NCBI GenBank assembly: GCA_016213945.1
Contig: JACQZF010000001.1
Coordinates: 5,831-69,830 of the forward strand
Source: Nitrospirota bacterium
GTDB taxonomy: Bacteria; Nitrospirota; Thermodesulfovibrionia; UBA6902
Direction: 5' to 3'
DNA: 64,000 nucleotides
In this document: positions 1-64,000 of the stretch, piece after piece
How the letters are laid out: each line of letters begins with the position of its first letter
Numbering within the stretch: position 1 is the first letter of the stretch
Notes under the pieces: model-generated
The model's database searches: none
Told to the model about the DNA's origin: nothing
What the model saw: only the letters and a program-made list of their open reading frames with translations
Program-made: the position numbers and the translations under genes

Positions 1-9
1 GAGGCAATT

Positions 10-273
10 ATGCTGTTTCTAATCTCAAGCGCGCCGGAAACAAAAGAATTCAAGACCGCATTCAACCTTGCAAAAGATATCAATGCTGATATCTGTCTTT
101 TGCAAAATGCCGTCTACGCTTCAAGAAATTCAAATGACAGCTCTTTATATGTTCTCCTTGACGAGCTGAAGCTCAGGGGAATTAATGAAAATGAAATATC
201 CGGCAAGCCGATAGACTACGGCAGGCTGATAGATTTAATGACTGAGACGGACAAGGTAGTGGGATTTTTTTAG
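10..273 (+). CDS. DsrH/TusB-like small sulfur-relay protein (87 aa)
   Basis: Size and composition resemble the DsrH/TusB family. It sits next to an SQR-like gene and a DsrE-like gene. A GAGG motif lies upstream of the ATG at 10. Assignment by family resemblance only. Confidence 0.4.
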   Translation: MLFLISSAPETKEFKTAFNLAKDINADICLLQNAVYASRNSNDSSLYVLLDELKLRGINENEISGKPIDYGRLIDLMTETDKVVGFF

Positions 274-300
274 AAACAATCATTTATCAGGGAGGGTAGG

Positions 301-1512
301 ATGAAGGCACATCATCAAATCTTAATTGTTGGAGGCGGCAACGCAGGCATTTCTGTTGCCGCGCAGCTTCTGCGTCAAAACTCAAAGCTGGATATAGCCA
401 TAGTAGAACCGTCCGAAAAACATTATTATCAGCCGGGCTGGACGCTTGTGGGTGGAGGTGTTTTTGACATTAACAGCACCGTGCGGAGTGAAGCCGATTA
501 TATACCTGCAAATGTAAAGTGGATCAAAGACAACGCTGACAAGTTTGAGCCGGAAAGCAACACGCTGATAACCGGGTCAGGCGGACGGATAACTTACGAT
601 TACATGGTCGTCTGCTGCGGCGCCCAGCTTAAGTGGGACGCAGCAAAAGGCTTGCGCGAGTCATTAGGCAAAAACGGCGTCTGCTCGATTTACAGCTTTA
701 ATACCGCCCCTTATACTTACGAATGCATTAAGAATTTCAACGGCGGCAAGGTAGTGTTTACACAGCCCGGCGGATTCAATAAATGCGGCGGCGCGCCTCA
801 GAAAATAATGTATCTCGCCGCGGATAATTTCAGGAAAAGAGGCATATTAGATAAAGCCGATATATCTTTCTTCACAGGTAAACCCGGGCTTCTGCGCGTT
901 AAGGAAATTAACGAACTCCTTCTGAAAGTAGTCAAGCGTTATAGCATCAAAGTTACCTATCAGGCGACCTTGAAAGAAGTCAGCGGCGAAACCAAAGAGG
1001 CGGTCTTTGAAGTCGTTAAGGGTGACAGTAAAGAGCAGGTGACCGCGCAGTATGATATGCTCCACGTATCTCCTATGGCTGCAGCCCCCGACTTTATCAA
1101 AAACAGCCCCCTCGCAGTCAAAGATGATCCGTTCGGATGGATTGATATTGACAAAGTCACAATGCAGCATAACAGGTACAAAAATGTATTCAGTCTCGGT
1201 GATGTTTCAAACGCAGGCGATACAAAGACAGGAGCCGCAGTGCACAAGCAGGCCCCTGTTGTGGTGACAAATCTGCTCTCTGCCATTGAGCGAAAATCCC
1301 TTACCGATCTGCCGGCCAAATATAACGGCTATACATCCTGCCCGCTTATCACGGGATACGGCAAATTAGTGCTGGCGGAATTTGACCATGACAACAAATT
1401 CCTGCCCACTTTCCCTTTGGAGCCGGCCAAAGAACGATACAGCATGTGGTTGTTGATCAAATACTTAATGCCGTGGTTCTACTGGAACAGAATCCTGAAG
1501 GGGAAATCGTAG
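301..1512 (+). CDS. FAD-dependent sulfide:quinone oxidoreductase-type flavoprotein (SQR/FCSD family)
   Basis: N-terminal dinucleotide-binding motif ILIVGGGNAGISVA. About 400 aa. Conserved Cys-containing segments (VVCCGAQL, KCGGAPQK) typical of the SQR / flavocytochrome c sulfide dehydrogenase flavoprotein family. RBS GGAGGG upstream. Confidence 0.6.
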   Translation: MKAHHQILIVGGGNAGISVAAQLLRQNSKLDIAIVEPSEKHYYQPGWTLVGGGVFDINSTVRSEADYIPANVKWIKDNADKFEPESNTLITGSGGRITYDYMVVCCGAQLKWDAAKGLRESLGKNGVCSIYSFNTAPYTYECIKNFNGGKVVFTQPGGFNKCGGAPQKIMYLAADNFRKRGILDKADISFFTGKPGLLRVKEINELLLKVVKRYSIKVTYQATLKEVSGETKEAVFEVVKGDSKEQVTAQYDMLHVSPMAAAPDFIKNSPLAVKDDPFGWIDIDKVTMQHNRYKNVFSLGDVSNAGDTKTGAAVHKQAPVVVTNLLSAIERKSLTDLPAKYNGYTSCPLITGYGKLVLAEFDHDNKFLPTFPLEPAKERYSMWLLIKYLMPWFYWNRILKGKS

Positions 1513-1609
1513 CATGAAGTGACGAGTGACGCGTAATGAGTAACGCGAAAACTGAAAAAGACCATTACGTATTTTACTCGCAGCCATTCACTCGGTACTA
1601 ACTTATAAT

Positions 1610-2398
1610 ATGGACATCCATTTTCTGACGACTCTCATCTTTCTCGGTCTCGGCGGCGGTTTTCTCTCCGGCCTCCTCGGACTTGGCGGAGCCATCTTCA
1701 TGATCCCGTTGCTTCTCTACGTCCCTCCGCTTTTGGGAGTCGGGCATCTTGATATGAAGCAGGTGGCGGCAATAAGTATGGTGCAGGTCCTCTTCGCATC
1801 TCTGACGGGACTTATTGTCCATAATAAAAACCGTTTTGTCAGCAAGTCGCTTCTTTTGTACATGGGAATATGTAATGCCATCGGCAACCTCGCAGGGTCC
1901 CTGTTCTCCAAGTACGCAAAGAGCGCATTCCTGCTGGCGATATTTGCTACGATGGCTGTGATCGCATCAATAGTCATGTTCATCCCGAAACGCGAACAGG
2001 GTGAAAAAATCTCTCCCGATGAGGTCCGGTATAACAAACCGCTGGCGATGTTCATGAGCCTTTTGATAGGCACTTTCGGAGGAATGGTCGGCGCTCCCGG
2101 CGCATTCATTTATATTCCCGTGATGATTTACCTGCTGAATATTCCTACACGCATCGTTATCGGCAGCACACTGGGCATTGTTTTCATGGGCGCGATCATG
2201 GGCACCATCGGCAAGATGGCTACAGGACAAATAATTTGGCCGTATGCATTTGCCCTTGTTATCGGCACAATACCAGGGGCCAGGGTTGGCGGGAACGTCA
2301 GCAAAAAAATCAGTACAAAATATCTGCGTCTTGCCATCGCAGTAATAATTGCAATAACCGGGATCAGGATGTGGTACCAGGTAGTGACTGGAAATTAA
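1610..2398 (+). CDS. TauE/SafE family sulfite/anion exporter (membrane protein)
   Basis: Very hydrophobic, with repeated GLGGG / GxxGAxG motifs (LGLGGGFLSGLLGLGGAIFMIPLL) diagnostic of the TauE/SafE (DUF81) family. Confidence 0.7.
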   Translation: MDIHFLTTLIFLGLGGGFLSGLLGLGGAIFMIPLLLYVPPLLGVGHLDMKQVAAISMVQVLFASLTGLIVHNKNRFVSKSLLLYMGICNAIGNLAGSLFSKYAKSAFLLAIFATMAVIASIVMFIPKREQGEKISPDEVRYNKPLAMFMSLLIGTFGGMVGAPGAFIYIPVMIYLLNIPTRIVIGSTLGIVFMGAIMGTIGKMATGQIIWPYAFALVIGTIPGARVGGNVSKKISTKYLRLAIAVIIAITGIRMWYQVVTGN

Positions 2399-2428
2399 TT
2401 TCTTTAAAACAATAAAGGATGGAAGAAA

Positions 2429-2851
2429 ATGGAAAAAATTGCTAAAAATGTTTCTGTAATGTGTTTCCATGATGAACTGTGTCAGGTTTACAATGCGCTT
2501 ATGACTGCATACAGTCTCTTGAAAGAGGGGGCCAAAGTCACAATATTTTTTGGGTCGCGCGGGGTCAACGCCCTTCATAAGGACAAGGTGAACAAGCTTG
2601 TTTGTTTGCCGGACCAGCCAAAAGAGGAAAGCGATGCCGTTATGAAAAGGATGGAGGATATGAACCTCCCTACGGCTGAAGATCTGCTTTTCATGCTCTA
2701 CAAGGAAGGAGCAAGGTTACTGGCCTGTCCCTTGAACGTCCCTCTTTTTGGCATGACTAAAAAAGATTTTGTTGATGGTGTTGAGGTAGCTGACCCCGCA
2801 ACATATTATAAGGAAGTTGTTATAAAAGCAGATATGAACCTGACGTTTTGA
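2429..2851 (+). CDS. DsrE/DsrF-like family protein (putative sulfur-carrier/sulfurtransferase)
   Basis: 140 aa with a KVTIFFGSRGVNAL segment resembling the DsrE/YchN fold family. Sits in the sulfur cluster context. RBS GGATGGAAG upstream. Confidence 0.4.
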   Translation: MEKIAKNVSVMCFHDELCQVYNALMTAYSLLKEGAKVTIFFGSRGVNALHKDKVNKLVCLPDQPKEESDAVMKRMEDMNLPTAEDLLFMLYKEGARLLACPLNVPLFGMTKKDFVDGVEVADPATYYKEVVIKADMNLTF

Positions 2852-2908
2852 TTGAGTCTGGACCGACCTTGTATTGAGGTTTTTTAAAAAAGTATATAAA
2901 ATTTCGCC

Positions 2909-3235
2909 ATGAGCAAGAAACTTTTTGAGATACATGCCGATATATGCAAGACACTGGGAAACGCCAAGAGGATAGAGATCCTCAGCGTACTTGAGAGCAA
3001 GGAGCTGAGTGTCGGCGAGATTGCCGACAGACTCGGCATATCAACTTCAAATGTCTCACAGCATCTTGCGGTCATGAAACAAAAAGGCATTCTTGTATCA
3101 AGGAGAGACAAAAACAATATTTTCTATAGGGTCTCAAATGAAAAAGTAATCACCGCATGCGGTCTGATGAGGGAAGTGCTGCTCGATAAATTTCAGGAAG
3201 GACATAAGATGGTCAGAAAGCTTGCAAAAAAGTAA
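2909..3235 (+). CDS. ArsR/SmtB family transcriptional regulator
   Basis: Winged-HTH ArsR signature: ILSVLESKELSVGEIADRLGISTSNVSQHLAVMKQKGILVSRRDKNNIFYRV. Confidence 0.8.
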   Translation: MSKKLFEIHADICKTLGNAKRIEILSVLESKELSVGEIADRLGISTSNVSQHLAVMKQKGILVSRRDKNNIFYRVSNEKVITACGLMREVLLDKFQEGHKMVRKLAKK

Positions 3236-3301
3236 TATTTTTTTATCTGGTACTTGCAGACTTTAGAATATTCTTGACTTATAATACATCAGCGCGTCGA
3301 T

Positions 3302-3360
3302 GTCACTCCCGCTTGTCGGGAGTCTTTCCGAGAAAATGATTCCGGACAAGCCGGAATGAC
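3302..3360. repeat. MITE/REP-like double-hairpin repeat, family R1, copy 1
   Basis: GTCACTCCCGCTTGTCGGGAGTC ... GATTCCGGACAAGCCGGAATGAC: two about 23-nt hairpins whose loops (CTTGT / ACAAG) are reverse complements. Related copies lie at 29453, 31777 and 61585. Confidence 0.7.
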
Positions 3361-3386
3361 AGAAAGAGAAGTGGAGGAAACAGAAA

Positions 3387-5705
3387 ATGCGTAAATTTTC
3401 ACTTGTTGAATTCTCCGTGAATCACCCTAAGCTGGTCGTATTGCTGACTATCATCGTTACCCTCGTCTCTATGACCCAGTTCACGAAGATCAGGACTGAT
3501 ACCAACCCCAAGCACATGCTGCCGGAGACGTCTGAAGTAAGGTTATGGAATGACGACGTGGATAAGGCCTTCAGTCTCTATGAAGACATGATAGTGGTCG
3601 GGATAGAGAATGAAAAAGGCGTTCTAAATAAGGACACTCTCGGCAAGATCATCAGGATTACTGATGAGATACTGAAAATTAAAGGCGTTGCAACAAGGGA
3701 CGTCAACAGCTTCCCCACCATTACTAATGTATCGGCGGAGGAAAGCGCCTTGAAGGTGGCGCCGCTTATGACCGAAGTTCCGAAAGATGACACAGAGATG
3801 CAGAGGCTCCGGAAAATGCTCTTTGAAAATCCGCTTTTTATAAACCGCATTATCTCAAAAGACGGGAAGACCACGGCAATCTACATTCCGCTCGAAAAAG
3901 GGGCAAACGGCAAAGAGATAGCGGACAAGATAAGAGAGATAGTGAGTAAAGAAAAGGGCGATGAGAAATATTATATCGCAGGCGACCCTGTCGCAAGGGA
4001 CACCTTCGGAGTGGAAATGTTCAAGCTCATGGCAGTCTTCGCGCCTATAGCAGGGATGATCATGCTTATTGTCCGGTATCTTATGTTCAGGGACATTTTC
4101 CTGTCTGTCACCCTGATGATGGACGCTATGGTGAGCATTGTCTGGAGCATGGGTCTTTTATTGGCTCTTGGATTTCCTGTTCATATCATGACTTCGATGG
4201 CCCCCGTATTTTTGATGGCGATTGCTACGGACAGCATACATATCTTCAACGAATTTTACTTCCGCTGCAGAGAGAAAACAGACAAGAAGACTGCAATAAT
4301 CGAGACGATGCATGCAGTGGGCCGTCCCGTGCGTTATACCGCGCTTGCGACTGCGGTGGGATTCGGTGTGCTTTTATTCATGCACATAATCCCGGTCAAG
4401 GTTTTTGGAGGAATGGTTGCATTCGGCACGGTTGCCCTGAGAATTCTAAGCTTCAGCTTCATACCCGCGATGTTTACCTTTGTGAAAGACGAACATATAG
4501 AGAAGGCGTCCAGGTCTGAAGATGCTGAATCGGGCAGGACGTCACAGTTCCTGAAGAAGCTTGCCGGCTTCGGAGCGCACAAGCCGAAGACCACTGTCTT
4601 TATCGGCCTGATATTTTTTGTGCTGGCAATCATAGGTATAACAAAAACAGTTGTTAACAATAATATGGTCGAGTGGTTCAAGAGGGACAGCGAAGTACGT
4701 GTTGCCGATACGGTCATGAATCAGGCCCTCGGCGGCACATCCCTTGGCTATGTTGTGGCTATTTCAGAAACTGAAGATTTCATAAAGACACCTGAGGCCA
4801 TGCGGTATATAGAGGGACTTCAGAGGCACATTGAGAAACTTCCAGTAGTCGGGAAGACGTCTTCGGTTGTTGATTACGTGAAAAGGATAAACCGTGTACT
4901 CCATGACAATGATCCCAAATATGATGTTGTGCCTGAAACAAAAGACACGATAGGTCAATATTTATTTTTGTTCTCAATGTCAGCAAAACCCACTGATCTG
5001 GATAATGTCGTTGATTACCCGTTCAAGAAGGCGAATATCTGGGTGCAGTTAAAGACATGGGATGCGCAGGCAATGAGGGATGTGATAAAGGCGGTGGATG
5101 AATACAAAATATCCAATCCGATACAGATGGAACTCAGACCCGCAGGCATTGCCTATTTCAATCTTATCTGGAACGATGAAGTGCTTTCGGACATGATAAA
5201 AGGCTTTATAATTGCGCTGATTGTGGTCTTTGTCATCCTCGTCTTTAACTTCCACTCCGTGAAATGGGCGATAGTGGGCTACACGCCGCTGCTTTTTACA
5301 ATCCTTCTCATCTATGGGGTCGTGGGATTTATCGGCAAAGACTTTGATATGCCAATAGCCGTGCTTTCTTGCCTGTCGCTCGGCATGGCAGTGGACTTTG
5401 CGATCCATTTCATAAGCAGGTTTAAACAAAGAGTGAAGGAACAAGAAGATGCAGGGGTGCCCGCTTCCATCACTGATGCATTACTCTGGACTGCCGCGCG
5501 TCCCGGCAAGGGGATAATGCGCAATGCGGTGCTTTTTGCATCGGCGTTTTCCGTGATGCTCTTTGCGCCATTAACACCGTACATCACTGTGGGCGCGTTT
5601 ATTGTCAGCATGATGCTGCTCAGCGCAGTAATGACAATAATCTTTCTGCCTGCGCTGATAATGCTGTTGCAGGGATGGTTGTTTAAATGTAATAAATGTT
5701 TGTAA
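3387..5705 (+). CDS. MMPL/RND superfamily exporter (12-TM, two large periplasmic loops)
   Basis: 772 aa. Two hydrophobic 6-TM bundles (about 190-390 and about 600-760), each preceded by a large soluble domain, as in the MMPL/HpnN/RND architecture. RBS GGAGGAAACAGAAAATG. Confidence 0.7.
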   Translation: MRKFSLVEFSVNHPKLVVLLTIIVTLVSMTQFTKIRTDTNPKHMLPETSEVRLWNDDVDKAFSLYEDMIVVGIENEKGVLNKDTLGKIIRITDEILKIKGVATRDVNSFPTITNVSAEESALKVAPLMTEVPKDDTEMQRLRKMLFENPLFINRIISKDGKTTAIYIPLEKGANGKEIADKIREIVSKEKGDEKYYIAGDPVARDTFGVEMFKLMAVFAPIAGMIMLIVRYLMFRDIFLSVTLMMDAMVSIVWSMGLLLALGFPVHIMTSMAPVFLMAIATDSIHIFNEFYFRCREKTDKKTAIIETMHAVGRPVRYTALATAVGFGVLLFMHIIPVKVFGGMVAFGTVALRILSFSFIPAMFTFVKDEHIEKASRSEDAESGRTSQFLKKLAGFGAHKPKTTVFIGLIFFVLAIIGITKTVVNNNMVEWFKRDSEVRVADTVMNQALGGTSLGYVVAISETEDFIKTPEAMRYIEGLQRHIEKLPVVGKTSSVVDYVKRINRVLHDNDPKYDVVPETKDTIGQYLFLFSMSAKPTDLDNVVDYPFKKANIWVQLKTWDAQAMRDVIKAVDEYKISNPIQMELRPAGIAYFNLIWNDEVLSDMIKGFIIALIVVFVILVFNFHSVKWAIVGYTPLLFTILLIYGVVGFIGKDFDMPIAVLSCLSLGMAVDFAIHFISRFKQRVKEQEDAGVPASITDALLWTAARPGKGIMRNAVLFASAFSVMLFAPLTPYITVGAFIVSMMLLSAVMTIIFLPALIMLLQGWLFKCNKCL

Positions 5706-5732
5706 ATATAAAAAACTTTGGAGGTGAGAGGA

Positions 5733-6242
5733 ATGAAAAAAGCAATAGTTCTGATTTTAAGTATCTTCGTAATCATCACGGCTCTGCCCGCACTTGCAGA
5801 GGACGACCTGGCAAAGAAAATGTCCGGGGTGCTCATGAAAGCGCCTGAGGACGGCGGCTGGCAGGTGACTTCCGATGAAGTCTACATGTGGATTAAGACC
5901 GGAAAGACGGACTTCATGGTTTTGGATGTAAGACCTGGTGTTGATGAATACAATGCAGGGCATATCCCTTCGGCAGTGCATATGCCGTATTACACGGTCC
6001 TGAATCCGGAGAATCTGTCAAAGCTTCCGAAGGTCAAAAAGCTCGTGCTTGCGTGCGCCACAGGACAGCTTGAAAATCTTCCGGTAGTAGGCTTGAGGAT
6101 GCTGGGATACGAGGCGTATACGCTTCTCTTCGGCTATGTCTCATGGATCAAAGATTATCCCGCCGGAGATGCAATTAAAAGCATAGTAGACAAAGCGGCT
6201 GCTAAAAATTATCCAATTGAACAGACAGGAGGTATGAAATGA
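5733..6242 (+). CDS. Periplasmic rhodanese-domain sulfurtransferase
   Basis: Signal peptide MKKAIVLILSIFVIITALPALA. Rhodanese fold motifs VLDVRPGVDEYNAGHIPSAVHMP and active-site loop LACATGQ. Start moved to the ATG at 5733, which follows GGAGGTGAGAGG. Confidence 0.8.
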   Translation: MKKAIVLILSIFVIITALPALAEDDLAKKMSGVLMKAPEDGGWQVTSDEVYMWIKTGKTDFMVLDVRPGVDEYNAGHIPSAVHMPYYTVLNPENLSKLPKVKKLVLACATGQLENLPVVGLRMLGYEAYTLLFGYVSWIKDYPAGDAIKSIVDKAAAKNYPIEQTGGMK

Positions 6243-6763
6243 AAGCAAGTTTAACAACAACAGATAACTTAAAAATCCCCCTTAATCCCCCTTTTTCAAA
6301 GGGGGAGATACGTCATGTCCCCCTCTTTGGAAAAGAGGGATCAGGGGAGATTTTAAAATGGATTGCAGTTCTATTGATAACAGTCTCCTTTTTATTTCCA
6401 CTAATCTCAATTGCTGCTGCCGCAGAAAAAGGCACAGAAGAAGAATTAAAAGAACGGATAGCGATAACGAACAAGAAACGTGTCACTCCAAAGGAGATAA
6501 AAAGGTTCACAGATCAGGTCAAAGCCTATTTCTTTGAAACGGTGCCGGATGACGTTATCGAGAGCGCGATGAAAGAACTCACACCCGGAGAGGCGCTCGC
6601 GGCGATTGTCATCACAAACCTTTCCAAAAAGCCCGGCAAGGACATCATAAAAATGAAAAAAGACGGAAAAAGCTGGACCGAAATCGTCAATGCTTCCGGT
6701 TTGAAGATGAAAGACGTGGTGAAAGAGGTCAAGGAATTCCAGAAGACATCAGGCTGCGCATAA
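6239..6763 (+). CDS. Hypothetical secreted protein; 5' end uncertain (overlaps repeat R2)
   Basis: Hydrophobic signal-like segment WIAVLLITVSFLFPLISIAAAAEK followed by a charged, Lys-rich soluble domain. The first about 40 codons of the tracked ORF translate the palindromic repeat, so the true start is probably downstream. Confidence 0.35.
   Translation: MKASLTTTDNLKIPLNPPFSKGEIRHVPLFGKEGSGEILKWIAVLLITVSFLFPLISIAAAAEKGTEEELKERIAITNKKRVTPKEIKRFTDQVKAYFFETVPDDVIESAMKELTPGEALAAIVITNLSKKPGKDIIKMKKDGKSWTEIVNASGLKMKDVVKEVKEFQKTSGCA
6271..6358. repeat. G/C-rich palindromic repeat, family R2, copy A
   Basis: AAAATCCCCCTTAATCCCCCTTTTTCAAAGGGGGAG...CCCCCTCTTTGGAAAAGAGGGATCAGGGGAGATTTTAAAA. Near-identical copy at 33392..33459. 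Overlaps the 5' end of ORF 6239..6763. Confidence 0.75.
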
Positions 6764-6772
6764 GGAGGCTGC

Positions 6773-8158
6773 ATGAAAAATATTTTTACAAAACCGTGGT
6801 CGTTCGTGTGGGGCGGGTTCATGGTCGGCCTTGCACAGGTGATTTACTTTCTTAAATATGAGACACCGATACCTATTACTACGGGCCTTGCAAAGATGTT
6901 CGGCTCCATCGAGGAGAATATTACAAAGACCGACTATATTACAAGATTATATGACGCTGATATTCACTGGATCATAATCGGTATCCTGCTTGGAGCGTTC
7001 CTTGTCGCAATACTTGAGAGGGAGCACAAGGCGTGGGCGAAATATCCTCCCCGTGTTGCCCTGCTTGCATTCATAGGCGGGGCGACATTCGGACTCGGCA
7101 CAAGGCTTGCGCAGGGATGCACTACATGGCACTATTTAGGCGGCATCCCGGCCATGAGTCTTACGTCTATTGTAGTGGCTCTTGTAAGTATTCCGTTTGC
7201 ATTTCTTGCATTTATGCTGATGACAAAACTCGATGCAGGCGGATACTTAAAGCACCACGAAAAACACGCTACAGTCAAACACTGTGTTGAACTGGAATAC
7301 CCGCATGACACGCTGTGTTATGACCCCAAATATAAACCGGGCAAAGACCCTCTGAGAATAATACTGACTGCGTTCCTGTTCCTGCTGCTGGCGTCAGCCT
7401 TCTACACGGCATTTACAGGAGAGTCCACAGAGGGCATCAGCCGCTTGCCGTGGACAGAGATACTTCTCAAGACATTCATCGGTGTCCTGCTTGGCTTTGG
7501 CATCGGGAAAACCGGCTTCGGCACGGAATGCGCCGTTATGGCGCCCCACTCCCTTCACATGTCACAAAAACATTTCGATTCCATGAAGGTCGCAAAGATA
7601 ACGCAGACCATGTTTACAGGGCTCCTGCCCTTTACCGCGCTGCTTGTGGCTATACTCATGTTCAATATAACGATACTCGTTACGTGGATATTCTTCGGAT
7701 GGGACATTCCGGTTGTTGTTGAATCAGGCAGATACAAGTGGGGGTTTCATCTCGGGCATCTTGTCGGCGGGCCGCTGTTAGGCATAGGCGCGGTCCTCAT
7801 GATCGGCTGCGAGATAAGGTCCTACGCCCGGACAGCTATGGGTTATCTTACAGGGCTGGCTTCGCTTCCGGGTTTTTTCTTCGGATATCTGCCGTTCACA
7901 CTTTACAAGCCGCAGTTTGAACAGGTTTTTTTCTCCAAAGGTTTTATGGAGGCCAAGAATATCCTTGAGCTCTTACCGGAGAATCCGTATATCCAATATG
8001 GTTTTGCATGCTGTTATACCGGGGTCCTCGCAGCGCTTCTCGTGTGGGCGATCAGAAAAGGCTCTCAGATGACAAAAGTAACTCCCAAAGAGTATCTTAC
8101 AGAATCCACAGACGAGATATTCTTGAAAGGACTTAAAACTAAAAATCAGGAGGGATGA
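6773..8158 (+). CDS. YeeE/YedE-family membrane protein (putative thiosulfate/sulfur-compound transporter)
   Basis: Polytopic membrane protein with repeated Gly-rich, Cys-containing loops (GGATFGLGTRLAQGCTTWHYLGG; GGPLLGIGAVLMIGCEIRS; GKTGFGTECAV) like the YeeE/YedE repeat motifs. Neighbours are rhodanese and sulfur genes. Confidence 0.55.
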   Translation: MKNIFTKPWSFVWGGFMVGLAQVIYFLKYETPIPITTGLAKMFGSIEENITKTDYITRLYDADIHWIIIGILLGAFLVAILEREHKAWAKYPPRVALLAFIGGATFGLGTRLAQGCTTWHYLGGIPAMSLTSIVVALVSIPFAFLAFMLMTKLDAGGYLKHHEKHATVKHCVELEYPHDTLCYDPKYKPGKDPLRIILTAFLFLLLASAFYTAFTGESTEGISRLPWTEILLKTFIGVLLGFGIGKTGFGTECAVMAPHSLHMSQKHFDSMKVAKITQTMFTGLLPFTALLVAILMFNITILVTWIFFGWDIPVVVESGRYKWGFHLGHLVGGPLLGIGAVLMIGCEIRSYARTAMGYLTGLASLPGFFFGYLPFTLYKPQFEQVFFSKGFMEAKNILELLPENPYIQYGFACCYTGVLAALLVWAIRKGSQMTKVTPKEYLTESTDEIFLKGLKTKNQEG

Positions 8159-8997
8159 TACAGATGAAAGAATTCAAGATTCAAAATTTAATATTCAAAA
8201 TTATGGTTGTCTTTCCCATTTGCTCTATGCTCTTTGCCCTTTGCTTACCTCTTTCTGCAGACGCCCTTACCGCTGAAGAAGTCGTCAAAAAATCCCAGGA
8301 GGCGTTCTTCTACCAGGGAAAGGACTTCAAAGCGCGGGTAATGATGAAGCTTATAAGCAAAAGCGGACAGGAGAGAGTTCGTGAACTCACCATGCTGAGA
8401 AAAAATTACGGCGCATCCGGCGGCGAGCAGAAGTATTTCATGTATTTCTATCAGCCTGCCGACGTGAAGGACATGACGTTCATGGTTTATAAATATCCGG
8501 CGAAGGACGATGACAGATGGCTATTTGTGCCTGCGATCAATATGGTGCGCAGGATTGCCGCGCAGGACAAAAGCTCAAGCTTTGTAGGATCTGATTTCAC
8601 ATACGAGGACGTTTCCGGCAGGGATATAGAAGACGATACCCATGAAATTGTAAAGGAAGAAAAACTCGGCGCAAATGATTGCTTCGTAATAAAGAGCGCT
8701 CCAAAGAAAGCTGATGTTGATTACAGCTATAAGCTTTCATGGATTGACAAGGGCAATTTCCTGCCTTTGAAAGATGAGTACTATGACAAAAAAGGCGGGC
8801 TCTACAGGGTATTCAGCGGTGAGGAAATCAAAGACGTGAAAGGTTTTCCTACTGTAACAAAGAGGACCATGAAAAACCTCTCGAGCGGCCACAGGACTGA
8901 GGTAACATATGTTAAAGCAGATTACAACATCAACATAGAGGATAATCTTTTCAGCGAACGCTTTCTCAAACAGCCGCCGAGAAAGTGGATAGAGTGA
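8155..8997 (+). CDS. Outer-membrane lipoprotein-sorting (LolA-like / DUF1329-type) periplasmic protein
   Basis: Signal peptide, about 280 aa. Its composition resembles LolA-fold partners of MMPL/RND exporters. Translationally coupled (ATGA overlap) to the upstream gene. Confidence 0.55.
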   Translation: MIQMKEFKIQNLIFKIMVVFPICSMLFALCLPLSADALTAEEVVKKSQEAFFYQGKDFKARVMMKLISKSGQERVRELTMLRKNYGASGGEQKYFMYFYQPADVKDMTFMVYKYPAKDDDRWLFVPAINMVRRIAAQDKSSSFVGSDFTYEDVSGRDIEDDTHEIVKEEKLGANDCFVIKSAPKKADVDYSYKLSWIDKGNFLPLKDEYYDKKGGLYRVFSGEEIKDVKGFPTVTKRTMKNLSSGHRTEVTYVKADYNINIEDNLFSERFLKQPPRKWIE

Positions 8998-9644
8998 GAT
9001 CTGTTGTTGAAGCCTTTGACCATCTTGCAGAAGATTATGACAAATGGTTCGATGCCCCCGAAGGGAAAATACTTTTTGATGCAGAGATCGAGGCAGTAAA
9101 GCTTCTTATGAAAGATATTTCGAAGCCATTCATTGAGATCGGGGTAGGAACAGGGAGATTTGCAAAGGCATTGGGAATTGAGTTTGGCATTGACCCTTCT
9201 CAAGAGGTTTTGAAAATAGCAGAAAAGCGCGGGATAAAGGTGAAGATGGCAACGGGCGAGAAACTGCCTTTTGAAGATGAATCCTTCGGCGGCGTATTTA
9301 TACTTTTTACGCTGTGTTTTGTGGAAAACCCTCAAAAGGTGATTTCCGAGGCCAAAAGAGTCTTAAAGAAAGCTGGAGGACTGATTGTTGGGATAATTAA
9401 TAGAGAAAGCCAGTGGGGTAAATTCTATCAGAGAAAAAAGAACGACGGACATCCTATTTATAAACATGCAATGTTTTATAGCGTCAGTGAGGTTAAAGAA
9501 ATAATAGAAAAGGCAGGCTTGAGTGTTGAGGCGTATTCATCAACATTATGTCAGCCACCATCGGAAAAGCCTGTGAAAGAGATTGTAAATAATAAATTGG
9601 TACATGATGCAGGTTTTATTTGTATCCGGGCAAAAAAACTTTAA
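8985..9644 (+). CDS. Class I SAM-dependent methyltransferase
   Basis: Motif I IEIGVGTGRFAKALG; acidic loop FEDESFGGVFI. GTG start overlapping the upstream stop. Confidence 0.7.
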   Translation: MDRVRSVVEAFDHLAEDYDKWFDAPEGKILFDAEIEAVKLLMKDISKPFIEIGVGTGRFAKALGIEFGIDPSQEVLKIAEKRGIKVKMATGEKLPFEDESFGGVFILFTLCFVENPQKVISEAKRVLKKAGGLIVGIINRESQWGKFYQRKKNDGHPIYKHAMFYSVSEVKEIIEKAGLSVEAYSSTLCQPPSEKPVKEIVNNKLVHDAGFICIRAKKL

Positions 9645-9694
9645 TATTCCCTTCTGTGAGGGAGAATAAAAAAAAATCAAAGGAGGACACTAAC

Positions 9695-10105
9695 ATGGTA
9701 ATCACAGATTATATAATGCTATTGCACAAAAGGGCTTCAATAAAGCCTGGTTCAACCGGGCGGGAAATTGCTTACAAGCTTATGTCAACCGGCCTGCCTG
9801 GGCTTCCGGTAGTAAATGAAAGTGACGAGGTCATAGGAGTGGTGACAGCATTTGATCTTCTTGGAAATATACGGGAAGGAGTGGACCTCTCTGAAATTGC
9901 CGCGGAGAAGATAATGTCAAAAGAGCCAAAGACCGCTGATATGAAGACTTCCGCCGAGGAGCTTATAGAAATAATGCTCGAAAACAATTTCACGATGATC
10001 CCTGTTGTAAAAGACAGAAAGCTTGTGGGAATAATAGACAGAACTTCTTTATTAAATGCCTACGTAGAGCCGGTGCTTCATCGATATTTTGGTGAACACA
10101 AATGA
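9695..10105 (+). CDS. CBS-domain pair protein
   Basis: Two CBS motifs (LPGLPVVNESDEVIGVVTAFDLL; FTMIPVVKDRKLVGIIDRTSLL). Start moved to the ATG at 9695, which follows AAAGGAGG. Confidence 0.7.
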   Translation: MVITDYIMLLHKRASIKPGSTGREIAYKLMSTGLPGLPVVNESDEVIGVVTAFDLLGNIREGVDLSEIAAEKIMSKEPKTADMKTSAEELIEIMLENNFTMIPVVKDRKLVGIIDRTSLLNAYVEPVLHRYFGEHK

Positions 10106-11343
10106 TAAGGCTTATTTTGATTCTCTTGCTTGCGACAAGCATTGCGTATCTATCTGCTTATGCTGAAGATGTAAGCCTGCACGGCTTTCTCCAGGGCAAC
10201 TATTCTGTTGATACCGCTAAATCAAATCCAAACGGTAAGGACTTCAAATGGGCGGAGGAAAGAGTCCAGTTAAAGCTTGATGCAAGCAAAGAGCCGTTCC
10301 GTCTGTTTTTGAAAACCGACATCTTCTACGACCACATTGACGATGCATCCCATTTAGACGTGAGAGAGGGGTATGCCGATTACACGTCTTCAATCTGGGA
10401 TGCAAGAACCGGCAGACAGATTATCACATGGGGGTTTGGGGATTTGATCTTTATCAACGATGTATTCCCGAAAGACTATGAGGCATTTTTCTCTGGGAGG
10501 CCGCTGGAATATCTGAAGATCGGTAGTGATGCTGTAAAGATCGGCATGTATCCGTCCTTTGCCTCTGCCGAGTTGATTATTATCCCGTTCTTTGAACCGA
10601 ACAACTTTCCCGATCACAAGAGATTCTTCATGTTTAATCCCATGCCTGCTGTAACAGAGAGGGAAGAAGAAAAACCGGCAACTACATTTGAAAACACGGA
10701 AGTTGCCTTCAGATTATATCGTGATGTGGCGGGCATGGATGCGTCATTGTATTTCTATCGCGGCTTTTTCAGGCAGCCTTCAATGCTTCCTGACAGTATA
10801 ACATCACCGGCAAAGATCGACCTCGTTTATCCTGAGCTTACCGTTTACGGCGCGAGCCTTCAGGGCAGGGCGTTAGATGGAGTTCTCAGTCTTGAGGCAG
10901 GATATTATGATTCAAGAGAAGACAGGGACGGCACAGACCCGATGGTCCCGAATTCACAGACAAGGTTTCTCGTTGGCTATCAGAGACAGATGTGGGAAGA
11001 CTGCACCCTCGGCCTTCAATACTACAGCGAATACATGGATGATTATTCAGAGTATGAAGAGAATCTCCCCTCCGGATTTCCGCAGGAAAAGAAACTGCAC
11101 CAGCTTGCCTCCGTGAGGCTTACACAATTTTTGATACATCAGACACTGCGGTTTTCCTTCTTTTCCTTCTACAGTCCGTCAGATGATGATTATCTGTTAA
11201 ACCCGGAAGTCAAATACAATTTCACCGATTCCGTGTGGGCGGCAGTTGGAGCGAGTGTATTTGGCGGCGGTGATGAGTGGGACCAGTTCGGGAGTCTTGA
11301 TGAGAATGACAATATTTATGTGCAAATAAGATATGAATTTTAA
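10102..11343 (+). CDS. Putative outer-membrane beta-barrel protein (DUF1302-like)
   Basis: Signal peptide MIRLILILLLATSIAYLSAYA. Alternating hydrophobic/aromatic beta-strand pattern. C-terminal aromatic residue (YVQIRYEF) typical of outer-membrane barrels. ATGA overlap with upstream gene. Confidence 0.5.
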   Translation: MIRLILILLLATSIAYLSAYAEDVSLHGFLQGNYSVDTAKSNPNGKDFKWAEERVQLKLDASKEPFRLFLKTDIFYDHIDDASHLDVREGYADYTSSIWDARTGRQIITWGFGDLIFINDVFPKDYEAFFSGRPLEYLKIGSDAVKIGMYPSFASAELIIIPFFEPNNFPDHKRFFMFNPMPAVTEREEEKPATTFENTEVAFRLYRDVAGMDASLYFYRGFFRQPSMLPDSITSPAKIDLVYPELTVYGASLQGRALDGVLSLEAGYYDSREDRDGTDPMVPNSQTRFLVGYQRQMWEDCTLGLQYYSEYMDDYSEYEENLPSGFPQEKKLHQLASVRLTQFLIHQTLRFSFFSFYSPSDDDYLLNPEVKYNFTDSVWAAVGASVFGGGDEWDQFGSLDENDNIYVQIRYEF

Positions 11344-11470
11344 CCTACAGTAAACCTTATCTTTGCGAAGTTTCAAAGTGACTGGATCATGATTGAAGCT
11401 GAATTAAATTTTTGTCTGTCCGGTCGCTGTTTTCTTTGGAGTTTCTTTAATTAAAAACAGAATAAAAAAA

Positions 11471-11501
11471 CTCCAGCAGCCGAAAAAATCGGCCGCTGGA
11501 G
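11471..11501. terminator. Bidirectional rho-independent terminator between convergent genes
   Basis: Hairpin CTCCAGCAGCCGA-aaaaa-TCGGCCGCTGGAG flanked by an A7 run upstream and TTTCTCTT downstream, so there is a U-run after the stem on both strands. Confidence 0.65.
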
Positions 11502-11520
11502 TTTCTCTTACGATCTTCCA

Positions 11521-11823
11521 TTACCCGCCGGCATACCCGCCAGGCACATCGCTGTCAGTAAGTGGAACGGACGAAGTAGTTTCACTCTCAACACCGAATT
11601 TACTCCAGTCAATCGGGCAGGATTTGGAGAAAATTTCCATCTTCCACTCAACTGACTCTATAAGCTCATTCAGGTGTCTCATGTGGGAACCCAAGACCTT
11701 CTTGTCCTTTCCCTCCATGTACTCGATCTCGTTCACTAACCCGTTGAGTCTGCTCTTAATATCAGAGAGCTCTTTATACAGCATGTCACAATATCCTTTT
11801 ATGTCAATATGTTTTACCGCCAT
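11521..11823 (-). CDS. Hypothetical protein (100 aa)
   Basis: Clean ORF followed by a strong terminator. No recognisable family. Confidence 0.4.
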   Translation of the reverse strand: MAVKHIDIKGYCDMLYKELSDIKSRLNGLVNEIEYMEGKDKKVLGSHMRHLNELIESVEWKMEIFSKSCPIDWSKFGVESETTSSVPLTDSDVPGGYAGG

Positions 11824-12050
11824 ATTCAGGGCCTCCTTTCCCAGGCCATATAGCCTGTCACCGGGCTGCGTTATGATTCACGGCCCGATGTCTTCTTCTA
11901 ATTTAATCGTATCGCGATTTTTGACGGCTGTCAAGGCCATTGGTAGGGTTCAACAACTATTGTCTAAGAAATTGTCATTATTGCTACTCTATGCGGCAAT
12001 ATGCTTATTCGCTCATTACAGGCGAAAATCCCTTGTACGGATATTAGCGG

Positions 12051-13070
12051 TTACTTCTGTCCCCAGCGAGCCCCTACTATTATCTCCTCGCTGCTTGTCA
12101 CGATAATGGCGGAGGATGTTGTCGGCTGAACTGAAACGATTTGTATCTTGCCTGTTGACCGCTCTACAGGCACATCTGCAAGTGTTGAAAAGACATCCCC
12201 TGCTTCAAGGCCATCATTTCGACCTTTGTCAAGAAAGACAATCGCGCCTTCCCCTGACATCTGAGTGTTTGAAAACGATTCAACCACGTAACCTTTTTTA
12301 TCGGGGGTCCTGACAACGCCGGGGATAAGGGGTGGCTCCATCTCCTGGTAAGGCAACAGTCCGTCGCTTACCTGAATATCTTCAAAAGACTCTGTTATCT
12401 TTGCCTTTGGCAGACCATTATCAGTCCCGGTAACTTCTACAATGCCGGTTACCCTTATCTGGTGCCCTAACTTTTTATGCGTTACAGGATGGTGAACTAT
12501 TTTTACGTCCCTGATTGTGAAGAACTTATTTTCAGGACCTACGTTCTTATTAAATTCAAGGTAAACAAAATCACCTCTTCCCAGCAGGGTGCGGTTTGTA
12601 GGCGAAGAAACTATCTTACCTATGCCGGGGAATTCATCCGCTATCCAGCCGCTTGATATGTAGAGGTTTTTATTGACTATATATTTCTTGCCTGCTTCCG
12701 CGAGAAATTCAAATTTGGATGCGGCTTCAGTAGCAACTACCGGTTTATTGAATGGTTTAGAAAACGGCTTATCCGCAGCCTGGGTTTCTTTCTTTTCCTC
12801 GGGTGCAAGAGGTTTTGTCTCCTGCATTAACTTTTCTTTTGACGGGATTATAATCTTTTCGCCGGGATGAATAAGGTCCGGATTGCTGATATGAGGGTTA
12901 ACACTCCATATCTTGGGCCAGAGAAAATTATCCTGTAACTTACTGCCGGAAATACCCCAGAGAGTATCACTCTTCTGAACTGTGTATTCCTCGGATGAAG
13001 CATCCTGAGCGTGAGCGTAAGCGGCACAAAACAACAGAGAAATGACGAAGACAATAAAAAAATTTTTCAT
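12051..13070 (-). CDS. LysM domain-containing secreted protein
   Basis: Signal peptide. LysM motif YTVQKSDTLWGISGSKL...IHPGEKIIIP. Pro/Lys-rich linker, then a C-terminal domain. Confidence 0.7.
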   Translation of the reverse strand: MKNFFIVFVISLLFCAAYAHAQDASSEEYTVQKSDTLWGISGSKLQDNFLWPKIWSVNPHISNPDLIHPGEKIIIPSKEKLMQETKPLAPEEKKETQAADKPFSKPFNKPVVATEAASKFEFLAEAGKKYIVNKNLYISSGWIADEFPGIGKIVSSPTNRTLLGRGDFVYLEFNKNVGPENKFFTIRDVKIVHHPVTHKKLGHQIRVTGIVEVTGTDNGLPKAKITESFEDIQVSDGLLPYQEMEPPLIPGVVRTPDKKGYVVESFSNTQMSGEGAIVFLDKGRNDGLEAGDVFSTLADVPVERSTGKIQIVSVQPTTSSAIIVTSSEEIIVGARWGQK

Positions 13071-13181
13071 ATTATTTCTCCTTCTCCAATCAATATCTGC
13101 AAACTACACACCTTACAATATCGAAGTACGGCGCTTGTGTCAAGTTTAACATGCCTGTATGATATTTCCATGTAATTTATA

Positions 13182-14372
13182 TCACGTTGTGTAATGCGCG
13201 TTGATTTCAATATACTTCTCCGTTAAATCGCAAGTTAGGACTTTGGCGCTTTTAGTCCCTGACCTTAAATTAATAGTGATTGTTATGTCTTTATTTGCAA
13301 GTAGTTTCCGGGCGATTGCTTCTTTCCCTGTGCCTGTGCCCCTGCTTACCAGTTTAATTTTATCAAGGTAAATATCCAGTTTATTCTCATCCACTTTTGC
13401 ACCTGAATAACCGGTTGCAGCTATGATCCTCCCCCAATTCGGGTCCATGCCGTAAATCGCAGTCTTTACAAGCATCGAATCAGCCACTGCCCTGGCAACC
13501 TTCTCCGCATCCCCCTCTGTGCCTGCTCCCTTGACGACGATCTCAACAAGCTTGGTTGCGCCCTCTCCGTCCTGAACTATCATTTTTGAAAGCTCGTGTG
13601 TCACCTCGTCCAATGCGTTTGCGAATTTCCGGTACAGAGGTGAATTTTTAGTGATCGGGGCATTTTTCAGCAAACCGTTCGCCATAACCATCGCTGTATC
13701 ATTTGTGCTCATGTCATTATCAATCCTGATCCTGTTGAATGACCTCTGCACCGCATCTTTCAACGCTGAACCAAGGGCCTGAGGTTTTATCGCAATGTCA
13801 GTCATTATGAAACACAGCATAGTGGCCATGTTCGGACAGATCATTCCGGCCCCCTTTGCAATGCCTGCTATAGTACCTGTTTTCCCGCCGATTCGTATTT
13901 TTCTTGATGATAATTTTGCAAAAGTGTCGGTCGTCATTATTGCTGATGCAACCTGTTGTAATGATGATGGGGAAAGGCTTCCGACCAATTCGGGAATCGC
14001 CTTTTTTATCTTTTCTATTGGAAGCGGCCTGCCTATAACGCCTGTAGAGGATGCGTAGACAAGCGCGGGTGAAATGCCGAGTTCCTTTGCAAGGCTGTCA
14101 ATCGTATCCTTAGCGTCTTTGATTCCACGGTTGCCTGTGCAGGCATTTGCGTTGCCGCTGTTTACGATGATTGCCTGTCCCTTTTGGGAAGCAATGTGTT
14201 TTAAAGCGAGCTTTACGGGAGCGGCTTTTATTTTGTTGGTTGTAAACACACCTGCAGTCACTGCCGGTGTCTCTGAAAATATCAGGGCAAGGTCATTTGC
14301 AGAGGATTTTTTTATTCCTGCCGATATGCCGGCGAATCTGAATCCGGGAATTATAGCTGTAGCTTGTCTCAT
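13182..14372 (-). CDS. argJ: Bifunctional glutamate N-acetyltransferase / amino-acid acetyltransferase
   Basis: ArgJ family length (396 aa) and the autoproteolytic ATML site (PNMATMLCFIMTDIA). Confidence 0.9.
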   Translation of the reverse strand: MRQATAIIPGFRFAGISAGIKKSSANDLALIFSETPAVTAGVFTTNKIKAAPVKLALKHIASQKGQAIIVNSGNANACTGNRGIKDAKDTIDSLAKELGISPALVYASSTGVIGRPLPIEKIKKAIPELVGSLSPSSLQQVASAIMTTDTFAKLSSRKIRIGGKTGTIAGIAKGAGMICPNMATMLCFIMTDIAIKPQALGSALKDAVQRSFNRIRIDNDMSTNDTAMVMANGLLKNAPITKNSPLYRKFANALDEVTHELSKMIVQDGEGATKLVEIVVKGAGTEGDAEKVARAVADSMLVKTAIYGMDPNWGRIIAATGYSGAKVDENKLDIYLDKIKLVSRGTGTGKEAIARKLLANKDITITINLRSGTKSAKVLTCDLTEKYIEINAHYTT

Positions 14373-15409
14373 CAGGGAGACGGCGGGGATGCCAACAGTC
14401 CGGCGGTTTCACCAAAGCCACACATGATATTCATATTCTGAACCGCAGCACCGGAGGCGCCTTTTAAAAGGTTGTCGATTGCGCTTACGACTATCAATGA
14501 TTGTGTCCGTTTATCATGAAACACGGACAAGTCACAGAAGTTGGTCCCTTTTACGGCCTTTGTAGTGGGATATACCCCATTATTCAAAACCCTGACAAAA
14601 GGCTCGTCTTTATAAAATTCATTGTAGAGCTTCTGCACTCCTGGCAGGTTTACTTTCTTTTTTAGGCGAATATAGATTGTGCTGAGAATGCCTCTGTCTA
14701 TAGGCATGAGGTGAGGCGTAAAGATTATCTTTATTTTCTTCTTCGATATAGCGCTTAATTCCTGTTCTATTTCCGGTGTATGACGGTGAGTCGTTACTGC
14801 GTAAGCCTTTACTGATTCGTTTACTTCGCAGAACATAAGCGGCTGTGCAGGGCTTCTGCCGGCGCCGGAGGTCCCGGATTTTGAATCAACAATAATTGAA
14901 TCAGCGTCTATAAAATCTTTGCCAATCACCGGAGCAAGCGCAAGTATCGCGCTCGTTGGATAGCAGCCGGGATTGGCAATAATTGATGCCTTTTTGATTT
15001 GCTTCCTGTAAATTTCAGGGAGTCCGTAAACCGCCTTTTTTAATAAGGCTGGGAAATTATGAGAGGTGTTATACCAGTCCTGATACACCTTAACATTTTT
15101 TATCCTGTAGTCAGCGGAAAAATCCACCACCTTCTTTCCAGCTTTATGAAGAGCGGCAACCGCCTCCTGCGAGGTCTTGTGCGGCAGGCAGAGAAAAAAA
15201 AGGTCTGCCTTCTCCTTCAGGGTTTTCAAGTCAAGAGGTTCGAACTTTAAATCGGTGTTTCTCAGGTGGAGGAATGAATCGACTATTTTTGTCCCGGCTG
15301 AACGCTCTGAAGTAACTGCTGTTACTTCCACATGCGGATGGCTGAGGAGCAATCTCAGGAGTTCAGAACCTGCATATCCGCTCCCTCCCAATATGGCAGC
15401 TTTTAACAT
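14372..15409 (-). CDS. argC: N-acetyl-gamma-glutamyl-phosphate reductase
   Basis: N-terminal Rossmann motif MLKAAILGGSGYAGSELLRLL. Active-site Cys region ANPGCYPT. Confidence 0.9.
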   Translation of the reverse strand: MLKAAILGGSGYAGSELLRLLLSHPHVEVTAVTSERSAGTKIVDSFLHLRNTDLKFEPLDLKTLKEKADLFFLCLPHKTSQEAVAALHKAGKKVVDFSADYRIKNVKVYQDWYNTSHNFPALLKKAVYGLPEIYRKQIKKASIIANPGCYPTSAILALAPVIGKDFIDADSIIVDSKSGTSGAGRSPAQPLMFCEVNESVKAYAVTTHRHTPEIEQELSAISKKKIKIIFTPHLMPIDRGILSTIYIRLKKKVNLPGVQKLYNEFYKDEPFVRVLNNGVYPTTKAVKGTNFCDLSVFHDKRTQSLIVVSAIDNLLKGASGAAVQNMNIMCGFGETAGLLASPPSP

Positions 15410-15520
15410 TTAAATACCGTAATGAGAAGTCCGTGATGAGTTATGTGTGAAAAATAGATGCGCAGCAATAAAATAATTTATCATTTATCTCATTACGCGT
15501 TACACATCACAGTCTCTATG

Positions 15521-15913
15521 TTATCTCTTAGAGAACTGGAAGCGTGCTCTCGCGCCCTTTTGACCGTATTTCTTTCTTTCAACAGCCCTTGGATCTCTTG
15601 TAAGAAGGCCTTCTTTTTTTAGTTTTCCCCTGAAATCTGAATTGAGCAGCGTAAGTGCCCTTGATATGCCGTGCCTTATCGCTAAAGCCTGTCCGCTTAC
15701 ACCGCCGCCGTTAACCCTTATAGTGATATCATACTTGCCGACAACCCCTACAATGTTCAACGGCTGCTGTATTATCATCTTCATTGTCTCGTAAGGGAAA
15801 TAATCATTGAGTGGTTTTTTATTTACGGTAATATTCCCTGGTCCGGGCTTAATGAATACCTGAGCGATTGATGTCTTTCTTCTGCCGGTTGCGTTATATT
15901 GTATTTCCGCCAT
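15521..15913 (-). CDS. rpsI: 30S ribosomal protein S9
   Basis: 130 aa, C-terminal ...[23 protein letters not shown]. Confidence 0.9.
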
Positions 15914-15932
15914 CTTTTTAAAACTCCTTATG

Positions 15933-16364
15933 TTAATTTAATGTTAATGCCTCAGGTTTTTGTGCCTGATGAGAATGTTCAGCCCCGCCGAATACCTTCA
16001 GCTTTTTAAACTGTTGCCTTCCGAGCCTGTTTTTGGGCAGCATCCCTTTTACCGCTTCCATAATTATTTGTTCTGGAGAATCCTTCATGATTTCCTTAGC
16101 GGTCTTCATCTTTATTCCCCCCGGATAACCGGAATGATGGTAGTATGCCTTTTTTTCAAGCTTGTTGCCTGTAAAACGAACCTTGCCTGCATTTACAACA
16201 ATAACAAAGTCACCGGTATCTGCGTGAGGCGTAAAGATAGGTTTATTCTTGCCTCTCAGTATGGCTGCGACCCTTGCTGCAAGCCTTCCAACAACCATGC
16301 CATCAGCATCAACAAGATGCCATTTTCTTACAACGTCTGTATTCTTTGCAAATAAAGTCTTCAT
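15933..16364 (-). CDS. rplM: 50S ribosomal protein L13
   Basis: 143 aa, [33 protein letters not shown]... canonical L13 N-terminus. Confidence 0.9.
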
Positions 16365-16509
16365 GTTACCTCTCAGAAATGCGTAATTTTGACGACATTA
16401 AACATAACATGATAATTGATTATGTTTTTAATTGTCAATATCGTGAATAAAAAAACAATTTGTTTTATTGTCAGCTTAGAATAAAAGCGGTAAGTGACGA
16501 CGATAAGCC

Positions 16510-16677
16510 CTACACTCTGTCACATGAACGGTTAGTCAATTTTTCCCAGGCGCCGGCGTCCATTTCATTTATATATTCTTCTATCGAAAAGTTTTTGCCG
16601 CATTCCATGCAGCGCAGTTGAACGGACTTTCAGCCTACTTTCAAATTGAGTTTGCCGTTACATTCTTTACATTTCAT
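16510..16677 (-). pseudogene. Small zinc-ribbon ORF (two CxxC pairs) interrupted by an in-frame TGA
   Basis: Minus-strand translation: MKCKECNGKLNLKVG-TGA-KSVQLRCMECGKNFSIEEYINEMDAGAWEKLTNRSCDRV*. Not in the ORF track because it is split by the stop at 16630..16632. Confidence 0.3.
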
Positions 16678-17072
16678 ATCTCTTCCACCTTTGAGATTTA
16701 TTTGCCTAATAAAATCGTTCTTAATAAATAATAATATAATTATTCTATAAAAGTGAAGTTGTTTTAAAAGTTGTTTTTCCTGTTAAATGGAAAACAGCTT
16801 GTTCTTAATACGGTTTCTTTCTGAACACATTGTAACCTTATGCTTGATTTTTCTTCTAACCATCTGTTAAAAAAGATAACATCTATATTATATTTTTTAC
16901 ATGATAGTATTCCAATTTTCCTTAATATTATTCAGATTGCTAATAACTTTATAAAAGAGAGATACCTATTGGTTGCAAAAGAACATCTCCTTAGCAAATT
17001 AAACTTGGCGCTAATTAATTATCTTTTTTGCCTCCAGGATTCTTATCTTCGTATATTGTTGCTATCAGAGAG

Positions 17073-17819
17073 ATGCCAATGAAAGACAATACGGTCCTTA
17101 TTAGCGGCGCAACAAGAGGTATAGGCAGGGCCATTGCAGTTGAATTGGCAGGTGAAGGCGCTAATATCAGTTTTAATTACTTAAAGAGCGGCAGAGAGGC
17201 TGCTGAACTGGAAAATGAAATAAAAAACCTGGGCGCCAACGCTAAGTCATTTCAGGCTGATATAAAAGATTTTCAAGCGGTGAGGTCATGGGTTGATAAA
17301 ACAAAGGAGCTGTTCGGCAGGATCGACATCGTGATTAACAATGCCGGTGTGATCAAAGACAAAGCGCTTGCCCTTATGGAATCTGATGATTGGCGGGAAG
17401 TGATCAATACTAATCTGGAAGGGACTTTCAACCTTACACGGGCCGCGATCGTAACACTGATGAAACAGAAAAGCGGCGTTGTTATTAATATCACTTCAGT
17501 AAGCGGTATTGTAGGTCTGCCACGGCAAACCAATTACTCCGCATCCAAAGCCGGGATAATCGGATTTACAAAATCTCTTGCAAAAGAGGTCGCCCCTTAC
17601 AATATCAGGGTCAACGCGATTGCTCCGGGTTTCATCGAAACAGATATGCTTAAAGTTCTCACAGAGGAATACAAGAATCAAATATTAAAACAAATACCTT
17701 TAAACAGATTGGGCAGGCCCCGGGAAGTGGCAAAGATGGTAAAATTCTTAGTAAGCGATGACGCCGGCTATATAACAGGCCAGACAATAGCCATTGACGG
17801 CGGAATGAGCATGATGTAA
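17073..17819 (+). CDS. fabG: 3-oxoacyl-ACP reductase (SDR family)
   Basis: ISGATRGIGRAIA cofactor motif, NNAG, catalytic YxxxK region (YSASKAG). Start moved to the internal ATG (MPMKDNT...). Confidence 0.8.
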   Translation: MPMKDNTVLISGATRGIGRAIAVELAGEGANISFNYLKSGREAAELENEIKNLGANAKSFQADIKDFQAVRSWVDKTKELFGRIDIVINNAGVIKDKALALMESDDWREVINTNLEGTFNLTRAAIVTLMKQKSGVVINITSVSGIVGLPRQTNYSASKAGIIGFTKSLAKEVAPYNIRVNAIAPGFIETDMLKVLTEEYKNQILKQIPLNRLGRPREVAKMVKFLVSDDAGYITGQTIAIDGGMSMM

Positions 17820-17823
17820 GGAA

Positions 17824-19056
17824 ATGCAAAAAAGACGGATCGTGATAACGGGTTTAGGTGTGATCGCCCCAAACGGCATCGGCAAAGAAGATTTCTGGTC
17901 GGCTTTAAAAGAAGGCCGTTCAGGTATCAGGCCTATCAGCAGATTTGATACCGGAGGGTTCAAGTGTAAACTGGGCGGAGAGATTAACAATTTCAAACCC
18001 GCCTATTTCTTAGGATACAAGGGATTAAAAAATCTTGACAGGACTTCAAGGCTGTTATGCTCCGCCGCAAAATTGGCAATGGACGACTCAGGATTAAAAA
18101 TCAACTATGACAACACGGATGATTTCGGAGTCTGCACCGGGACTACCCTGTCTGCGCTATGGAATATCGCTCAATTCGGCAAAGAATTGATAGAAGACGG
18201 TCCGCTTTTTACCAATGCCTCCCTGTTTCCTGCAATGGTAATAAATGCCGCTTCAAGCCAGGTTTCAATCAAGTTCAATATCCAAGGCTTTAATACAACT
18301 ATTTCAACAGGCTACAGTTCAAGCATAGATGCATTGAAATACGCTATAGATTTTATCAGAATGGGGAGAATAAAGGCCGTCCTTGTAGGTGCGGTGGAGA
18401 GTCTTTCCCTTGCAAATTTTCTTGGATTTTACCGTCTGGGTTTTTTTGCAGGTATAAACGGCGCAGAAATATCCTGCCCTTTCGACAAACGGAGAAATGG
18501 AGTTGTTTTGGGTGAAGGAGCCGCAGTCATAGTAGTGGAAGATGAGGAATATGCTAAAGAAAGAAAGGCAAATATCTATGCAGAAGTTAAGGATATCGGC
18601 TATTGCTTTGACTCCTATAAGATAGGCAGATATGAACCTGGGGCAAAGGGATTACAAGAAAGCATGAAAAAGGCTCTCAGCAATTCCGCTCTAAATATCA
18701 CTGACATTGACTATATAGGAGCATCGGCAAATTCCGTACCTGAGCAGGACAAACTGGAGACAATAGCAATAAAGGACGTTTTCGGCAGATATGCTTATAA
18801 CATTCCGGTGAGTTCTATCAAGTCAATGATAGGAGAGACTTTCAGTGCAGGCGGCCTTTTTCAGATCGCTGCTTCCATCGGCAGCATGTCCCGTGGCTTT
18901 ATACCGCCTACGATCAACTATGAGATGAGGGATGATGAATGCGACCTTGATTATGTGGCCGGAGCTTCGCGTATTACAAGGATTAATAATGTATTGATCA
19001 ACAATTTTGGACCAGGTGGCAATAGTGCATCGTTGGTTTTATCCAAGTATCACTGA
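17824..19056 (+). CDS. Ketosynthase-like protein lacking the catalytic Cys/His/His (chain-length-factor / KS-beta-like)
   Basis: Thiolase-fold KAS N-terminus (RIVITGLGVIAPNGIG). The position aligned with the active-site T-A-C reads TGY (NTTISTGYSSS). The HGTGT and GHxxGAAG His motifs are replaced by GASANS and GETFSAGG. Confidence 0.65.
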   Translation: MQKRRIVITGLGVIAPNGIGKEDFWSALKEGRSGIRPISRFDTGGFKCKLGGEINNFKPAYFLGYKGLKNLDRTSRLLCSAAKLAMDDSGLKINYDNTDDFGVCTGTTLSALWNIAQFGKELIEDGPLFTNASLFPAMVINAASSQVSIKFNIQGFNTTISTGYSSSIDALKYAIDFIRMGRIKAVLVGAVESLSLANFLGFYRLGFFAGINGAEISCPFDKRRNGVVLGEGAAVIVVEDEEYAKERKANIYAEVKDIGYCFDSYKIGRYEPGAKGLQESMKKALSNSALNITDIDYIGASANSVPEQDKLETIAIKDVFGRYAYNIPVSSIKSMIGETFSAGGLFQIAASIGSMSRGFIPPTINYEMRDDECDLDYVAGASRITRINNVLINNFGPGGNSASLVLSKYH

Positions 19057-19078
19057 AAAGGAGATTTAAGACCGGATT

Positions 19079-19318
19079 ATGACAAACAATAATTTATTAG
19101 AAGAAGAAATAAGACAGCTTGTTTCAAATGTAACTGAAGTCCCTTTTGAAAAACTTACTCTCGACGCGGATTTTTTCAAAGACCTGAACATCGATTCCTT
19201 AAAGGCGATCGAAATTGTGGCGGCTTTTGAAAAAAAGTATAGAATCATTATTCCTGAACAGGACATACCAAAGATCAGAAATCTCAGAAAGATAATTGAA
19301 TATAAGACATCCCGTTAA
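19079..19318 (+). CDS. Acyl carrier protein
   Basis: 79 aa, acidic, phosphopantetheine-attachment DSL motif (DLNIDSLKAIEIV). Confidence 0.7.
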   Translation: MTNNNLLEEEIRQLVSNVTEVPFEKLTLDADFFKDLNIDSLKAIEIVAAFEKKYRIIIPEQDIPKIRNLRKIIEYKTSR

Positions 19319-19329
19319 ATGAACACTGC

Positions 19330-19773
19330 ATGAATTGGGACAAGAAAAAGATAAAATCTGTTTTGCCTCACAGGGAGCCTTTCCTTTTTATTGATGAGGT
19401 AATAGAGACAATTGGCACCGAAAAAGTAGTTGCAGTAAAAAACGTTAAAAGTGATGAAAAATATTTTAAGGGGCACTTCCCGGGCAATCCCGTAATGCCG
19501 GGGGTTCTATTGATTGAAGCAATGGCGCAAGCTTCAATTATTCTATATTCAATCGCCAAACCGGAAATAGCTAAACTTCACCCTGATTATTACCTTGGTA
19601 AAACAAAAGCGGAATTCTTATCGCCGGTATATCCTGGAGACAAACTTATTATAGAGGCAAACTGCATAAAAATTATAGATGAAGCCGGAATTGTCGATAC
19701 CTCAGCACGGGTTAATGACAGGATCGTCGCTAAAGCAAACCTTATATTCAGCGTTCAAAAAAAGAATGAATAG
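19330..19773 (+). CDS. FabZ/FabA-like hot-dog fold beta-hydroxyacyl-ACP dehydratase
   Basis: HFPGNPVMPGVLLIEAMAQA motif typical of FabZ. Confidence 0.75.
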   Translation: MNWDKKKIKSVLPHREPFLFIDEVIETIGTEKVVAVKNVKSDEKYFKGHFPGNPVMPGVLLIEAMAQASIILYSIAKPEIAKLHPDYYLGKTKAEFLSPVYPGDKLIIEANCIKIIDEAGIVDTSARVNDRIVAKANLIFSVQKKNE

Positions 19774-20977
19774 AAGAAGAGTTGTCGTGACAGGACTGGG
19801 TGTGATTTCATCGGTAGGAACCGGCAAAGAAGAATTTTGGAGAGCGATGGTAAGCGGTAAGTCGGGTATAAGCAAAGTCGCTTCTTTCGATACATCTGAA
19901 TTCAGGTGTCATTACGGAGGCGAAATAAGGAATTTCAATCCGGAGGATTTTATTCCCAAGAGAAGAGTGAAATTTTTTGGACGGACCTCACAGTTGGCGA
20001 TAGCCGCTGCCTCCATGGCGTTAAAAGACGCTAAATTATCTGCAAAAGACCTCAATCAAAAAAGGACCGGCGTTATTATCGGAACAACAATGGGTGAAAA
20101 ACCTTTGGAGGAATCTGTTGATGAGTGGGTCATGAAGGGCGCAGATAAAGTAAGCAAGATAAAAATATTACAGTCTTCCGCTAATAATATTCCCGCCAAT
20201 ATTTCAATTTACTTGAAAATACAGGGTCCCAATTACCTTATTCCTACAGCATGTGCAGCCGGTAACTACGCTATTGGTTATGGATTTGATTTAATAAGAA
20301 AAGGAGATTTGGATTGCATAATCGTAGGAGGGGCGGATGCGTTTTCAAAACTTGCATTTGGTGGCTTTCAAAGGATATACGCAATGGCGCCGGAGAAATG
20401 TCAGCCTTTTGATAAGAACAGAAGGGGCATGCTGGTTGGCGAAGGCGCCGGGATACTTTTCCTTGAAACGATGGAGTCTGCGCTCAATAGAGACGCGGCC
20501 ATCTATGCCGAGATCGCGGGTTACGGGCTTAGTTGTGATGCTTACCATATGACAGCCTCAGATTCCGATGGAATTGAGAAAGTTATGTTGAAAGCGCTCA
20601 AAGATGCGGAATTGCAAAAAGAAGAAGTTGATTACATCTGTGCTCATGGAACCGGGACTCAGGGGAATGATAAGAATGAATGTGCAGCGATCAAGAAGGT
20701 CTTTAAAGAGCATTATAAAACGATTCCAGTCAATTCAATCAAATCTATGCTCGGTCATCCGATGGGAGCTGCTTCAGCGATCGAAGCTGTTTCATGCTGT
20801 CTTACAGTTAAGGAGAATATTATTCCTCCGACTATAAATTATGAAACAGTTGATATAAATTGCGATATAGACTGTGTTCCCAATAAAGCAAGAGTAAAGA
20901 GGGTGAATATAGCTTTGAATAACGGGTTTGCATTTGGAGGGAATAATTCTTGTTTGGTGATTAGGAAGTTTCATTGA
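19766..20977 (+). CDS. Beta-ketoacyl-ACP synthase (catalytically intact KS)
   Basis: Active-site Cys in TACAAGNYAIGYG, His in CAHGTGTQ, second His in SMLGHPMGAAS. Start moved to MNRRRVVVTGLGV at 19766, which overlaps the FabZ stop. Confidence 0.8.
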   Translation: MNRRRVVVTGLGVISSVGTGKEEFWRAMVSGKSGISKVASFDTSEFRCHYGGEIRNFNPEDFIPKRRVKFFGRTSQLAIAAASMALKDAKLSAKDLNQKRTGVIIGTTMGEKPLEESVDEWVMKGADKVSKIKILQSSANNIPANISIYLKIQGPNYLIPTACAAGNYAIGYGFDLIRKGDLDCIIVGGADAFSKLAFGGFQRIYAMAPEKCQPFDKNRRGMLVGEGAGILFLETMESALNRDAAIYAEIAGYGLSCDAYHMTASDSDGIEKVMLKALKDAELQKEEVDYICAHGTGTQGNDKNECAAIKKVFKEHYKTIPVNSIKSMLGHPMGAASAIEAVSCCLTVKENIIPPTINYETVDINCDIDCVPNKARVKRVNIALNNGFAFGGNNSCLVIRKFH

Positions 20978-20987
20978 TAATTAAAAT

Positions 20988-22283
20988 ATGATACAAAAAC
21001 GAAGAGTAGCTATCACGGGAATTGGTCCTCTTGCTTCGACAGGAGCAGGCAAAGATGCCTTTTGGGAAGGCATCATAAGCAAAAAACTCGGCCTGACATT
21101 AGAAGAAATTCATATTGATGGAGAATTATGGGACAAATTTTATTTTCATAAGATGGCAGATTTTGATGTTTCGATGTGCGGGGTCGATAAGGATATAATT
21201 GAGGACATCCGGATATGGAAAAACGGAGATGAGGATAAAGACCTTCTCTATTTGCTGGCTGCTATTGGATTGGCTTTAGATGATAGTAATATTGCTTACG
21301 ATAAAGAGTATAACAATATAGGGTTGTTCTTAACATCCGAGCATCCTGGTTTTGAACCTTTCTGTGAATCAATAATAAAAGAAGCCATAGCATTTCTTGA
21401 GAATAATAAATCTTCCAAACATACAATATTCAGACAGGTGTTCGAGCGTTTCTCAAAAAAGGGCTACGATCTTCAGGGTTTCATGTACCTTTTTTTTGCA
21501 GCTAAAGCATTTGGAATCCACGGGTACTCCCTTTATACAAACAATGCATGCGCATCCGGCTTATATGCGCTTGAATCCGCAGCAAGACAAATTAGATATG
21601 GTGAGAGTGATATTGCTATCCTTGCCGGAGGGGATGTATCCAATACCATGTTTAAGCACCTATGGTTTAAAGAACAAGGGCTTTATGCAGAGGATGGAAG
21701 AATAAAGCCTTTTTCTAAAAATGCCGATGGCATAGTTCTCGGAGACGGGGCTGCTGCGCTGGTGCTGGAAGATATGGAGCACGCTTTAGACAGGAATGCC
21801 CATATATATGCGGAATATCTTGGAGGAGGGTTCTCTCTTGAAGGATGGAAGGTGACAGTGCCTATGATGGGAAGTTTGTCATATCAAAATGCCATAAACA
21901 GCTCATTAAAGCAAGCTGCTATAGGCACTGAAGATATTGATTTGATAGTCCCTCATGGAGTGGCGCTTAAAGTTACCGATGGATATGAAGCAAAAGCAAT
22001 GACGGATATTTTTGGCAAGAATTGTCAAAGACCGCTTGTTACAGCATTGAAGCCATTTGTCGGCCATAATCTTGGCGGCAGCGCAATTATAGAAAGCATT
22101 ATTCTTTTATTGTCGATGGAAAAAAACACGATACTTCCAACATTGAACTGTAATGAATTTGAAGAAAAATATCAGTTTAACTTGGTGAATGAACTGACAA
22201 CATCCCCCCTAAATACAGCGATGAAACTGTCCTGCGGTTTTGCAGGATACAATGCAGCGGCGATATTCAAAAAGGTAGTCTGA
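20988..22283 (+). CDS. Divergent beta-ketoacyl-ACP synthase (third KS paralog, catalytic residues present)
   Basis: Cys in NNACASGLYALE, His in VPHGVAL, His in FVGHNLGGSA. N-terminal VAITGIGPLA thiolase motif. Confidence 0.65.
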   Translation: MIQKRRVAITGIGPLASTGAGKDAFWEGIISKKLGLTLEEIHIDGELWDKFYFHKMADFDVSMCGVDKDIIEDIRIWKNGDEDKDLLYLLAAIGLALDDSNIAYDKEYNNIGLFLTSEHPGFEPFCESIIKEAIAFLENNKSSKHTIFRQVFERFSKKGYDLQGFMYLFFAAKAFGIHGYSLYTNNACASGLYALESAARQIRYGESDIAILAGGDVSNTMFKHLWFKEQGLYAEDGRIKPFSKNADGIVLGDGAAALVLEDMEHALDRNAHIYAEYLGGGFSLEGWKVTVPMMGSLSYQNAINSSLKQAAIGTEDIDLIVPHGVALKVTDGYEAKAMTDIFGKNCQRPLVTALKPFVGHNLGGSAIIESIILLLSMEKNTILPTLNCNEFEEKYQFNLVNELTTSPLNTAMKLSCGFAGYNAAAIFKKVV

Positions 22284-22505
22284 AACGTGACAGGAAAATA
22301 TGATTAGGACGCAATAGTTATAGGAAAATAGAACTTGGAAAGGCACAGCTCTCGGGGTAGGCCTCTACTGTAATGCAGATAGATAAAAATTTTTTTCCAA
22401 ACAAAACCGTCATAAGCTGTTTGTTGGCAGAATGCACCTGAACTTGTGAGAAGACATTTTAATAATTAAACATAATTTATTGATAATGGATAATATATCG
22501 AGAAA

Positions 22506-24617
22506 ATGAACATAGCAAATTTGTTTTCAATTAGCGGATTTTTATTAGGTCTGACAGGCACTGTATTAACAATTGTCATTTTCAGGCTCAGAAAATCCAA
22601 ATTGCATTATCTGTGGATGTTGTTTAATATCGCCGTAGCTCTTTGGGGTTGGGGTGCTTTTTTTATAGGGAGGACGTCTAATGGGCCCGATGCATTAGTA
22701 CTGTGGAGAATCAGTTATGTTCCAATATTATTTATTAGTGTATTTTTCTTTCATACTGTATATGAATTTTGCAACCTTTCGTCGAGTAAGCTATTAATCT
22801 TCGCTTATGCTCAAGGGATACTATCCAGCATCTTGAGTATTTTTACCGATCTATCTATTTCAAATACATATTTAATATATGACAATCTCCATTATGCTTA
22901 TGTTAAGAGTTTTTGGGGTAAGCTTTCATTTGTTATATGGATGGGACTTGTAGCTTATGGAATTTATCAACTATTCAGGAACTACGTTGAATACAAGGGA
23001 CACAAAAAGCTTCAAACTTTATATTTTCTTGTAGCTATTATAGTAGGATTCTCAAGCGGTTTAACAAATTTCATCCCGTACTTCGGCATTAAAATTTATC
23101 CGATAGGGAATATAGGTATTGTTATCTACTGTATCATCGTTTCTTATGCCATTTTCCGTTATCGACTTATGGATATAAGCCTTGTCTTTAAGAAAAGCAT
23201 GGCTTACTCGCTTTCCGCCGGGCTTTTAATGGCTCTTTTTGTCGTTCTTGTTATAACGATAACAAATCTTTTCTCTGCTTTCACAAATGTGAGTTCATTT
23301 AAGATCAGCATCTTTGCCTCCATTGTAATAGCCCTGCTCTTTAATCCTCTCAGAAACAGGATCCAGAAACTGATTGATAAAATGTTCTACAAAAAGTCTT
23401 ATGATTATTTTGCCACTGTGCGGAAAGTCAGTCATGAGCTTGCCTCCACATTTGAATGCGGAAAAATATACGATTTTGTCGGAGGCACGATTTATTCCAC
23501 ATTAGGAATAAAAAACATTTCCATCATGGCTGCCATGCATGGCGGGGCCTATGATATTGTTTATCATTCATCACTCAAAAAGGACAAGACCAGAAAAAAA
23601 CCCGACCTTGAAAAAGAGGAAGAAATAAAAATAAACAAATATCCCGGGCTCGCTAAATTTTTCAGGACATCGGACGACGTCCTGATAAGGGAAGAGTTGC
23701 CGGCATTTGAAAAAAAACACGGGCTGGACGTGATAGAGCGTGTTAATAAAGACCTCGACATACTGCACGGCGACGCCGCAGTCCCGGTATTTGTTGATCA
23801 CAAGCTGGCGCTCCTGGTAATACTCGGGACGAAACTGTCCGGCGATATGTTTACCAATGAAGATATAGACTTATTAAAGACGATCTCTAACCAGACTGCA
23901 ATTGCGCTTAAGAATGCCAGGCTTTATCAGGACAAGGTCAACTCCGCGAGGCTCGCGTCCATAGGCATGATGTCAGCGACCTTTGCACATGAAATACGCA
24001 ACCCTCTAACGTCGCTGAAGACCTTTGCGCAGTTAATGCCGGAGAAATATAACGATACCGAGTTCAGGGACACCTTCTCGAAAATTGTTGTCGGGGAGAT
24101 TGAAAAGATAGACGGGCTTATCAGCGACCTGCTTGATTTTTCATCCAGGAAAAAATCCACCCGCATGAATAACTTCGATCTCGCGGAGCTTGTAGATGAG
24201 GTGGTTGAATACGTAAAGGGCAAACTTGATTTTGAAAAGTCAAAGATTGTTGTTGAAAAGAATTTTAACGGGAATGCGATCAGTATGTCGGGAGACGCCG
24301 TAAAGCTGAAGCAGGCTTTCGGCAACATAATATTAAACGGCTGCCAGGCCATGCACGGCGAAGGGGTCCTCCGGGTTGATATAAAAAACAGCAGCAGGTT
24401 TGTTGACGTAACTGTCGAAGACACGGGAGAAGGCATTCATCCCGAAGACCTCCCAAAGATATTCGACCCTTTTGTAACAACAAAGGAGATGGGAGTCGGC
24501 CTGGGGCTTGCGATCAGTAAAAGGATTGTGGAAGATCATAACGGTAAAATACATGTCAGAAGCCAGTTGGCAAAAGGCACCGCCTTTACTATTTCCCTGC
24601 CTGTACAGAATGAGTAA
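22506..24617 (+). CDS. Sensor histidine kinase with N-terminal multi-TM (7TM-type) sensor
   Basis: About 300 aa polytopic membrane N-terminus. Central GAF-like region. HisKA H-box FAHEIRNPLTSL. HATPase_c N/G boxes (ILNGCQAM; TGEGIHPEDLPKIFDPF; GVGLGLAI). Confidence 0.8.
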   Translation: MNIANLFSISGFLLGLTGTVLTIVIFRLRKSKLHYLWMLFNIAVALWGWGAFFIGRTSNGPDALVLWRISYVPILFISVFFFHTVYEFCNLSSSKLLIFAYAQGILSSILSIFTDLSISNTYLIYDNLHYAYVKSFWGKLSFVIWMGLVAYGIYQLFRNYVEYKGHKKLQTLYFLVAIIVGFSSGLTNFIPYFGIKIYPIGNIGIVIYCIIVSYAIFRYRLMDISLVFKKSMAYSLSAGLLMALFVVLVITITNLFSAFTNVSSFKISIFASIVIALLFNPLRNRIQKLIDKMFYKKSYDYFATVRKVSHELASTFECGKIYDFVGGTIYSTLGIKNISIMAAMHGGAYDIVYHSSLKKDKTRKKPDLEKEEEIKINKYPGLAKFFRTSDDVLIREELPAFEKKHGLDVIERVNKDLDILHGDAAVPVFVDHKLALLVILGTKLSGDMFTNEDIDLLKTISNQTAIALKNARLYQDKVNSARLASIGMMSATFAHEIRNPLTSLKTFAQLMPEKYNDTEFRDTFSKIVVGEIEKIDGLISDLLDFSSRKKSTRMNNFDLAELVDEVVEYVKGKLDFEKSKIVVEKNFNGNAISMSGDAVKLKQAFGNIILNGCQAMHGEGVLRVDIKNSSRFVDVTVEDTGEGIHPEDLPKIFDPFVTTKEMGVGLGLAISKRIVEDHNGKIHVRSQLAKGTAFTISLPVQNE

Positions 24618-24679
24618 GATGCGTTTATAATAGTAAAGTTTTTTAGTTTATTTATTTAGCATCTTGTTATAATTATTTT

Positions 24680-24711
24680 CCAGCCATTCCCACGGAAGTG
24701 GGAACGGCTGG
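24680..24711. terminator. Putative terminator hairpin downstream of the histidine kinase
   Basis: CCAGCCATTCCCAC-ggaa-GTGGGAACGGCTGG (one mismatch), T-run before and A-run after. Confidence 0.4.
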
Positions 24712-24780
24712 AAATAAAAAAATAGATTCCTGCCGGGGTTTCCGAATTTTGATACGAGCAGGGATGAAAACATTTAATTT

Positions 24781-26835
24781 TTGAAAGGGCAACAGGTGGA
24801 ACTTTTAGCTTTATTAAGCGGTAGAGACGCTTTTGTTATACCTCATGTTAAGAACGCTTTAAAACAGTACACCGTTTATCCCCTGAAGACTGTGGAAGAG
24901 CTTGAGGATTTATACGGCAATATACCGCTCAATCTGCTTCTTATTGACACGGTATCTCACAAGCTGTCTGCCCTTGGGGAATTCTTAGGTAAACTGGATA
25001 GTGACAGGGTAGTGCTTATCGCACATGAAAAACTTGATAAATACACAAAGGAACAGCTTCCGCGAAGTGTATTTGACTCCATTGATGACGGTTCAATAAA
25101 AACCGAGCTTCCCGCGATAGTTGAACGGGCACTGGAAAGACAGAGATTCAGGAACGAATTGGGTTTATTAAAACAATCCAGGGACATAGTCTCTCCAGCG
25201 CATATGCAGATCTATAATAAGCATGAGTCTGAGGTGTTTTCAGGCCGTTATGATCCTGTCCCGAGCGGGAGATATGTCCACGAAAAAGTCATTGTCAATT
25301 TCGCCAAGATGCTGACGGCAAGCTTTGACATGCGAAAGCTCTTTAACCACTTTATTGATTCTGTCATGGAAATCGCCCGGGTAAGCAAGATGTCCATTAT
25401 GCTCAAAGACAAAGATGTCTTTCATGTCAAAACTCATTACGGGCTGGACCCTTATTTAGCCGACAACCTGCAGCTCAGGAAGGACAGCGCGCTCGCGTCC
25501 TGGCTTGCAAAGACAGGGCGTATAATGAGCAAGCCGGTCAATTTTTTCGATACGGAGTCGGTCAGTATCAAAAGCGACATGGAAATCCTGCAGTGCTCCG
25601 TTTCTTTTCCCATGATCCACAAAGGGAAATTAATAGGGATTTTCAATATTGACAATAAAATTACCGAGGAGCCTTTTTACAGGGAAGAACTGGAAATAAT
25701 TTATGTGCTCTGCAATTATCTCGCAGCCGCAATCAAAGACATCGACCTTTATCACCACATGTGGTATCAGAAGGAATTCACCAATAATATAATATCAAGC
25801 ATGAGCAGCGGCATGATCGCAATTGATAAAGACGAGAAGATAACCGTTTTCAATCAACAGGCCGCCGATATCCTGAGCCTGCATCCTTCGGACATGATAG
25901 CCAGGGACCTGAGGGCGCTGCCGTCGCCGCTTGGAGATATCCTGTATGAAACCTTGTCGGGAGGGAAGTCGTACAGGCGTTATGAGGCAGTTATCAATCC
26001 CGCAAGAATCCCCGTCGGAATAAACAGTTACAGGCTCATCGATGAACAGCAAAATCCCGTAGGGGCCGGAATTGTATTCTCCGATCTTTCCGATTCCAAG
26101 AAATTAGAGGAGCAGAAAAGCAGGGCTGATAAGCTCAAGGCGGTCAATGACCTGATTGCAAAAATAGCCCATGAGGTGAGAAATCCCCTGACCTCAATAC
26201 AAACCTACACTCAACTGCTCAACGAAAAGCATGAAGATGACGAGTTGCATAACTTTTATATCTCTTCCGTAAGTCAGTCAATCAACCGGCTGGATAAATT
26301 AATTGATAAACTCATAACCTTCTCAAGCACGCAGGATTACAACCTGAAAAAGGAAGACATAAACGACCTAATAAATGACGCTGCGGACTTTATTTCCAGG
26401 AATTTGCCGCAAACCCATAAACTCTCGAAGAACCTGACCGATAAAGCTTTTTACATAAATGCCGATAAGAGACAAGCAGTAAAGGCAATTTATTATCTTG
26501 TGCAAAGTATTATTGACAGGACGCCGGACGGAGCGCTAATCATGATTAATGCCCGCATAATAATGCAGGATTCTTTCTCCGCAGAAATAACGATAATGTA
26601 TGAAGGGGACAAGCTCGTCGAAGAAGAGCAAAACCTGTCAAAACCTCTGTTTGACATTGACAATCTCGATACAGAGCTGAATGTTCCTATAAGCCGCAAA
26701 ATCATTGAAGGCCACGCCGGAAGCCTGGATATAAAGAGCAAGGAAGGGATAAATACCTTTATTATTTCTTTGCCGGTTCTCGACAGGAGGGGCTCTGCAG
26801 TTTCATTTAAAGGAGGTTACGTTAATGAACAATAG
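24781..26835 (+). CDS. Sensor histidine kinase with GAF and PAS domains (cytoplasmic)
   Basis: H-box AHEVRNPLTSIQTY. C-terminal ATPase region ending ...GHAGSLDIKSKEGINTFIISLPV. GAF- and PAS-like middle domains. TTG start used by the track, so the 5' end is uncertain. Confidence 0.7.
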   Translation: MKGQQVELLALLSGRDAFVIPHVKNALKQYTVYPLKTVEELEDLYGNIPLNLLLIDTVSHKLSALGEFLGKLDSDRVVLIAHEKLDKYTKEQLPRSVFDSIDDGSIKTELPAIVERALERQRFRNELGLLKQSRDIVSPAHMQIYNKHESEVFSGRYDPVPSGRYVHEKVIVNFAKMLTASFDMRKLFNHFIDSVMEIARVSKMSIMLKDKDVFHVKTHYGLDPYLADNLQLRKDSALASWLAKTGRIMSKPVNFFDTESVSIKSDMEILQCSVSFPMIHKGKLIGIFNIDNKITEEPFYREELEIIYVLCNYLAAAIKDIDLYHHMWYQKEFTNNIISSMSSGMIAIDKDEKITVFNQQAADILSLHPSDMIARDLRALPSPLGDILYETLSGGKSYRRYEAVINPARIPVGINSYRLIDEQQNPVGAGIVFSDLSDSKKLEEQKSRADKLKAVNDLIAKIAHEVRNPLTSIQTYTQLLNEKHEDDELHNFYISSVSQSINRLDKLIDKLITFSSTQDYNLKKEDINDLINDAADFISRNLPQTHKLSKNLTDKAFYINADKRQAVKAIYYLVQSIIDRTPDGALIMINARIIMQDSFSAEITIMYEGDKLVEEEQNLSKPLFDIDNLDTELNVPISRKIIEGHAGSLDIKSKEGINTFIISLPVLDRRGSAVSFKGGYVNEQ

Positions 26836-27847
26836 CGAAAGAATACTTGTCATTGACGACGAACTCGCACCGAGGGAGTCGATACGAATGGTGCTTAAGG
26901 ACAAGTATGCGGTATCCACTGCCTCGGGAGCGCTTGAGGGATTAAGCATGATGTCGGAAAATTCCGTAGACCTCGTTGTGATGGACATAAAGATGCCGAA
27001 GATGGACGGCATAACCGCATTGCAGGAGATAAAGAAAAAGCATCCGGATACCGAGGTGATCCTTCTGACGGCGTATGCAAGTCTTGAAACGGCAAGGGAT
27101 GCCATACGCTTTGGCGCCTTTGACTACCTGTTAAAGCCATTTGACAAGGATGACATCCTGATGGTAGTAGAGAAAGGGCTGACTAAAAGGCGTTCAAGCA
27201 CGGGATTGAAAATGGAACGGGACATATTGCTTGACAGGGCTTCATATCTTGAAAAGCAGATAAGCGAAGCAAGGACCAATATCATGATGTGCTATGAAGG
27301 CACTGTCAATGCTTTGATCCTTACAATAGACGCCAAAGACCACTACACTTATAATCACTCAAACCGCGTCGCTAAACTGTCTTCTGCAATGGCTGAAGTG
27401 TTAGGGTCGCCCGAGAAGACAATAAAAGAAATAGAACATGCCGCCTGCATCCACGACATCGGCAAGATCGGCATTGACGAAAACATCCTCAAGAAAAACG
27501 GCCGGCTGACAAGTGACGAATATATGGAAATGAAAAAACATCCGGCCATAGGAGTCAGGATTGTGCAATCAGTGCCTTTTCTTGAAGATGCAATCCCGGT
27601 CATTCAGTATCATCATGAGCGATATGACGGCAAAGGATATCCTGAGGGAATAAAGGGAGATAAGATACCGCTGGCTGCGAGGATAGTTAATGTTGCCGAT
27701 GCTATTGACGCAATGATGTGCGCAAGACCCTACAGGGCCGCTCTCACGGTGGACAATGTGATGAGTGAGTTGACGAATAACGCGGGGACCCAGTTTGATC
27801 CCGCGATAGTTGAAATCATATTAAACGGCAGGGTCACGCTTTTTTAG
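26825..27847 (+). CDS. Response regulator, receiver + HD-GYP domain (c-di-GMP phosphodiesterase type)
   Basis: REC: LVIDDE...DLVVMDIKMPKMDG...LLKPF. HD-GYP: HSNRVAKL, IHDIGKIGI, HHERYDGKGYPEG. Confidence 0.8.
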   Translation: MNNSERILVIDDELAPRESIRMVLKDKYAVSTASGALEGLSMMSENSVDLVVMDIKMPKMDGITALQEIKKKHPDTEVILLTAYASLETARDAIRFGAFDYLLKPFDKDDILMVVEKGLTKRRSSTGLKMERDILLDRASYLEKQISEARTNIMMCYEGTVNALILTIDAKDHYTYNHSNRVAKLSSAMAEVLGSPEKTIKEIEHAACIHDIGKIGIDENILKKNGRLTSDEYMEMKKHPAIGVRIVQSVPFLEDAIPVIQYHHERYDGKGYPEGIKGDKIPLAARIVNVADAIDAMMCARPYRAALTVDNVMSELTNNAGTQFDPAIVEIILNGRVTLF

Positions 27848-27873
27848 ATCTTGCTCTCCGCGTAAGGGTCTTA

Positions 27874-28299
27874 CTAATTAAAAGCTGATTCCCTTGGTCC
27901 TTTCCCTTCCCTGACGCAAAAATTACCGGGCGGTCCGTTTCTGAGCGCTTCTTCTACCATATTCATAAGTCTCTTTTGGTCAAAAGGCTTCATAATAAAA
28001 CCGAACGCTCCGAGGTTTATGCCTTTTCTTATTGTTTCAAGGGCCGCAAATGCGGTCACAAATATTACCCCGATTCCGGGATGCCTTGTCTTTATCTCCT
28101 GCAAAGCGGTTATGCCGTCCATCCTCGGCATATTAATGTCAAGCAGCACCAGGTCAACAGAATTATTTGCCAGATAATCAAAGGCTTCTGCCGCCCCCCC
28201 GGCTGTTGCAACGGAGTACTTGTCTTTCAGGATAAAACTGAGGATTTCTCTTAACGCAAACTCGTCATCGACAATAAGTATTTTTGCTCTTTTCTCCAT
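27874..28299 (-). CDS. Single-domain response regulator (CheY-like receiver)
   Basis: ILIVDDE...DLVLLDINMPRMDGITALQEIK...MKPF. Close paralog of the REC domain of the convergent HD-GYP regulator. Confidence 0.8.
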   Translation of the reverse strand: MEKRAKILIVDDEFALREILSFILKDKYSVATAGGAAEAFDYLANNSVDLVLLDINMPRMDGITALQEIKTRHPGIGVIFVTAFAALETIRKGINLGAFGFIMKPFDQKRLMNMVEEALRNGPPGNFCVREGKGPRESAFN

Positions 28300-28416
28300 A
28301 CCATGTCTCTCTCAATATTCAATAAAATTTTTTTCAGGCTAAATCTTAGTTGGTTGGTTTAATCTAACATTTATTAAACCCGGTGTCACCTGTCCTTTTG
28401 TACAGGTACCTGATGT

Positions 28417-29220
28417 TTATTTCAGTCCAAGGACATCCTGCATATCGTAAAGTCCGGGCGTCTGCTTGTATACCCACAGGGCGGCTTTCAACGCTCCTCT
28501 GGCGAAAGTGTCCCTGCTTGAGGCCTTGTGCGTGATTTCTATCCTTTCACCAGGAGTCCCGAAGATGACCGTATGTTCACCGACAATGTCGCCTGCCCTG
28601 ACCGTCTGAATGCCGATTTCTTTCTTTGTCCTCTCACCTATTAAACCATGCCTTGCGTAAACTGCCGACTCCTCAAGGTTTCTGTCAAGCGCAGACGCGA
28701 TGACCTGGGCCATCTTAATTGCCGTGCCGGAGGGGGCGTCTTTTTTCATCCTGTGATGGGCCTCAACGATTTCAACATCATAGTCATCGCCGGTGACCTT
28801 TGCTATGTCTGCCAGGATTTTCAGAAGAAGATTCACCCCGACGCTCATGTTTGGAGCAAGAACGCACGGGACTTTTTGGGCGTATAAACTTACAAAATCT
28901 AATTCATCCCTGCTGAAGCCCGTTGTGCCGATAACTACAGGCACCGGTTTGTCCGAGAGAGACTTCAGGCATTCTATTGTTGCAGACGTGGAAGAAAAAT
29001 CCACAAGTACGTCAGCCTTCCCGGTGATATTCTTTACGCTGCCGGTGATCTTAATTCCGGAAGCACCAATGCCGATGACCTCCCCGATATCTCTTCCGAG
29101 GTCTTTATGATTTTTATTCTCTAAAGCTCCTGAGATCTTTATGTCCTTGAAATCCCCTGAAAGCGCGATAATGCGGCTGCCCATTCTCCCGGCAGCTCCC
29201 GATACGATCATGTTAATCAT
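28417..29220 (-). CDS. dapB: 4-hydroxy-tetrahydrodipicolinate reductase
   Basis: N-terminal [17 protein letters not shown] Rossmann motif. Conserved [15 protein letters not shown] region. Start moved to the internal ATG, which follows GGAGAACGGAA. Confidence 0.8.
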
Positions 29221-29401
29221 TTCCGTTCTCCTTTTCCGAAGGTGTCTGCCCTGCCTCATCGCTGAGCTTGCCCTCAATCCTGTATTCGTCAGAGGCCCAG
29301 GACCCAAGGTCAATGAGCTTGCACTTCTCAGAACAAAAAGGCCTGAAAGGGTTATTCTGCCATTCAGTCCATTTTTTGCAGGTAGGACACTTTACTTTCA
29401 T
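29213..29401 (-). CDS. yacG: DNA gyrase inhibitor YacG-like zinc-binding protein
   Basis: 62 aa; CPTCKK...[20 protein letters not shown] matches the YacG zinc-ribbon signature. Confidence 0.55.
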
Positions 29402-29452
29402 ATTTTTAAATCTGGAATATCCTTTAGCTTACTGAAAGGTTACCATATTTCT

Positions 29453-29511
29453 GTCATTCCGACTTGTTCGGAATCGCTCTTCAAGAAGGATTCCCGGCAA
29501 GCGGGAATGAC
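29453..29511. repeat. MITE/REP-like double-hairpin repeat, family R1, copy 2
   Basis: GTCATTCCGACTTGTTCGGAATC ... GATTCCCGGCAAGCGGGAATGAC. Confidence 0.75.
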
Positions 29512-29540
29512 AACAAAAACAAAGATTCAACTGAAACTTT

Positions 29541-30461
29541 TTATATTTCAATTGTTCCGTCAAAAACCTTCACTGCATCACCCGTCATATAAACATGATC
29601 GTCCTGTGCAGGCCAGTCAATGAGGAGCTTGCCTCCGGGAAGATGCATGGTGACTTTTCTGCCGGTCAACCCCAGCAGTGCTGAAGCAACCGCTGAGGCG
29701 GAAGCGCCTGTACCGCAGGCCATTGTCTCCCCTGCCCCTCTCTCCCAGACTCTCATCTTAATGTTTTTCCTGTTCAGTATTTGTATGAATTCAACATTCG
29801 TCCTGTTTGGAAAAAGCCTGTGGTTTTCGATAATGGGGCCATATTGTTCCACAGGAAATTTCCCGACATCTTTAACAACAATCACCGCATGGGGATTGCC
29901 CATGGAAACACAAGTGATCCTGAATGTCTTATCAGCTATTTTTAATGGATAATTGATAACAGGTTTAGGGTTACTCCCCCGTTGCCCCCCCTTACAAAGG
30001 GTAGGATTTAACTTCTGACTTCTGACTTCTGACTTCTGACTTACTTTCACCGGTATCTTCTCCGCTTCAAGCACTGGCTCTCCCATGTCGACTTCTATAA
30101 GGCTGCCGGTTTTTTTCAGATTCTTGGTCCCCGCAAGGGTCTCTACAGTTAGAACATCAATAAACGATTTTTGCTTTTGCGTTATCTTGCTGCGCAGTAT
30201 TTCATGCCATATGTATTGCCCCAGGCACCTTATCCCGTTGCCGCACATTTCAACTTCCGGGCCGTCCGCATTGAATATGCGCATTTTGAAATCAGCTAAT
30301 TCCGAATGACTCAACAGCAGCATCTGGTCAGCGCCGATGCCAAATCTCCTGTCGCAGAGTTTTTTTGCGAGCTCCGGAAGTTTCTTTAAATTCAAATTCC
30401 TGCTATCAATGACAACGAAGTCATTGCCGAGTGAATGCATCTTTGTAAATTGCAGTTTCAT
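29541..30461 (-). CDS. dapF: Diaminopimelate epimerase with an in-frame about 28-aa low-complexity insertion
   Basis: MHSLGNDFVVID and CGNGIRC active-site Cys motifs. 306 aa versus about 275-285 typical. The extra segment SQKSEVRSQKLNPTLCKGGQRGSNPKPV is encoded by the repeat at 29968..30039. Confidence 0.8.
   Translation of the reverse strand: MKLQFTKMHSLGNDFVVIDSRNLNLKKLPELAKKLCDRRFGIGADQMLLLSHSELADFKMRIFNADGPEVEMCGNGIRCLGQYIWHEILRSKITQKQKSFIDVLTVETLAGTKNLKKTGSLIEVDMGEPVLEAEKIPVKVSQKSEVRSQKLNPTLCKGGQRGSNPKPVINYPLKIADKTFRITCVSMGNPHAVIVVKDVGKFPVEQYGPIIENHRLFPNRTNVEFIQILNRKNIKMRVWERGAGETMACGTGASASAVASALLGLTGRKVTMHLPGGKLLIDWPAQDDHVYMTGDAVKVFDGTIEI
30012..30039. repeat. Tandem heptamer (CTTCTGA)x4 inside dapF, adjacent to a degenerate R2-like G/C element (29968..30004)
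   Basis: cttctgacttctgacttctgacttctga preceded by gggttactcccccgttgcccccccttacaaagggtagg, which resembles CCCCCTTTTTCAAAGGGGG of family R2. Confidence 0.7.
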
Positions 30462-31717
30462 TTTAAAAACTCCGGCATCTTTGTCTCCTTTATTAAATCC
30501 TTGTAAGTCTCTCTTTCACGGATTACAAAAAATTTATTCCCTTTAACCAGGACCTCAGCGACCCTGGGCCTGCCGTTGTAGTTTGAACTCATGGAGAACC
30601 CGTATGCACCGGCGCTCATAACAGCGAGCAGATCTCCAGCACGGGGAGCGTTAATCTTTCTCCCCTTCGCAAAGAAGTCGCCTGATTCGCATATCGGGCC
30701 GACTACGTCAACAAGCGCGAGCGGACGGTTGTTCTTTGCCACGTGCTGAATGTGATGGTAAGCATCGTACAGGCTCGGCCTTATGAGGTCGTTCATACCG
30801 GCGTCAACAATCACAAATTCCTTCTTGTGATGCTTTTTCAGATAAAGGACTTTTGTAACAAGCATCCCGGCGTTTCCGACAATGGACCTTCCCGGTTCAA
30901 TGATCAATGTAAAGTCATGCAGCTTTATCAGAGGCAGTATCGCCTTTGCAAGGTCCTTAGGCTGGGGCAGGTCCTCTTCCATGTTATAAGGGATCCCAAG
31001 GCCGCCGCCCATGTCAAGGTATTTAATTTCTATCCCCCGTGATTTCAATTCCTGCGCGAGCGCCAGGACCTTCTTTAACGCGTCAACAAAAGGGGTGATC
31101 CTGGTGATCTGGGAGCCTATGTGCTTGTGGATCCCGATGACCTTTATGTTCCTGAGCTTGTCTGCCAGGGTGTAATATTCAACCGCCTCATGGATCGGGA
31201 TGCCGAATTTGTGCTTCTTCAATCCCGTTGAAATATACGGATGCGTGGATGCGTTTATGTCGGGATTAACTCTCAGCGCTATCGGCGCCTTCACTCCGAG
31301 CTTCCCGGCTATCCTGTCAATGGCTGTCAACTCGTCAGAGGATTCTATATTGAACATGAGGATGCCGGATTTCAGGGCGTATGCAATTTCTTTTTCAGTC
31401 TTGCCGACCCCGGCATAAACAATTTTTTTGGCGGGTATGCCGGCTTTCAAGGCAAAGAAAAGCTCGCCGCCTGAGACAACGTCCGCGCCGCTTCCGGATT
31501 TTGCGAGAAGCCTTAAGATCGCCGGATTCGAATTCGCCTTCAGTGCAAAGCAGATCACATTTGGATAACCATCGAATGCCTCTTCATAAGCCTTGTAATG
31601 GTTAACAAGGGTATCGTGACTGTAGATGTAAACAGGCGAGCCTGCAGCTTCAACTATCTTCTTAACAGGAACGTTCTCTGCGTACAGTTCGGATTTTTTG
31701 TAATTAAAACAATTCAT
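30458..31717 (-). CDS. lysA: Diaminopimelate decarboxylase
   Basis: 419 aa Orn/DAP/Arg decarboxylase fold. PLP-Lys region CFALKANSNPAIL. C-terminal GAYGFSMSSNYNGRPR. Confidence 0.85.
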   Translation of the reverse strand: MNCFNYKKSELYAENVPVKKIVEAAGSPVYIYSHDTLVNHYKAYEEAFDGYPNVICFALKANSNPAILRLLAKSGSGADVVSGGELFFALKAGIPAKKIVYAGVGKTEKEIAYALKSGILMFNIESSDELTAIDRIAGKLGVKAPIALRVNPDINASTHPYISTGLKKHKFGIPIHEAVEYYTLADKLRNIKVIGIHKHIGSQITRITPFVDALKKVLALAQELKSRGIEIKYLDMGGGLGIPYNMEEDLPQPKDLAKAILPLIKLHDFTLIIEPGRSIVGNAGMLVTKVLYLKKHHKKEFVIVDAGMNDLIRPSLYDAYHHIQHVAKNNRPLALVDVVGPICESGDFFAKGRKINAPRAGDLLAVMSAGAYGFSMSSNYNGRPRVAEVLVKGNKFFVIRERETYKDLIKETKMPEFLK

Positions 31718-31776
31718 GGTTGTTTAATGCATGTTGATATAAGATTTGCCATATCTCTAATATTCCGGCGCGGCAT

Positions 31777-31863
31777 GTCATTCCGACTTGTTCGGAATCT
31801 TTCTTTATTGTTTTAGCGAATCAGCCTGGACCGAAAGAAGGATTCCCGACAAGCGGGAATGAC
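31777..31863. repeat. MITE/REP-like double-hairpin repeat, family R1, copy 3 (long spacer)
   Basis: GTCATTCCGACTTGTTCGGAATC ...47 nt... GATTCCCGACAAGCGGGAATGAC, in the divergent lysA/tilS promoter region. Confidence 0.75.
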
Positions 31864-31924
31864 ATACAATTCAACTTTCCTCTTTACTTTCTGATTCTAT
31901 TTTTAAGTTATAATTAATCTGCTT

Positions 31925-33373
31925 ATGGAACTCCTGAAAAAAGTAAAAGAGACAATCAGCAAATACTCAATGCTTTCAGAAGGTGATTGCGTCCTTATAG
32001 GGCTTTCCGGAGGTCCTGACTCAGTATGCCTTGCCGCTATTTTAGACAAACTAAAAAAGGATTTCAATCTTTCTCTTTCAGCGGTCTATGTAGACCACGG
32101 TCTGAGGCCGGATGAGGTTGAGGCTGAAAAGGCATTTTGCAGAGAATTTTGCGATGGGTTCGGGATCAATTTCTTCTGCGAATCAGTTGATGTCAAAGGT
32201 CATGCAAGTGATACAGGGCTGAGCAAACAGGAAGCCGCAAGGGAACTTCGGTATAAAATATTCGATGAGATTTCAGGGAAGATAAGCGCAACAAAGATAG
32301 CCCTCGGCCACAACGCGGATGATCAGGCGGAGACACTTTTAATGATGGTCCTGCGGGGCGCAGGCAGAAAGGGCTTGGCAGGGATCCCGCCCGTGAGAGA
32401 TATAGCGTTGAGCGTTCAGCGCTCAGCATTAGGCGTCAAAAAAAATGTATTAATAATCAGGCCGCTAATCGAGATTGAACGTAAGGACATTGAAGAATTT
32501 TTTAATTCCGGCCCGTCACCCGTCACCCGTCACCCGTCACTGCCTTTTATGATCGACTCCTCCAACCTCAGGAAAGATTATTTCAGGAACTGGATAAGGC
32601 TCACTGTTATGCCTGAACTCAGGAAAAGAAACCCGTCGCTCGTGCAGAACATCTGCAGGACTATGGACATCCTGCGTGAGGAAGACAACTACCTTGAGAT
32701 CATCGTTACAAAAACGCTCATGAAATTAATAACCAACAAAACCGCCGACACTATAGAACTCTTTCTTGTCCCACTTGAGACTATGGAGAAACCAATATTA
32801 AGACGTGTCCTCAGGAGGGCGATTGATGCAACAGAAGGACTGAGAGAGATCGGCTTTGTTCATATTGAGGACATCATCAATCTCGTAAAGAAAGGCGCGT
32901 CAGGCGACAGGATATATCTGCCGCAGGGCATTAGGGTGATCAAGTCGTATGCCACGTTAAAACTGACATCCGCGCCGCCTGTGAAAATAAATTCTCACAG
33001 CCTCGATGTCCCAGGAGAGCTTGCTTTGAAAGAGGCAGGGGTTGTGATCAAGTCTTCTTTGACGGGCAGCGTGGAAGGTTACGGAGACGGAAAATCAGAT
33101 ATTGTTTTCGACGCGGACAAAATCAACCTGCCGCTGACCGTAAGACACCGGAAAGAAGGCGACTGTTTCTATCCCGCGGGTTTCGGGAAAAGAAAAAAGC
33201 TCCAGGATTTTTTCGTGGATGAAAAGATACCGAGAGACAAAAGGGACGCGGTGCCGGTTGTCGTTTCCGGTGATGACGTTGTCTGGATTGCGGGTTACAG
33301 GGCTGACGGAAGATTCACGGCAACAGACAGGACAGAAAAGTTTTTAAGGCTTATAATATCAAGGATGAAATAA
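31925..33373 (+). CDS. tilS: tRNA(Ile)-lysidine synthetase with an in-frame heptamer-repeat insertion
   Basis: PP-loop LIGLSGGPDSVCLA. 482 aa. Contains (CCGTCAC)x4 encoding SPVTRHPSL. Confidence 0.8.
   Translation: MELLKKVKETISKYSMLSEGDCVLIGLSGGPDSVCLAAILDKLKKDFNLSLSAVYVDHGLRPDEVEAEKAFCREFCDGFGINFFCESVDVKGHASDTGLSKQEAARELRYKIFDEISGKISATKIALGHNADDQAETLLMMVLRGAGRKGLAGIPPVRDIALSVQRSALGVKKNVLIIRPLIEIERKDIEEFFNSGPSPVTRHPSLPFMIDSSNLRKDYFRNWIRLTVMPELRKRNPSLVQNICRTMDILREEDNYLEIIVTKTLMKLITNKTADTIELFLVPLETMEKPILRRVLRRAIDATEGLREIGFVHIEDIINLVKKGASGDRIYLPQGIRVIKSYATLKLTSAPPVKINSHSLDVPGELALKEAGVVIKSSLTGSVEGYGDGKSDIVFDADKINLPLTVRHRKEGDCFYPAGFGKRKKLQDFFVDEKIPRDKRDAVPVVVSGDDVVWIAGYRADGRFTATDRTEKFLRLIISRMK
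32513..32540. repeat. Tandem heptamer (CCGTCAC)x4 inside tilS
   Basis: ccgtcacccgtcacccgtcacccgtcac. Its reverse complement (GTGACGG)n matches the intergenic GTGACGR motif family at 1519, 15437 and 56083. Confidence 0.7.
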
Positions 33374-33391
33374 TAGTCCACAAAATCCCCC

Positions 33392-33459
33392 TTTATCCCC
33401 CTTTTTCAAAGGGGGACTTAAACCCCCTCTTTGGTAAAGAGGGGTTAGGGGAGATTTTA
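33392..33459. repeat. G/C-rich palindromic repeat, family R2, copy B
   Basis: AAAATCCCCCTTTATCCCCCTTTTTCAAAGGGGGACTTAAACCCCCTCTTTGGTAAAGAGGGGTTAGGGGAGATTTTAC, between tilS and gltX. Confidence 0.75.
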
Positions 33460-33485
33460 CAAAACAACTAATTCGGGAGGTTCTT

Positions 33486-34898
33486 TTGACAGAGAAAGTT
33501 AGGGTACGGTTCGCGCCGAGTCCCACCGGGTTCCTTCACATAGGAGGAGCGAGGACGGCGCTTTTTAACTGGCTTTACGCAAAACATAACAGCGGCACTT
33601 TTATATTAAGAATTGAAGACACCGACAGGACGCGCTCCACTGATGAATACATCGAGGCGATCATTGAGGGGATGAAATGGCTCGGGCTCGATTGGGACGA
33701 GGGACCGTTCAGGCAGACAGACAGGTTTGACGTCTACAGGAATTATATTGACAGGCTTGTGCGCGAAGGCAAGGCGTATTATTGTTACTGTTCAGCGGAG
33801 GACCTTGAAGAAAGGCGCAAGCTTGCAATGGCCCTGGGCAAAACACCTACGTATGACGGAAGAGGCAGGAACCTGAAAGAGCCGATCCCGGGTGAGATCC
33901 CAGCTGTCAGATTCAAGATGCCGCAGGAAGGGCATACCGTTGTTGACGATCTGATAATGGGGACAATAGAGTTTGAGAACACACAGCTCGATGACCTCAT
34001 CATCATGAGGTCTGACGGCACGCCGACTTATAATTTCACGGTCGTAGTTGATGACGTGGACATGAAGATCACACACGTTATAAGGGGCGACGACCATTTA
34101 AACAACACTCCCAAACAGATACACATTTACAGGGCGCTGGGCTACAAGACCCCGTTGTTTGCCCACCTGCCGATGATCCTTGGCTCCGACAAGACGCGCC
34201 TTTCAAAGAGGCACGGCGCGACATCCGTCATGGCGTATTACGAAATGGGATACCTGCCTGACGCGCTCGTGAATTATCTTGTGAGGCTCGGGTGGTCACA
34301 CGGGGATAAAGAGGTTTTTACGCGGGAGGAACTTACAGGATATTTCTCTTTTGAGAATGTCGGCAAGGCGGCGTCAATCTTCAATCCCGAAAAACTCCTC
34401 TGGCTGAACAGCCAGTATATTATTCATACACCGACTGAAATACTCGCGGAGCTGGTCATGCCGTTTCTGGTCAAAGAAAACATCATAAGCGAAGATCAGG
34501 ACCTTGATAAGGAATGGCTCTGCAAGGCGATCAATACTTTAAAGGAGCGCTCAAAGACGCTGGTGGAGCTTGCGAATTCCCTGCGCTACTATATCGCCGA
34601 GGAAGTTACATTCAATGAAAAGGCGAAGGAGAAATTCCTGAATGAAAAGAGCCGCGATTTATTAGCTGAGTTAAAAAGCGGCCTTGAATCATCTCCCGAA
34701 TTTTCACACCAGGAACTCGAGAAGATATTCAAGAGTATCGTGGAGAAACACGGCGTCAAGCTCAAAGACCTCGCCCAGCCCGTCCGCGTCGCGTTAACAG
34801 GCGGCACGGAAAGCCCGGGCATATTTGAAGTGCTTGATGTAATCGGCAAAGAAAAAACAATCCGGAGATTAGAGTACGCAATAAAAGCGATCGGGTAA
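33486..34898 (+). CDS. gltX: Glutamyl-tRNA synthetase
   Basis: HIGH motif (PSPTGFLHIGGARTALFNW). KMSKS-type loop (LSKRHG). 470 aa. Confidence 0.9.
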   Translation: MTEKVRVRFAPSPTGFLHIGGARTALFNWLYAKHNSGTFILRIEDTDRTRSTDEYIEAIIEGMKWLGLDWDEGPFRQTDRFDVYRNYIDRLVREGKAYYCYCSAEDLEERRKLAMALGKTPTYDGRGRNLKEPIPGEIPAVRFKMPQEGHTVVDDLIMGTIEFENTQLDDLIIMRSDGTPTYNFTVVVDDVDMKITHVIRGDDHLNNTPKQIHIYRALGYKTPLFAHLPMILGSDKTRLSKRHGATSVMAYYEMGYLPDALVNYLVRLGWSHGDKEVFTREELTGYFSFENVGKAASIFNPEKLLWLNSQYIIHTPTEILAELVMPFLVKENIISEDQDLDKEWLCKAINTLKERSKTLVELANSLRYYIAEEVTFNEKAKEKFLNEKSRDLLAELKSGLESSPEFSHQELEKIFKSIVEKHGVKLKDLAQPVRVALTGGTESPGIFEVLDVIGKEKTIRRLEYAIKAIG

Positions 34899-35026
34899 AT
34901 GAGATTGGACCTAAAGAAGCCGCAAGATAATGCCGAGATAGTGTCAGACACGCTTAACAAAGACAGGAGAGAAATCAGATTTGTGCAGGCTTAATTCAAT
35001 GAACAAAATCTGATATAATCATTACC

Positions 35027-36739
35027 ATGTCAATTTTAGATAAATACATTACCGAACCAAAGATCGCATACTTTTCAATGGAAATCGGGCTGATGGACGA
35101 GATCCCCACCTACTCGGGCGGCCTCGGCGTTCTTGCCGGCGACACAGTGAAGTCCGCAGCGGACCTGAACCTGCCTTTCGTGCCGGTCACGCTTATCAGC
35201 AGAAAGGGATATTTCTACCAGGAGATCGACGTCCAGGGACATCAGATAGAGCGTCCCGCAGTATGGGACCCTGAAAAAATGCTGAAAAAAACCTCCGTCA
35301 AAGTTACCCTTATGATGGAAGGCAGAGATGTTGTTATTCAGTCATGGGTCTACATAGTGCAGAGTCCAAGGGGCAGCAGCGTCCCGGTGATCTATCTTGA
35401 CACCGACCTGCCTGAAAATCATCCTGATGACAGGACGTTGACAGATCACCTCTACGGCGGTGGAGACGATTACAGGTTGAAACAGGAGGCGATCCTCGGC
35501 ATCGGCGGAGTGCGGATGCTCCGCAAGCTCGGGTTCAGGATAAAGAAATATCACATGAACGAAGGTCATGCCGCTTTCTTAACCCTTGAGTTGCTGCATA
35601 AGTTTAAAAAAGATATCGAAGCAGTCTGGGACGAATCCCAGATATGGGACACCGAAGCAGTAAAAGACCTGTGCGTGTTCACCACCCACACACCTGTTGA
35701 GGCGGGTCACGACAAGTTTTCCTATGAACTTTACAATAAGGTGTTTGGAGACTATTTTCCGGAAAAGATCCTGAAACGGTTAGCCGGGGACAGTAAGATC
35801 AACATGACGCTTCTTGGTTTTAACCTGAGCAAGTACGTCAACGGTGTTGCGAAGAAACATGGGGAAGTGTCCCAGTCAATGTTCCCCGGTTATATTATCA
35901 ATGCAATAACAAACGGCGTGCACTCTTACACATGGACCTGCGACAGCATGAAAAAGGTCTTTGATAAATATCTCCTCGGCTGGGCCAACGAGCCTGAGAT
36001 TTTCGTAAGGGTTGGAGCGATCCCTGACGAGGAATTATGGGCGGCCCACATGGAAGCAAAGAAAAAGCTGATCTACTATGTCAACTCCCTGTCGGATGCC
36101 GGGATGGATCCCGACACCCTGACAATAGGTTTTGCGAGAAGGGCCACTGCTTACAAAAGGGCGGACCTTTTATTCACCGATATAAAGAGGCTTGAAAAAA
36201 TAGGCAAAGGTAAGATCCAGATCATCTACGCGGGAAAGGCCCATCCGAAAGATACCGTCGGCAAACAGTTGATTGAGAAGATATTCGCTTACAAACAGGA
36301 ACTGAAGGGAAAGATCAAGATAGCCTTTATCCAGAATTACAATATGGAAGTTGCTTTAAAACTCGCCTCCGGCGTGGACATCTGGCTGAATACCCCCCTG
36401 CGCCCGCTCGAAGCGTCAGGCACAAGCGGCATGAAGGCGGCTCATAACGGAGTGATGAACTTCAGCGTGCTTGACGGCTGGTGGATAGAAGGGCATATAG
36501 AAGGTTTTACAGGATGGTCAATCGGCCCTGCCCCGACAGAGATAAGGCCCGACAATAATATGAATAAAATAGACGCCGAAGACCTCTACCATAAACTTGG
36601 AGACATAATAATTCCCCTCTACTACAATGACCGCAAGACCTGGGTAAGGATGATGCAGAACGCCATCGGCAAGAACGCCTACTATTTCAACAGCCACAGG
36701 ATGATGCGCAGGTACGTCACTGAAGCTTATATCAGATAA
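35027..36739 (+). CDS. Alpha-glucan phosphorylase family protein (short GlgP/MalP-like)
   Basis: PLP-lysine signature EASGTSGMKAAHNG. GT35 family length of about 570 aa. Confidence 0.8.
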   Translation: MSILDKYITEPKIAYFSMEIGLMDEIPTYSGGLGVLAGDTVKSAADLNLPFVPVTLISRKGYFYQEIDVQGHQIERPAVWDPEKMLKKTSVKVTLMMEGRDVVIQSWVYIVQSPRGSSVPVIYLDTDLPENHPDDRTLTDHLYGGGDDYRLKQEAILGIGGVRMLRKLGFRIKKYHMNEGHAAFLTLELLHKFKKDIEAVWDESQIWDTEAVKDLCVFTTHTPVEAGHDKFSYELYNKVFGDYFPEKILKRLAGDSKINMTLLGFNLSKYVNGVAKKHGEVSQSMFPGYIINAITNGVHSYTWTCDSMKKVFDKYLLGWANEPEIFVRVGAIPDEELWAAHMEAKKKLIYYVNSLSDAGMDPDTLTIGFARRATAYKRADLLFTDIKRLEKIGKGKIQIIYAGKAHPKDTVGKQLIEKIFAYKQELKGKIKIAFIQNYNMEVALKLASGVDIWLNTPLRPLEASGTSGMKAAHNGVMNFSVLDGWWIEGHIEGFTGWSIGPAPTEIRPDNNMNKIDAEDLYHKLGDIIIPLYYNDRKTWVRMMQNAIGKNAYYFNSHRMMRRYVTEAYIR

Positions 36740-36751
36740 AAATGGGGTAAT

Positions 36752-37630
36752 TCAGTTCGTCAAGATTCTTAATATCCCCTGATACCTTTCGGAAGTCTTT
36801 TTCACTATATCCTCAGGCAGCTCAGGTCCTGGAGGGGTTTGGTCCCAGTCCAGCGTTAGTAAATAATCCCTGACGATCTGCTTGTCAAAGCTGTCCTGGC
36901 TTCTGCCGGGGGCGTAGTCTTTTATGCCCCAGAAGCGGGAGGAATCAGGTGTGAGCAGTTCGTCAATGAGAGTTATTTCGTTATTGTAAATACCGAACTC
37001 CATCTTCGTGTCGGCAATGATTATTCCTTTTTTCTCCGCGTAATCCCTCGCCCGCCCGTAAACCTTCAGTGTCAGGGTTTTTAATTTTGCGGCAGTATCA
37101 TCGCCGATGATTTCTCTCACCTCGTCAAAAGAAATATTTATATCATGCCCTGCGTCAGCCTTTGTGCTCGGGGTAAAAATGGGCTGCTCGATCTTTGAAG
37201 ATTCGCTCATACCGGCAGGGAGTTTTATCCCGCAGACAGTGCCGTCCTTTTGATACGACTTCCAGCCGCTTCCTGAAAGATAGCCCCGGACTATGCACTC
37301 AACAGGCACGACCTTTGCCTTTTTTACAAGGAGGCTCCTGCCTTCAAGGGTATCTTTGTACTTCTGGAGTTTCTGAGGGAAGTCTTTTACATCGGTTGCG
37401 ACAATGTGATTTTTGACAATGTCCTCCATCATCTTAAACCAGAACACGGAGATGGCGGTAAGGACCGTTCCTTTGCCGGGAATTCCGTTTGGCAGCACAA
37501 CGTCGAAGGCCGAGACCCTGTCTGTCACCACAAGCAGGAGGTGCTCTCCGAGGTCGTAAATGTCCCTCACCTTCCCGCGCCGTGGGACGCCGATGTCGGG
37601 CATCTCTGTTTTTAAAACGATGTCTCTCAT
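36752..37630 (-). CDS. purC: Phosphoribosylaminoimidazole-succinocarboxamide (SAICAR) synthase
   Basis: N-terminal [25 protein letters not shown] motif of the PurC family; 292 aa. Confidence 0.85.
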
Positions 37631-37880
37631 AAGAATAAAAAATAATACACTATCGGGGGGGGTTTTATCAAAGTAAATTCCCGTATGCTAAAATATCCCG
37701 TTAGTAAAAAAAATAACACGCGGAAAGGGCAGAGATTATTTTACTTGACCATCCACAGATTAACGCAGATTTATTTAATACATAATTAGTTCTCTGTTAT
37801 TTCAAATCTGTGTAATCTACGAAATCTGCGGACAAACTTATTCTCTGTGTTCTCTGTGGTTAATTTGACAGGAGGCAATC

Positions 37881-39137
37881 ATGGACATAAAATCATTCGT
37901 TCTGAAAAAGGCACAGGAAGCAAAAGAAGGCGCGCGGGCAATTGCGAAGATTTCGTCTGAGCGGAAAAACTCTGCTCTGATAAAAATGGCTGATGCCCTG
38001 AAAAAGAAGACAAAGGAACTTCAGAGGGAAAACAGGAAAGACCTTGCAGCAGCGCAGAAGAAAGGCCTGTCAAAGGCAATGATCGACCGGCTCACCCTGA
38101 CCACTCAGAGGATTGAAGACATGGCAAAGGGGTTGATCGAGATCGCTGCCCTGCCCGACCCTGTCGGCGAGATAATTAAAATGTGGAGAAGGCCTAACGG
38201 CATGGAAGTCGGCAGGATGCGCGTGCCGATCGGGACCATAGCGATAATCTATGAGTCAAGGCCGAACGTGACAGCGGACGCAACAGGATTGTGTTTGAAA
38301 GCAGGAAACGCTGTGATACTTCGCGGAGGTTCAGAGGCGATAAACTCAAACCTGGCGATAGTGAATATCTTAAGGGGCGTGCTGAGGTCCGAGGGCATTC
38401 ACGAAGGAGTGGTGACCTTCATCAATATTCCCGACAGGGAAGCGGTGATGGAGATGCTGAAACTCGAAGGGACCATCGACCTCGTCATTCCGCGCGGCGG
38501 TGAAGGGCTTATCAGGGCGGTCACGGAAAATTCGCGTATCCCCGTGCTCAAGCATTACAAAGGCGTGTGCCACGTGTTTGTTGACCGCGATGCCGATTTC
38601 AGGATGGCTGAGGATATTTGCTTTAACGCTAAGGTCCAGCGTCCCGGGACATGCAATGCCATGGAGACAATGCTCGTTGACGGAAAGATCGCGAGGAAAT
38701 TTCTGCCGGCGGCGATCAAGAGATTCAAAGACGCCGGTGTCTTGCTTAAAGGCTGTCCCGCGACACTTAAAATTGATAAGTCTCTTGAGGCGGCCAAAGA
38801 GGAAGACTTCCACGCTGAATATCTCGACAAGATTTTAAACATTAAAATAGTCAAAGATGTAGACGATGCAATGGAGCACATCGCAAAATACAGCTCCGCG
38901 CATACGGATTCAATCGTCACAAAAGATTACGGCAAGGCCATGAGGTTCCTCCGCGAGGTGGATTCCGCCTCAGTATTTGTGAATGCGTCAACGAGGTTGA
39001 GCGATGGCTTCCAGTTCGGCCTCGGCGCGGAGATGGGCATCTCAACCGACAAGATCCACGCCCGCGGCCCCATGGGGCTTGAGGAACTTACCTGCACAAA
39101 ATTCATTGTCTTCGGCAGCGGACAACTGAGAGTGTGA
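37881..39137 (+). CDS. proA: Gamma-glutamyl phosphate reductase (glutamate-5-semialdehyde dehydrogenase)
   Basis: 418 aa ALDH-fold with ProA-type layout. Catalytic Cys region GTCNAMETMLV. RBS GGAGG upstream. Confidence 0.85.
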   Translation: MDIKSFVLKKAQEAKEGARAIAKISSERKNSALIKMADALKKKTKELQRENRKDLAAAQKKGLSKAMIDRLTLTTQRIEDMAKGLIEIAALPDPVGEIIKMWRRPNGMEVGRMRVPIGTIAIIYESRPNVTADATGLCLKAGNAVILRGGSEAINSNLAIVNILRGVLRSEGIHEGVVTFINIPDREAVMEMLKLEGTIDLVIPRGGEGLIRAVTENSRIPVLKHYKGVCHVFVDRDADFRMAEDICFNAKVQRPGTCNAMETMLVDGKIARKFLPAAIKRFKDAGVLLKGCPATLKIDKSLEAAKEEDFHAEYLDKILNIKIVKDVDDAMEHIAKYSSAHTDSIVTKDYGKAMRFLREVDSASVFVNASTRLSDGFQFGLGAEMGISTDKIHARGPMGLEELTCTKFIVFGSGQLRV

Positions 39138-39193
39138 GGCAGTTTAATACGATAATGCTGTCATGCATTTGAGTGCGTTAACAGGTTATCTGC

Positions 39194-40705
39194 TCACTTT
39201 TGTGTGGCCTTGACTCGCTCCTCCTGTGACATCTTGGCCAGTGACTTGACCTTTTTCAGATCCAATTCCAGTCCTTTTGCCACACGGCTGCCATAATCTG
39301 GGTCTGCTTTATAGAAAATGGCTGTCTGCCGGAGTTGGATGCGCTTCTGTGCGTTGCCCAGGTGGGAGACAATATTCCCAATGAGGTTAGTGCGGTCACT
39401 TTCTGTCATTACTTCCCGGTAAAGATCTCCAGCCTGTACAAAATCATCGTTCGGATGAATATATTCTTGACGAGCAGCCTGTCCCGAAACCGTAATGGCT
39501 GGACCCACTGCCTTTGGATCAGGCGCAGGGCCTCCGAAACTGTTTGGATAGTAGTTCGGGTAACCGATATTTGAAGTTCCTGGGTTCATGAAACCGTCAC
39601 GCTGATAGTTGTTAGTGTTGCTTGCTTTGGATGCATTGACTGGCAGAAGGTGGTAGTTAGGACCGAGCCTGTGCCGATGGGTGTCGTGATAACTGAACAA
39701 ACGCCCCTGTAACATTTTATCGGGAGACGGGCCAATCCCCGGCACAAAGTTGGCAGGAGAAAATGCAGACTGCTCCACCTCGGCAAAGTAGCTTTCAGGG
39801 TTACGGTTAAGCACCATGCGGCCTACTGTGACAGGAGGATAGTCGGCGTGAGGCCAAACCTTGGTAATATCAAAGGGGTCGAAGCGATATTTCTCAGCCT
39901 GCTCCGGCGTCATGATCTGAACCTCCAGTCTCCAGGAGGGATACTCACCTCGCTTTATCGCGTCAGAGAGGTCGCGTGTGGCGTGGTCAGGGTCCGCGCT
40001 TTTCATCCGGTCGGCTTCTTCACGTGTAAAACTCTTGATGCCCTGCTCGGTCTTAAAGTGGTATTGCACCCAGAAGTATTTGCCCTTGTCGTTGTACCAC
40101 ATGAAGGTGTGACTGCTGTAACCGTTCATGTGGCGGAAGCTCCTGGGTGTGCCCCTGTCTGAAAAAAGTATAGTCACCTGATGTATGGATTCCGGCGTAA
40201 GTGAAAGGAAGTCCCAGAACATATCCGGGTCTTTAAGATTGGTGACCGGGTGTCTCTTTTGAGTATGAATGAAGTCGGGGAATTTAAGAGGGTCTCGAAT
40301 GAAAAATACAGGCGTGTTATTCCCTACCATGTCATAGTTTCCCTCTTCGGTGTAAAACTTCACTGCAAAGCCGCGCGGATCACGCTCAGCATCCGCGGAA
40401 CCCTTTTCGCCGCCAACAGTTGAGAAACGCGCAAAAAGACCAGTTCGTTTCCCGACCTTTGAGAGGAACTTGGCTCTGGTGTACTTCGTGAGATCGTTAG
40501 TAGCCTCGAAATATCCGTAAGCGCCTGCGCCTTTTGCGTGAACGACACGTTCAGGAATACGTTCGCGATCGAAATGAGCCAGCTTTTCGAGCAGATGAAC
40601 GTCCTGCATCAGGACGGGACCCGGGTTACCCGCTGTCATACTGTTCTGGTCGTTATAGACCGACGCTCCAAAGTTGCCTGTCAATATCTTTTTATCTTCT
40701 GACAT
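39194..40705 (-). CDS. katA: Monofunctional heme catalase (small-subunit clade)
   Basis: [21 protein letters not shown] distal-His region. Proximal Tyr region [17 protein letters not shown]. 503 aa. Confidence 0.9.
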
Positions 40706-41036
40706 GTTAACCCTCCTCTAATGCTTAAGTGGTTATGATGGGACTGCATCGGCATTGTTGCTCTTTACTTAATTCAAAGTATACAGGATTAAACGGGGAG
40801 TGCAAGTCTATGATTAGGCGATGTGATAGCAAAGGGATAATGGCCCTATTAACTGCTCATGGAGAAAAAGCTATTCAAAGTAGCGATACCATAAAACAGG
40901 AAGACCTTTTCAAGCAAATTGATGAGAATTTGGTAAAAAAAACGCACAACTAATTGATAGAAAGGTTTTTATACCAATTCGTCCCTGCTCTCAGTATTGC
41001 CGAAAAATCCCTCCCTTCTGTATACTTCAATGTACC

Positions 41037-41741
41037 ATGAAACTCGGCATCTACGGCGGGACGTTCAACCCCATACATTACGGACATTTGAGGACCGCAG
41101 AGGAGATCTTTGAGAAGCTTTCCCTCGACAGGATACTCTTTATACCCGCAGGCAGGACACCGTTTGTAAAACCCGATCTCATCAAGGCCGCTCACCGTTA
41201 TAAAATGGTAAAGCTCGCCATTGCTGGCAATCCCCGTTTTGATGTGTCTAACATTGAGGCAAAATCAACCGTCAAATCATTTACTGTTGACACTATCAGC
41301 AAATTGAAACTCAAACATAGGAACGCGGAGTTGTTTTTTATCCTCGGCATTGACGCCTTCCTGGACCTGCCGCACTGGAAGCAGCCCGGCAAGCTTCTCG
41401 ATCTTACAAACATGGTCGTTATATCAAGGCCGTCCCATGCGTTTGCGGCCCTTTCATCATCCCCGTATCTCAAAAATGTGCCTATGAAGATACTGAAGGA
41501 GCTTGATAATGGGACAAGGAATTGTTTTTCTTTTGACATCTCTGAGAAACAGAAAGGGTCCCTTTGCAATGTCACGGGGCTTGATATTTCAGCGTCACGC
41601 GTCAGAAATCTGGTTGCGTCCGGCAGGAATATTAAGTACCTCTTGCCTGATTCTGTAGAAAACTATATAATTTCACATGAATTATATAGTAAGGGCGGAC
41701 GGCCGTTCGCACCTGCAATTTGGAAAAGGAGATTCCTTTAA
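41037..41741 (+). CDS. nadD: Nicotinate-nucleotide adenylyltransferase
   Basis: GIYGGTFNPIHYGHL (H/TxGH motif) at the N-terminus. ISASRVRNLV C-terminal motif. Confidence 0.85.
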   Translation: MKLGIYGGTFNPIHYGHLRTAEEIFEKLSLDRILFIPAGRTPFVKPDLIKAAHRYKMVKLAIAGNPRFDVSNIEAKSTVKSFTVDTISKLKLKHRNAELFFILGIDAFLDLPHWKQPGKLLDLTNMVVISRPSHAFAALSSSPYLKNVPMKILKELDNGTRNCFSFDISEKQKGSLCNVTGLDISASRVRNLVASGRNIKYLLPDSVENYIISHELYSKGGRPFAPAIWKRRFL

Positions 41742-42097
41742 TTAGCAACAGCAAGAAAAGGGCAGTCAGGGCCGCGGAGACGGCCCTCGACAAAAAAGCC
41801 AAAGACACGATCATCCTCGAATTAAAAGACCTTTCAACGATTGCAGATTATTTTGTGATCTGTTCGGGAGATAATACGTCGCAGATCAGGGCGATAGCGG
41901 AAGCCATACAGGAGAATTTTTCAAAGCACAATGTCTTCCCTCTCGGGAAAGAGGGTCTGGATTTCGCCCGGTGGGTCCTGATAGATTACGGCGATGTGAT
42001 AATCAATATCTTTGATGATGAGACCAGGGCTTATTACGACCTGGAAAAGCTCTGGATAGACGCGCCGAGAATACCGGTAGAGGAGCACAAGAAATAA
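41720..42097 (+). CDS. rsfS: Ribosomal silencing factor RsfS (Iojap family)
   Basis: DKKAKDTIILELKDLSTIADYFVICSGDNTSQIRAIAEAI and WVLIDYGDVIINIF are canonical RsfS motifs. TTG start. Confidence 0.8.
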   Translation: MEKEIPLISNSKKRAVRAAETALDKKAKDTIILELKDLSTIADYFVICSGDNTSQIRAIAEAIQENFSKHNVFPLGKEGLDFARWVLIDYGDVIINIFDDETRAYYDLEKLWIDAPRIPVEEHKK

Positions 42098-42098
42098 T

Positions 42099-43433
42099 AT
42101 GGCAAAGTTTTCAGTATTCCTGACGATCATGTTCCTGCTTGTAGTGGGCATACTGGCGTTCTTCAACAAGGACACAGTCAACCTGACGGTCTGGCAGGGC
42201 GTCACTTATGAAGTCCCGGTTATCGGCCTTATACTGATCTCCACCGCGGCCGGCATCTTCGCCATGTTCGTTGTCTTTTCCATCAGGGACGCAAGGCGGT
42301 TCTTCAGCAACTGGCAGTTCAACCGCCGCCAGAAGAAGGAATTGAAGATCCAGGAATCCTACACAAGGGGACTCGACGCCTTCTTTGCCTGCAGGTACGA
42401 AGAGGCGGAGGAGCTTTTCACAAAAGTTATTGAAGAAGACCCGTTCAATGTAAACGCCCTGCTGAGGCTGGGGGACATCGCGATCTATGAAGAAGATTAT
42501 TTCAAGGCCAAGGATTTTTATACAAGGGCCAAGGAAATAAAACCGCGCAGCGTTGAGGTATTGCTCTCGCTTGAAAAGGTCTTTGAGGGGCAGCAGAAAT
42601 GGAATGAGGCCCTGAAATATCTTGACACCATCCTTGAGATCGACGAAGAGAACCCTGAGATCCTTTACAGGAAACGCGATATATACGAGAGGGACAAAAA
42701 ATGGGAAGATGTTTTAGAGGTTCAGCACAAGGTGCTTAAATGTGATCTCTCTCCCGAAGAAGAGCAGGAAGAGCACAAAAAACATTTAGGCTACAGGTAC
42801 GAGCTTGGATGCCATTATCTTGAAACGAATAACACTGAAAAGGCGGTGAAGATACTGAAGTCCGTTATCAAGGCGGACAAGGACTTTGCCTCCGCGTACA
42901 TCGCGCTCGCTGAAGCTTATTTAAAAGACGGCAATACGGATGAGGCGCAGGAGCTTCTGCTGAAGGGATATGAAACGACCTCTTCACTGGTCCTGCTTGT
43001 GCGCCTGGAGGACTTTTTCATATCAATGGGAGAGCCGGGCACGATAATCGATCTGTATCAAAAGGCGGTGCAGAAAGACCCTCGTGACCTGAAGCTCCAG
43101 TTCTTCCTTGCGAAACTTTATTACCGCCTTGAGATGATAGATTACGCCTTTGAGACAATCAACGCTCTTGATACCAGCGCATTTGATTTTCCCGACCTGC
43201 ACATCCTTTTAGGCAATATTTACCAGAGACGCTCCCAGGCGGAAAAGGCCGCCGAGGAATTCAAGAAAGCCCTGAAAGTTGACAAGCCGCTGCTTGTGCC
43301 TTTTTGCTGCTCAAACTGCGGGTACACCTCAAAAGACTGGGGCGGGAGATGCCCTTCATGCAAGACCTGGAACACCTTCGTCCTGAATACATATGAAGTC
43401 TGCAAGACAAAGAAAAGACAGAGTAGTTCTTGA
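42099..43433 (+). CDS. LapB(YciM)-like TPR protein with fused N-terminal LapA-like membrane segment and C-terminal rubredoxin-type zinc ribbon
   Basis: Two N-terminal TM helices, then an RRFF segment, multiple TPRs, and C-terminal CCSNCGYTSKDWGGRCPSCKTW (CxxC...CxxC) as in LapB. Confidence 0.6.
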   Translation: MAKFSVFLTIMFLLVVGILAFFNKDTVNLTVWQGVTYEVPVIGLILISTAAGIFAMFVVFSIRDARRFFSNWQFNRRQKKELKIQESYTRGLDAFFACRYEEAEELFTKVIEEDPFNVNALLRLGDIAIYEEDYFKAKDFYTRAKEIKPRSVEVLLSLEKVFEGQQKWNEALKYLDTILEIDEENPEILYRKRDIYERDKKWEDVLEVQHKVLKCDLSPEEEQEEHKKHLGYRYELGCHYLETNNTEKAVKILKSVIKADKDFASAYIALAEAYLKDGNTDEAQELLLKGYETTSSLVLLVRLEDFFISMGEPGTIIDLYQKAVQKDPRDLKLQFFLAKLYYRLEMIDYAFETINALDTSAFDFPDLHILLGNIYQRRSQAEKAAEEFKKALKVDKPLLVPFCCSNCGYTSKDWGGRCPSCKTWNTFVLNTYEVCKTKKRQSSS

Positions 43434-43989
43434 TACAAGCCTTTTTGTAAATCCCGACGTTCGCAATGATTTCGGCGATTCGCCTACAGAGGCAATAAAT
43501 GGATTTCTCCAGATAGCGGAGCAGATACCCTCGCTCGAATTCTACATGCCCTCTTCCATCTTTCAGGAGCTCCTGAATTTTGTGAATGAAAAAGAGATCC
43601 CCGGCGCGCTTCTTGCCGTGCTTCATCAAAAGTCCCCAAGCAAGCATGAACTGACCTGCCCCGCCTTTTTCCTGTACGAGCTCATCGAAGATATAAGGGA
43701 GCGCGTTAACAAAGGATTAAGGATCGCTGAGAAGGCCGTAAGGACCGCGGGCAAAAGCGATGAACGTGAAGTCATCCAGGCCATGAGGAAAAATTACAGG
43801 GAGGCGCTTCGCGAGGGAATAATCGACAGCAAGGAAGACGTGGACCTGATATTGCTGGCAAAAGAACTCGACGCGCTCCTTGTCACCGTCGATCACGGCG
43901 CAATAAAATGGGCCGAGAAGCTGGGCATAAGATGGCTCCTGCCAAGCAAGTTCAAAGAATATCTGCTGAGCTTTATTCAGAACGACTGA
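43393..43989 (+). CDS. PIN-like domain protein (putative ribonuclease)
   Basis: N-terminal VVLDTSLFVNPD acidic PIN-type start. Later TVDHG. About 198 aa. Family assignment tentative. Confidence 0.4.
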   Translation: MKSARQRKDRVVLDTSLFVNPDVRNDFGDSPTEAINGFLQIAEQIPSLEFYMPSSIFQELLNFVNEKEIPGALLAVLHQKSPSKHELTCPAFFLYELIEDIRERVNKGLRIAEKAVRTAGKSDEREVIQAMRKNYREALREGIIDSKEDVDLILLAKELDALLVTVDHGAIKWAEKLGIRWLLPSKFKEYLLSFIQND

Positions 43990-44223
43990 CAGGATTATAT
44001 TCATTCCTCATTATTAATTTTATTTGTCAAAGCCATTATGTCTCCTCTACCTGCCACGCAAAAAATGGAGTAGTTCCGCGAAGTTTTACGTCATTTTTCT
44101 CTGCTTATAGATTCATCAAATATCATGACGGCAGACATATCCCAAGAGATGTTCTATGTGGCTGTTTTACTGCCGTTTAATGTAAAATCTTTCAGAGATA
44201 TTCTCTAATAGAGGACGGGGTTA

Positions 44224-44450
44224 ATGGGCAATAAAACTATTTACGAAAGATTCGCATGGTTTGACAGCAAGGTCAGATCAGGCAAGTATCCCAATGCCAC
44301 GGCTCTCTCGTACTGAGCTTCCCGGCGGCATCATTCATGGAGATCGAAATGGAGGTCTTGAGTCACGGGCATGATGTAGAAGTAATTGCGCCACGGGCAG
44401 TTAGGGAGCTGATTAAGGCGGAAGCGGAAAAGATTGCGGGAATTTATTGA
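44224..44450 (+). pseudogene. Degraded gene remnant: N-terminal HTH-like fragment and C-terminal fragment of a WYL/BrxR-type regulator, in two frames
   Basis: Frame 1: MGNKTIYERFAWFDSKVRSGKYPNATALSY*. Frame 2: ...SHGHDVEVIAPRAVRELIKAEAEKIAGIY*. These resemble the N- and C-termini of wHTH-WYL regulators, with the middle missing. Confidence 0.25.
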
Positions 44451-44539
44451 AGTATAGAAACAAACATGCTCAATTTCCCATTTTTTATGACTGGGGTATA
44501 ATAATAAAATAAATTATAGCTATTTCAAGGAGGTAAAAA

Positions 44540-44737
44540 ATGAGTGTCGGCGTCATGGTTGAGTTAAAGGTAGAAGACATTGCGGCTTCGATTAAGAAAA
44601 TGAAAAAATCAGATAAGGAAATGCTGCTCCTTATGTTGTCAGGAGAAGGCAAGGAAATTGCCAAAAGATTGAAAGAAGTAAATTCCCGAAAAGTAAAAAC
44701 TCTGACAAGAGAGGAGACCTTCAAGAATGTCCTTTAA
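44540..44737 (+). CDS. Putative antitoxin (65 aa) of a RelE/ParE-type module
   Basis: Small charged protein with a strong RBS (AAGGAGGTAAAAAATG). Overlaps the downstream RelE-family toxin gene by 11 nt. Confidence 0.45.
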   Translation: MSVGVMVELKVEDIAASIKKMKKSDKEMLLLMLSGEGKEIAKRLKEVNSRKVKTLTREETFKNVL

Positions 44738-45017
44738 GGATGAGTATCATCCGAAAATAAAATCAGATCTAAAAAAACTTGATAAAGCTGTTGCGCGAGA
44801 AATTTATGATGTACATATAGACAATATTTTACATCACCCCTTCGTTAACGAAAATCTTCACGGAGACCTTGAGGGTGCATCGAGCTACCATTTTAGAAAA
44901 AATAAGGCAGATTACAGAATTGCCTATTCAATTGATAAGTCCCGGAAAGTTGTTTATTTCCTGATGATGGCAAAGAGAGAAAATTTCTACGAGATATTGA
45001 AGAGACGGCTGCTGTGA
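44727..45017 (+). CDS. RelE/ParE-family type II toxin
   Basis: LHGDLEGASSYHFRKNKADYRIAYSIDKSRKVVYFLMMAKRENFY matches the RelE/ParE core (L.G...R.G.YRI.Y.I......V....R...Y). Confidence 0.75.
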   Translation: MSFKDEYHPKIKSDLKKLDKAVAREIYDVHIDNILHHPFVNENLHGDLEGASSYHFRKNKADYRIAYSIDKSRKVVYFLMMAKRENFYEILKRRLL

Positions 45018-45073
45018 AATATCGCCTATTTGGGGCTTTGATATAATGATATGAAAATCAATGGGGTTGAACA

Positions 45074-45343
45074 ATGATAAATGAAACAGATAAAACTATA
45101 ATTTTACAGTGTGCAAAAAAGTTTAATGTCGCTTCTGTTTTCCTTTTCGGGTCGTCTGTCGAGGACGACATGGAGGCTAATGATATAGATATAGCTGTCA
45201 AAGGGATAGAACCGCGCCTATTTTTCAAATTTTATGCGGAGCTGTTTAAGCGTTTGTCAAAACCTGTTGACCTGATAGACCTTTCCAGGAAGACTTTGTT
45301 TAACAACCTTGTGGAAGAGACCGGAGTAAAAATTTATGGGTAA
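45074..45343 (+). CDS. Minimal nucleotidyltransferase (MNT), no HEPN partner evident
   Basis: FLFGSSVEDDMEANDIDIAV (GS...D.D polymerase-beta-type nucleotidyltransferase motif), 89 aa. Confidence 0.75.
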   Translation: MINETDKTIILQCAKKFNVASVFLFGSSVEDDMEANDIDIAVKGIEPRLFFKFYAELFKRLSKPVDLIDLSRKTLFNNLVEETGVKIYG

Positions 45344-45360
45344 AAGTATGGAGGGATTTA

Positions 45361-45588
45361 ATGCTAAAAACCGTTAAGGGACATTACAGTAAAGGCAAAT
45401 TAGAACTTTACGAAAAGCCACAGGTAGAAGAATGTGACGTTCTTGTAACGTTTATCGAGAATGGCGAATCGATAGACCTTCAATCGCGAGGTATATCAAA
45501 AGAAGAAGCACAAGATTTAAGAGGCAGATTGCACACTTTTGAAGATGACTGGAACACGCCTGGGATGGAGCTTTATGACAGAGTATAA
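45361..45588 (+). CDS. Putative antitoxin paired with MazF
   Basis: 75 aa (VKGHYSKGKLELYEKP...VLVTFIE, swapped-hairpin-like). Overlaps the MazF start by 14 nt. Confidence 0.45.
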   Translation: MLKTVKGHYSKGKLELYEKPQVEECDVLVTFIENGESIDLQSRGISKEEAQDLRGRLHTFEDDWNTPGMELYDRV

Positions 45589-45898
45589 AAAAGGTATGGT
45601 TGTTTTAGTCTTATTCCCAAATTCGGATCTGATAACGGCAAAGCGCCGTCCAGCCTTGATTGTACAGGCTGATAATTTGAATACTGGATTGGATCAGGTT
45701 GTCGTGGCAATGATAACAAGCAACTTAAATCGTGACGGACATCCAAGTCGCTTTCGCATTAATAGAGATTCAGAGCAAGGGAAATCTGCCGGCATACTCA
45801 CGGATTCGGTAATAATGGCGGATAATCTTGCCACAGTCAGATTCAAAGAAATTGATAAGACATTGGGGACATTGCCGCTGTTGATAAGGCCCTTATAG
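45575..45898 (+). CDS. MazF/PemK-family endoribonuclease toxin
   Basis: GMVVLVLFPNSDLITAKRRPALIVQADNLN...VVVAMITSN...GILTDSVIMADNLATVRFKEIDKTLGTL is the canonical MazF/PemK pattern. Start moved to MTEYKKG. Confidence 0.8.
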   Translation: MTEYKKGMVVLVLFPNSDLITAKRRPALIVQADNLNTGLDQVVVAMITSNLNRDGHPSRFRINRDSEQGKSAGILTDSVIMADNLATVRFKEIDKTLGTLPLLIRPL

Positions 45899-46014
45899 TC
45901 ACTTTTGGGTTGTAATACATATCATTTAAAGTACTTTTTAAAATGTAGGACATCGGTTTGGTGATGCAAGGGTATAGACTAATAAATATTTATTAATGGG
46001 GGTAGTGAGATAAA

Positions 46015-49000
46015 TTGGCTTTGAGTGAAAGTATATTTCAGATTGGGCAAGTGGTTGCCTTGAAATCCAACCCATCGGTCATGGGTGTTATTACAAAAAT
46101 ATTGCGAGGCGATCACGAAACACGTTATGAAGTTTTTCATGGAAATTCAAAGAATATATACTATGCAAGCCAAATAATTCCTTCTCAACAAACTGAAGAA
46201 GAAATTAAGACGATACCGCTAAATTTATTTAATGCGAGATTAACGGCAATACAAATCAATTATCCCGGAATTGCATCTCTCTATTCTCTGCATTCTGCAA
46301 GAGTCAATTTTATCCCATTTCAATTTAAACCCGTCCTGAAACTTATCCGCTCTGACCGCCCAAGATTGTTAATTGCAGATGAAGTGGGAGTCGGTAAGAC
46401 TATAGAAGCGGGATTGATTCTCCGTGAATTGCAGGCAAGAATGAATATTAAATCTATATTGGTTTTATGTCCCAAGCCTCTTGTTACTGATCGAAAGTGG
46501 CAGCTTGAGTTAAAGCGTTTTGACGAAGAATTTACACACCTTGATGGTCCTGCTTTACGCTACTGTATTAATGAAACGGATTTAGACGGAAGATGGCCGA
46601 CTCAGCATAGTAAAACCATTATGCCTTTTTCACTTTTCAATGAGTCGCTCTTAACTGGAGAAGGAAAAGGAAAAAAGAAACAGAAGGGCCTTCTTGAACT
46701 TGACCCGCCGGTTCAGTTTGACCTCGTTATAATTGACGAGGCGCATCATTTGCGTAATACAAACACTTATATTCATCAGGTAGCACGGTATTTCTGTGAA
46801 AACGCAGAGGCTATACTCCTGCTCTCTGCAACACCTATACAATTGGGAGATAATGATCTTTATGTCCTGCTCAACCTGTTACGTCCAGACTTGATTATTG
46901 ACCGCAGCAGTTTTGAACACATGGCAGAACCTAATCCTTTTATTAACCAGGCAATAGATGTTGCACGTGCCGCTCAGCCTCAATGGGAAGCAAGAAGCAG
47001 GGCTGCTTTAAGTGAGGCATCGTTAACAAGCTGGGGGCAAAGAATGCTGAAAAGTAATCCTGATTTTCAACAGGCAATAACGCTTCTTGAAAATCCTTTG
47101 TCCGCAGAGCAACGCCTTGAATTTGTCCGGGCCACTGAACAATTTCATACATTTTCGGGGTTGATTAACAGAACAAGGAGAAGGGACATAGGCGCCTTCA
47201 CTCTCCGCAAATCAGAGACAGTTACGATTGAGTTTACTCAGGAACAGAAGGACCTTCATGATTCTTTACTGGATATACAAGCAGAAATGCTTGGCATGAT
47301 TCATGATCCCCAGCATATTAAATTTATGATGACAACACTGAGAAGACAGGCCTCAAGTTGCATTCATGGGCTTGTTCCATTGATGCAGGCTATATTGAAC
47401 AGGAATCTAAGCAGGGTTACAGATGGTGATAATCTTGAGGAAGATTGGGAAGAATCATTAACTGCATTTAACGACGCTATCCAGAAGATAACCAAACAAG
47501 ACCTTACAAGTCTTATGAGTAAATTTCAGACCATTATTGAAGCAGGGAAAAGACTTAATAAAAGAGATCCGAAATCAGAAGCATTGCTAAATGTAATAAA
47601 ACAAAAACAGTCACTCCCTAATAATAAAATTCTGATTTTCAGTACCTTCCGCCATACACTGACTTATCTCTATACGAAAATGGTCAAGGGCGGGGTAAGG
47701 GTTGGAATGATACATGGCGATATCAAAGATTATGAGAGACTGGAACTAAGACATCGTTTCAGTCTGCCAAAAGAGAACGCTGATGCAATAGATATCCTGC
47801 TTTCCTCTGAAGTCGGTTGTGAAGGATTGGATTATCAATTCTGCGATTGCATGGTTAACTATGATATACCCTGGAACCCCATGAGAGTTGAACAGCGTAT
47901 CGGGCGCATAGACAGATACGGGCAGAAGAGCGAGAGTGTGCTTATCTATAACTTCATCACTCCTGACACAGTGGATGCAGATATATATGAACGCTGTCTT
48001 ATAAGAATCGGGGTTTTTCAAAGAAGTCTTGGAGGCAGTGAGGAGATATTAGGGAAAATCAGTCGGCAGATAATGGATATAGCAGAAAATTATAAGCTTA
48101 CGGAAGACGAAAGGAAAAGAAAATTGCAGCAGCTTGCAGATAATGAAATCCGCCTTCAAATGGAACAGGATGAATTGGAAGAAAGGCAGGCAGAGCTATT
48201 CGGGCTTAGTCTTCCGCTGGATAAAGCGAGAAAGGATATTGAAGACGCGAGTAGTTTCTGGCTTAGCCCTGAAGCGCTGCAGAATCTTGTAGAAACATAT
48301 CTGCAAAAAGTCACCGGAGCAGAACAATCCCTTCTTGGAGAGAAGGACTCAAAAACATTGCGGTTAAATCAAGAGGCAAGAAATAGACTTTTATCAGATT
48401 ACCGTCAGATACCGAAACAATCTTCCCCTGTTTATAGGGACTGGGAGAAATGGCTTAAGGGTGGAGATGCACATCTTCCGCTTACTTTTGACGCCGGGTA
48501 CGCTACAGAAAACCGGGACATTATTTTTATTACACCAGTCCACCCTCTTATACGTCAGGCGGCATCTACACTCCATGAGAAGCCGCCTCTTTATGTCATT
48601 GTTAGATATCCTGGTTATTCAATACCATCTGGGAAGTATCCATTTGCTGTTTACCAATGGCAAAAGACAGGGGTCAAATCAGATGCGGAGTTTCAGGTGA
48701 TTTGTAGTTCAGAAGCTGTTTCCAGCTCCTTTATGCAGTTGATTACAACAGCAACCGATGCAGAAGAAGGCCTTTATGGACTACCGGACAAGCATGTTTT
48801 TGACGAACTGGATAAGCAGCATTACGGTCTGTGGATTAATGCGAGAGATAAACACGTTCAGAGTAATAACCGAATGATAGAATTTCGTACCGAGAGTTTA
48901 AAAACGAGTCATAACGCAAGACTGAATCAACTGAATGATCTGTTAAGCAGGGCGGAAAACGATAGGATACAACGCATGAGAATTAGCCAGATTGCATCGG

Positions 49001-49104
49001 CAGAGGTTGATTTCCAGAGACGGATGAAAGAGATAGAAGAAGCGAGAACAAAGGCAGATATTATCAGTGAGCCAGTGGCTTTTGGGGTATTTATTATTGA
49101 ATAA
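46015..49104 (+). CDS. SNF2/SWI2-family helicase (1029 aa) with small N-terminal beta-rich domain and long C-terminal extension
   Basis: Motif I LIADEVGVGKTIEAG. DEAH box LVIIDEAHHLRN. Motif III LLLSATPIQL. C-lobe ILIFSTFRHT... and DIPWNPMRVEQRIGRIDRYGQ (motifs V/VI). Coiled-coil region about 680-720. 13-nt gap to the next gene. Confidence 0.85.
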   Translation: MALSESIFQIGQVVALKSNPSVMGVITKILRGDHETRYEVFHGNSKNIYYASQIIPSQQTEEEIKTIPLNLFNARLTAIQINYPGIASLYSLHSARVNFIPFQFKPVLKLIRSDRPRLLIADEVGVGKTIEAGLILRELQARMNIKSILVLCPKPLVTDRKWQLELKRFDEEFTHLDGPALRYCINETDLDGRWPTQHSKTIMPFSLFNESLLTGEGKGKKKQKGLLELDPPVQFDLVIIDEAHHLRNTNTYIHQVARYFCENAEAILLLSATPIQLGDNDLYVLLNLLRPDLIIDRSSFEHMAEPNPFINQAIDVARAAQPQWEARSRAALSEASLTSWGQRMLKSNPDFQQAITLLENPLSAEQRLEFVRATEQFHTFSGLINRTRRRDIGAFTLRKSETVTIEFTQEQKDLHDSLLDIQAEMLGMIHDPQHIKFMMTTLRRQASSCIHGLVPLMQAILNRNLSRVTDGDNLEEDWEESLTAFNDAIQKITKQDLTSLMSKFQTIIEAGKRLNKRDPKSEALLNVIKQKQSLPNNKILIFSTFRHTLTYLYTKMVKGGVRVGMIHGDIKDYERLELRHRFSLPKENADAIDILLSSEVGCEGLDYQFCDCMVNYDIPWNPMRVEQRIGRIDRYGQKSESVLIYNFITPDTVDADIYERCLIRIGVFQRSLGGSEEILGKISRQIMDIAENYKLTEDERKRKLQQLADNEIRLQMEQDELEERQAELFGLSLPLDKARKDIEDASSFWLSPEALQNLVETYLQKVTGAEQSLLGEKDSKTLRLNQEARNRLLSDYRQIPKQSSPVYRDWEKWLKGGDAHLPLTFDAGYATENRDIIFITPVHPLIRQAASTLHEKPPLYVIVRYPGYSIPSGKYPFAVYQWQKTGVKSDAEFQVICSSEAVSSSFMQLITTATDAEEGLYGLPDKHVFDELDKQHYGLWINARDKHVQSNNRMIEFRTESLKTSHNARLNQLNDLLSRAENDRIQRMRISQIASAEVDFQRRMKEIEEARTKADIISEPVAFGVFIIE

Positions 49105-49117
49105 AGGGGGACAGTAG

Positions 49118-52100
49118 ATGAGTGACCAACTTAATTTTCTTTCAAGCGTGTTGGCAAAGCGCATAAAATGGGTTGAGGCAAACAGAGAAAACGACTTTGA
49201 AGAAGGCATTCAGACCCTTCTTACAGAATTATATCCAGATACAGCCCATTTCATATTTGAGCTCTTGCAAAATGCCGAAGACGCAGGAGCAACAAAAATT
49301 GTATTCAACCTGAAGAAGAATATGTTGAGAGTTACTCATAATGGCAAACGGGTGTTCGATGAGAAAGATGTTGAATCCATCACTAACATAGGCAAGAGTA
49401 CAAAAAAGGATGATGTAAACCAAATTGGCAAATTCGGCGTGGGCTTTAAATCGGTGTTTTCATACACAAGTACCCCTCTCGTACATTCCTGTAATTTTTC
49501 GTTTGAACTGAGGGATCTCGTCTGTCCGTATGCCATACAAAAACCTCTCGATTTAGGGCAACACACGTTGTTTGAGTTTCCTTTTAATCATGAAAAGAAG
49601 AACGCCGAGCAGTCGTTCAATGAAACTGCCAATATGCTCCAGTCATTAAAAGAAAATGTGCTTTTATTTCTGAACAATATTGATGAAGTAGAATGGCAGA
49701 TAGAAGGGCAAGGAAGAGGGTTTGTCACACGGCTGCCCTATAACGAAAACCATATAGAGATAGATTACCAGAGCGTAACCGGCGAAAGGGCAACCTCTCA
49801 CTGGTTACGTTTTACTAAGCCGTATAGGGAAGATGCAAAACTGCATATAGCAATAGCATTTAAACTATCCTTTGTGTCAGAGGTTCAGAGTCTGTTGGAC
49901 GATAAGAAGACAATCGCAAAACAAATGACCATATCGCCAATCTACGGCAGACTTTCAATCTTCTTCCCTGCTGAAAAGGAAACGACAAACCTCAAGTTTC
50001 ATATTCACGGCCCTTATGCCTCAACTGTCGCAAGAGACAGTATTCCTGATAAGAACGAGGGTAACAAAAAACTTCTGCAAATGACGGCTTCCCTGTTGGC
50101 AGAAAGTCTGCATAAAATACAAGAAATGGGACTGCTCACAGCGGAGTTTCTTGCCGTGCTGCCTAATGATACTGATGAACTGGCAGAATTCTATAAACCG
50201 ATTCAGGCAGCAGTTATTAAGGAAATGAAATCAAGCCCACTTGTCCCTACGCACAGTAAAGATTTTGCTTCGGCAGACAATCTGTATCAGGGACCAGCAG
50301 CTATTCGGGAAGTTATTTCTGACGATGACCTTGGATTCCTTTCGGATACGGACCAAGTTAAATGGGCGATTGGAGTTATGCAAAACTCACGGCAAGAAAA
50401 GTTCATGAAGACGTTGGGGATAGACGAGTGGGGATGGCCTGAACTTACGGAAGCAATTGAAGATAAATTCTATTCAGCGGATAAAAATGCTCTTTCATGG
50501 CTGTCACATAGAAAAGATATGTGGATGCAAAAATTATATGGTCTATTAAAAAAAGCATTGGATTCAGAAGAGATACGTCCTTGGAAATTAAGACAGTGCG
50601 AGATTATAAGATTAGAGTCAGGGGAGCATACAAGCGGTGATGGAGTTTATTTCCCGGATTTGATAGATAAAGATAGCAAAGGCACAAGCGCTTTACCTCG
50701 TGTTAGAACAGAAATATTTAAAGGCAGAAAAGAACAAATCGAAAAGATTCGTCAGTTCCTTGAGTATATGGGTGTCAAGGAAGTCGGCGAAAAGGAGGAG
50801 GTAGAGTATATATTCAAAACATATTATTCAGAAAACTCTAAAAAAACTCCTTCTATTAAGCAACATATTCAGCATATGAAGAAATTCATATCTTATTGGA
50901 ATGGTCATAAGGAAGATACTGTAGATATGTTCTCAGGTTATGAAATATTTCATGACTATTCCGGCTCAACTCTCCGTTCAGCAGAAGAATTGTATATTGA
51001 CATGCCTTATCTTGAAACAGGACTTACAGATTTTTTTCAAAATACAAAGAATGTAGAGGTGAAAAAATACAAGTTATGGGATGGTTATGCGGAAAAAAGA
51101 ATTGCTAATTTTAAAGAGTTTACTAAAGCTGCTGGTGTGATGCATGGATTAGAACTTAGAAAAGCTTCAGCAACACTATTGCAACCAAGGATTTTTCAAA
51201 AAAATGGTAACCAGACAGTCAATACTATAAATCAAGATCATTTTGTTAATGGTCTACACTGGTACAATAAGCAATCATCCAAATACATTGGGATGTTTAA
51301 GTTAGATTGCAATAATATTTATCTCAGTAAGCTGCTCTGGAAATGTATGAGCAACGCTTCCCCGGAGATATTAAGAGCAAAATATAAACCAAATGCACAG
51401 TATAATGAGACAACAGATTCGTCATTAGTTATAAAACAACTTAAGGAATATAGCTGGATTCCTGATAAGAAAGGCAACTTTCATAAGCCATGTGATATTA
51501 CCCAAGACATGCTTCACAAAGATTTCCCTTATGACGACAGAAACGGGTGGCTAACAGCTATCGGTTTTGGAGAAAACCAGAAAAAACAAACAGAAGAATA
51601 TAAGACATTTAAAACACTATGTGAAAATATGGGGTTTGATGATGACACCTTCGAATTAATAAATGAATTGAAGGGAATAGCATCGGACGAGCAAAAGCAA
51701 TTATTGAAAGATATCATTGGTCAACTGAAGACAAAGAGACTCAACCCATCTTTCCCCGAAAAAGAATCCGCCGATCCTGAAAGAAGGGCCTCTAAGATCA
51801 AGGAAAATTTAGCAGGCGCACCCGAAAAGGAATATGAAGTAAGGGATCGCTCCGTTAGAACGACTTCTAATGAAATCAAGCCGGATGGCAAAATATATCT
51901 CCGTAACAATTATACGAATGAGGATGGAGAAATGTTCTGCCAAGTATGTAAAGAAGTTATGCCGTTTAAGCTTGACGATGGCTCTCATTACTTTGAGGCT
52001 GTAGAGTGCATAAAAGACTTTCCCAAGGAATGCAGGGAAAACTACCTCGCCCTCTGTCCAGTTTGCGCAGCCAAATACAAACACGCCAATACCTCTAAAC

Positions 52101-52240
52101 CGGAAGACCTCCGTGCAAAGCTTTCGGATACTGACAACGAGGACCTCTCAATTCCTGTAACTATTGCCCGTGAAGACAAAACAATCCGCTTTGTGAAAAT
52201 CCATCTGGAGGATTTAAGGACAATATTAAATGAAAAGTAA
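49118..52240 (+). CDS. Large GHKL (Bergerat-fold, sacsin/Hsp90/MORC-like) ATPase protein (1040 aa) with C-terminal Cys-rich HNH-like zinc-finger motif
   Basis: N-box FELLQNAEDAGATKIVF. G-box GKFGVGFKSVFSYT. C-terminal CQVCKEVMPFKLDDGSHYFEAVECIKDFPKECRENYLALCPVCAAKYKH (CxxC-H-N-CxxC-H pattern). RBS AAGGGGGA. Confidence 0.7.
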   Translation: MSDQLNFLSSVLAKRIKWVEANRENDFEEGIQTLLTELYPDTAHFIFELLQNAEDAGATKIVFNLKKNMLRVTHNGKRVFDEKDVESITNIGKSTKKDDVNQIGKFGVGFKSVFSYTSTPLVHSCNFSFELRDLVCPYAIQKPLDLGQHTLFEFPFNHEKKNAEQSFNETANMLQSLKENVLLFLNNIDEVEWQIEGQGRGFVTRLPYNENHIEIDYQSVTGERATSHWLRFTKPYREDAKLHIAIAFKLSFVSEVQSLLDDKKTIAKQMTISPIYGRLSIFFPAEKETTNLKFHIHGPYASTVARDSIPDKNEGNKKLLQMTASLLAESLHKIQEMGLLTAEFLAVLPNDTDELAEFYKPIQAAVIKEMKSSPLVPTHSKDFASADNLYQGPAAIREVISDDDLGFLSDTDQVKWAIGVMQNSRQEKFMKTLGIDEWGWPELTEAIEDKFYSADKNALSWLSHRKDMWMQKLYGLLKKALDSEEIRPWKLRQCEIIRLESGEHTSGDGVYFPDLIDKDSKGTSALPRVRTEIFKGRKEQIEKIRQFLEYMGVKEVGEKEEVEYIFKTYYSENSKKTPSIKQHIQHMKKFISYWNGHKEDTVDMFSGYEIFHDYSGSTLRSAEELYIDMPYLETGLTDFFQNTKNVEVKKYKLWDGYAEKRIANFKEFTKAAGVMHGLELRKASATLLQPRIFQKNGNQTVNTINQDHFVNGLHWYNKQSSKYIGMFKLDCNNIYLSKLLWKCMSNASPEILRAKYKPNAQYNETTDSSLVIKQLKEYSWIPDKKGNFHKPCDITQDMLHKDFPYDDRNGWLTAIGFGENQKKQTEEYKTFKTLCENMGFDDDTFELINELKGIASDEQKQLLKDIIGQLKTKRLNPSFPEKESADPERRASKIKENLAGAPEKEYEVRDRSVRTTSNEIKPDGKIYLRNNYTNEDGEMFCQVCKEVMPFKLDDGSHYFEAVECIKDFPKECRENYLALCPVCAAKYKHANTSKPEDLRAKLSDTDNEDLSIPVTIAREDKTIRFVKIHLEDLRTILNEK

Positions 52241-52286
52241 TCTCAAATTAGAGACCTCAGGTTTTTAGATATTACTTTAATATTTT

Positions 52287-54014
52287 TCATTCCTTCTTTT
52301 TCAACACCCACAGCAAAGCCCTCGCCCTCGTCGCTCCGACATACAGATTCGAGGGCTTACATGCCGGCAGATGTCCGTCGATACTGCAGAGAATAACAAC
52401 ATCAGCCTCAAGTCCTTTAAATGACTGTATCGTTCCCACACGGATTTTGCCTTGTCCCTTTTTGACCATGTCCGTCGTGAACAGGTCTTTTCCTTCTTCG
52501 ATCATCTGTTTTATACCGGCCCTTTGGTTGTCATATTTATAGGGAGACAGCACAACTATTTCATCGGGGGAAACCTTTTGCTTTCTGAGAAGATCATCTA
52601 ACAATCCTTTTAGCAGAACCGGAACTTCATTGATATCAGAGTAATATTTAACCTCAGGTTTCGGCCCCTCGTTTACAGCATATTGGGCTTTCCCCGGTAT
52701 GTTTCCGATCTTGAGCGCAAAGTCACCAATAGGTTTTGTATTCCGTACATTCTGTTCCAGCACAAAAGGTTCTGCCATAAAAGGGGCATTCCATTCTCCG
52801 CTTTCGTTATACAGGTTCTGGTTCCTGTCGTAGAACACATAATAAGAATGGTTGTCAGCTCCCAATGATTCAAGCGATATCCACCATGTGTCTTTAAAGT
52901 CGAGCGCTTCATCAACGATGATGGTGTCATATTTATGCGCGATAAACTCGGAAGTCTTCTCAAGAAGTTCCGCGCAGCCGGTATCAAAGAAATGCCGTTT
53001 CATTTCCTCTTCATCCGGGACTTCATAAGTGACCGCATGTCTTTCACAGAGCCTCTTGACGAGCTCATGGAAATTAAGCACATCTATCCTTTCATTACCC
53101 TGAAATTCAAAAGCAACATATTCGGCAAGGTTCTTATTGAAGCAAGTGAATAAAACTTTCTTGCCATCATTTATATGGTCATGTGCAAGTCTCACTGCAA
53201 GTAGCGTTTTGCCTGAACCTGCACAGCCTTCAACAAGGAGACGCTTCTGCATTCTCAAAGCCCTGAGCGTCTTGATCTGTCCCTCGGTCATCCTGTAGAG
53301 GTTGTCTTTTATAGTCCCAAGCACAACTCCTAACGGCGGCAGCATATTCACTTCTGGGGCAAGGGACCTTATCAGGGAATCGATCTGAGAACGAGACCAT
53401 GGGGCTGGATTGGGAGATGACTGGCGCATGATATTCCTAAGATGGTTAGAGCAATTTTTCAGATGTCTTGAATCGAGAACAAATCCATTATGAGGAACCT
53501 CAGGCGGGACATCCTCTGTCCATGTGATATCAGGAAACCATGCTGTATGAGTAAATACAGTGGACTTTAAAAACTCCTGTCCGATGGGTGTCTTTTTCAG
53601 TCTATCAAAGAGGTAATACCGGCTGCGGCCTGCCTGTTCAATGGGGGAATGCATTCTGCTGACAACGCTTCCATCGAAGAGGCTCACATAATACCACTCC
53701 CCGTCCTGCAGCTTGACCCCGCCTCCCTTGACCTCAACTACAAGGACACCTAAATCCGGGTGAAAGATGATCAGATCAATTTCGCCGGAACGCTCGCCGC
53801 TTCTTTGATCGATCTCTCTCCATGCAAGATTGTGAAAAATCCTCCAGTCATCATTCAGATCAGAAAGCGCATCGAGCACTCTTTTTTCAGCATGGTACCC
53901 GGTTCTCTCGATTCCCCGGGATTCATCTGTGTCGAATGGGGGATAAAAGATTGCCATATCAGCAAATAGCTTACAACATATACGCATTATTAGGCATAAC
54001 TTACTGTAAAACAT
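52287..54014 (-). CDS. NERD-domain + SF1 (UvrD-like) helicase
   Basis: N-terminal NERD pattern (...GEIDLIIFHPDLGVLVVEVKGGG...). Walker A VEGCAGSGKT. Walker B TIIVDEALDF. Motif V/VI (TIQSFKGLEADVVIL; YVGATRARALLWVL). True start may be the internal MAIFYPPF. Confidence 0.8.
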   Translation of the reverse strand: MFYSKLCLIMRICCKLFADMAIFYPPFDTDESRGIERTGYHAEKRVLDALSDLNDDWRIFHNLAWREIDQRSGERSGEIDLIIFHPDLGVLVVEVKGGGVKLQDGEWYYVSLFDGSVVSRMHSPIEQAGRSRYYLFDRLKKTPIGQEFLKSTVFTHTAWFPDITWTEDVPPEVPHNGFVLDSRHLKNCSNHLRNIMRQSSPNPAPWSRSQIDSLIRSLAPEVNMLPPLGVVLGTIKDNLYRMTEGQIKTLRALRMQKRLLVEGCAGSGKTLLAVRLAHDHINDGKKVLFTCFNKNLAEYVAFEFQGNERIDVLNFHELVKRLCERHAVTYEVPDEEEMKRHFFDTGCAELLEKTSEFIAHKYDTIIVDEALDFKDTWWISLESLGADNHSYYVFYDRNQNLYNESGEWNAPFMAEPFVLEQNVRNTKPIGDFALKIGNIPGKAQYAVNEGPKPEVKYYSDINEVPVLLKGLLDDLLRKQKVSPDEIVVLSPYKYDNQRAGIKQMIEEGKDLFTTDMVKKGQGKIRVGTIQSFKGLEADVVILCSIDGHLPACKPSNLYVGATRARALLWVLKKKE

Positions 54015-54090
54015 AGGACACCAGATGGGAGAGGTCGGGACATATAATAGAAATCAAAAAGGATTATTGAAATAAGGAAGAGGGACAGCA

Positions 54091-54489
54091 TTGATCATGA
54101 TGAATATGATTGTAATCAAAACAAATAACGAGCAGTACAAAGAATTTCTTGAAAAATACGCTCCGGATATTGAATATATTATGAGAGGGTTAGCGAGGCA
54201 TTATAAATTCCGCCCGCCAAAAAATATAATCTTCCGTCCAATGCGGAAAATAGGCAGCCAGCATTTTATCCGCTGTGTTTGGGCAAACGCCGGTTGGAGT
54301 CATGGTGCAGGATATTACATATCGTTAGACATGGAATCTAATATGCCCTTAAGCAGATCGCGAATCCTCGATACAATTGCCCACGAAGCCGCCCATATTG
54401 CAGAAGTATTAACGACGAACGAATGTACGCACGGAAAGAGGTGGCAGGAGCTGTATGGGACTGCGAAGGAAATTTTGAAAGCTCAATGA
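54091..54489 (+). CDS. SprT-like zinc metallopeptidase domain protein
   Basis: HEAAH zinc-binding motif (TIAHEAAHIAE) followed by THGKRWQ, the HExxH...HG pattern of the SprT/WLM family. Confidence 0.6.
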   Translation: MIMMNMIVIKTNNEQYKEFLEKYAPDIEYIMRGLARHYKFRPPKNIIFRPMRKIGSQHFIRCVWANAGWSHGAGYYISLDMESNMPLSRSRILDTIAHEAAHIAEVLTTNECTHGKRWQELYGTAKEILKAQ

Positions 54490-54510
54490 AAGTTTAAGGA
54501 GCAATACAAT

Positions 54511-55035
54511 TTATCTGTCCGTTGAGTCCCTGAAAAGTGACGGCCCCCTTGAATACTCTTTCTGCCTTATTATGGTGAGCACCCTGTTATCTTGCATCTG
54601 ATAGTAAATATAAAGCACATCCGATTGCCCGAATTCGAACAGGTGATATAACGGTCTCAATTCATATCCGATGGGATTGCCTTCGTTATCAACAATCCTG
54701 CTCAGCCTGGAGCGCATAAAAGCGCTGTTGAATCTGACGAACCTTTCCGCTTCCTCAAGTGCCTCTTTTGCCGGCAGGCCTTTCTTCACTGTGTAATCAT
54801 ATTCAGGCGCGTATATCTCAAAGGTGTACCGGTCTCCCTCTTTATCAAGGACCGCCACGTTCTCGACATCGTCGCTGTACCTTCCGCCGTGAAGCAAAAG
54901 GGTGTAAGTCCCCCGTATCTCCTCAGTTGTGGCGGGGCCTGTGCCCAGATATTTTCCGGCGGCACAGGAATACAGAACTGATACGCATGATATAAATATA
55001 ATTGTTGTTAAGACATTTGGACTTTTCATATTCAT
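54511..55035 (-). CDS. Hypothetical lipoprotein
   Basis: Signal peptide with lipobox-like LYSCAAG. Confidence 0.4.
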   Translation of the reverse strand: MNMKSPNVLTTIIFISCVSVLYSCAAGKYLGTGPATTEEIRGTYTLLLHGGRYSDDVENVAVLDKEGDRYTFEIYAPEYDYTVKKGLPAKEALEEAERFVRFNSAFMRSRLSRIVDNEGNPIGYELRPLYHLFEFGQSDVLYIYYQMQDNRVLTIIRQKEYSRGPSLFRDSTDR

Positions 55036-55044
55036 GACGCACCT

Positions 55045-55842
55045 CTATTTCCTGAAGATCGCCTTGAGGAACTTCTTCAATTCACTCCACGATTTTTTGT
55101 CTGCGTTCGCGTTGTACCCTAACAGCAGATTGAATTTCTTTGCATACATATCAGCATCGGGGTTCGTAAAGCTGTGAACGGCGCCCGGATAGGAGATGAA
55201 TTTGGAATCGGCCCCTGCCGCCTTCATCTCCTTCTTGAAGGCGTCGATCTGTTCAGGCGTAACAAACTTATCTTCTGCGCCATGAAGCACCAGTACCTTC
55301 GCCTTTACAGCTCCGGGCTCCGCCGGCTTTACGGCTGTCAACCCTCCATGGAAACTTGCAACCCCTTTAAGTTCCAGGCCCTGCCGCGCCACATTGAGCA
55401 CAGTGCCTCCGCCAAAACAGTATCCGATAGCGGCGATACGTTCGGGATCAACAGTAGGCTGTTGCTTTAGAAAGTTCATGGCTGCGGTAAACCGTGACTT
55501 CGCAACGTCGAAGTTCTTCATAAGCTCTGATGAGAACTTCCCGGCGTCATCGGGATGCATTGCCTGCTTGCCGTCACCGTACATATCAACCGCAAGGGCC
55601 GTGTATCCGAGTTCCGCAAGCATCCGCGCGCGCTTGCGGGCGTATTCGTTATGCCCCCACCATTCATGAACAACCAGCACACCAGGTCGTTTCCCTTTTA
55701 TATTTTCATCATACGCGAGGTACCCTTTCATCACCACGCCATTGTCGCTGTAATCAACAGCCTGCCCTATGACCTTCGCGCCTGCATAAGACTGGCTTGC
55801 CGCTAACAATATCAATGAAATAACAACCGCTATCCTGTACAT
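55045..55842 (-). CDS. Dienelactone hydrolase family protein (secreted alpha/beta hydrolase)
   Basis: Signal peptide. VVHEWWGHNEY and IGYCFGG nucleophile-elbow-type motifs of the DLH family. Confidence 0.75.
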   Translation of the reverse strand: MYRIAVVISLILLAASQSYAGAKVIGQAVDYSDNGVVMKGYLAYDENIKGKRPGVLVVHEWWGHNEYARKRARMLAELGYTALAVDMYGDGKQAMHPDDAGKFSSELMKNFDVAKSRFTAAMNFLKQQPTVDPERIAAIGYCFGGGTVLNVARQGLELKGVASFHGGLTAVKPAEPGAVKAKVLVLHGAEDKFVTPEQIDAFKKEMKAAGADSKFISYPGAVHSFTNPDADMYAKKFNLLLGYNANADKKSWSELKKFLKAIFRK

Positions 55843-56116
55843 CGTGTCCTCCTTGCTTGATGTTTGTCCATTCTCTATAGTGAAATGTTATCACATTTTC
55901 AGCCGCCCGCAAGTGTCAAAAAATTTTGGCTTTATAAGCAGAGGGCAAAGAGCAGAGCGCATAGAGTTAAAGTCACGGATACAGTTGCCTGAAGCAAAAA
56001 TGTTATAAGCCGTTTGTCGATTTTAGAAATTCTGAGGCAGACTTTAATTTTGGATGGAAGTGGCGAGTTAAGATTTCCATTCCCGTCACTCGTCACTGAT
56101 TACTATTTTGTGAAGA

Positions 56117-56203
56117 TGGTGCCGAAGGCGGGATTTGAACCCGCACAGCCTTTCGACCACTAGACCCTGAACCTAGCGCGTCTGCCAGTTCCGCCACTTC
56201 GGC
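56117..56203 (-). tRNA. tRNA-Leu (anticodon CAG), long variable arm, encoded CCA
   Basis: Reverse complement reads GCCGAAGTGGCGGAACTGGCAGACGCGCTAGGTTCAGGGTCTAGTGGTCGAAAGGCTGTGCGGGTTCAAATCCCGCCTTCGGCACCA. Cloverleaf with anticodon loop TTCAGGG, type II variable arm, T-arm GGTTCAAATCC. Confidence 0.85.
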
Positions 56204-56211
56204 ATTTATAG

Positions 56212-56625
56212 TTATGGTAAGTGAAAAGGGTTATCACCCTCTATTTGCGTCAACTTCATTGTGTCTCTATGTAATACTAAATTAGCCGTGCCCCTGTTTT
56301 CAAGCCTCTTGTCTTTAATGAGCCATGATCCCTGCCAGCTTAAATTAATTATAACTGAGTCACTCTTTATACTCACAAATCTCGGGGTAAAAGATAATTC
56401 AGCATTTTCAAATGATAGTTCTTTTAAAATGTCATCAGAAAGTCCGGCATCCAACTGCTGCTGCAAGATCGCGGCGTCCTTTTCCTGGTACGCTGTTTTT
56501 ATGGCTTCGATCTTGTTCACTGCCTCCGATGCCAATTGTGAATCTTCTGACGGCTTTTTAACTTCTTTGGAGCAGCCAAAAGAGATCAGAACAACAAGTA
56601 CCAGGAAAAAATAAATCCTTTTCAT
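56212..56625 (-). CDS. Hypothetical lipoprotein
   Basis: MKRIYFFLVLVVLISFGCS lipobox. Confidence 0.4.
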   Translation of the reverse strand: MKRIYFFLVLVVLISFGCSKEVKKPSEDSQLASEAVNKIEAIKTAYQEKDAAILQQQLDAGLSDDILKELSFENAELSFTPRFVSIKSDSVIINLSWQGSWLIKDKRLENRGTANLVLHRDTMKLTQIEGDNPFHLP

Positions 56626-56751
56626 AATGTTAAAACCGGGCAGAAGCTTCTCCTTAAACTTAGCGCCAGTGAAGGTCCTTCACATTCACACTGCTTGCGC
56701 TGGTAGATTTTACATTCTCAATGAATTTTTTTGCAATACGAGAGCGAAAAA

Positions 56752-56792
56752 ATTCGGGCTTTATTCCAGGATATTCAGAATAAAGCCCGAAT
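56752..56792 (-). terminator. Rho-independent terminator for the minus-strand cytochrome operon
   Basis: Perfect hairpin ATTCGGGCTTTATTC-caggatattca-GAATAAAGCCCGAAT. On the minus strand it is followed by a UUUUUU run (plus-strand gcgaaaaaa). Confidence 0.65.
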
Positions 56793-56812
56793 CGTTTTAC
56801 AGAATCAAGCTG

Positions 56813-57115
56813 TTAGAATTCAATCTTTTTAGTTGCCTTGTTCCAGGTGGCGTCCTTGCCTTTTTCATAGTGAAATACAAACGCGGCTTCCACTGTGGCT
56901 GATTTCACCCCTTTTTCAAGAGGGACCACAAAGGATGTTGATTTAATTTCACCCGGTTCTATCCCTTCATGGAGATGCACCTGTCTGTCAAACCACCAGT
57001 TAGCAACCATGATCGGGTCTTTTGAAGGGTCAGCGTTTTTAATATAAAAGTCATTTACTATGTAATCCTCGGATTTTGAATATATTACCTTTCCATTCTC
57101 GTCTTTAACGGTCAC
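56813..57115 (-). CDS. Hypothetical protein (100 aa), in-frame with the upstream cytochrome across a single TGA
   Basis: GTG start only. No signal peptide or convincing RBS. Same frame as the 57143..58033 ORF, separated by TGA plus 9 sense codons. Confidence 0.35.
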   Translation of the reverse strand: MTVKDENGKVIYSKSEDYIVNDFYIKNADPSKDPIMVANWWFDRQVHLHEGIEPGEIKSTSFVVPLEKGVKSATVEAAFVFHYEKGKDATWNKATKKIEF

Positions 57116-57142
57116 TTCCAGTGCCGCTGATGGTATGTATAC

Positions 57143-58033
57143 TCAACCATGAGGAATGCCGTGCCCGGCAGTATTCTTCACCTGAACATTCACGATTACC
57201 GCGGGAACAATCTTGTTGTCCAGATGATAAAGATACTCTGTTGCGGAAGCATTGAGGGTAAGGTCTATTCCGGTTTTAGCAAAATCAACTTCCATGATTC
57301 CCGGGAACTTATGCGACATGCCATAATCTTTTGCGTCCATATGGCAGTCCTGACAGGTTTTATTTCCGCCATGAGTCAGGTAGTGTTCGTTGTAAGCAAA
57401 CCAAAGTGTCGGACAGCGTTCAGCCGTCATGCCCGGTGAACAGCCGTGATGACATTCCGAACAAAACTTGGCTTGTTTAAGATAATCTGATTTTGCTGTC
57501 TCAAACCCAAGCTGTTCTTTGTGTGGTCCGGCGTCAACATTTCCTTTTGGGCCATATATGGTTTTGGCCTGAGGATTACCGTCCGGGGTGGCTTTTAAAT
57601 TGTGACAAATAATACAGTTAACATTCAGCTTTGACAATTCATTCACCGCGGCTTCTTTCTTTGACGCGTCAGGGTCGTCTGCAGCTACTAATATCAATTC
57701 TGCAATCTTGACTGAAACTTCAGGCGCAGCGTCCTTGATCTGCGGGGCGTGACAGCCTAAGCATGTGTCCTTCAGCGCCGCCCTCGGCATCCCGTCCTTG
57801 TCAAGGCCATTCAGGATAAAAGTCCTCCATGTCCTGATGACGCGTGAATCTGTGAGAGACTTGCTGTGCCATGAATCTTTCCAGTCTTTGTGGATATCCT
57901 CATGACAATCAGCACATGCGTCAACATTGTACATTGCCGCAAGCTCATCAATTGTCTTTGCCTGTTCTGCAGATACAGACAGCGGAACAGCAACCAACGC
58001 GATGAGAAATACTAATGTGACTACTAATCTCAT
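57143..58033 (-). CDS. Pentaheme c-type cytochrome (periplasmic)
   Basis: Signal peptide. Five CxxCH motifs (CADCH, CLGCH, CIICH, CSECH, CQDCH). RBS AGGAGGGTG. Confidence 0.8.
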   Translation of the reverse strand: MRLVVTLVFLIALVAVPLSVSAEQAKTIDELAAMYNVDACADCHEDIHKDWKDSWHSKSLTDSRVIRTWRTFILNGLDKDGMPRAALKDTCLGCHAPQIKDAAPEVSVKIAELILVAADDPDASKKEAAVNELSKLNVNCIICHNLKATPDGNPQAKTIYGPKGNVDAGPHKEQLGFETAKSDYLKQAKFCSECHHGCSPGMTAERCPTLWFAYNEHYLTHGGNKTCQDCHMDAKDYGMSHKFPGIMEVDFAKTGIDLTLNASATEYLYHLDNKIVPAVIVNVQVKNTAGHGIPHG

Positions 58034-58294
58034 ACACCCTCCTTTTTAATGAATTTTAGTTTGTAGATTTACACCGTTTAGATAATTTAAACGGCTGAAT
58101 TTACAATGGGGTCAAAAACTCAGACATTATAATAATACCTTGAAAATTCTTCAAGGCAATATTAATAATAGCAAAATTAGAAAACTTTATTTATTGCAGT
58201 AAGGATACAATTTTTTGCAGATTTATATTAATAAGATGTGCAATTCTGCCGATTGACTTTTGCAAATCATTAAGGGTAGAATTATCTACCACCT

Positions 58295-59209
58295 ATGGAT
58301 GATCACAAGTTAAAAGTATTCTGTATAGTTGCGGAAACTAAAAGCTTTTCAAGGGCGTCTGAAATCATTCGCCTTACCCAGCCTGCCGTCAGTCTTCAAA
58401 TACAAGCTCTCGAAGAAATGTACGGCACAAAATTATTCAACCGCTCCGGTTGTGTTATAACTCTCACGCCTGCGGGTGAAATGCTCTACAAATACGCAAA
58501 AGAGATAAACGCTCTCTATGAAGCCGCTGAAAAAGAGATAGGCGGGATCACCGGTCTTGTAAAAGGAGTGATAACCGTCGGCGCCAGCTCTACCATAGGC
58601 AATTACGTTTTGCCGACCGTAGTATCTGATTTCAAGAGAAGGTTTCCGAAGGTGGGGGTCCATATTCATGTAGGAAACACTAAAGCCGTTGTCGATTATT
58701 TGAATGCAGGCAGCGTTGATATCGGACTTGTTGAGGGAGAGGTCAACAAACAGAAACTGATTTTGGAAAAACTCATCCCCGACGAAATGGTTTTGATAAT
58801 GTCGCCTTATCATCACCTTGCAAAAAAATCCACCGTCTCCATCATGGAACTCGCAAAAGAGCCTTTGATATTCAGAGAGGAAGGGTCTGGGACAAGAGAG
58901 GCCATAGAGAAGTATCTTTCAAAGCACGGGATAACTCAGCAGAACCTGAAGATCTCTATAATAATGGGAAGCACCGAATCAATAAAAAGCGCCGTTGAAG
59001 AGGGCTTAGGCATTTCAATACTTTCAAAGTGGGCAGCCAGAAAAGAGTGCAAGTACGGAAGTTTGAAAACAGCGGTCTTTAAAGAAGAGAAATTCGTAAG
59101 AGATTTTTCGCTCGTATACAGGAAGTCCAAGGAGCCTTCACACACAGTTGAGCAATTTATGGGGTTCTTAAGGAGATATCCTTACAACAAGCTTTTAAGC
59201 GTCCAATAA
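58295..59209 (+). CDS. LysR-family transcriptional regulator
   Basis: N-terminal HTH LKVFCIVAETKSFSRASEIIRLTQPAVSLQIQALEE. About 300 aa with a LysR substrate-binding domain. Confidence 0.85.
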   Translation: MDDHKLKVFCIVAETKSFSRASEIIRLTQPAVSLQIQALEEMYGTKLFNRSGCVITLTPAGEMLYKYAKEINALYEAAEKEIGGITGLVKGVITVGASSTIGNYVLPTVVSDFKRRFPKVGVHIHVGNTKAVVDYLNAGSVDIGLVEGEVNKQKLILEKLIPDEMVLIMSPYHHLAKKSTVSIMELAKEPLIFREEGSGTREAIEKYLSKHGITQQNLKISIIMGSTESIKSAVEEGLGISILSKWAARKECKYGSLKTAVFKEEKFVRDFSLVYRKSKEPSHTVEQFMGFLRRYPYNKLLSVQ

Positions 59210-59247
59210 TACTGCCCCTTCAGCAGCAATTCAAAATCACGACATTA

Positions 59248-59949
59248 TCATCCGCTAATTTTTAGTGTATTTATAAATTCCATCGAGTTCAATTCAGCAA
59301 ATAGCTGCCTTACCGCTTCCCTGTTTCTTGTAGAGACTGTGAAGTTATATATAATTTCGCCCTTTGATTTATGCTTCTCGTAATCAATGGAGTGGATGTG
59401 AAATCCGCGGCCTGAGAGCATAGATGTAATTTCCTCCTCCTTGTTTGCCGTAATGAGCATGGAAACCGTAATCACTTTGTAACGTAAAAATTTTATCTTC
59501 CTTTCAACAGCCCTGAGCGCAATTAATGCGATGATGGTAATTATGGAAGTCGCAATCCCCTCGAAATAGAGCCCGCCCCCGATTGCAAGTCCGATAGCGG
59601 AGACGATCCATATAGACGCCGCGGTTGTCAGTCCTCTGATTGCAAAACCGCTTTTTACAATCACACCTGCGCCTAAAAAGCCGATACCGATTAACGCGCC
59701 AGCTGAAATCCTCGCGGGATCAATTCTGAGCGTTGGGTCGAGACTCTGAATGTGAAAATAGTAGTTTTCGGAGACCACCATTATGAGCACCGAAGCTAAG
59801 CAGACAATCAACTGCGTCCTGAAGCCCGCCGCCCTGCCGTGCACCTCTCTTTCAAAACCTATAACGCCGCCAATAACAGCGCCGAGAATAAGCCGGACAA
59901 TTACTTCATAAGCAGATATCATATCTGACATTATAATTGAGCATTTCAT
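59248..59949 (-). CDS. MgtC/SapB family membrane protein
   Basis: LILGAVIGGVIGFEREVHGRAAGFRTQLIVCLASVL is the MgtC N-terminal signature. C-terminal soluble ACT-like domain. Confidence 0.8.
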   Translation of the reverse strand: MKCSIIMSDMISAYEVIVRLILGAVIGGVIGFEREVHGRAAGFRTQLIVCLASVLIMVVSENYYFHIQSLDPTLRIDPARISAGALIGIGFLGAGVIVKSGFAIRGLTTAASIWIVSAIGLAIGGGLYFEGIATSIITIIALIALRAVERKIKFLRYKVITVSMLITANKEEEITSMLSGRGFHIHSIDYEKHKSKGEIIYNFTVSTRNREAVRQLFAELNSMEFINTLKISG

Positions 59950-60042
59950 CCGCTGTCAAAAATTGTCTGATTTTATGTATAATGACTTTTCCGTCACGAT
60001 CATGATTTTGCGGATTTCTTTATTCCAAAAGGAGATGAAAAA

Positions 60043-61428
60043 TTGAGGACCGAAAAAGACACCATGGGTGAACTCAGTCTTCCTGATGATGTTTATTACG
60101 GCGCGCAGACGAAAAGGGCACTCGATAATTTCCCGATAAGCGGGCTGAAACTGCCGAGGCGGTTTATCAGGGCGCAGGGAATAGTTAAACTTGCTTCAGC
60201 GAGGGCAAACGGCGCCCTGGGTCTTCTCGACAGGAAAATTTTATCAGCTATGGAAAAAGCGGCCCGGGAAGTAATCGAGGGAATTCATGACAGGCATTTT
60301 GTTGTTGACGTGTACCAGGCAGGCGCCGGGACTTCCCAGAATATGAACGCCAATGAAGTAATCGCGAACAGGGCGATCGAGATATTAAAAGGCAGGAAAG
60401 GTGATTATAAACTCATTCATCCAAATGATCATGTAAACATGGCCCAATCAACCAATGACACGATTCCTGCTTCAATATATATTTCATCCTTTGAAGCTGT
60501 TCGGGAAGGATTACTCCCTGCACTGAAAAAACTGAAGGAAGCGTTGTCTAAGAAATCCCGGGAGTTCGACAAAATCGTGAAGGCAGGCAGGACCCATTTG
60601 CAGGATGCGGTCCCGATAAGGCTCGGCCAGGAATTCGGCGGTTATGCAGAGGCGGTCAATAAAGACATTCGCAGGGTATCGAATGCAATGGGGGCTCTTT
60701 TGTATTTGCCCATCGGGGGCAATGCTGTCGGCACTGGAATAAATGCCGCTCCGAAATTTAAAAGTTTTGTTATACGGGAGATAGGAAAGATCACAGGCAT
60801 TAAATTCAAAAGTTGTGAAAACCCGTTTGAAGGCATACAGAATGTAAGTCCTGCTCTTGAGCTCAGCGCATCGCTGAGGGGGACAGCAATAACACTTACA
60901 AAGATAGCCAACGATATAAGATTATTAAGCTCAGGACCCCGCACTGGTTTCGCAGAAATTCAGCTCCCGCCGGTTCAGCCGGGATCATCAATAATGCCAG
61001 GCAAGATAAACCCCGTAATGGCGGAAATGCTCAACATGATTTGCTTTCAGGTGATAGGGAATGATACCACTATCGCTTATGCAACACAGGCATCACAGCT
61101 TGAACTCAATGTCATGATGCCGGTAATAGCTTATAATCTTCTTTTTGCAATTGACATCCTGACAAATGGGATTAACGCATTTACGGAAAAATGTTTGAGA
61201 GGCATCAAGGCAGATGCTGAAAAATGCAGGGTACTTGCAGACACTACCCTCGCAATGGCAACAGCACTGAATCCGGTTATCGGTTATGCCGCTGCCGCTG
61301 AAGTCTCAAAGGAAGCCTATCGAACAGGAAAGTCCGTCAAGCAAATTGCAGTCGAGAAAAAAATATTAAAAGAGAAGGAGGCAAACCGCCTGCTTGATCC
61401 TTTAAAACTTACAGGTAACCCCAGTTAG
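60043..61428 (+). CDS. aspA: Aspartate ammonia-lyase (fumarase/aspartase class II family)
   Basis: Signature GSSIMPGKINPVMAEM; RLLSSGPR; N-terminal DTMGELSLPDDVYYGAQTKRALDNF. By hand alignment it matches aspartase better than FumC. Confidence 0.75.
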   Translation: MRTEKDTMGELSLPDDVYYGAQTKRALDNFPISGLKLPRRFIRAQGIVKLASARANGALGLLDRKILSAMEKAAREVIEGIHDRHFVVDVYQAGAGTSQNMNANEVIANRAIEILKGRKGDYKLIHPNDHVNMAQSTNDTIPASIYISSFEAVREGLLPALKKLKEALSKKSREFDKIVKAGRTHLQDAVPIRLGQEFGGYAEAVNKDIRRVSNAMGALLYLPIGGNAVGTGINAAPKFKSFVIREIGKITGIKFKSCENPFEGIQNVSPALELSASLRGTAITLTKIANDIRLLSSGPRTGFAEIQLPPVQPGSSIMPGKINPVMAEMLNMICFQVIGNDTTIAYATQASQLELNVMMPVIAYNLLFAIDILTNGINAFTEKCLRGIKADAEKCRVLADTTLAMATALNPVIGYAAAAEVSKEAYRTGKSVKQIAVEKKILKEKEANRLLDPLKLTGNPS

Positions 61429-61584
61429 AATACTTTCATCTTCATAAAGGGGTAAATATATTTCCCTACGTCCCTCGATTGATTTTGTGTTTTACAGCAT
61501 GTTATTTTGTATCATATTTTTTTCACAATCTCAGCATCGAATCCCTAATTAGAGTCTGTTTATAAATTGCTGTTTTTTATTTTT

Positions 61585-61664
61585 GTCATGCCCGAAGTCC
61601 TTAATCGGGCATCCAGAACCTCTTAAGAAGACTGGATTCCCGCTCAACAGACTGCGGGAATGAC
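61585..61664. repeat. MITE/REP-like double-hairpin repeat, family R1, copy 4 (divergent)
   Basis: GTCATGCCCGAAGTCCTTAATCGGGCATCC ... GGATTCCCGCTCAACAGACTGCGGGAATGAC. Confidence 0.65.
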
Positions 61665-61996
61665 GGTTAATGTTCGAGTTTATGAACAGACTCTAATTAG
61701 TGTAAGACATAAGCGATAAGCGTAAAGCAAGTTTACACTCGGCAACTATTTAAATTTAATTATTTTTCTACTCATTTTAAAAAATACTAACAATTTCATG
61801 TCGGAATATATTACACTATAACTATAGCCAGATATTCAAAAAACAATTAATTCAACAAGTTACAAAGTGGTTAGCTTATTGCTTAATGAAATTGGGGTAT
61901 TAGATGAATTAGCAACTTTTCGGCGAAATTCTCTGTTGCTAATTCACAGGTTAATCAGATACCACCTAAATAGACAGGAGATGGAGCATAACAACA

Positions 61997-64000
61997 ATGC
62001 CTGACTATATAAAAAGAGATAATATGACTTTTTCAGAACTATTATCGTCAAAAGACTGGTCTGAGTATTTCTCCAACCTTTCAAAGACACTAAATTTTGA
62101 ATTTCATTTTTATGACGAAGATGGCATCAAATTATTCTCTATAGGGGAAAACAAATTTTGCAAATTCATTGAATCAGCTAAAGTGGAGCGTCTAACTTGT
62201 TCTGATTCGTGTATTAAATTAATGCTCGAATCTCTGAAAGCAATAACGCCGTCGATTTATAAGTGCCCCGCTGGAATAATGAATTTTTCTTTCCCGGTGG
62301 AGCGGTTTGATGAAAAAATATATATAAGAGGGATAGGAGGGTTTGCCTCGTATGATGCCTTTCTGGACTTTTTAAAATTCGCAAAAGAAACTGTTCTGCC
62401 GCCTTTACTCTCAACAATGCCATTAAATTTTATGGAAGAAGAATCGGTAAGCGCTATAGCAAACTATGTTTATCTGACAGTAAACAAATTATTGAGCACC
62501 TTTGACGAAAAATACCGCGTCGAGGAAAAGCTCCTCCGCATGACATCGCTTTTTGACAGTCATACGTTTGCGACATTATCCAAGAATCCGGACCTGCTAC
62601 ACAGATACATTTTAGACACCATCGAATTTGTCCTTGGTAAAACTTCAGCAACCATAATGGTGCTTGATCATTCGGAGTTTGTTTATAAAAGCATCTACAG
62701 TACCGGGGTATATAAAGATGATCTTGCGGGTTTTCAGCTTGACGCAAAAAGCCCTCTTGTGCATAACATGTTTAATACCCGAACATTCGTTTTTTCAGGC
62801 GGCACAGAGAAACATACAGCGGGAGAACCGCTTAAAAAGACGTCGTCATTCCTTTTCTTCCCAATTTTTATCGGAGACACTATTGAAAAAATTATCGGCA
62901 TTTTTGACAGGAGTCTTTCCCGTGAAGATTTGAAGATAATGAATGCCTTCAGGGATTACCTGCAGTTGAATCTAGAAAATCATAATTTGCGTTTTTCAAT
63001 CACTAAAATGAAAAAGGCTGACGAAAAGCTCGCATATATCGCGGATTTTTCGAATTCCATAGCGGCAGTTTTAGGCAGAGAGAGACTCTTCAACACCCTG
63101 CTTGAGAAAACTCTGCAATACCTCCACGCGGAGCAAGGCTCAGTCATGCTTCTGGACCACGATACGTCCGAACTGGTGGTAGAAGCCAGAAAGGGCACGG
63201 ATGATGCCGTGCAGGAGAAGATGCGTCTCAAAAAGGAAGAAACTATAGCGGGAAGGGTCATTGAGAGCGGCGAACCTCTCCTTGTCGAAGACATAGAGAA
63301 AGACCCCAGGGTCAAGCGGGAAAACAGGTCACACTACAAGACCAAGTCCTTTATCAGCATAATGATAAAAATCGAAGACAGGGTGACAGGCGTTATCAAT
63401 GTAGCGGACAAAATCCGCGGCGACGCCTTTACTGATGAAGACCTGAAATTACTGCAATCTTTTGTAAGCAACGCCGCGATCGCCATTGAGCGGAGCCTCC
63501 TGTATAAACAGACGGAAGAGCTTAAGCAACTGTCCATAACAGACCCCCTCACCGGCATCTATAACCGCCGGTATCTCAACACGAGGCTTTCAGAGGAAAT
63601 CACGCGTTACAACAGGTACAAGCATCCTTTCAGTTTTATGATGCTCGATATGGATAAATTCAAGGAATATAACGACACCTTCGGCCATATACTGGGTGAC
63701 AAGTTAATAAAGGCCCTTGCGACCATAATGGAGAAATCCCTGCGAAACGTTGATATAGCAGCGCGGTTCGGCGGCGATGAATTTGTCGCAATATTCCCTC
63801 AGACCACAAAGGTCGATGCCATACATATTACAAACCGGTTAAAGGAAAAGATTGACAAGGCCCTGCACCAGGAGACCCTGGAAATACCGGTGACCGTAAG
63901 CATGGGGCTTACCACATATCCTGATGATGCGTCATCTATCGGGGAGCTACTGGAGAAAACAGACCAGGCTCTTTATCTTGCTAAAAGGGGAGGAGGGAAC
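61997..64000 (+). CDS. GAF-domain diguanylate cyclase (GGDEF), 3' end beyond window; absent from ORF track
   Basis: Continuous frame of 668 codons to the window edge. GGDEF active site RFGGDEFVAIF. Preceding ITDPLTGIYNRRYL. GAF-like region (...VINVADKIRGDAFTDEDL...). Confidence 0.8.
   Translation, partial: MPDYIKRDNMTFSELLSSKDWSEYFSNLSKTLNFEFHFYDEDGIKLFSIGENKFCKFIESAKVERLTCSDSCIKLMLESLKAITPSIYKCPAGIMNFSFPVERFDEKIYIRGIGGFASYDAFLDFLKFAKETVLPPLLSTMPLNFMEEESVSAIANYVYLTVNKLLSTFDEKYRVEEKLLRMTSLFDSHTFATLSKNPDLLHRYILDTIEFVLGKTSATIMVLDHSEFVYKSIYSTGVYKDDLAGFQLDAKSPLVHNMFNTRTFVFSGGTEKHTAGEPLKKTSSFLFFPIFIGDTIEKIIGIFDRSLSREDLKIMNAFRDYLQLNLENHNLRFSITKMKKADEKLAYIADFSNSIAAVLGRERLFNTLLEKTLQYLHAEQGSVMLLDHDTSELVVEARKGTDDAVQEKMRLKKEETIAGRVIESGEPLLVEDIEKDPRVKRENRSHYKTKSFISIMIKIEDRVTGVINVADKIRGDAFTDEDLKLLQSFVSNAAIAIERSLLYKQTEELKQLSITDPLTGIYNRRYLNTRLSEEITRYNRYKHPFSFMMLDMDKFKEYNDTFGHILGDKLIKALATIMEKSLRNVDIAARFGGDEFVAIFPQTTKVDAIHITNRLKEKIDKALHQETLEIPVTVSMGLTTYPDDASSIGELLEKTDQALYLAKRGGGN

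Follow-up and report, generated by a model that had tools for sequence, protein, structure and literature searches.

Eight tightly packed, co-directional plus-strand genes (3387-11343) in a groundwater Nitrospirota genome probably form one operon, judging from their operon-like packing, and we consider them a candidate path by which elemental sulfur could cross the cell envelope. The window, i.e., the whole 64-kb stretch of DNA that was analyzed, has further sulfur genes and an ArsR-family regulator just upstream of these eight. Our preferred reading, which is tentative (probability about 45%), is that an MMPL transporter, a LolA_like carrier and an outer-membrane barrel make up an ArsR-controlled conduit for hydrophobic zero-valent sulfur, paired in this genome with a cysteine-relay importer. 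We found no published description linking this conduit to sulfur genes.

Organization of the operon

The eight genes and four sequence elements are the following:

3387-5705, plus strand: MMPL/HAE3-like RND inner-membrane transporter, 772 aa (core component 1)
5733-6242, plus strand: secreted single-domain rhodanese (PF00581, 41.6 bits) with an N-terminal hydrophobic signal
6239-6763, plus strand: secreted all-alpha protein, 174 aa, that accompanies the rhodanese and YeeE
6773-8158, plus strand: divergent YeeE/YedE-family membrane protein, 461 aa (Sulf_transp, PF04143, 88.7 bits)
8155-8997, plus strand: soluble periplasmic LolA_like carrier (core component 2; PF17131, 211 bits)
8994-9644, plus strand: class I SAM-dependent methyltransferase, accessory (PF08241, Methyltransf_11, 66.9 bits)
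9695-10105, plus strand: stand-alone CBS-pair protein, rare accessory (PF00571, 79.4 bits, two stretches)
10102-11343, plus strand: outer-membrane beta-barrel, 413 aa, with signal peptide, distantly DUF1302/Wzi-like (core component 3)
3263-3276, unstranded: operator-like palindrome TTAGAATATTCTTG between ArsR and MMPL
3301-3361, unstranded: composite inverted repeat in the MMPL leader, two 7-bp hairpins within 27-nt arms
6262-6350, unstranded: REP/MITE-like repeat element, in frame in the signal-peptide n-region of the 174-aa protein gene
11464-11508, unstranded: 20-bp GC-rich hairpin with A and T runs on both sides, 3' of the barrel gene

The initial annotation had placed eight open reading frames here, and all of them are present. 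It also described overlaps or gaps of less than 15 nt, which is true of most junctions; however, the gaps before the rhodanese and CBS genes are 27 and 50 nt. The program-made starts of these two reading frames were rejected as too early; a GGAGG precedes both ATG 5733 and ATG 9695, the most likely starts. The other junctions are, in order, -4 (ATGA), 9, -4, -4 or -13, and -4 nt, the methyltransferase starting at either GTG 8994 (GTGA overlap) or GTG 8985. The operon-like layout is borne out by Shine-Dalgarno sites, by four start/stop overlaps of 4 nt each and by a single terminator. No convincing internal terminator was seen within 3387-11343, and the hairpin at 11464-11508 is a likely bidirectional terminator closing the operon. 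The in-frame repeat element occupies the 5' end of the 174-aa protein gene, and the composite inverted repeat of the MMPL leader is absent in the short leaders of related loci.

The three core proteins

The transporter matches the MMPL profile PF03176 with 112.6 bits (cutoff 20.5), as well as the Patched and sterol-sensing profiles; its score against TIGR00921, 195.7 bits, is below that model's cutoff. Hydropathy indicates 1+5 / 1+5 transmembrane segments and two periplasmic loops of ~175 aa each. Relatives that are 71-93% identical occur in >120 clusters and 80 genomes.

The second protein has a weak DUF1329 match besides PF17131. Its structure matches include P. gingivalis LolA3 (PDB 9tp6, 2.7e-41), 3bk5 and 4z48, and it has a signal sequence and no conserved lipobox Cys. 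Both the LolA-like and the YeeE-like assignments of the initial annotation passed profile searches (PF17131, 211 bits; PF04143, 88.7 bits).

The barrel, which ends in ...RYEF, has by itself no Pfam match above cutoff; against DUF1302 it scores 11.3 bits (cutoff 23.2). All 40 of the 40 homologues, however, align with DUF1302 at E<=1 (best, 2.4e-8), so that the earlier DUF1302-like label stands only as distant kinship, with the window protein itself under the cutoff. Its AF2 model is strand-rich and of low confidence, and the structure matches are to generic barrels only.

The MMPL and barrel alignments have no invariant or nearly invariant Cys, and the LolA_like homologues have no invariant Cys. 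Such a lack agrees with a hydrophobic molecule being carried non-covalently.

Related loci

The neighborhoods of 80 related genome loci were compared, with counts restricted to loci with room: those with at least 3 kb downstream for the trio (61) and at least 3 kb upstream for the upstream genes (63). The close relatives are all metagenome bins. Dozens of species-level genomes share this gene order, and so, the arrangement is not due to chance. LolA_like is present in 59 of the 61 loci, the barrel in 57 and both in 56; thus, MMPL, LolA_like and barrel, in this order, are the invariant core. LolA_like is directly 3' of MMPL in 36 loci, 19 of which have a 4-nt overlap.

Some relatives at 38-57% identity are MMPL-LolA_like fusions with a 13th hydrophobic segment between both parts, and these fusions support a physical coupling of pump and carrier. 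Relatives in this identity range retain ArsR and rhodanese neighbors. For example, locus L089 (38%) reads ArsR-MMPL-LolA_like-barrel-YgaP-like TM, and L090 (40%) has two ArsR-rhodanese fusions and a rhodanese directly 5' of the MMPL-LolA_like fusion, plus a barrel. Locus L088 (57%) has cysteine-desulfurase-like and Cys/Met PLP enzymes and ArsR as neighbors, together with glyoxalase-fold, methyltransferase and LMWPc genes. In L091 (44%), the neighbors are genes for cytochrome c maturation and for an Ame-like BNR protein, and ArsR still follows.

Upstream sulfur genes and the regulator

Five genes precede the operon:

10-273, plus strand: DsrH/TusB-like small sulfur-carrier subunit (PF04077, 31.8 bits; TIGR03011, 38.6 bits)
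301-1512, plus strand: sulfide:quinone oxidoreductase (SQR), type II, human SQOR-like by match to human SQOR structures
1610-2398, plus strand: TauE/SafE-family anion exporter (PF01925, 157 bits) with multiple hydrophobic segments
2429-2851, plus strand: DsrE2-like cytoplasmic sulfur carrier with four conserved Cys (PF13686, 59.7 bits)
2909-3235, plus strand: ArsR/SmtB-family regulator (PF01022)

Profile matches (DsrH, Pyr_redox_2 for SQR, TauE, DsrE2 and ArsR) confirm the names already given to these genes. The window starts at the DsrH gene; in related loci, two DsrE-like genes lie shortly upstream of this position. A DsrE-like gene with an in-frame TGA at the active-site position was seen in related loci, and selD and TauE adjoin the cluster in about nine. 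The TauE/SafE-family protein is a putative sulfite/thiosulfate exporter.

The initial annotation had linked the exporter trio to sulfur genes, and this link is conserved: at least one of ArsR, DsrE2, DsrH and SQR is encoded just upstream in 57 of 63 loci (~90%). The six loci with none of the four count against our reading. The flavoprotein slot is always filled by an SQR, type II here (human SQOR structures, 5e-102 over residues 4-401) and type I in other loci (Aquifex 3hyv, 6e-95).

The window ArsR is a candidate thiol/persulfide sensor. Among the MMPL-proximal ArsRs compared, a Cys pair is conserved, C13 in HAxxCK and C83 in AC[GS]LM, and the PDB relatives include HlyU, BigR, YgaV and SqrR. 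It resembles the persulfide- or sulfide-responsive repressors BigR, SqrR and YgaV in being a small ArsR/SmtB protein with two conserved Cys whose gene has SQR, TauE and DsrE-type genes as neighbors and adjoins an AT-rich palindrome. However, its first Cys is in helix 1 (HAxxCK), the BigR/SqrR position being Ser here, and its score against the BigR model is 56 bits (cutoff 155 bits). Known As(III)-binding Cys motifs are not present in it.

The palindrome at 3263-3276, upstream of 3387, is a putative operator. Its consensus is TTAGAATATTCTAA; the same AT-rich palindrome is in the same place in the closest loci and occurs once in the whole window. Across 1.32 Mb of loci it matches 20 times, and 10 of these sites are <=400 nt upstream of MMPL. 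The palindrome and the ArsR Cys pair would support regulation, although the palindrome is limited to 9 of the 79 loci, namely those whose ArsR is closest, which counts against our reading.

The inserted cassette

The rhodanese active-site Cys (CATGQL) is invariant in 14 homologues. The 174-aa protein has no Pfam or NCBIfam match; its homologues, 132-147 aa long, carry Sec signal peptides, and its AF2 model (pLDDT 83, seven helices) has no fold match in the PDB. The YeeE-like protein matches Spirochaeta YeeE structures weakly, and its C116, C171, C253 and C346 are invariant in 19 homologues. Likewise, Cys12, Cys18, Cys59 and Cys100 of the DsrE2-like protein are 97-100% conserved (37 homologues). 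Invariant Cys in rhodanese, YeeE and DsrE2, as opposed to none in MMPL, LolA_like and barrel, suggest two chemistries.

The sulfur genes embedded in the trio had been called unusual. They are rather an optional, recurring cassette of rhodanese, hypothetical protein and YeeE: 10 of 45 loci with room (~22%) have YeeE, placed between MMPL and LolA_like. Sulfur or redox proteins are also encoded by the other inserts at this place (Fer4+CCG, DUF3373 barrel). A Sulf_transp channel with conserved Cys beside DsrE-family carriers is reminiscent of the YeeE/YedE (TsuA)-TusA and YTD/DsrEFH type II systems, including those of Nitrospirota (PMC13293266, PMC12998232). The window YeeE differs from these in being divergent, with 461 aa and four invariant Cys, and in its partners, which are a rhodanese and a helical protein, both secreted, instead of TusA. 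A keyword search of the YTD/DsrEFH type II descriptions found no mention of an RND, LolA-like or barrel partner (PMC13293266, PMC12998232).

Known systems with similar components

AmeABCD of Castellaniella defragrans consists of an HAE3 RND (AmeD), a DUF1302 outer-membrane protein (AmeA), a DUF1329/LolA-superfamily protein (AmeB) and a BNR-like protein (AmeC); it is linked to monoterpenes and proposed to expel very hydrophobic molecules (PMC6394551). Here, too, an HAE3-type RND is combined with a LolA-superfamily protein and a DUF1302-type barrel and not with an MFP/OMF pair. The window operon, however, has no AmeC-like BNR protein, its barrel is 413 rather than 605 aa and only distantly DUF1302-like, its periplasmic protein is PF17131 and not a full DUF1329, and it is set among genes for sulfide oxidation and sulfur carriers under ArsR instead of monoterpene catabolism.

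In Thalassolituus oleivorans, TOL_3187 (an MMPL-LolA_like fusion) and TOL_3188 (porin-like, no domain) are induced by n-C28-alkane (PMC6304351). Compared by description, these are the same three parts, including a barrel without a clear domain match, and outside its own clade, the window MMPL has fusions of just the TOL_3187 kind as its nearest relatives. The window differs in its separate pump and carrier genes and in its sulfur, not alkane degradation, neighbors. Aryl-polyene clusters encode ApeL (LolA-like), ApeM (RND) and ApeN (LolB-like) (PMC8253772); an RND and a LolA-like carrier are again proposed to transfer a hydrophobic product from inner to outer membrane, but the pathway ends in a LolB-like lipoprotein instead of a barrel and lies within a lipid-biosynthesis cluster. 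Dsui_3440-3443 of Azospira suillum is an operon of RND pump, SQR and MFP that is induced during H2S oxidation (PMC5358917). It shares an SQR inside a sulfide-responsive RND operon; its pump, a classical RND of the cation/multidrug type, works with a membrane-fusion protein, and LolA_like, DUF1302-like barrel and Dsr-type carriers are absent. In favor of our reading, the Ame, TOL_3187/TOL_3188 and Ape systems are family precedents for a hydrophobic cargo, and the Azospira operon is one for an SQR encoded together with an H2S-induced RND pump.

Since known relatives transport hydrocarbons, pigments or lipids (PMC6394551, PMC6304351, PMC8253772), the trio could serve hydrophobic compounds in general, as an efflux or lipid-trafficking unit that only shares its regulation with a sulfide-stress regulon. 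Its cargo would then not be sulfur but, for example, solvents, damaged quinones or lipids, be they hopanoid-like or from the outer membrane. The sulfide-induced Azospira pumps have been attributed to a general stress response (PMC5358917), and the Ame-type BNR partner in L091 and the six loci without sulfur neighbors would also agree with this. We consider it unlikely because the ArsR/rhodanese/DsrE/SQR association extends from 93% down to 38% MMPL identity in bins of several phyla, two SQR types fill the same slot, and genes for lipid biosynthesis or hydrocarbon catabolism do not recur in the compared neighborhoods.

Proposed route and direction of transport

For the sulfur conduit, the gene context suggests both cargo and direction. 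The cargo would most likely be water-insoluble zero-valent sulfur (S8 or long polysulfane) made at the membrane by SQR. Powered by proton-motive force, it would leave the inner membrane or periplasm without covalent attachment and reach the cell exterior by way of the HAE3-like MMPL pump in the inner membrane, the soluble periplasmic LolA_like carrier with its hydrophobic groove and the outer-membrane DUF1302-like barrel. In this genome, the same operon may also hold a route of another chemistry, leading from the rhodanese and the helical protein to the four-Cys YeeE-like channel, which would hand reactive sulfane sulfur inward to the cytoplasmic DsrE2 and DsrE/H-type carriers encoded upstream. 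ArsR and the palindrome would regulate the unit in response to sulfane sulfur, and the methyltransferase and CBS protein are optional add-ons.

Some observations fit this reading less well. Family membership does not fix direction, as the RND relatives NPC1 and Patched illustrate. Type II SQRs are generally thought to act on the cytoplasmic face, and so, the window enzyme fits periplasmic pick-up more poorly than the type I enzymes of other loci. Furthermore, TOL_3187 and TOL_3188, whose inducer is an alkane, have been interpreted as serving uptake (PMC6304351). The low confidence of the barrel model and the neighbors seen in L091 also count against our reading.

The same machine might import sulfur: barrel and LolA_like would capture extracellular or periplasmic elemental sulfur and bring it to the inner membrane, where MMPL would be an NPC1-like acceptor, and rhodanese and YeeE would then import it for disproportionation, reduction or Dsr-based oxidation. 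The cassette sits exactly between MMPL and LolA_like and would be co-expressed with them, MMPL matches the Patched and sterol-sensing profiles, a growth substrate induces TOL_3187 and TOL_3188 (PMC6304351), and DsrEFH-type carriers and YeeE are tied to sulfur disproportionation/oxidation (PMC13293266, PMC12998232). Import nevertheless seems doubtful to us, as SQR, the best-conserved partner, produces zero-valent sulfur inside the envelope and ~78% of the loci lack the YeeE cassette. To our knowledge, the bacterial RND/MMPL proteins characterized so far are exporters, which also speaks against import.

Accessory genes

The initial annotation suggested a possibly methylated compound, a suggestion whose sole basis is a generic class I methyltransferase that is accessory (20 of 45 loci, ~44%). 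No substrate is assigned for any of its closest solved structures, and it has no ArsM-level match. The methyltransferase, the ArsR family of the regulator, the glyoxalase-fold, methyltransferase, ArsR and LMWPc neighbors in L088, and the selD-TauE genes and in-frame TGA mentioned above could point to another chalcogen or metalloid as cargo, for instance a selenium or arsenic species such as Se0 or methylated or thiolated arsenicals. This is very improbable: SQR, DsrE/H, DsrE2 and rhodanese belong, like the Fer4/CCG proteins, to the canonical sulfur components, the regulator has none of the known As(III)-binding Cys motifs and resembles BigR, HlyU and YgaV, the ArsM-level match is lacking, and a selenoprotein in the cluster accounts for selD. 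The CBS protein is the rarer accessory, with 4 of 45 loci with room (~9%) and the same number among all 80.

Gene content and packing of the predicted operon

Thirteen plus-strand open reading frames lie between positions 10 and 11343, and the last eight of them form the predicted operon. Unless stated otherwise, the assignments below come from profile searches.

10-273, plus strand: DsrH-like protein
301-1512, plus strand: Pyr_redox_2 flavoprotein, a type II SQR (also by structure match)
1610-2398, plus strand: TauE
2429-2851, plus strand: DsrE2-like protein
2909-3235, plus strand: ArsR-family regulator
3387-5705, plus strand: MMPL RND pump, first operon gene
from ATG 5733, plus strand: rhodanese (PF00581), second operon gene
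6239-6763, plus strand: 174-aa protein, no family, third operon gene
6773-8158, plus strand: Sulf_transp (YeeE/YedE) protein (PF04143), fourth operon gene
8155-8997, plus strand: LolA_like protein (PF17131, 211 bits; weak DUF1329), fifth operon gene
8994-9644, plus strand: class I methyltransferase, sixth operon gene
from ATG 9695, plus strand: CBS pair, seventh operon gene
10102-11343, plus strand: 413-aa barrel protein with no family hit of its own, last operon gene

With the most plausible starts, the operon junctions are, in order, 27, -4, 9, -4, -4 (GTGA; or -13), 50 and -4 nt, and GGAGG-type Shine-Dalgarno sequences precede the MMPL, rhodanese, 174-aa, YeeE, LolA_like and CBS genes. The initial annotation described this arrangement, which is real, and put every junction under 15 nt; that figure fails at two junctions (27 and 50 nt) because the mechanically assigned starts, TTG 5718 and TTG 9620, lie too far 5'. 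No convincing terminator was found inside the operon, and a 20-bp hairpin (11464-11508) lies 3' of its last gene. A sigma-70 promoter scan returned 29 sites, a number near the 19.9 ± 4.6 of shuffled sequence, with no clear promoter among them. An Rfam search found no RNA family in the operon region, its sole match being a tRNA at 56 kb.

Hydropathy analysis places N-terminal signal sequences on the rhodanese, the LolA_like protein and the 413-aa protein, and finds no transmembrane segment in the SQR, DsrE2, methyltransferase or CBS proteins. In a PDB search the methyltransferase matched solely structural-genomics proteins; the earlier suggestion that the transported compound might be methylated is unsupported.

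Related loci: a conserved trio and optional modules

A scan based on the MMPL alignment, with one genome per GTDB species, gave 138 relatives. The loci of the best 80 of these, in which MMPL identity to the window protein is 71-84%, were compared through tblastn searches with the window proteins and a clustering of all ORFs. Most of them are MAGs assigned to Nitrospirota and come from groundwater and sediments, with no cultured isolate in the set; some bins bear the labels Rokubacteria/Methylomirabilota, Deltaproteobacteria, Desulfobacterales, Elusimicrobia, Omnitrophica, KSB1 and Planctomycetota. Nitrospirota/Thermodesulfovibrionia bins supply nearly all close homologues of YeeE, MMPL and the barrel. 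An exact look-up of the window MMPL sequence returned no match, and the 413-aa barrel protein is 100% identical to a hypothetical protein from an NCBI 'Nitrospirae bacterium' MAG. The canonical order is ArsR–DsrE-like–DsrE-like–DsrH–SQR–[ArsR]–DsrE2–MMPL–LolA_like–[methyltransferase]–barrel.

Table. Genes found near MMPL in the related loci
Gene or genes; loci with the gene; loci considered
LolA_like, downstream; 59 of 61; at least 3 kb downstream
Barrel, downstream; 57 of 61; at least 3 kb downstream
LolA_like and barrel together; 56 of 61; at least 3 kb downstream
Any of ArsR, DsrE2, DsrH or SQR, upstream; 57 of 63; at least 3 kb upstream
YeeE; 10 of 45; at least 6 kb downstream
Methyltransferase; 20 of 45; at least 6 kb downstream
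CBS protein; 4 of 45; at least 6 kb downstream

Of the five loci in which LolA_like or the barrel is missing, four have the YeeE cassette and stop before reaching those genes. MMPL is directly followed by LolA_like in 36 loci, with a 4-nt overlap in 19 of them. The rhodanese, 174-aa and YeeE genes, when present, always lie between MMPL and LolA_like, a position that can instead hold a Fer4+CCG pair (HdrC/B-like), an unassigned membrane protein or a DUF3373 barrel. The window operon is thus a composite of an invariant trio (MMPL pump, LolA_like carrier and barrel) and optional modules. The sulfur interpretation proposed initially is strengthened and now reads as a conserved trio accompanied by modular sulfur cassettes.

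The MMPL protein is unusually conserved, keeping its 71-84% identity across bins labelled as different phyla, the high-GC Rokubacteria included, while in the same loci (L006-L085) identity falls to 53% for LolA_like and to 36% for the barrel. Taking the bin labels as given, this points to strong constraint, to recent horizontal spread or to the two combined. In seven or eight loci (e.g., L015, L016, L026, L042, L045 and L047) the barrel is followed by genes for a PBP (phosphonate-binding type), a HAMP histidine kinase and a sigma-54 response regulator, which the window does not have. The same three genes occur at 3058-6745 of L086, on a Thiodiazotropha-like contig, adjoining a rhodanese–YeeE–Fer4/CCG block.

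The pump, the carrier and the barrel

The MMPL protein matches PF03176 in two stretches (112.6 bits, cutoff 20.5) and the HAE3 model TIGR00921 at 195.7 bits (E 1e-57), under that model's cutoff of 351.9; a PDB sequence search with it returned no chain at E<=1e-5. Hydropathy, a crude method, gives transmembrane segments in a 1+5 / 1+5 layout and two periplasmic loops, each about 175 aa long (TM1 ~17-35, loop 36-206, TM2-6 207-363, TM7 404-422, loop 423-603, TM8-12 604-761). Two acidic residues, D282 (ATDS) and D670 (AVDF), do not vary among 20 sequences and are candidates for the proton-relay acids of the TM4 and TM10 regions.

The LolA_like protein matches PF17131 (211 bits) and, far more weakly, DUF1329 (27.1 bits), and being encoded with the pump it resembles the partner found in systems of the Ame type. 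It is not LolA proper: its profile match is to PF17131 and not to the LolA family, and no Lol genes lie nearby. Its nearest structure is P. gingivalis LolA3 (9tp6, 2.7e-41), with 3bk5 and 4z48 also close. LolA3 has a hydrophobic groove, is devoid of the signature residues of LolA and LolB (the LolA arginine is missing) and barely binds LolB (PMC13103446).

Among 50%-identity representatives, several of the nearest MMPL relatives are fusions of about 1030-1050 aa in which a full LolA_like domain (171-210 bits) comes after MMPL. Their identity to the window MMPL is 38-57%, with one at 27% (representatives P0361, P0366, P0367, P0368 and P0455; distant loci L088 and L090). The two parts are separated by a 13th hydrophobic segment, which would put the carrier in the periplasm.

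The window barrel scores 11.3 bits against DUF1302, under the cutoff of 23.2. All 40 aligned barrel homologues match DUF1302 at E<=1 (best 2.4e-8), and 31 match Wzi as well; the protein ends in ...RYEF. An AF2 model built from 40 sequences is strand-rich and poor (pLDDT 53), and a Foldseek search with it found generic outer-membrane barrels alone (TM ~0.3). With so poor a model, the DUF1302 question is addressed at the profile level alone, where the protein is probably a distant DUF1302/Wzi-type barrel.

The rhodanese, 174-aa protein and YeeE cassette

The rhodanese (PF00581, 41.6 bits) is a putative catalyst, as the cysteine of its CATGQL loop is invariant in 14 homologues. YeeE is a clear member of PF04143 (88.7 bits, cutoff 27) and lies below the equivalog models for TsuA (48.2 bits, cutoff 400) and YedE/FdhT (33.2 bits, cutoff 350). 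Four of its cysteines (C116, C171, C253 and C346) do not vary among 19 homologues, and C116 and C346 align to cysteine-containing loops of Spirochaeta YeeE. A profile search found no gene for a TusA/YeeD-like acceptor in positions 1-11500, where the neighbours of YeeE are the secreted rhodanese and DsrE2. The analysis also defines the rhodanese, the helical protein and YeeE as a separable module of predicted import function.

AF2 predicts a confident helical-bundle fold, with no PDB match, for the 174-aa protein. The long N-terminus of its ORF was considered as native and rejected, since it is a repeat-element insertion. The element is about 85 nt long and REP/MITE-like, with terminal inverted repeats AAAATCCCCC...GGGGAGATTTT and two internal hairpins. 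One window copy (6262-6350) lies in frame in the signal-peptide n-region, where it adds about 30 residues absent from 15 homologues, and the other (33383-33458) lies between tilS and gltX.

The link to sulfur

The link between the trio and sulfur exceeds simple adjacency, as is evident from the SQR slot, from far relatives of the pump and from a symbiont gene block. The flavoprotein slot encodes an SQR in every case examined, and its type differs. The window protein is type II and matches human SQOR structures over its full length (5e-102, residues 4-401), whereas its counterpart in the related locus L003 (4721-5908) is type I, Aquifex/Acidithiobacillus-like (Aquifex SQR match, 6e-95). The genes at 301-1512 of the window and at L003:4721-5908 represent non-orthologous replacement in the same gene slot.

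Sulfur-related genes also surround far relatives of the pump. For example, L089 (38% MMPL identity) has the order ArsR–MMPL–LolA_like–barrel–YgaP-like TM protein, and in L090 (40%) an MMPL–LolA_like fusion and a barrel come directly after two ArsR–rhodanese fusion genes and one for a rhodanese. In L088 (57%), Aminotran_5, a Cys/Met PLP enzyme, OsmC and ArsR surround an MMPL–LolA_like fusion and a DUF1302-like barrel. In L091 (44%), MMPL–LolA_like stands between a BNR-like gene and an ArsR gene whose product shares the two cysteines of the window ArsR. A sulfur-oxidising symbiont lineage has YeeE homologues within a rhodanese–YeeE–Fer4/CCG block, beside which lie the PBP, histidine kinase and sigma-54 regulator genes that come after the barrel in several Nitrospirota loci.

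A side observation concerns the DsrE–DsrE–DsrH triplet of L003, in which the first DsrE-like gene (3660-4016) ends at an in-frame TGA. In 31 related loci, equivalent 76-aa ORFs occur at the position immediately upstream of the window's start. Because read-through of that TGA yields a full-length 119-aa DsrE-like protein (...FL-U-GGC...), an active-site selenocysteine is probable. In about nine loci selD and a TauE gene lie beside the cluster.

Regulation

The ArsR protein next to MMPL resembles HlyU, BigR, YgaV and SqrR of solved structure; it scores 56 bits against the BigR model (cutoff 155) and has a serine where the HlyU/BigR-type cysteine aligns. Two other cysteines, C13 (HAxxCK) and C83 (AC[GS]LM), are kept in most of 26 MMPL-proximal homologues and in the relative at 44% MMPL identity.

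A palindrome with the consensus TTAGAATATTCTAA lies just 3' of the ArsR gene, the window copy (3263-3276) matching at 12 of 14 positions. It occupies the same place in the closest loci, and 10 of its 20 matches in 1.32 Mb of loci lie at most 400 nt upstream of MMPL; it is present in only nine of 79 loci. Within the window alone the palindrome is not significant, and its weight comes from the conservation of its position across loci. The leader between this operator-like palindrome and the MMPL start also holds a 61-nt composite inverted repeat (3301-3361), with 27-nt arms that each contain a 7-bp hairpin; it is absent from related loci with leaders of 58-75 nt.

Possible function of the trio

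The distribution of cysteines differs between the two parts of the system. The active-site cysteine of the rhodanese and the four cysteines of YeeE are invariant, and four cysteines of DsrE2 are kept at 97-100%, a pattern that would fit a covalent persulfide relay from rhodanese to YeeE to DsrE-type carriers. The MMPL and barrel alignments have no invariant or nearly invariant cysteine and LolA_like has one at 87%, which would fit non-covalent carriage of a hydrophobic molecule by these three proteins.

We propose, at a probability of about 35%, that the trio is a dedicated machine for the non-covalent carriage of S8 or polysulfanes across the periplasm and outer membrane, switched on by a sulfane-sulfur-sensing ArsR with two cysteines, and that groundwater Nitrospirota and other anaerobes share it. 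The SQR would oxidise sulfide at the membrane to zero-valent sulfur. A reactive fraction would enter through the rhodanese and YeeE to the DsrE2 and DsrE/H carriers, while the MMPL pump would remove the insoluble fraction from the membrane or periplasm and pass it to LolA_like for release via the barrel. Rising sulfane sulfur would cause ArsR to derepress the operon.

To our knowledge, sulfur-cycle models have long had a gap at the step where elemental sulfur, which is insoluble, passes out of or into diderm cells. The gap concerns the oxidation of sulfide to external sulfur and also sulfur disproportionation or reduction. The locus is a concrete, testable candidate for this passage and, if the proposal is true, would be the first described molecular route for zero-valent sulfur across a Gram-negative envelope. 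Serious rivals are the reverse direction, in which the trio takes sulfur up, and a hydrophobic cargo other than sulfur.

The proposed mechanism has several precedents, namely HAE3, LolA-superfamily and DUF1302 units for monoterpenes (AmeABCD of Castellaniella defragrans; PMC6394551), a fusion of MMPL and LolA_like that is induced by alkane and has a porin-like partner in Thalassolituus oleivorans (TOL_3187/TOL_3188; PMC6304351) and RND plus LolA-like export of aryl-polyene lipids (PMC8253772). Like Ame, the window operon pairs a pump with a LolA-superfamily periplasmic protein. Profile searches found no AmeC-like BNR/COG4447 protein among the eight genes, and a BNR-like gene precedes MMPL only in L091 (44% MMPL identity). 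A further precedent is an H2S-induced Azospira operon in which SQR is combined with an RND pump (PMC5358917). Should the cargo be a lipid or solvent, the locus would still clearly exemplify a link between sulfide stress and either envelope remodelling or efflux. Selenium or arsenic species, a minor alternative, were considered as what the system handles and set aside in favour of sulfur.

Work on DsrEFH type II, YTD clusters and sulfur disproportionation describes synteny of yeeE, tusA and dsrE in Nitrospirota (PMC13293266, PMC12998232). In these two papers, a keyword look-up found no mention of RND in either and none of MMPL, LolA-like or outer-membrane partners in PMC12998232. A search combining MMPL, LolA or RND with sulfur terms, in a literature that covers part of the journals, found no description of the linkage. 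The loci present a conduit of the hydrocarbon/lipid type lying systematically beside SQR, Dsr-type carriers and thiol-type regulators in subsurface Nitrospirota, and modified in other phyla. They also give a functional context to three poorly understood families, the non-actinobacterial HAE3-like MMPL proteins, the PF17131 LolA_like proteins and the DUF1302-like barrels.

Other features of the window

A defence-island-like group (46015-54014) comprises genes for an SNF2/ResIII helicase (1029 aa), a sacsin/HSP90-like protein (1040 aa) and a NERD–UvrD-type helicase on the minus strand. A full-length catalase is encoded at 39194-40705, in what is presumed to be an anaerobe.

Follow-up and report, generated by a model that had tools for sequence, protein, structure and literature searches.

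The window, a 64,000-nucleotide stretch of DNA from a Nitrospirota bacterium, carries two copies of a short palindromic repeat, here named R2, one of which is read through by an open reading frame, raising the question of what kind of element R2 is and how it came to lie inside a gene. The first-pass annotation had described a palindromic repeat family with two near-identical copies, terminal inverted repeats and two internal hairpins. The family is genuine, with more copies elsewhere, and both copies were found with the terminal repeats and hairpins as stated; the start given for copy B (33392) lay 10 nt too far to the right of its actual start (33382), and the mirror of the purine arm present in each outer G-run had been overlooked. 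In our analysis R2 is probably an inverted pair of ~35-nt G/C-rich modules with an intrastrand-triplex motif, of the same kind as BoxC, PIT and TM_ECO but of another sequence family.

Organization of the R2 copies

The two copies and their modules are located as follows.

R2 copy A: 6272 to 6354 (83 nt), plus strand; two triplex-motif modules in inverted orientation, separated by a 12-nt spacer, within ORF 6239-6763 at its 5' end
R2 copy B: 33382 to 33458 (77 nt), plus strand; two modules in inverted orientation, separated by a 6-nt spacer, located between tilS and gltX, with 27 nt from its end to the gltX start codon
Module A-left: 6272 to 6307, minus strand; class II in its minus-strand reading, TCCCCCTTT-GAA-AAAGGGGGA-TTA-AGGGGGATTTT; profile E 1.7e-13
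Module A-right: 6319 to 6354, plus strand; class II, CCCCCTCTTT-GGA-AAAGAGGG-ATCA-GGGGAGATTTT; profile E 3.9e-10
Module B-left: 33382 to 33416, minus strand; class II on the minus strand; profile E 1.5e-12
Module B-right: 33423 to 33458, plus strand; CCCCCTCTTT-GGT-AAAGAGGGG-TTA-GGGGAGATTTT; profile E 1.4e-09

On one strand each module, ~35 nt long and G/C-rich, runs from a pyrimidine arm (C5-6 T3) through a 3-nt loop, a purine arm (A3 G5-6) and a linker of 2-4 nt to a third run (G5-6 A T3); the full sequence of a 36-nt module is CCCCCTCTTTGGTAAAGAGGGGTTAGGGGAGATTTT. A profile made with 400 modules from other genomes matched the four R2 modules and nothing else in the window, with E values from 1e-13 to 1e-9, and the R2 hairpin patterns occur there 2-5 times, against 0-0.02 expected. 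Both halves of copies A and B are near-identical. The central spacers are unlike, copy A having GATACGTCATGT and copy B CTTAAA, and since they are unrelated the two copies were not made as one unit. RNA structure prediction, which the first-pass annotation had proposed as a check, gave strong long hairpins of -47 and -40 kcal/mol (z-scores -5.9 and -3.7), while the predicted DNA hairpins reached -24 and -23 kcal/mol.

Triplex-motif architecture

In an ITxF of class II, a pyrimidine block, a purine block and a reverse-Hoogsteen purine block follow one another on a single strand, with stems of 6-15 nt, at most one mismatch and loops of 1-6 nt, and all four R2 modules have this arrangement. Such motifs are also multicopy above chance, with a third block that mirrors and co-varies with the purine arm, and R2 has both properties. 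A class II scan of the window with 8-nt stems, loops of 1-6 nt and up to one mismatch returned exactly the four R2 modules, each with 8-nt stems and no mismatches, nothing beyond them, and no match in 40 Markov control sequences.

The three blocks co-vary. Of the 15 modules whose G-run is interrupted, 14 have a third run that is closer to the mirror of the purine arm than to a direct copy of it, and when third runs were permuted among modules the observed score was reached in one of 2000 trials; this mirror covariation represents about four or five independent sequence classes, and the GGGAGG/GGAGGG class fits mirror and direct copy alike. The length of the G-run also co-varies between the purine arm and the third run. 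When DNA folding was restricted to Watson-Crick pairs (ViennaRNA), the third run stayed unpaired next to a 9-bp hairpin.

R2 is placed among the known intrastrand triplex motifs because the outer G-run of each half mirrors the purine arm of the hairpin, and this symmetry makes an antiparallel placement of the third run in the major groove of the hairpin possible. The predicted triads (G·G-C, A·A-T and T·A-T) would be those of a class II purine-motif triplex, with 9-10 candidate base triads without interruption in module B-right. On the complementary strand a pyrimidine-motif (class IV) version may form; read on the plus strand, module A-left is of class IV. The outer G-run was also considered as part of an alternative Watson-Crick hairpin or as a direct-repeat protein-binding site, and both were rejected, the interrupted-G-run variants being mirror-symmetric and neither direct nor inverted. 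A G-quadruplex or i-motif was likewise discarded, as each strand has three runs only and the A interruptions co-vary.

Comparison with BoxC, PIT and TM_ECO

Intrastrand triplex elements of this kind, known as BoxC, PIT elements or TM_ECO, were reportedly described by Hoyne and Maher in 2000 in E. coli and other Proteobacteria. They resemble R2 in being G/C-rich, ~35 nt long, multicopy and mostly intergenic, and in the succession of pyrimidine arm, loop, purine arm, 3-nt second loop (often TTA) and mirror-image purine run; they also share its 'palindromic' pairing of inverted units, its partial deletions down to a hairpin, and the instability of the surrounding loci. In E. coli they are class II intrastrand triplex motifs, for which the same block order, the TTA second loop, the 'palindromic' inverted pairs, the hairpin-leaving deletions and the local instability have been documented (Holder et al. 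2015, PMC4666352).

The sequence family is a different one: R2 is C5-6T3 / A3G5-6 / G5-6AT3, its A/T clamp contributing T·A-T triads, whereas TM_ECO is CCCTCNCCC / GGGNGAGGG / GGGNGAGGG, and the TM_ECO/BoxC consensus CCCTCNCCC N3-6 GGGNGAGGG N3 GGGNGAGGG has no matches in the window. R2 is also wider in its taxa than BoxC/PIT, being present in Nitrospirota, Chloroflexota, Desulfobacterota, Binatia and Kapaibacteria besides Proteobacteria, and unlike BoxC/PIT it has in-frame copies inside genes.

Distribution, gain and loss of R2 modules

At least 119 genome stretches carry the 22-nt R2 core; they belong to Nitrospirota, Chloroflexota, Desulfobacterota, Gamma- and Betaproteobacteria, Binatia, Kapaibacteria and other groups. 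Complete genomes rich in the module include those of Methylotuvimicrobium buryatense 5G, Luteimonas sp. R10 and Acinetobacter thermotolerans ANC 7454. The identity across phyla is partly forced, as the search used an exact 22-mer, and a low-complexity sequence that is fixed by structure could have originated by convergence. R2-type modules were also found in Mu-like phages, in Acinetobacter plasmids and in 14 viral contigs. Modules occur as singlets, doublets and BIME-like clusters of alternating orientation, most of them intergenic, and inward-facing pairs are no commoner than single modules or outward-facing pairs.

At orthologous sites R2 is present or absent, and single modules have been gained and lost. 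The tilS-gltX spacer carries R2 in the window and in the relative L120, is empty in L121, and contains an unrelated element (R1) in L129. The window and L120 share 97% identity over copy B, compared with ~91% in the DNA around it, and both changes are in hairpin loops. The 5' end of ORF 6239 is empty in L125, has three modules in L126, two in the window and about one in L127.

In-frame modules in ORF 6239 and dapF

R2 modules have been captured in frame in two or three genes. The features concerned in the window are listed below.

Rhodanese-domain gene: 5718 to 6242, plus strand; its stop codon overlaps the start codon of ORF 6239 (ATGA)
ORF 6239: 6239 to 6763, plus strand; secreted protein, with R2 copy A as codons 12-39 and the ancestral signal peptide from about codon 39
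dapF: 29541 to 30461, minus strand; diaminopimelate epimerase (306 aa) carrying a decayed module
Lineage-specific DapF insert: 29961 to 30047, minus strand; about residues 139-167, predicted to be a disordered surface loop
Decayed compact module in dapF: 29974 to 30010, minus strand; coding strand TTAAATCC-TACCCTTT-GT-AAGGGGGGG-CAAC-GGGGGAG, encoding LNPTLCKGGQRG
Heptamer tandem array: 30011 to 30042, minus strand; ACTTCTG repeated 4.6 times on the plus strand (TCAGAAG on the coding strand), encoding SQKSEVRSQK and adjoining the decayed module

Copy A had been read as an N-terminal part of ORF 6239, which holds within codons 12-39: it is located in frame in the signal-peptide leader (n-region) of the product. 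It had also been thought to abut the rhodanese stop codon and to have inserted between two coupled genes; the element in fact begins 30 nt after that stop, within the downstream gene at its 5' end, and the ATGA overlap is intact. The repeat-encoded N-terminal extension is missing in 38 of the 42 orthologues of ORF 6239, indicating that R2 lies within the leader with the frame kept. As a consequence, gene callers run the start of ORF 6239 through a repeat.

The segment of dapF formed by the module and the heptamers had been proposed to add about 28 residues in frame, and it is in frame with about 24-29 extra residues. The module that it contains is too decayed to score on its own against the module profile (E=0.25, not significant); its description as a degenerate R2 relative stands through its orthologues, where intact modules occupy the same site between the same flanks, in frame in the dapF DNA of the relatives L128 and L129. 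The segment is an insertion and not ancestral, since basal DapF orthologues lack it and its sequence is unconserved among carriers. This insertion is old and common to a clade; later it decayed in the window and was remodelled in relatives. The loop varies from 5 to 43 residues across homologues, and a recognisable module peptide (e.g. NPPLPPFTKGGxGG) was found in nine of the 120 DapF homologues retrieved, the window's own protein among them. In a structure model the insert is coil with pLDDT <50.

Heptamer arrays, of 7-nt units with several sequences, lie in frame inside dapF, tilS and ORF 8155. The link between module and heptamer array is positional only. The cyanobacterial STRR, heptanucleotide tandem repeats that Mazel and colleagues are said to have described in 1990, are likewise arrays of 7-nt units with several sequences scattered through the genome; the arrays of the window differ in lying in frame inside genes, in the dapF array being beside a triplex module, and in their phylum. 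Rickettsia palindromic elements (RPE) reportedly lie in frame in housekeeping genes, at surface-exposed and fold-compatible positions of the proteins (Ogata and colleagues, 2000). They are, like R2, small palindromic repeats inserted in frame in housekeeping genes; the likeness is functional only. RPE have an apparently unrelated sequence and an unrelated host lineage, are 100-150 bp long and are not described as triplex motifs.

To count in-frame insertions, the 30-residue peptide of R2-A was compared with 1.84 billion protein representatives. Of the 30 matches, the short ones translate repeat arrays and the three longest (473-2620 aa) are spurious; the query is too short for such a count. 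Gene callers make many spurious small 'proteins' from such arrays.

Origin and possible mobility of R2

The loci examined yielded no mobilising enzyme, no target-site duplication and no insertion with clean boundaries. Copy A is flanked by AAAA and copy B by ACAAAA, whereas most of the remaining elements have no flanking repeat. These repeats were considered as target-site duplications and set aside as evidence, because the terminal A-runs blur the boundaries and the repeats do not agree between elements. When 1948 ORFs from 119 loci of up to 8 kb (0.8 Mb) were clustered all against all, no transposase-like family recurred around the modules; the only recurring clusters were generic ABC-ATPase and signalling-domain ORFs.

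These results bear on the alternative that R2 is a REPIN, that is, a REP doublet that a single-copy RAYT (Y1/HUH) transposase mobilises in trans, with an incidental symmetry of the G-runs. REP, REPIN and BIME elements are short imperfect palindromes that form singlets, inverted doublets and alternating clusters, lack target duplications and persist vertically for long at orthologous sites; R2 agrees with them as an inverted doublet of ~35-nt imperfect palindromes with all three arrangements, mostly intergenic copies and absent target-site duplication. However, the two REP superfamilies are marked by a GTAG or CGTC tag (PMC3733652), and the R2 modules have neither, starting with AAATCC and finishing with GGATTT. 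REP families are lineage-specific, whereas the R2 module is common to several phyla; no RAYT or other recurrent transposase-like family was found in the 0.8 Mb around the 119 copies; REP sequences have no third, mirror-symmetric block; and a REPIN leaves the mirror covariation unexplained. We therefore regard a REPIN origin as unlikely.

It is very unlikely that R2 acts as RNA, serving gltX and the rhodanese operon as a terminator, mRNA-stabilising hairpin or small regulatory RNA. Both copies would be transcribed, because they lie within same-strand gene pairs, and the strong predicted RNA hairpins and the conservation of copy B in L120, with changes confined to hairpin loops, are in line with such a role. 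Yet no Rfam family reached its gathering threshold; at gathering and permissive thresholds, Rfam 15 gave only tRNA-Leu and sub-threshold generic miRNA-like hairpins, and terminator and promoter scans called nothing on either copy. R2 copies point either way and some lie within coding sequence, and the tilS-gltX site is empty in one relative and occupied by the unrelated R1 in another. PIT elements, moreover, have no promoter or terminator activity, and RNA forms no purine-motif triplexes (PMC4666352). A classical MITE, the deletion derivative of a DDE-transposase insertion sequence, would account for the terminal inverted repeats (AAAATCCCCC/GGGGAGATTTT), the size of ~80 bp, the long hairpins in both RNA and DNA predictions and the variable presence at orthologous sites, but is highly improbable given flanking repeats that are inconsistent or absent where a fixed-length target-site duplication would be expected, single modules and outward-facing pairs as common as inward-facing ones, the unrelated spacers of copies A and B, and no parent insertion sequence around the 119 loci.

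One finding on a known counterpart speaks against triplex formation by R2: TM_ECO formed its triplex in isolated single strands only, and neither duplex DNA nor in vivo footprinting showed it (PMC4666352). The fold of R2 would arise only transiently, on DNA made single-stranded by replication or transcription, where it may hinder polymerases and so provoke local slippage, deletion and duplication. Such events would explain the turnover of modules and the adjoining heptamer arrays. Copies would persist only where they are harmless, as in intergenic spacers, a cleaved signal-peptide leader or the disordered surface loop of DapF. New copies might be made by a single-strand-based process, which we favour, involving an HUH-type enzyme in trans or template switching.

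A wider reading, which we consider rather unlikely, is that the C5T3/A3G5/G5AT3 module constitutes one pan-bacterial family of triple-helix-forming mobile DNA, carried across phyla by phages and plasmids through a single-strand-specific mechanism, and that its repeated in-frame entry, with the heptamer arrays, seeds fast-evolving loops in essential enzymes such as DapF and TilS. If so, triplex repeats would be a general source of protein-loop variation, beyond intergenic clutter.

Implications

In the literature searched, no function, means of spread or mobilising enzyme has been reported for the BoxC/PIT intrastrand triplex repeats. Searching the literature by sequence or peptide gave nothing but chance matches to primers. 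R2 takes repeats of this kind well beyond the Proteobacteria, and its family provides natural covariation favouring the triplex fold, together with dated events of gain, loss and remodelling at orthologous sites. It also shows that triplex-motif modules can be borne in frame by essential genes. Length variants of DapF and TilS in these lineages are repeat insertions rather than new domains, and in this Nitrospirota lineage R2 copies have been absorbed in frame into the leader of a secreted protein and a surface loop of DapF.

R2 elements and module architecture

Two copies of the R2 repeat were present in the window, as the first-pass annotation had reported, although its start for copy B (33392) was off by 10 nt. 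The copies, both delimited by direct sequence reading, and the two genes discussed with them are:

6272-6354, R2 copy A: AAAATCCCCC TTAAT CCCCCTTTTTCAAAGGGGG AGATACGTCATGT CCCCCTCTTTGGAAAAGAGGG ATCA GGGGAGATTTT
33382-33458, R2 copy B: same plan as copy A, with a shorter spacer
6239-6763 (+), ORF 6239: secreted protein of unknown function
29541-30461 (-), dapF: 306 aa, with a putative decayed module (29974-30010) and a heptamer array (30011-30042) inside

The sequence comes from a Nitrospirota MAG. Pfam confirmed the identities of the flanking genes: MMPL transporter, rhodanese, the unknown ORF 6239, YeeE-type sulphur transporter and LolA-like protein, followed by dapB, yacG, dapF, lysA, tilS and gltX. 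The halves of both R2 copies paired at 90-97% identity in a repeat finder, and the hairpin patterns were far more numerous in the window than in shuffled sequence. Folding of copies A and B gave -47 and -40 kcal/mol as RNA (z-scores -5.9 and -3.7), and -24 and -23 kcal/mol as DNA. R2 is a real feature, and its first interpretation was largely right; no matching family was found in Rfam. A weak module-like hairpin, CCCCTTTTTCAAGAGGG, was also seen at 56908-56924 (E=0.12 against the module profile).

Comparison of further copies showed that the conserved unit is not the R2 pair but a single module of ~35 nt, composed of a pyrimidine arm, loop, purine arm, linker and outer G-run, which occurs alone, in inward-facing pairs (as in R2), in outward-facing pairs and in clusters. 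In modules with an interrupted G-run, the outer run covaries with the purine arm of the hairpin as its mirror image, not as a direct or inverted copy; examples are AAAGAGGGG-TTA-GGGGAGA, AAAGGAGGGG-GT-GGGGGAGGA and AAAGGGAGA-CC-GAGAGGGA. The mirror match exceeded the direct match in 14 of 15 such modules, and the observed score was reached in 1 of 2000 permutation trials. The class II purine-motif intrastrand triplex is defined by just this order, a hairpin and then a mirror-image purine run. Scanning the window by this rule returned the four R2 modules alone, with 0 mismatches each, and 40 control sequences gave zero matches. With the trailing ATTT, the third strand may run on across the A3/T3 clamp in T*A-T triads, which would explain the conservation of ATTT.

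Distribution beyond the window

The exact 22-mer ATCCCCCTTTTTCAAAGGGGGA, from the left half of R2, was present in at least 119 genome stretches, in agreement with the earlier view of R2 as a repeat family. Hosts among the matches listed include Nitrospirota, Dehalococcoidia, Desulfobacterota, Methylococcales, Xanthomonadales, Thiotrichales, Acinetobacter, Pasteurellaceae, several Betaproteobacteria, Binatia, Glassbacteria and Kapaibacteria. Identity of the module across phyla is notable, but is weakened as evidence because the query was itself an exact 22-mer and because structure largely fixes the module sequence.

Modules were also seen in mobile elements: one lies in frame in the annotated portal protein gene gp29 of Haemophilus phage SuMu (L122, 1500-1545), encoding KSPLAPLFQRGE; in Mannheimia phage 3927AP2 a related module lies between genes; and an Acinetobacter plasmid carries an outward-facing pair.

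Turnover at the tilS-gltX spacer

Copy B lies in a site with variable content among the genome stretches of other organisms compared with the window. In L120, whose DapF is 85% identical to that of the window, the spacer contains a copy B that differs by two substitutions, each in a hairpin loop, and the flanking DNA is ~91% identical. In L121 the spacer is 12 nt long and lacks the element, and in L129 the site is occupied by an unrelated R1-type element. Two heptamer arrays lie in frame inside tilS:

32404-32427, AGCGTTC x3.4
32512-32540, CCCGTCA x4.1

The former belongs to an insert of 16 residues, found in the TilS of the window, L120 and L128 and missing from that of L121, L129 and L130.

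The 5' end of ORF 6239

Orthologues of ORF 6239 were checked, as proposed earlier, for a start downstream of the repeat: 38 of 42 begin straight at a short basic leader and hydrophobic signal peptide (e.g. MKTKTIKKLLIL). A repeat-encoded N-terminal extension was found in three proteins, that of the window among them. At the DNA level, the site contains no module in L125, two in the window, three in L126 and about one in L127, where the repeat has an internal deletion. The frame is kept in all three filled versions despite length differences of 27 and 39 nt, and the ORF start codon and the rhodanese stop codon overlap in L125 and L126 as well as in the window. We infer that translation reads through copy A and that the added residues extend a leader removed by later cleavage, so that the insertion would be nearly neutral.

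L126 and L127 are two contigs of GCA_040961535.1, and their difference at this site points to polymorphism between strains or to a mixed bin. A second case of repeats in a cleavable leader was seen in the LolA-like ORF (8155-8997), whose start carries two heptamer arrays encoding the N-terminal signal region MIQMKEFKIQNLIFKI...CSMLFALCLPL:

8171-8202, AATTCAA
8219-8245, TTTGCTC

The insert in DapF

The first-pass annotation had proposed an in-frame insertion in dapF, and comparison bears this out. Residues 1-141 and 166-304 align with solved DapF structures, the best match having just 3 residues between these parts. Among 120 homologues retrieved, the loop spans 5-43 residues and the basal forms (274-282 aa) are insert-free; a recognisable module peptide, such as NPPLPPFTKGGxGG, was found in nine, including the window's own protein, and others have loop peptides from heptamer arrays. 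In L128 and L129, dapF carries compact in-frame modules that are still intact (AAATCCCCCC-TTA-CCCCCCTTT-ACT-AAAGGGGGG-CTG-GGGGAGGATT); the L120 gene has lost the module and has two other heptamer arrays, and that of L130 is entirely without insert.

Kinship of the dapF segment in the window with R2, also proposed earlier, is supported by these intact modules and by flanks in common with L129, although the segment alone was not significant against the module profile (E=0.25). It appears to be a decayed orthologue of the L129 module, beside an expanded (TCAGAAG)n array. In the AlphaFold2 model (mean pLDDT 87.8), residues 143-162 are coil with pLDDT <50, flanked by confident strands. The DapF loop is a long-lived repeat hotspot in an essential enzyme. 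A second lineage-specific stretch, KITQKQKSF (residues 91-100, about 30162-30191), is modelled with low confidence (block pLDDT 55) and has gaps against solved structures.

Other repeats

Two further repeats, separate from R2, were found in the window:

3301-3365, 29448-29512 and 31775-31865, R1 family: paired hairpins, TGTCATTCC...GGAATC facing GATTCC...GGAATGACA
26960-27145 and 27979-28164, 186-nt inverted repeat: arms 72% complementary

R1-type elements also occur in the L129 tilS-gltX spacer, in the L126 spacer after the ORF 6239 orthologue and at one L080 site. Judging by synteny with L120, the inverted repeat probably reflects two response-regulator genes in opposite orientation, its arms being their receiver domains.

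Discussion

R2 has the same layout as the E. coli BoxC elements, also called PIT or TM_ECO, as described in passages of Holder et al. 2015 (PMC4666352): CCCTCNCCC N3-6 GGGNGAGGG N3 GGGNGAGGG, with TTA or CCG as second loop. According to these passages, the isolated TM_ECO strand forms a stable triplex, undetected in duplex DNA and in vivo; PIT elements have neither promoter nor terminator activity, occur as inverted "palindromic" pairs prone to part losses with the hairpin kept, and are flanked by unusually variable loci. R2 agrees with this kind, as there described, in each feature tested here, but the sequence family differs, and the R2 family was not found in those passages. R2 is a new sequence family within an already known kind of repeat.

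Neither consistent target duplications, in copies compared across genomes, nor an associated gene, in a search of module-bearing loci, were found. Because copies A and B have unrelated spacers, R2 was not simply copied as a whole unit. The R2 fold may arise transiently on single-stranded DNA and disturb replication, which would generate local indels and heptamer expansions, and copies would persist at sites where they do no harm. For the specialist, the interest lies in the in-frame captures and in the repeat hotspot loop of the essential DapF.

Follow-up and report, generated by a model that had tools for sequence, protein, structure and literature searches.

The question raised by this locus is whether a compact set of fatty acid synthesis-like genes, one of which encodes a ketosynthase (KS) stripped of its catalytic residues, serves housekeeping fatty acid synthesis, a polyketide or polyene pathway, or the synthesis of a specialised lipid. 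The host is a groundwater member of the Nitrospirota known from a metagenome-assembled genome (MAG), and not an anammox planctomycete: proteins identical to those of the window are on deposit from a Nitrospirae MAG, and the nearest genome is that of a Thermodesulfovibrionia MAG. Analysis of the window (the whole 64-kb stretch of DNA that was examined) suggests that the genes most likely constitute a specialised membrane-lipid module of KS/chain-length-factor type; the reading that they are an accessory type II FAS-like lipid module of this kind, related to the core of anammox Cluster I but carried outside the anammox bacteria, is given a probability of about 0.62. Six open reading frames on the + strand (17073-22283), all with strong family matches and separated in order by 4, 22, 11, -8 and 10 nt, bear out the co-directional, tightly spaced arrangement set out in a preliminary description of the sequence:

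16690..17072, + strand: presumed promoter region upstream of fabG, recognised by composition
17073..17819, + strand: FabG-type 3-oxoacyl-ACP reductase (KR), from TIGR01830 and Pfam; alternative start at 17079
17824..19056, + strand: KS1, a triad-less ketosynthase of FabF fold, from both ketoacyl-synthase Pfam domains and the triad columns
19079..19318, + strand: dedicated ACP with a DSL serine, from a PP-binding match (9e-12)
19330..19773, + strand: FabZ-type 3-hydroxyacyl-ACP dehydratase, from NF000582
19766..20977, + strand: KS2, an intact Cys-His-His ketosynthase, from its PDB match and neighbour-joining (NJ) clade
20988..22283, + strand: KS3, a divergent but intact ketosynthase, from its Cys-His-Lys-His residues and family matches

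The upstream region is AT-rich, as previously described (26% G+C versus 44% across the whole window), and is common to the fabG of the cluster and a divergent rplM-rpsI operon. It matches no Rfam family and contains promoter-like hexamers at 16867-16894 and 17028-17057, which are consensus matches only.

The distinguishing feature of the cluster is that an intact FabF-like KS is encoded beside a triad-less FabF-like paralogue, the two genes lying 710 nt apart in one operon. Alignment of KS1 to KS2 places Tyr, Ser, Lys and Glu at the positions of C163, H294, K326 and H331 of KS2, and the same substitutions (Cys to Tyr, His to Ser, His to Glu) appear in HMMER alignments of KS1 to PDB chains. The earlier claim that KS1 has lost its Cys to Tyr along with both His residues is therefore upheld, and the misalignment that might have hidden a catalytic Cys is dispelled by the Tyr found at that column in both alignments. 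KS2 and KS3 each retain Cys-His-Lys-His, in agreement with their description as a fully intact KS and a third, divergent but intact one; the KS2 gene, with its ATG at 19766, shares 8 nt with the end of the FabZ gene, stop codon included, also as described.

Judged by sequence similarity, the nearest characterised relatives of these proteins are those of anammox Cluster I (kuste3603-3608; structures PDB 9S5H, 9S5I, 7QV0 and 7AUF), which are proposed to initiate ladderane lipid synthesis and which the preliminary description had listed merely as comparators. Cluster I proteins are the top solved-structure matches of four of the six window proteins: KS1 (9s5h_C, amxFabFmut, 354 bits, compared with 266 for the best ordinary FabF); KS2 (9s5h_B, amxFabF2, 476 bits, compared with 351 for the ishigamide ketosynthase Iga11 and 333 for Bacillus subtilis FabF); the ACP (Kuenenia amxACP, 7qv0_D, by a small margin of 52 to 47 bits over an ordinary homologue); and FabZ, the top five PDB matches of which are all anammox amxFabZ (7qv0_A, 116 bits, again a small margin over 97 for ordinary FabZ). 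The similarity of KS1 to amxFabFmut supports the earlier recognition of a dead KS resembling a chain-length factor (CLF) within a type II FAS/PKS-like cluster. A phylogeny of the ketosynthases, which had been proposed as a check, answers for one subunit: KS2 and the partner KSs of all related loci group with amxFabF2 (NJ, bootstrap 97/100), but the branch order of the dead KS in the same tree has a bootstrap of approximately 0, and the orthology of KS1 and amxFabFmut therefore rests on similarity scores together with the phylogeny of the partner.

In experiments, the Brocadia fulgida amxFabF2/amxFabFmut complex (PDB 9S5H) is active only as a heterodimer, decarboxylates malonyl-amxACP and yields acetoacetyl-ACP, and residues of the dead subunit, amxFabFmut, tune its chain-length preference; it has been presented as the first chain-length factor in a fatty acid pathway (bioRxiv 10.64898/2026.05.19.726425). 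KS2 keeps the tunnel residues named in that preprint (Glu, Ala, Phe, Met and the gate Phe), and KS1 keeps the equivalents of Phe135 and Val139. Genes of the KS1 and KS2 types lie side by side in 19 of approximately 20 related loci with flanking sequence (one locus in the Omnitrophota, L007, has a dead KS without a neighbouring KS2), and some homologues are natural fusions in which an active KS is followed by a dead KS in a single protein, and in two of these fusions (P0153 and P0154) the active domain falls inside the KS2 clade. KS1 and KS2 are 82% and 83% identical, respectively, to their counterparts in locus L003, so that KS1 is as conserved as KS2, the pattern expected of an indispensable partner; more than 100 KS1 homologues of Nitrospirota type are 72-88% identical to it. 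We infer that KS1 is a CLF-like partner of KS2 and that KS2 is the catalytic subunit of a putative obligate KS2:KS1 heterodimer, to which the fused proteins and the conserved adjacency point, and which would have malonyl-ACP decarboxylase and priming activity.

The resemblance to Cluster I extends to the shared Lys and His-to-Glu substitution of the dead KS, to the presence of a dedicated ACP and FabZ in the same operon, to the placement of KS2 in the amxFabF2 clade, and to a phytoene-desaturase-like (PDH-like) flavoprotein that adjoins the cassette in many of its relatives. Unlike Cluster I, the window cassette has its own FabG, KS3 and a linked two-component system with a seven-transmembrane (7TM) kinase; the Cys position of the dead KS is Tyr, whereas it is Val or Thr in anammox bacteria; the gene order is different; identity to the Brocadia proteins is 45-55%; and the host belongs to the Nitrospirota. 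The 64-kb window contains no B12-dependent radical-SAM gene, and a tblastn search of it with PDH-like queries (three proteins taken from relatives) gives no match. That this bacterium might itself produce ladderane lipids is suggested by the identity of its closest characterised homologues and by the behaviour of tools such as antiSMASH, which label such clusters "ladderane" (PMC9902471), but ladderanes are known solely from anammox Planctomycetota, the homologues are only moderately identical, and both the B12 radical-SAM and the PDH-like gene are missing from the window. Likewise, no B12 radical-SAM family is among the common ones in the 101 ORFs that flank 17 related loci, where radical-SAM matches are limited to one small ORF (L042) and one PqqD-linked SPASM enzyme (L076). 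Ladderane production by this host is accordingly highly improbable. Clusters that antiSMASH calls "ladderane-like" have been reported before outside anammox bacteria, and the window cassette is thus a variant on them.

The pairing of an active with an inactive KS also brings to mind highly reducing type II polyketide synthases, in which a KS/CLF, a KR and a dehydratase iterate without an enoyl reductase to make a polyene of the aryl-polyene or ishigamide kind. The window cassette resembles Iga11/Iga12 and ApeO/ApeC/ApeR in combining a KS and inactive partner, a discrete ACP, a KR and a dehydratase with no enoyl reductase, and the aryl-polyene ApeR in particular in having an extra stand-alone KS (KS3). 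Among structural relatives, Iga11 ranks second for KS2, ApeP-like and ApeI-like families are among the precomputed Pfam matches of the dehydratase, and an MMPL transporter and a LolA-like protein are encoded 8-14 kb upstream. However, a direct scan of the dehydratase scores 91 bits for FabA/FabZ and 18.6 bits for the ApeI-like family, below its cut-off of 28.5, and there is one FabZ-type dehydratase rather than an ApeI/ApeP pair; the dead partner resembles the FabF-derived amxFabFmut and not the CLFs of polyketide synthases (KS1 scores 197 and 156 bits against the two actinorhodin chains of PDB 1TQY, the CLF being the lower), Iga12 being absent among the PDB matches listed for KS1; and in relatives the cassette shows no synteny with the MMPL and LolA genes. 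A domain search of the flanks finds no adenylating enzyme, thioesterase, second dehydratase, glycosyltransferase or acyltransferase at the locus, the cassette itself lacks an enoyl reductase, thioesterase, acyltransferase, PDH-like gene and fatty-acyl reductase, and its conserved synteny includes no exporter. A polyene product is therefore unlikely, and slightly more so than the housekeeping role considered below. Aromatic type II polyketide synthases, typified by the actinorhodin system, share with the proposed module the heterodimer principle and decarboxylative priming by the complex, but have the Gln that is the hallmark of the CLF at the Cys position, where KS1 has Tyr, and are much less similar to KS1. 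That residue and the domain search of the flanks, in which no cyclase or aromatase was found, both speak against this class; nor was an ammonia-lyase or glycosyltransferase found inside or beside the cluster, so that the absences previously claimed hold.

It could also be supposed that the cluster is the main elongation system of the cell, Thermodesulfovibrionia-type Nitrospirota having exchanged the FabF homodimer for a KS/dead-KS heterodimer plus KS3. Like a canonical FAS II operon, the cassette encodes FabG, ACP, FabZ and FabF-like enzymes with the same chemistry. FabG passes its equivalog cut-off (TIGR01830, 312.5 bits, cut-off 297.75; Pfam adh_short_C2, 8e-69), FabZ passes one (NF000582, 139 bits, cut-off 113) with its catalytic His (GHFP) and Glu (LIEAMAQ) intact, and KS2 clears the cut-off of the KAS II subfamily; the earlier assignments of a FabG-like short-chain reductase and a FabZ-type hot-dog dehydratase are thus confirmed. 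The cassette also lies amid rplM-rpsI, argCJ and dapB in conserved synteny, KS1 is very strongly conserved, and the 64-kb window contains no other fab genes, with plsX, fabH and fabD all absent from it. In contrast to a canonical operon, the cassette includes a dead KS and a third KS, and KS2 misses the FabF equivalog cut-off (451 versus 494 bits). The ACP is a dedicated one, as previously claimed: it fails both AcpP cut-offs (54 versus 70 bits) and is near-neutral (pI 5.4, net charge -1), whereas canonical AcpP has a pI of 4.05 and a net charge of -14.

The relationship to housekeeping synthesis is clearest in the Omnitrophota. In locus L080 the cassette and an entire canonical plsX-fabH-fabD-fabG-acpP-fabF operon are neighbours, and the corresponding site in a related genome (L081) has no cassette. 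Given this coexistence and this absence, the cassette is an accessory system in the Omnitrophota and not the housekeeping synthase; the correspondence to a housekeeping fab operon that the preliminary description had considered fails there. The window FabG (57% identity with the accessory and 46% with the canonical FabG of L080), KS2 (58% with the accessory KS, 41% with the canonical FabF) and ACP are each nearer to the accessory copies, to which they are orthologous. The accessory genes around the cassette (fatty-acyl reductase, PDH-like, nitroreductase, methyltransferase) differ from genome to genome, as expected for specialised pathways, and a canonical FAS likewise persists beside Cluster I in anammox bacteria (PMC2649909). 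A housekeeping role in the Nitrospirota is therefore improbable, and a specialised membrane-lipid module is preferred.

KS3 is a separate conserved family, always encoded 3' of KS2. It is approximately 28% identical to KS2, has HGVALKV at the position of the FabF HGTGT motif, and has homologues in Nitrospirota and Omnitrophota that are 50-74% identical to it and often annotated as hypothetical; in loci L074, L075, L077, L078, L079 and L011, its gene directly follows that of KS2 or those of KS2 and the PDH-like flavoprotein.

The conserved unit does not end with KS3 but runs downstream into a 7TM-kinase two-component system, which adds to the earlier picture of the locus:

22506..24617, + strand: sensor histidine kinase with an N-terminal 7TM domain (HisKA_7TM), from Pfam
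24781..26835, + strand: second sensor protein, of GAF-PAS-HisKA architecture, from Pfam, which detects no HATPase_c domain in it
26825..27847, + strand: response regulator with HD-GYP-type (HD_5) output, from Pfam; it begins before the preceding gene ends

The 7TM kinase adjoins the cassette in Nitrospirota and Omnitrophota (L003, L004, L006, L010, L013, L042, L070 and L074-L079), overlapping the KS3 stop codon in L074 and L075. The GAF-PAS-HisKA protein follows it in the Nitrospirota loci L003, L074 and L075, as does the HD_5 response regulator, which is found in split form in L078. In the window, KS3 and the kinase are separated by 222 nt containing promoter-like matches, so that their co-transcription is not assured. 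The cassette is found in Nitrospirota, Omnitrophota and Planctomycetia, with a 7TM sensor kinase almost always adjacent. Its neighbours in relatives are lipid-related: fatty-acyl reductase, PDH-like flavoproteins, MGDG synthase, and, among the flanking acyltransferases that had been suggested as a check, a PlsC-type acyltransferase and a lipid A acyltransferase.

In the pathway proposed here, KS2 and the dead KS1 would act as an obligate heterodimer that would decarboxylate malonyl-ACP on the dedicated ACP, making its own primer, and then carry out the first condensations, with an acyl tunnel shaped by KS1 setting the limit of chain length. The beta-keto intermediates would be reduced by FabG and then dehydrated by FabZ, and KS3 would perform a further condensation stage, either elongation past the limit of the heterodimer or a special joining step. 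No gene of the cassette encodes an enoyl reductase; saturated chains would result if a housekeeping one acted in trans, and otherwise double bonds would be retained. The most likely product is a membrane-lipid acyl chain of an unusual kind, the synthesis of which may be controlled by the co-located 7TM sensor kinase and HD-GYP response regulator.

The route of ladderane synthesis is a long-standing open question, and Cluster I has been regarded as unique to ladderane producers (bioRxiv 10.64898/2026.05.19.726425). The occurrence outside anammox bacteria of a Cluster I-like core (KS/dead KS, ACP, FabZ and often a PDH-like flavoprotein) indicates that this core is not unique to them; the comparison sets the probably ladderane-specific genes apart from the others, and makes many more sequences and hosts available for finding the product of the shared core. 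A bolder reading, which we offer tentatively and consider rather doubtful, is that the cassette, with or without the PDH-like flavoprotein or fatty-acyl reductase, constitutes a widespread, previously unrecognised second lipid pathway in Nitrospirota, Omnitrophota and non-anammox Planctomycetota, whose product would be an acyl or alkyl chain of a distinct type (one of medium length, an unsaturated one or an ether-lipid precursor, for instance), regulated by a 7TM kinase that senses the membrane, and that it was the platform for anammox ladderane synthesis through the addition of a B12 radical-SAM enzyme. If so, the radical-SAM enzyme alone would account for the ladderane-specific chemistry, and non-anammox organisms could serve to work out what the shared core does. 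The cassette also points to a lipid pathway, uncharacterised and apparently regulated, in groundwater lineages that are abundant and uncultured.

The preliminary description of this stretch had proposed six co-directional, tightly spaced genes behind an AT-rich region, and the open reading frames, their spacing and the base composition bear this out:

16690-17072: region upstream of the cassette, 26% G+C versus 44% for the whole window
17073-22283, + strand: cassette of six close-set open reading frames, with intergenic spacing, in order, of 4, 22, 11, -8 and 10 nt
19766, + strand: ATG of the intact ketosynthase KS2, overlapping the FabZ stop, as had been claimed

Analysis with Pfam and NCBIfam identifies the products as a FabG-type SDR, a dead ketosynthase-fold protein (KS1), an acyl carrier protein (ACP), a FabZ dehydratase, an intact ketosynthase (KS2) and a divergent ketosynthase (KS3), which agrees with the dedicated ACP, FabZ-type dehydratase and FabG-like SDR recognized earlier. 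Alignment to KS2 places Tyr, Ser, Lys and Glu of KS1 at Cys163, His294, Lys326 and His331, respectively, so the reported replacement of Cys by Tyr and of both His residues stands, and no Cys is retained at the active site; the third ketosynthase is, as described, divergent but intact, retaining Cys-His-Lys-His with HGVALKV in place of the HGTGT of FabF. The translations also show the Ser/Tyr/Lys motif of FabG, the His and Glu of FabZ and the DSL serine of the ACP. The earlier description of the cluster is correct in each detail checked. Rfam matched a single tRNA in the whole window and nothing near the cluster, and a terminator scan found none between KS3 and the downstream kinase gene and no excess over shuffled sequence. 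Membership of a cispentacin cluster was rejected, as all matches to the AmcF, AmcE and AmcB models fell below their cut-offs.

The closest characterized relatives of the cassette proteins are those of anammox Cluster I. Among all PDB sequences, the best match of KS1 is chain C of 9S5H (354 bits, followed by ordinary FabFs at 266 bits) and that of KS2 is chain B of the same entry (476 bits, followed by Iga11 at 351 bits); the best matches of FabZ are anammox amxFabZ entries (116 bits, versus 97 bits for the best ordinary FabZ), and that of the ACP is, by a narrow margin, Kuenenia amxACP. Entry 9S5H is the amxFabF2/amxFabFmut heterodimer of Brocadia fulgida, of which each subunit is inactive alone; jointly they decarboxylate malonyl-amxACP and make acetoacetyl-ACP, with a chain-length preference influenced by Phe135 and Val139 of the dead subunit (bioRxiv 10.64898/2026.05.19.726425). 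Identity to the anammox counterpart is 45% for KS1 (with amxFabFmut) and 55% for KS2 (with amxFabF2). Neighbour-joining analysis of 199 ketosynthase domains with capped distances unites KS2, amxFabF2 and all partner ketosynthases of related loci in one clade in 97 of 100 bootstraps; the backbone of the dead ketosynthases has no resolved branching order. KS1 keeps the equivalents of Phe135 and Val139. On the KS2 side, the residues that the preprint names for the tunnel are conserved except for Ala110, where nearly all non-anammox members have Met. Simple charge counts over the helix-loop-helix and partner-helix segments did not reproduce the electrostatic asymmetry reported for the anammox heterodimer (amxFabFhet), not even with the Brocadia proteins themselves.

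A search across 1.84 billion cluster representatives places KS1 in a large FabF-like set whose residues at the Cys, His298, Thr300, Thr302, Lys and His333 sites follow x-x-Asn-x-Lys-Glu, a pattern to which the Tyr-Ser-Asn-Val-Lys-Glu of KS1 conforms. Phe or Tyr is commonest at the Cys position, and the dead Kuenenia paralogues listed by Rattray et al. have the same Lys and Glu (PMC2649909). The search also recovered single-chain fusions of about 800 residues, common in metagenomes, that join an intact ketosynthase domain to a triad-less one: P0153 (825 aa), P0154 (744 aa), P0121, P0122 and about 50 more. The intact domains of P0153 and P0154 fall within the KS2/amxFabF2 clade of the neighbour-joining tree. 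Such fusions provide independent evidence for a joint function of the two subunit types.

The arrangement is conserved in other Nitrospirota, where the cassette adjoins the same rplM and argCJ genes as in the window and runs fabG-KS1-ACP-fabZ-KS2, an optional phytoene-desaturase-like (PDH-like) gene, KS3, a HisKA_7TM sensor histidine kinase (7TM kinase), a GAF-PAS kinase and an HD-GYP response regulator; in two cases the 7TM kinase gene overlaps the stop codon of KS3. KS3 is replaced by a fatty-acyl reductase in one relative, and a second relative carries a methyltransferase and a nitroreductase. The five core genes also occur at 45-60% identity in Omnitrophota and uncultured Planctomycetia, often with fatty-acyl reductase, PDH-like flavoproteins, a nitroreductase-family protein and a 7TM kinase. 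Homologues of KS3 (50-74% identity) are found in Nitrospirota and Omnitrophota, directly after KS2 or after the PDH-like gene in all contexts examined. Pfam annotation of 101 ORFs flanking the cassette at 17 loci gave 12 response regulators, 9 amine-oxidase/PDH-like proteins, 7 HisKA_7TM, 5 HD-GYP and 5 nitroreductase domains; B12 radical-SAM was not among the common families. The PDH-like, fatty-acyl reductase, nitroreductase, GMC and methyltransferase genes of relatives all lack a homologue in the window, and its cassette is a minimal version. The sole exception to adjacency of KS1 and KS2 is a complete 1.43-Mb Omnitrophota chromosome (CP070780.1, locus L007) with a dead ketosynthase, FabG and ACP, no KS2-type gene within 10 kb, and a gene at the position held by fatty-acyl reductase in relatives.

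That the cassette might be a housekeeping fab operon, a possibility raised by the preliminary description, was examined in Omnitrophota. On a 304-kb contig (JAZDMX010000003.1, locus L080), a cassette with the order dead ketosynthase, FabG, ACP, FabZ, ketosynthase, hydrolase and PDH-like gene follows recG and precedes rsmD-coaD-yceD-rpmF-plsX-fabH-fabD-fabG-acpP-fabF, so that it stands just ahead of the canonical fab operon, whereas in a related genome (L081) rsmD and the canonical operon come straight after recG. Presence of the cassette is therefore variable, and it is probably mobile or easily lost. The FabG, ACP and KS2 of the window are 57, 45 and 58% identical to the accessory copies of L080, versus 47, 33 and 41% to the canonical copies, and the window ACP is near-neutral (pI 5.4, net charge -1), the canonical AcpP having pI 4.05 and net charge -14. 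Together these comparisons demonstrate an extra system in Omnitrophota, indicate by orthology that it is likely to be accessory in Nitrospirota too, and weaken the housekeeping interpretation. Some upstream Omnitrophota ORFs suspected to be plsX or fabH were ruled out on checking; the actual plsX-fabH-fabD genes of loci L014 and L018 are downstream.

A highly reducing type II polyketide synthase making a polyene is a possible but less likely reading, given a cassette that lacks an enoyl reductase and Iga11 ranking second among the relatives of KS2. Against it, the dehydratase resembles FabZ and not ApeI/ApeP, the dead partner resembles FabF, and aryl-polyene accessory genes are not linked. Genes for an MMPL/RND-type transporter (3387-5705), a LolA-like lipoprotein-sorting protein (8155-8997) and a SAM methyltransferase (8985-9644), 8-14 kb upstream, resemble genes that accompany aryl-polyene clusters and serve lipid export. 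None of the three is syntenic with the cassette in relatives, and on this ground the MMPL and LolA-like genes were ruled out as such an export module.

The host is not an anammox organism. Sequences identical to KS1 and KS3 have been deposited from a Nitrospirae metagenome-assembled genome. Its nearest species-level genome is a Thermodesulfovibrionia MAG (KS1 82% identical), and the cassette's neighbours are ordinary chromosomal genes: rplM-rpsI and argC-argJ upstream on the opposite strand, and dapB, dapF, lysA, tilS and gltX downstream. Other features of the window are:

301-8158: sulfur-related gene run (Pyr_redox_2 flavoprotein, TauE/SafE exporter, DsrE-like protein, rhodanese, Sulf_transp)
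16514-16678, minus strand: 55-codon zinc-ribbon-like ORF (CxxC...CxxC) between rplM and fabG, with an in-frame TGA as codon 16 (16631-16633)
24781-26835: second sensor protein, with GAF, PAS and HisKA domains and no HATPase_c detected, which may be degenerate as a kinase or may rely on the 7TM kinase next to it
39194-40705 and 57143-58033: catalase and multihaem cytochrome (MtrC/MtrF-like domain) of this Nitrospirota genome
43393-54014: stretch of 38-42% G+C encoding a PIN_5 nuclease, an SNF2-family helicase (1029 aa), a sacsin/HATPase-like protein (1040 aa) and a NERD-UvrD helicase, with the appearance of a defence or mobile island
56120-56203: tRNA gene beyond that low-G+C stretch

The TGA of the unannotated small ORF and the coding sequence on either side are kept in two other Nitrospirota species (L074:8697-8861 and L075:5997-6161; 73-96% amino-acid identity). 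This conservation suggests that the TGA is recoded, as selenocysteine or otherwise. Possible compensatory changes are seen in a hairpin lying 20 nt past the TGA; the stability of the RNA fold downstream of the TGA is not significant (z = -0.34).

Cluster I has been described as confined to ladderane producers and as the first case of a chain-length factor in a fatty-acid pathway (bioRxiv 10.64898/2026.05.19.726425). Clusters called "ladderane" by antiSMASH have been reported without explanation from non-anammox phyla, including Omnitrophota (PMC9902471), so look-alikes as such are not new. What is new is the specific link of the cassette to the structurally characterized amxFabF heterodimer, the third ketosynthase family, the conserved linkage to a 7TM kinase, its accessory status, demonstrated next to a canonical fab operon, and the consistent absence of a B12 radical-SAM gene. 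Because the radical-SAM gene is missing, true ladderane synthesis is very unlikely.

In the proposed mechanism, KS2 and KS1 would form a heterodimer, self-primed by decarboxylation of malonyl-ACP on the dedicated ACP, that also extends the chain, with KS1 shaping the tunnel, FabG and FabZ processing every round, and KS3 serving a separate condensation stage; enoyl reductase would be supplied from elsewhere, or double bonds retained. The constant 7TM kinase and the lipid-related neighbours in relatives (fatty-acyl reductase, PlsC-type acyltransferase, MGDG synthase and lipid A acyltransferase) point to a membrane lipid under environmental control as the probable product.
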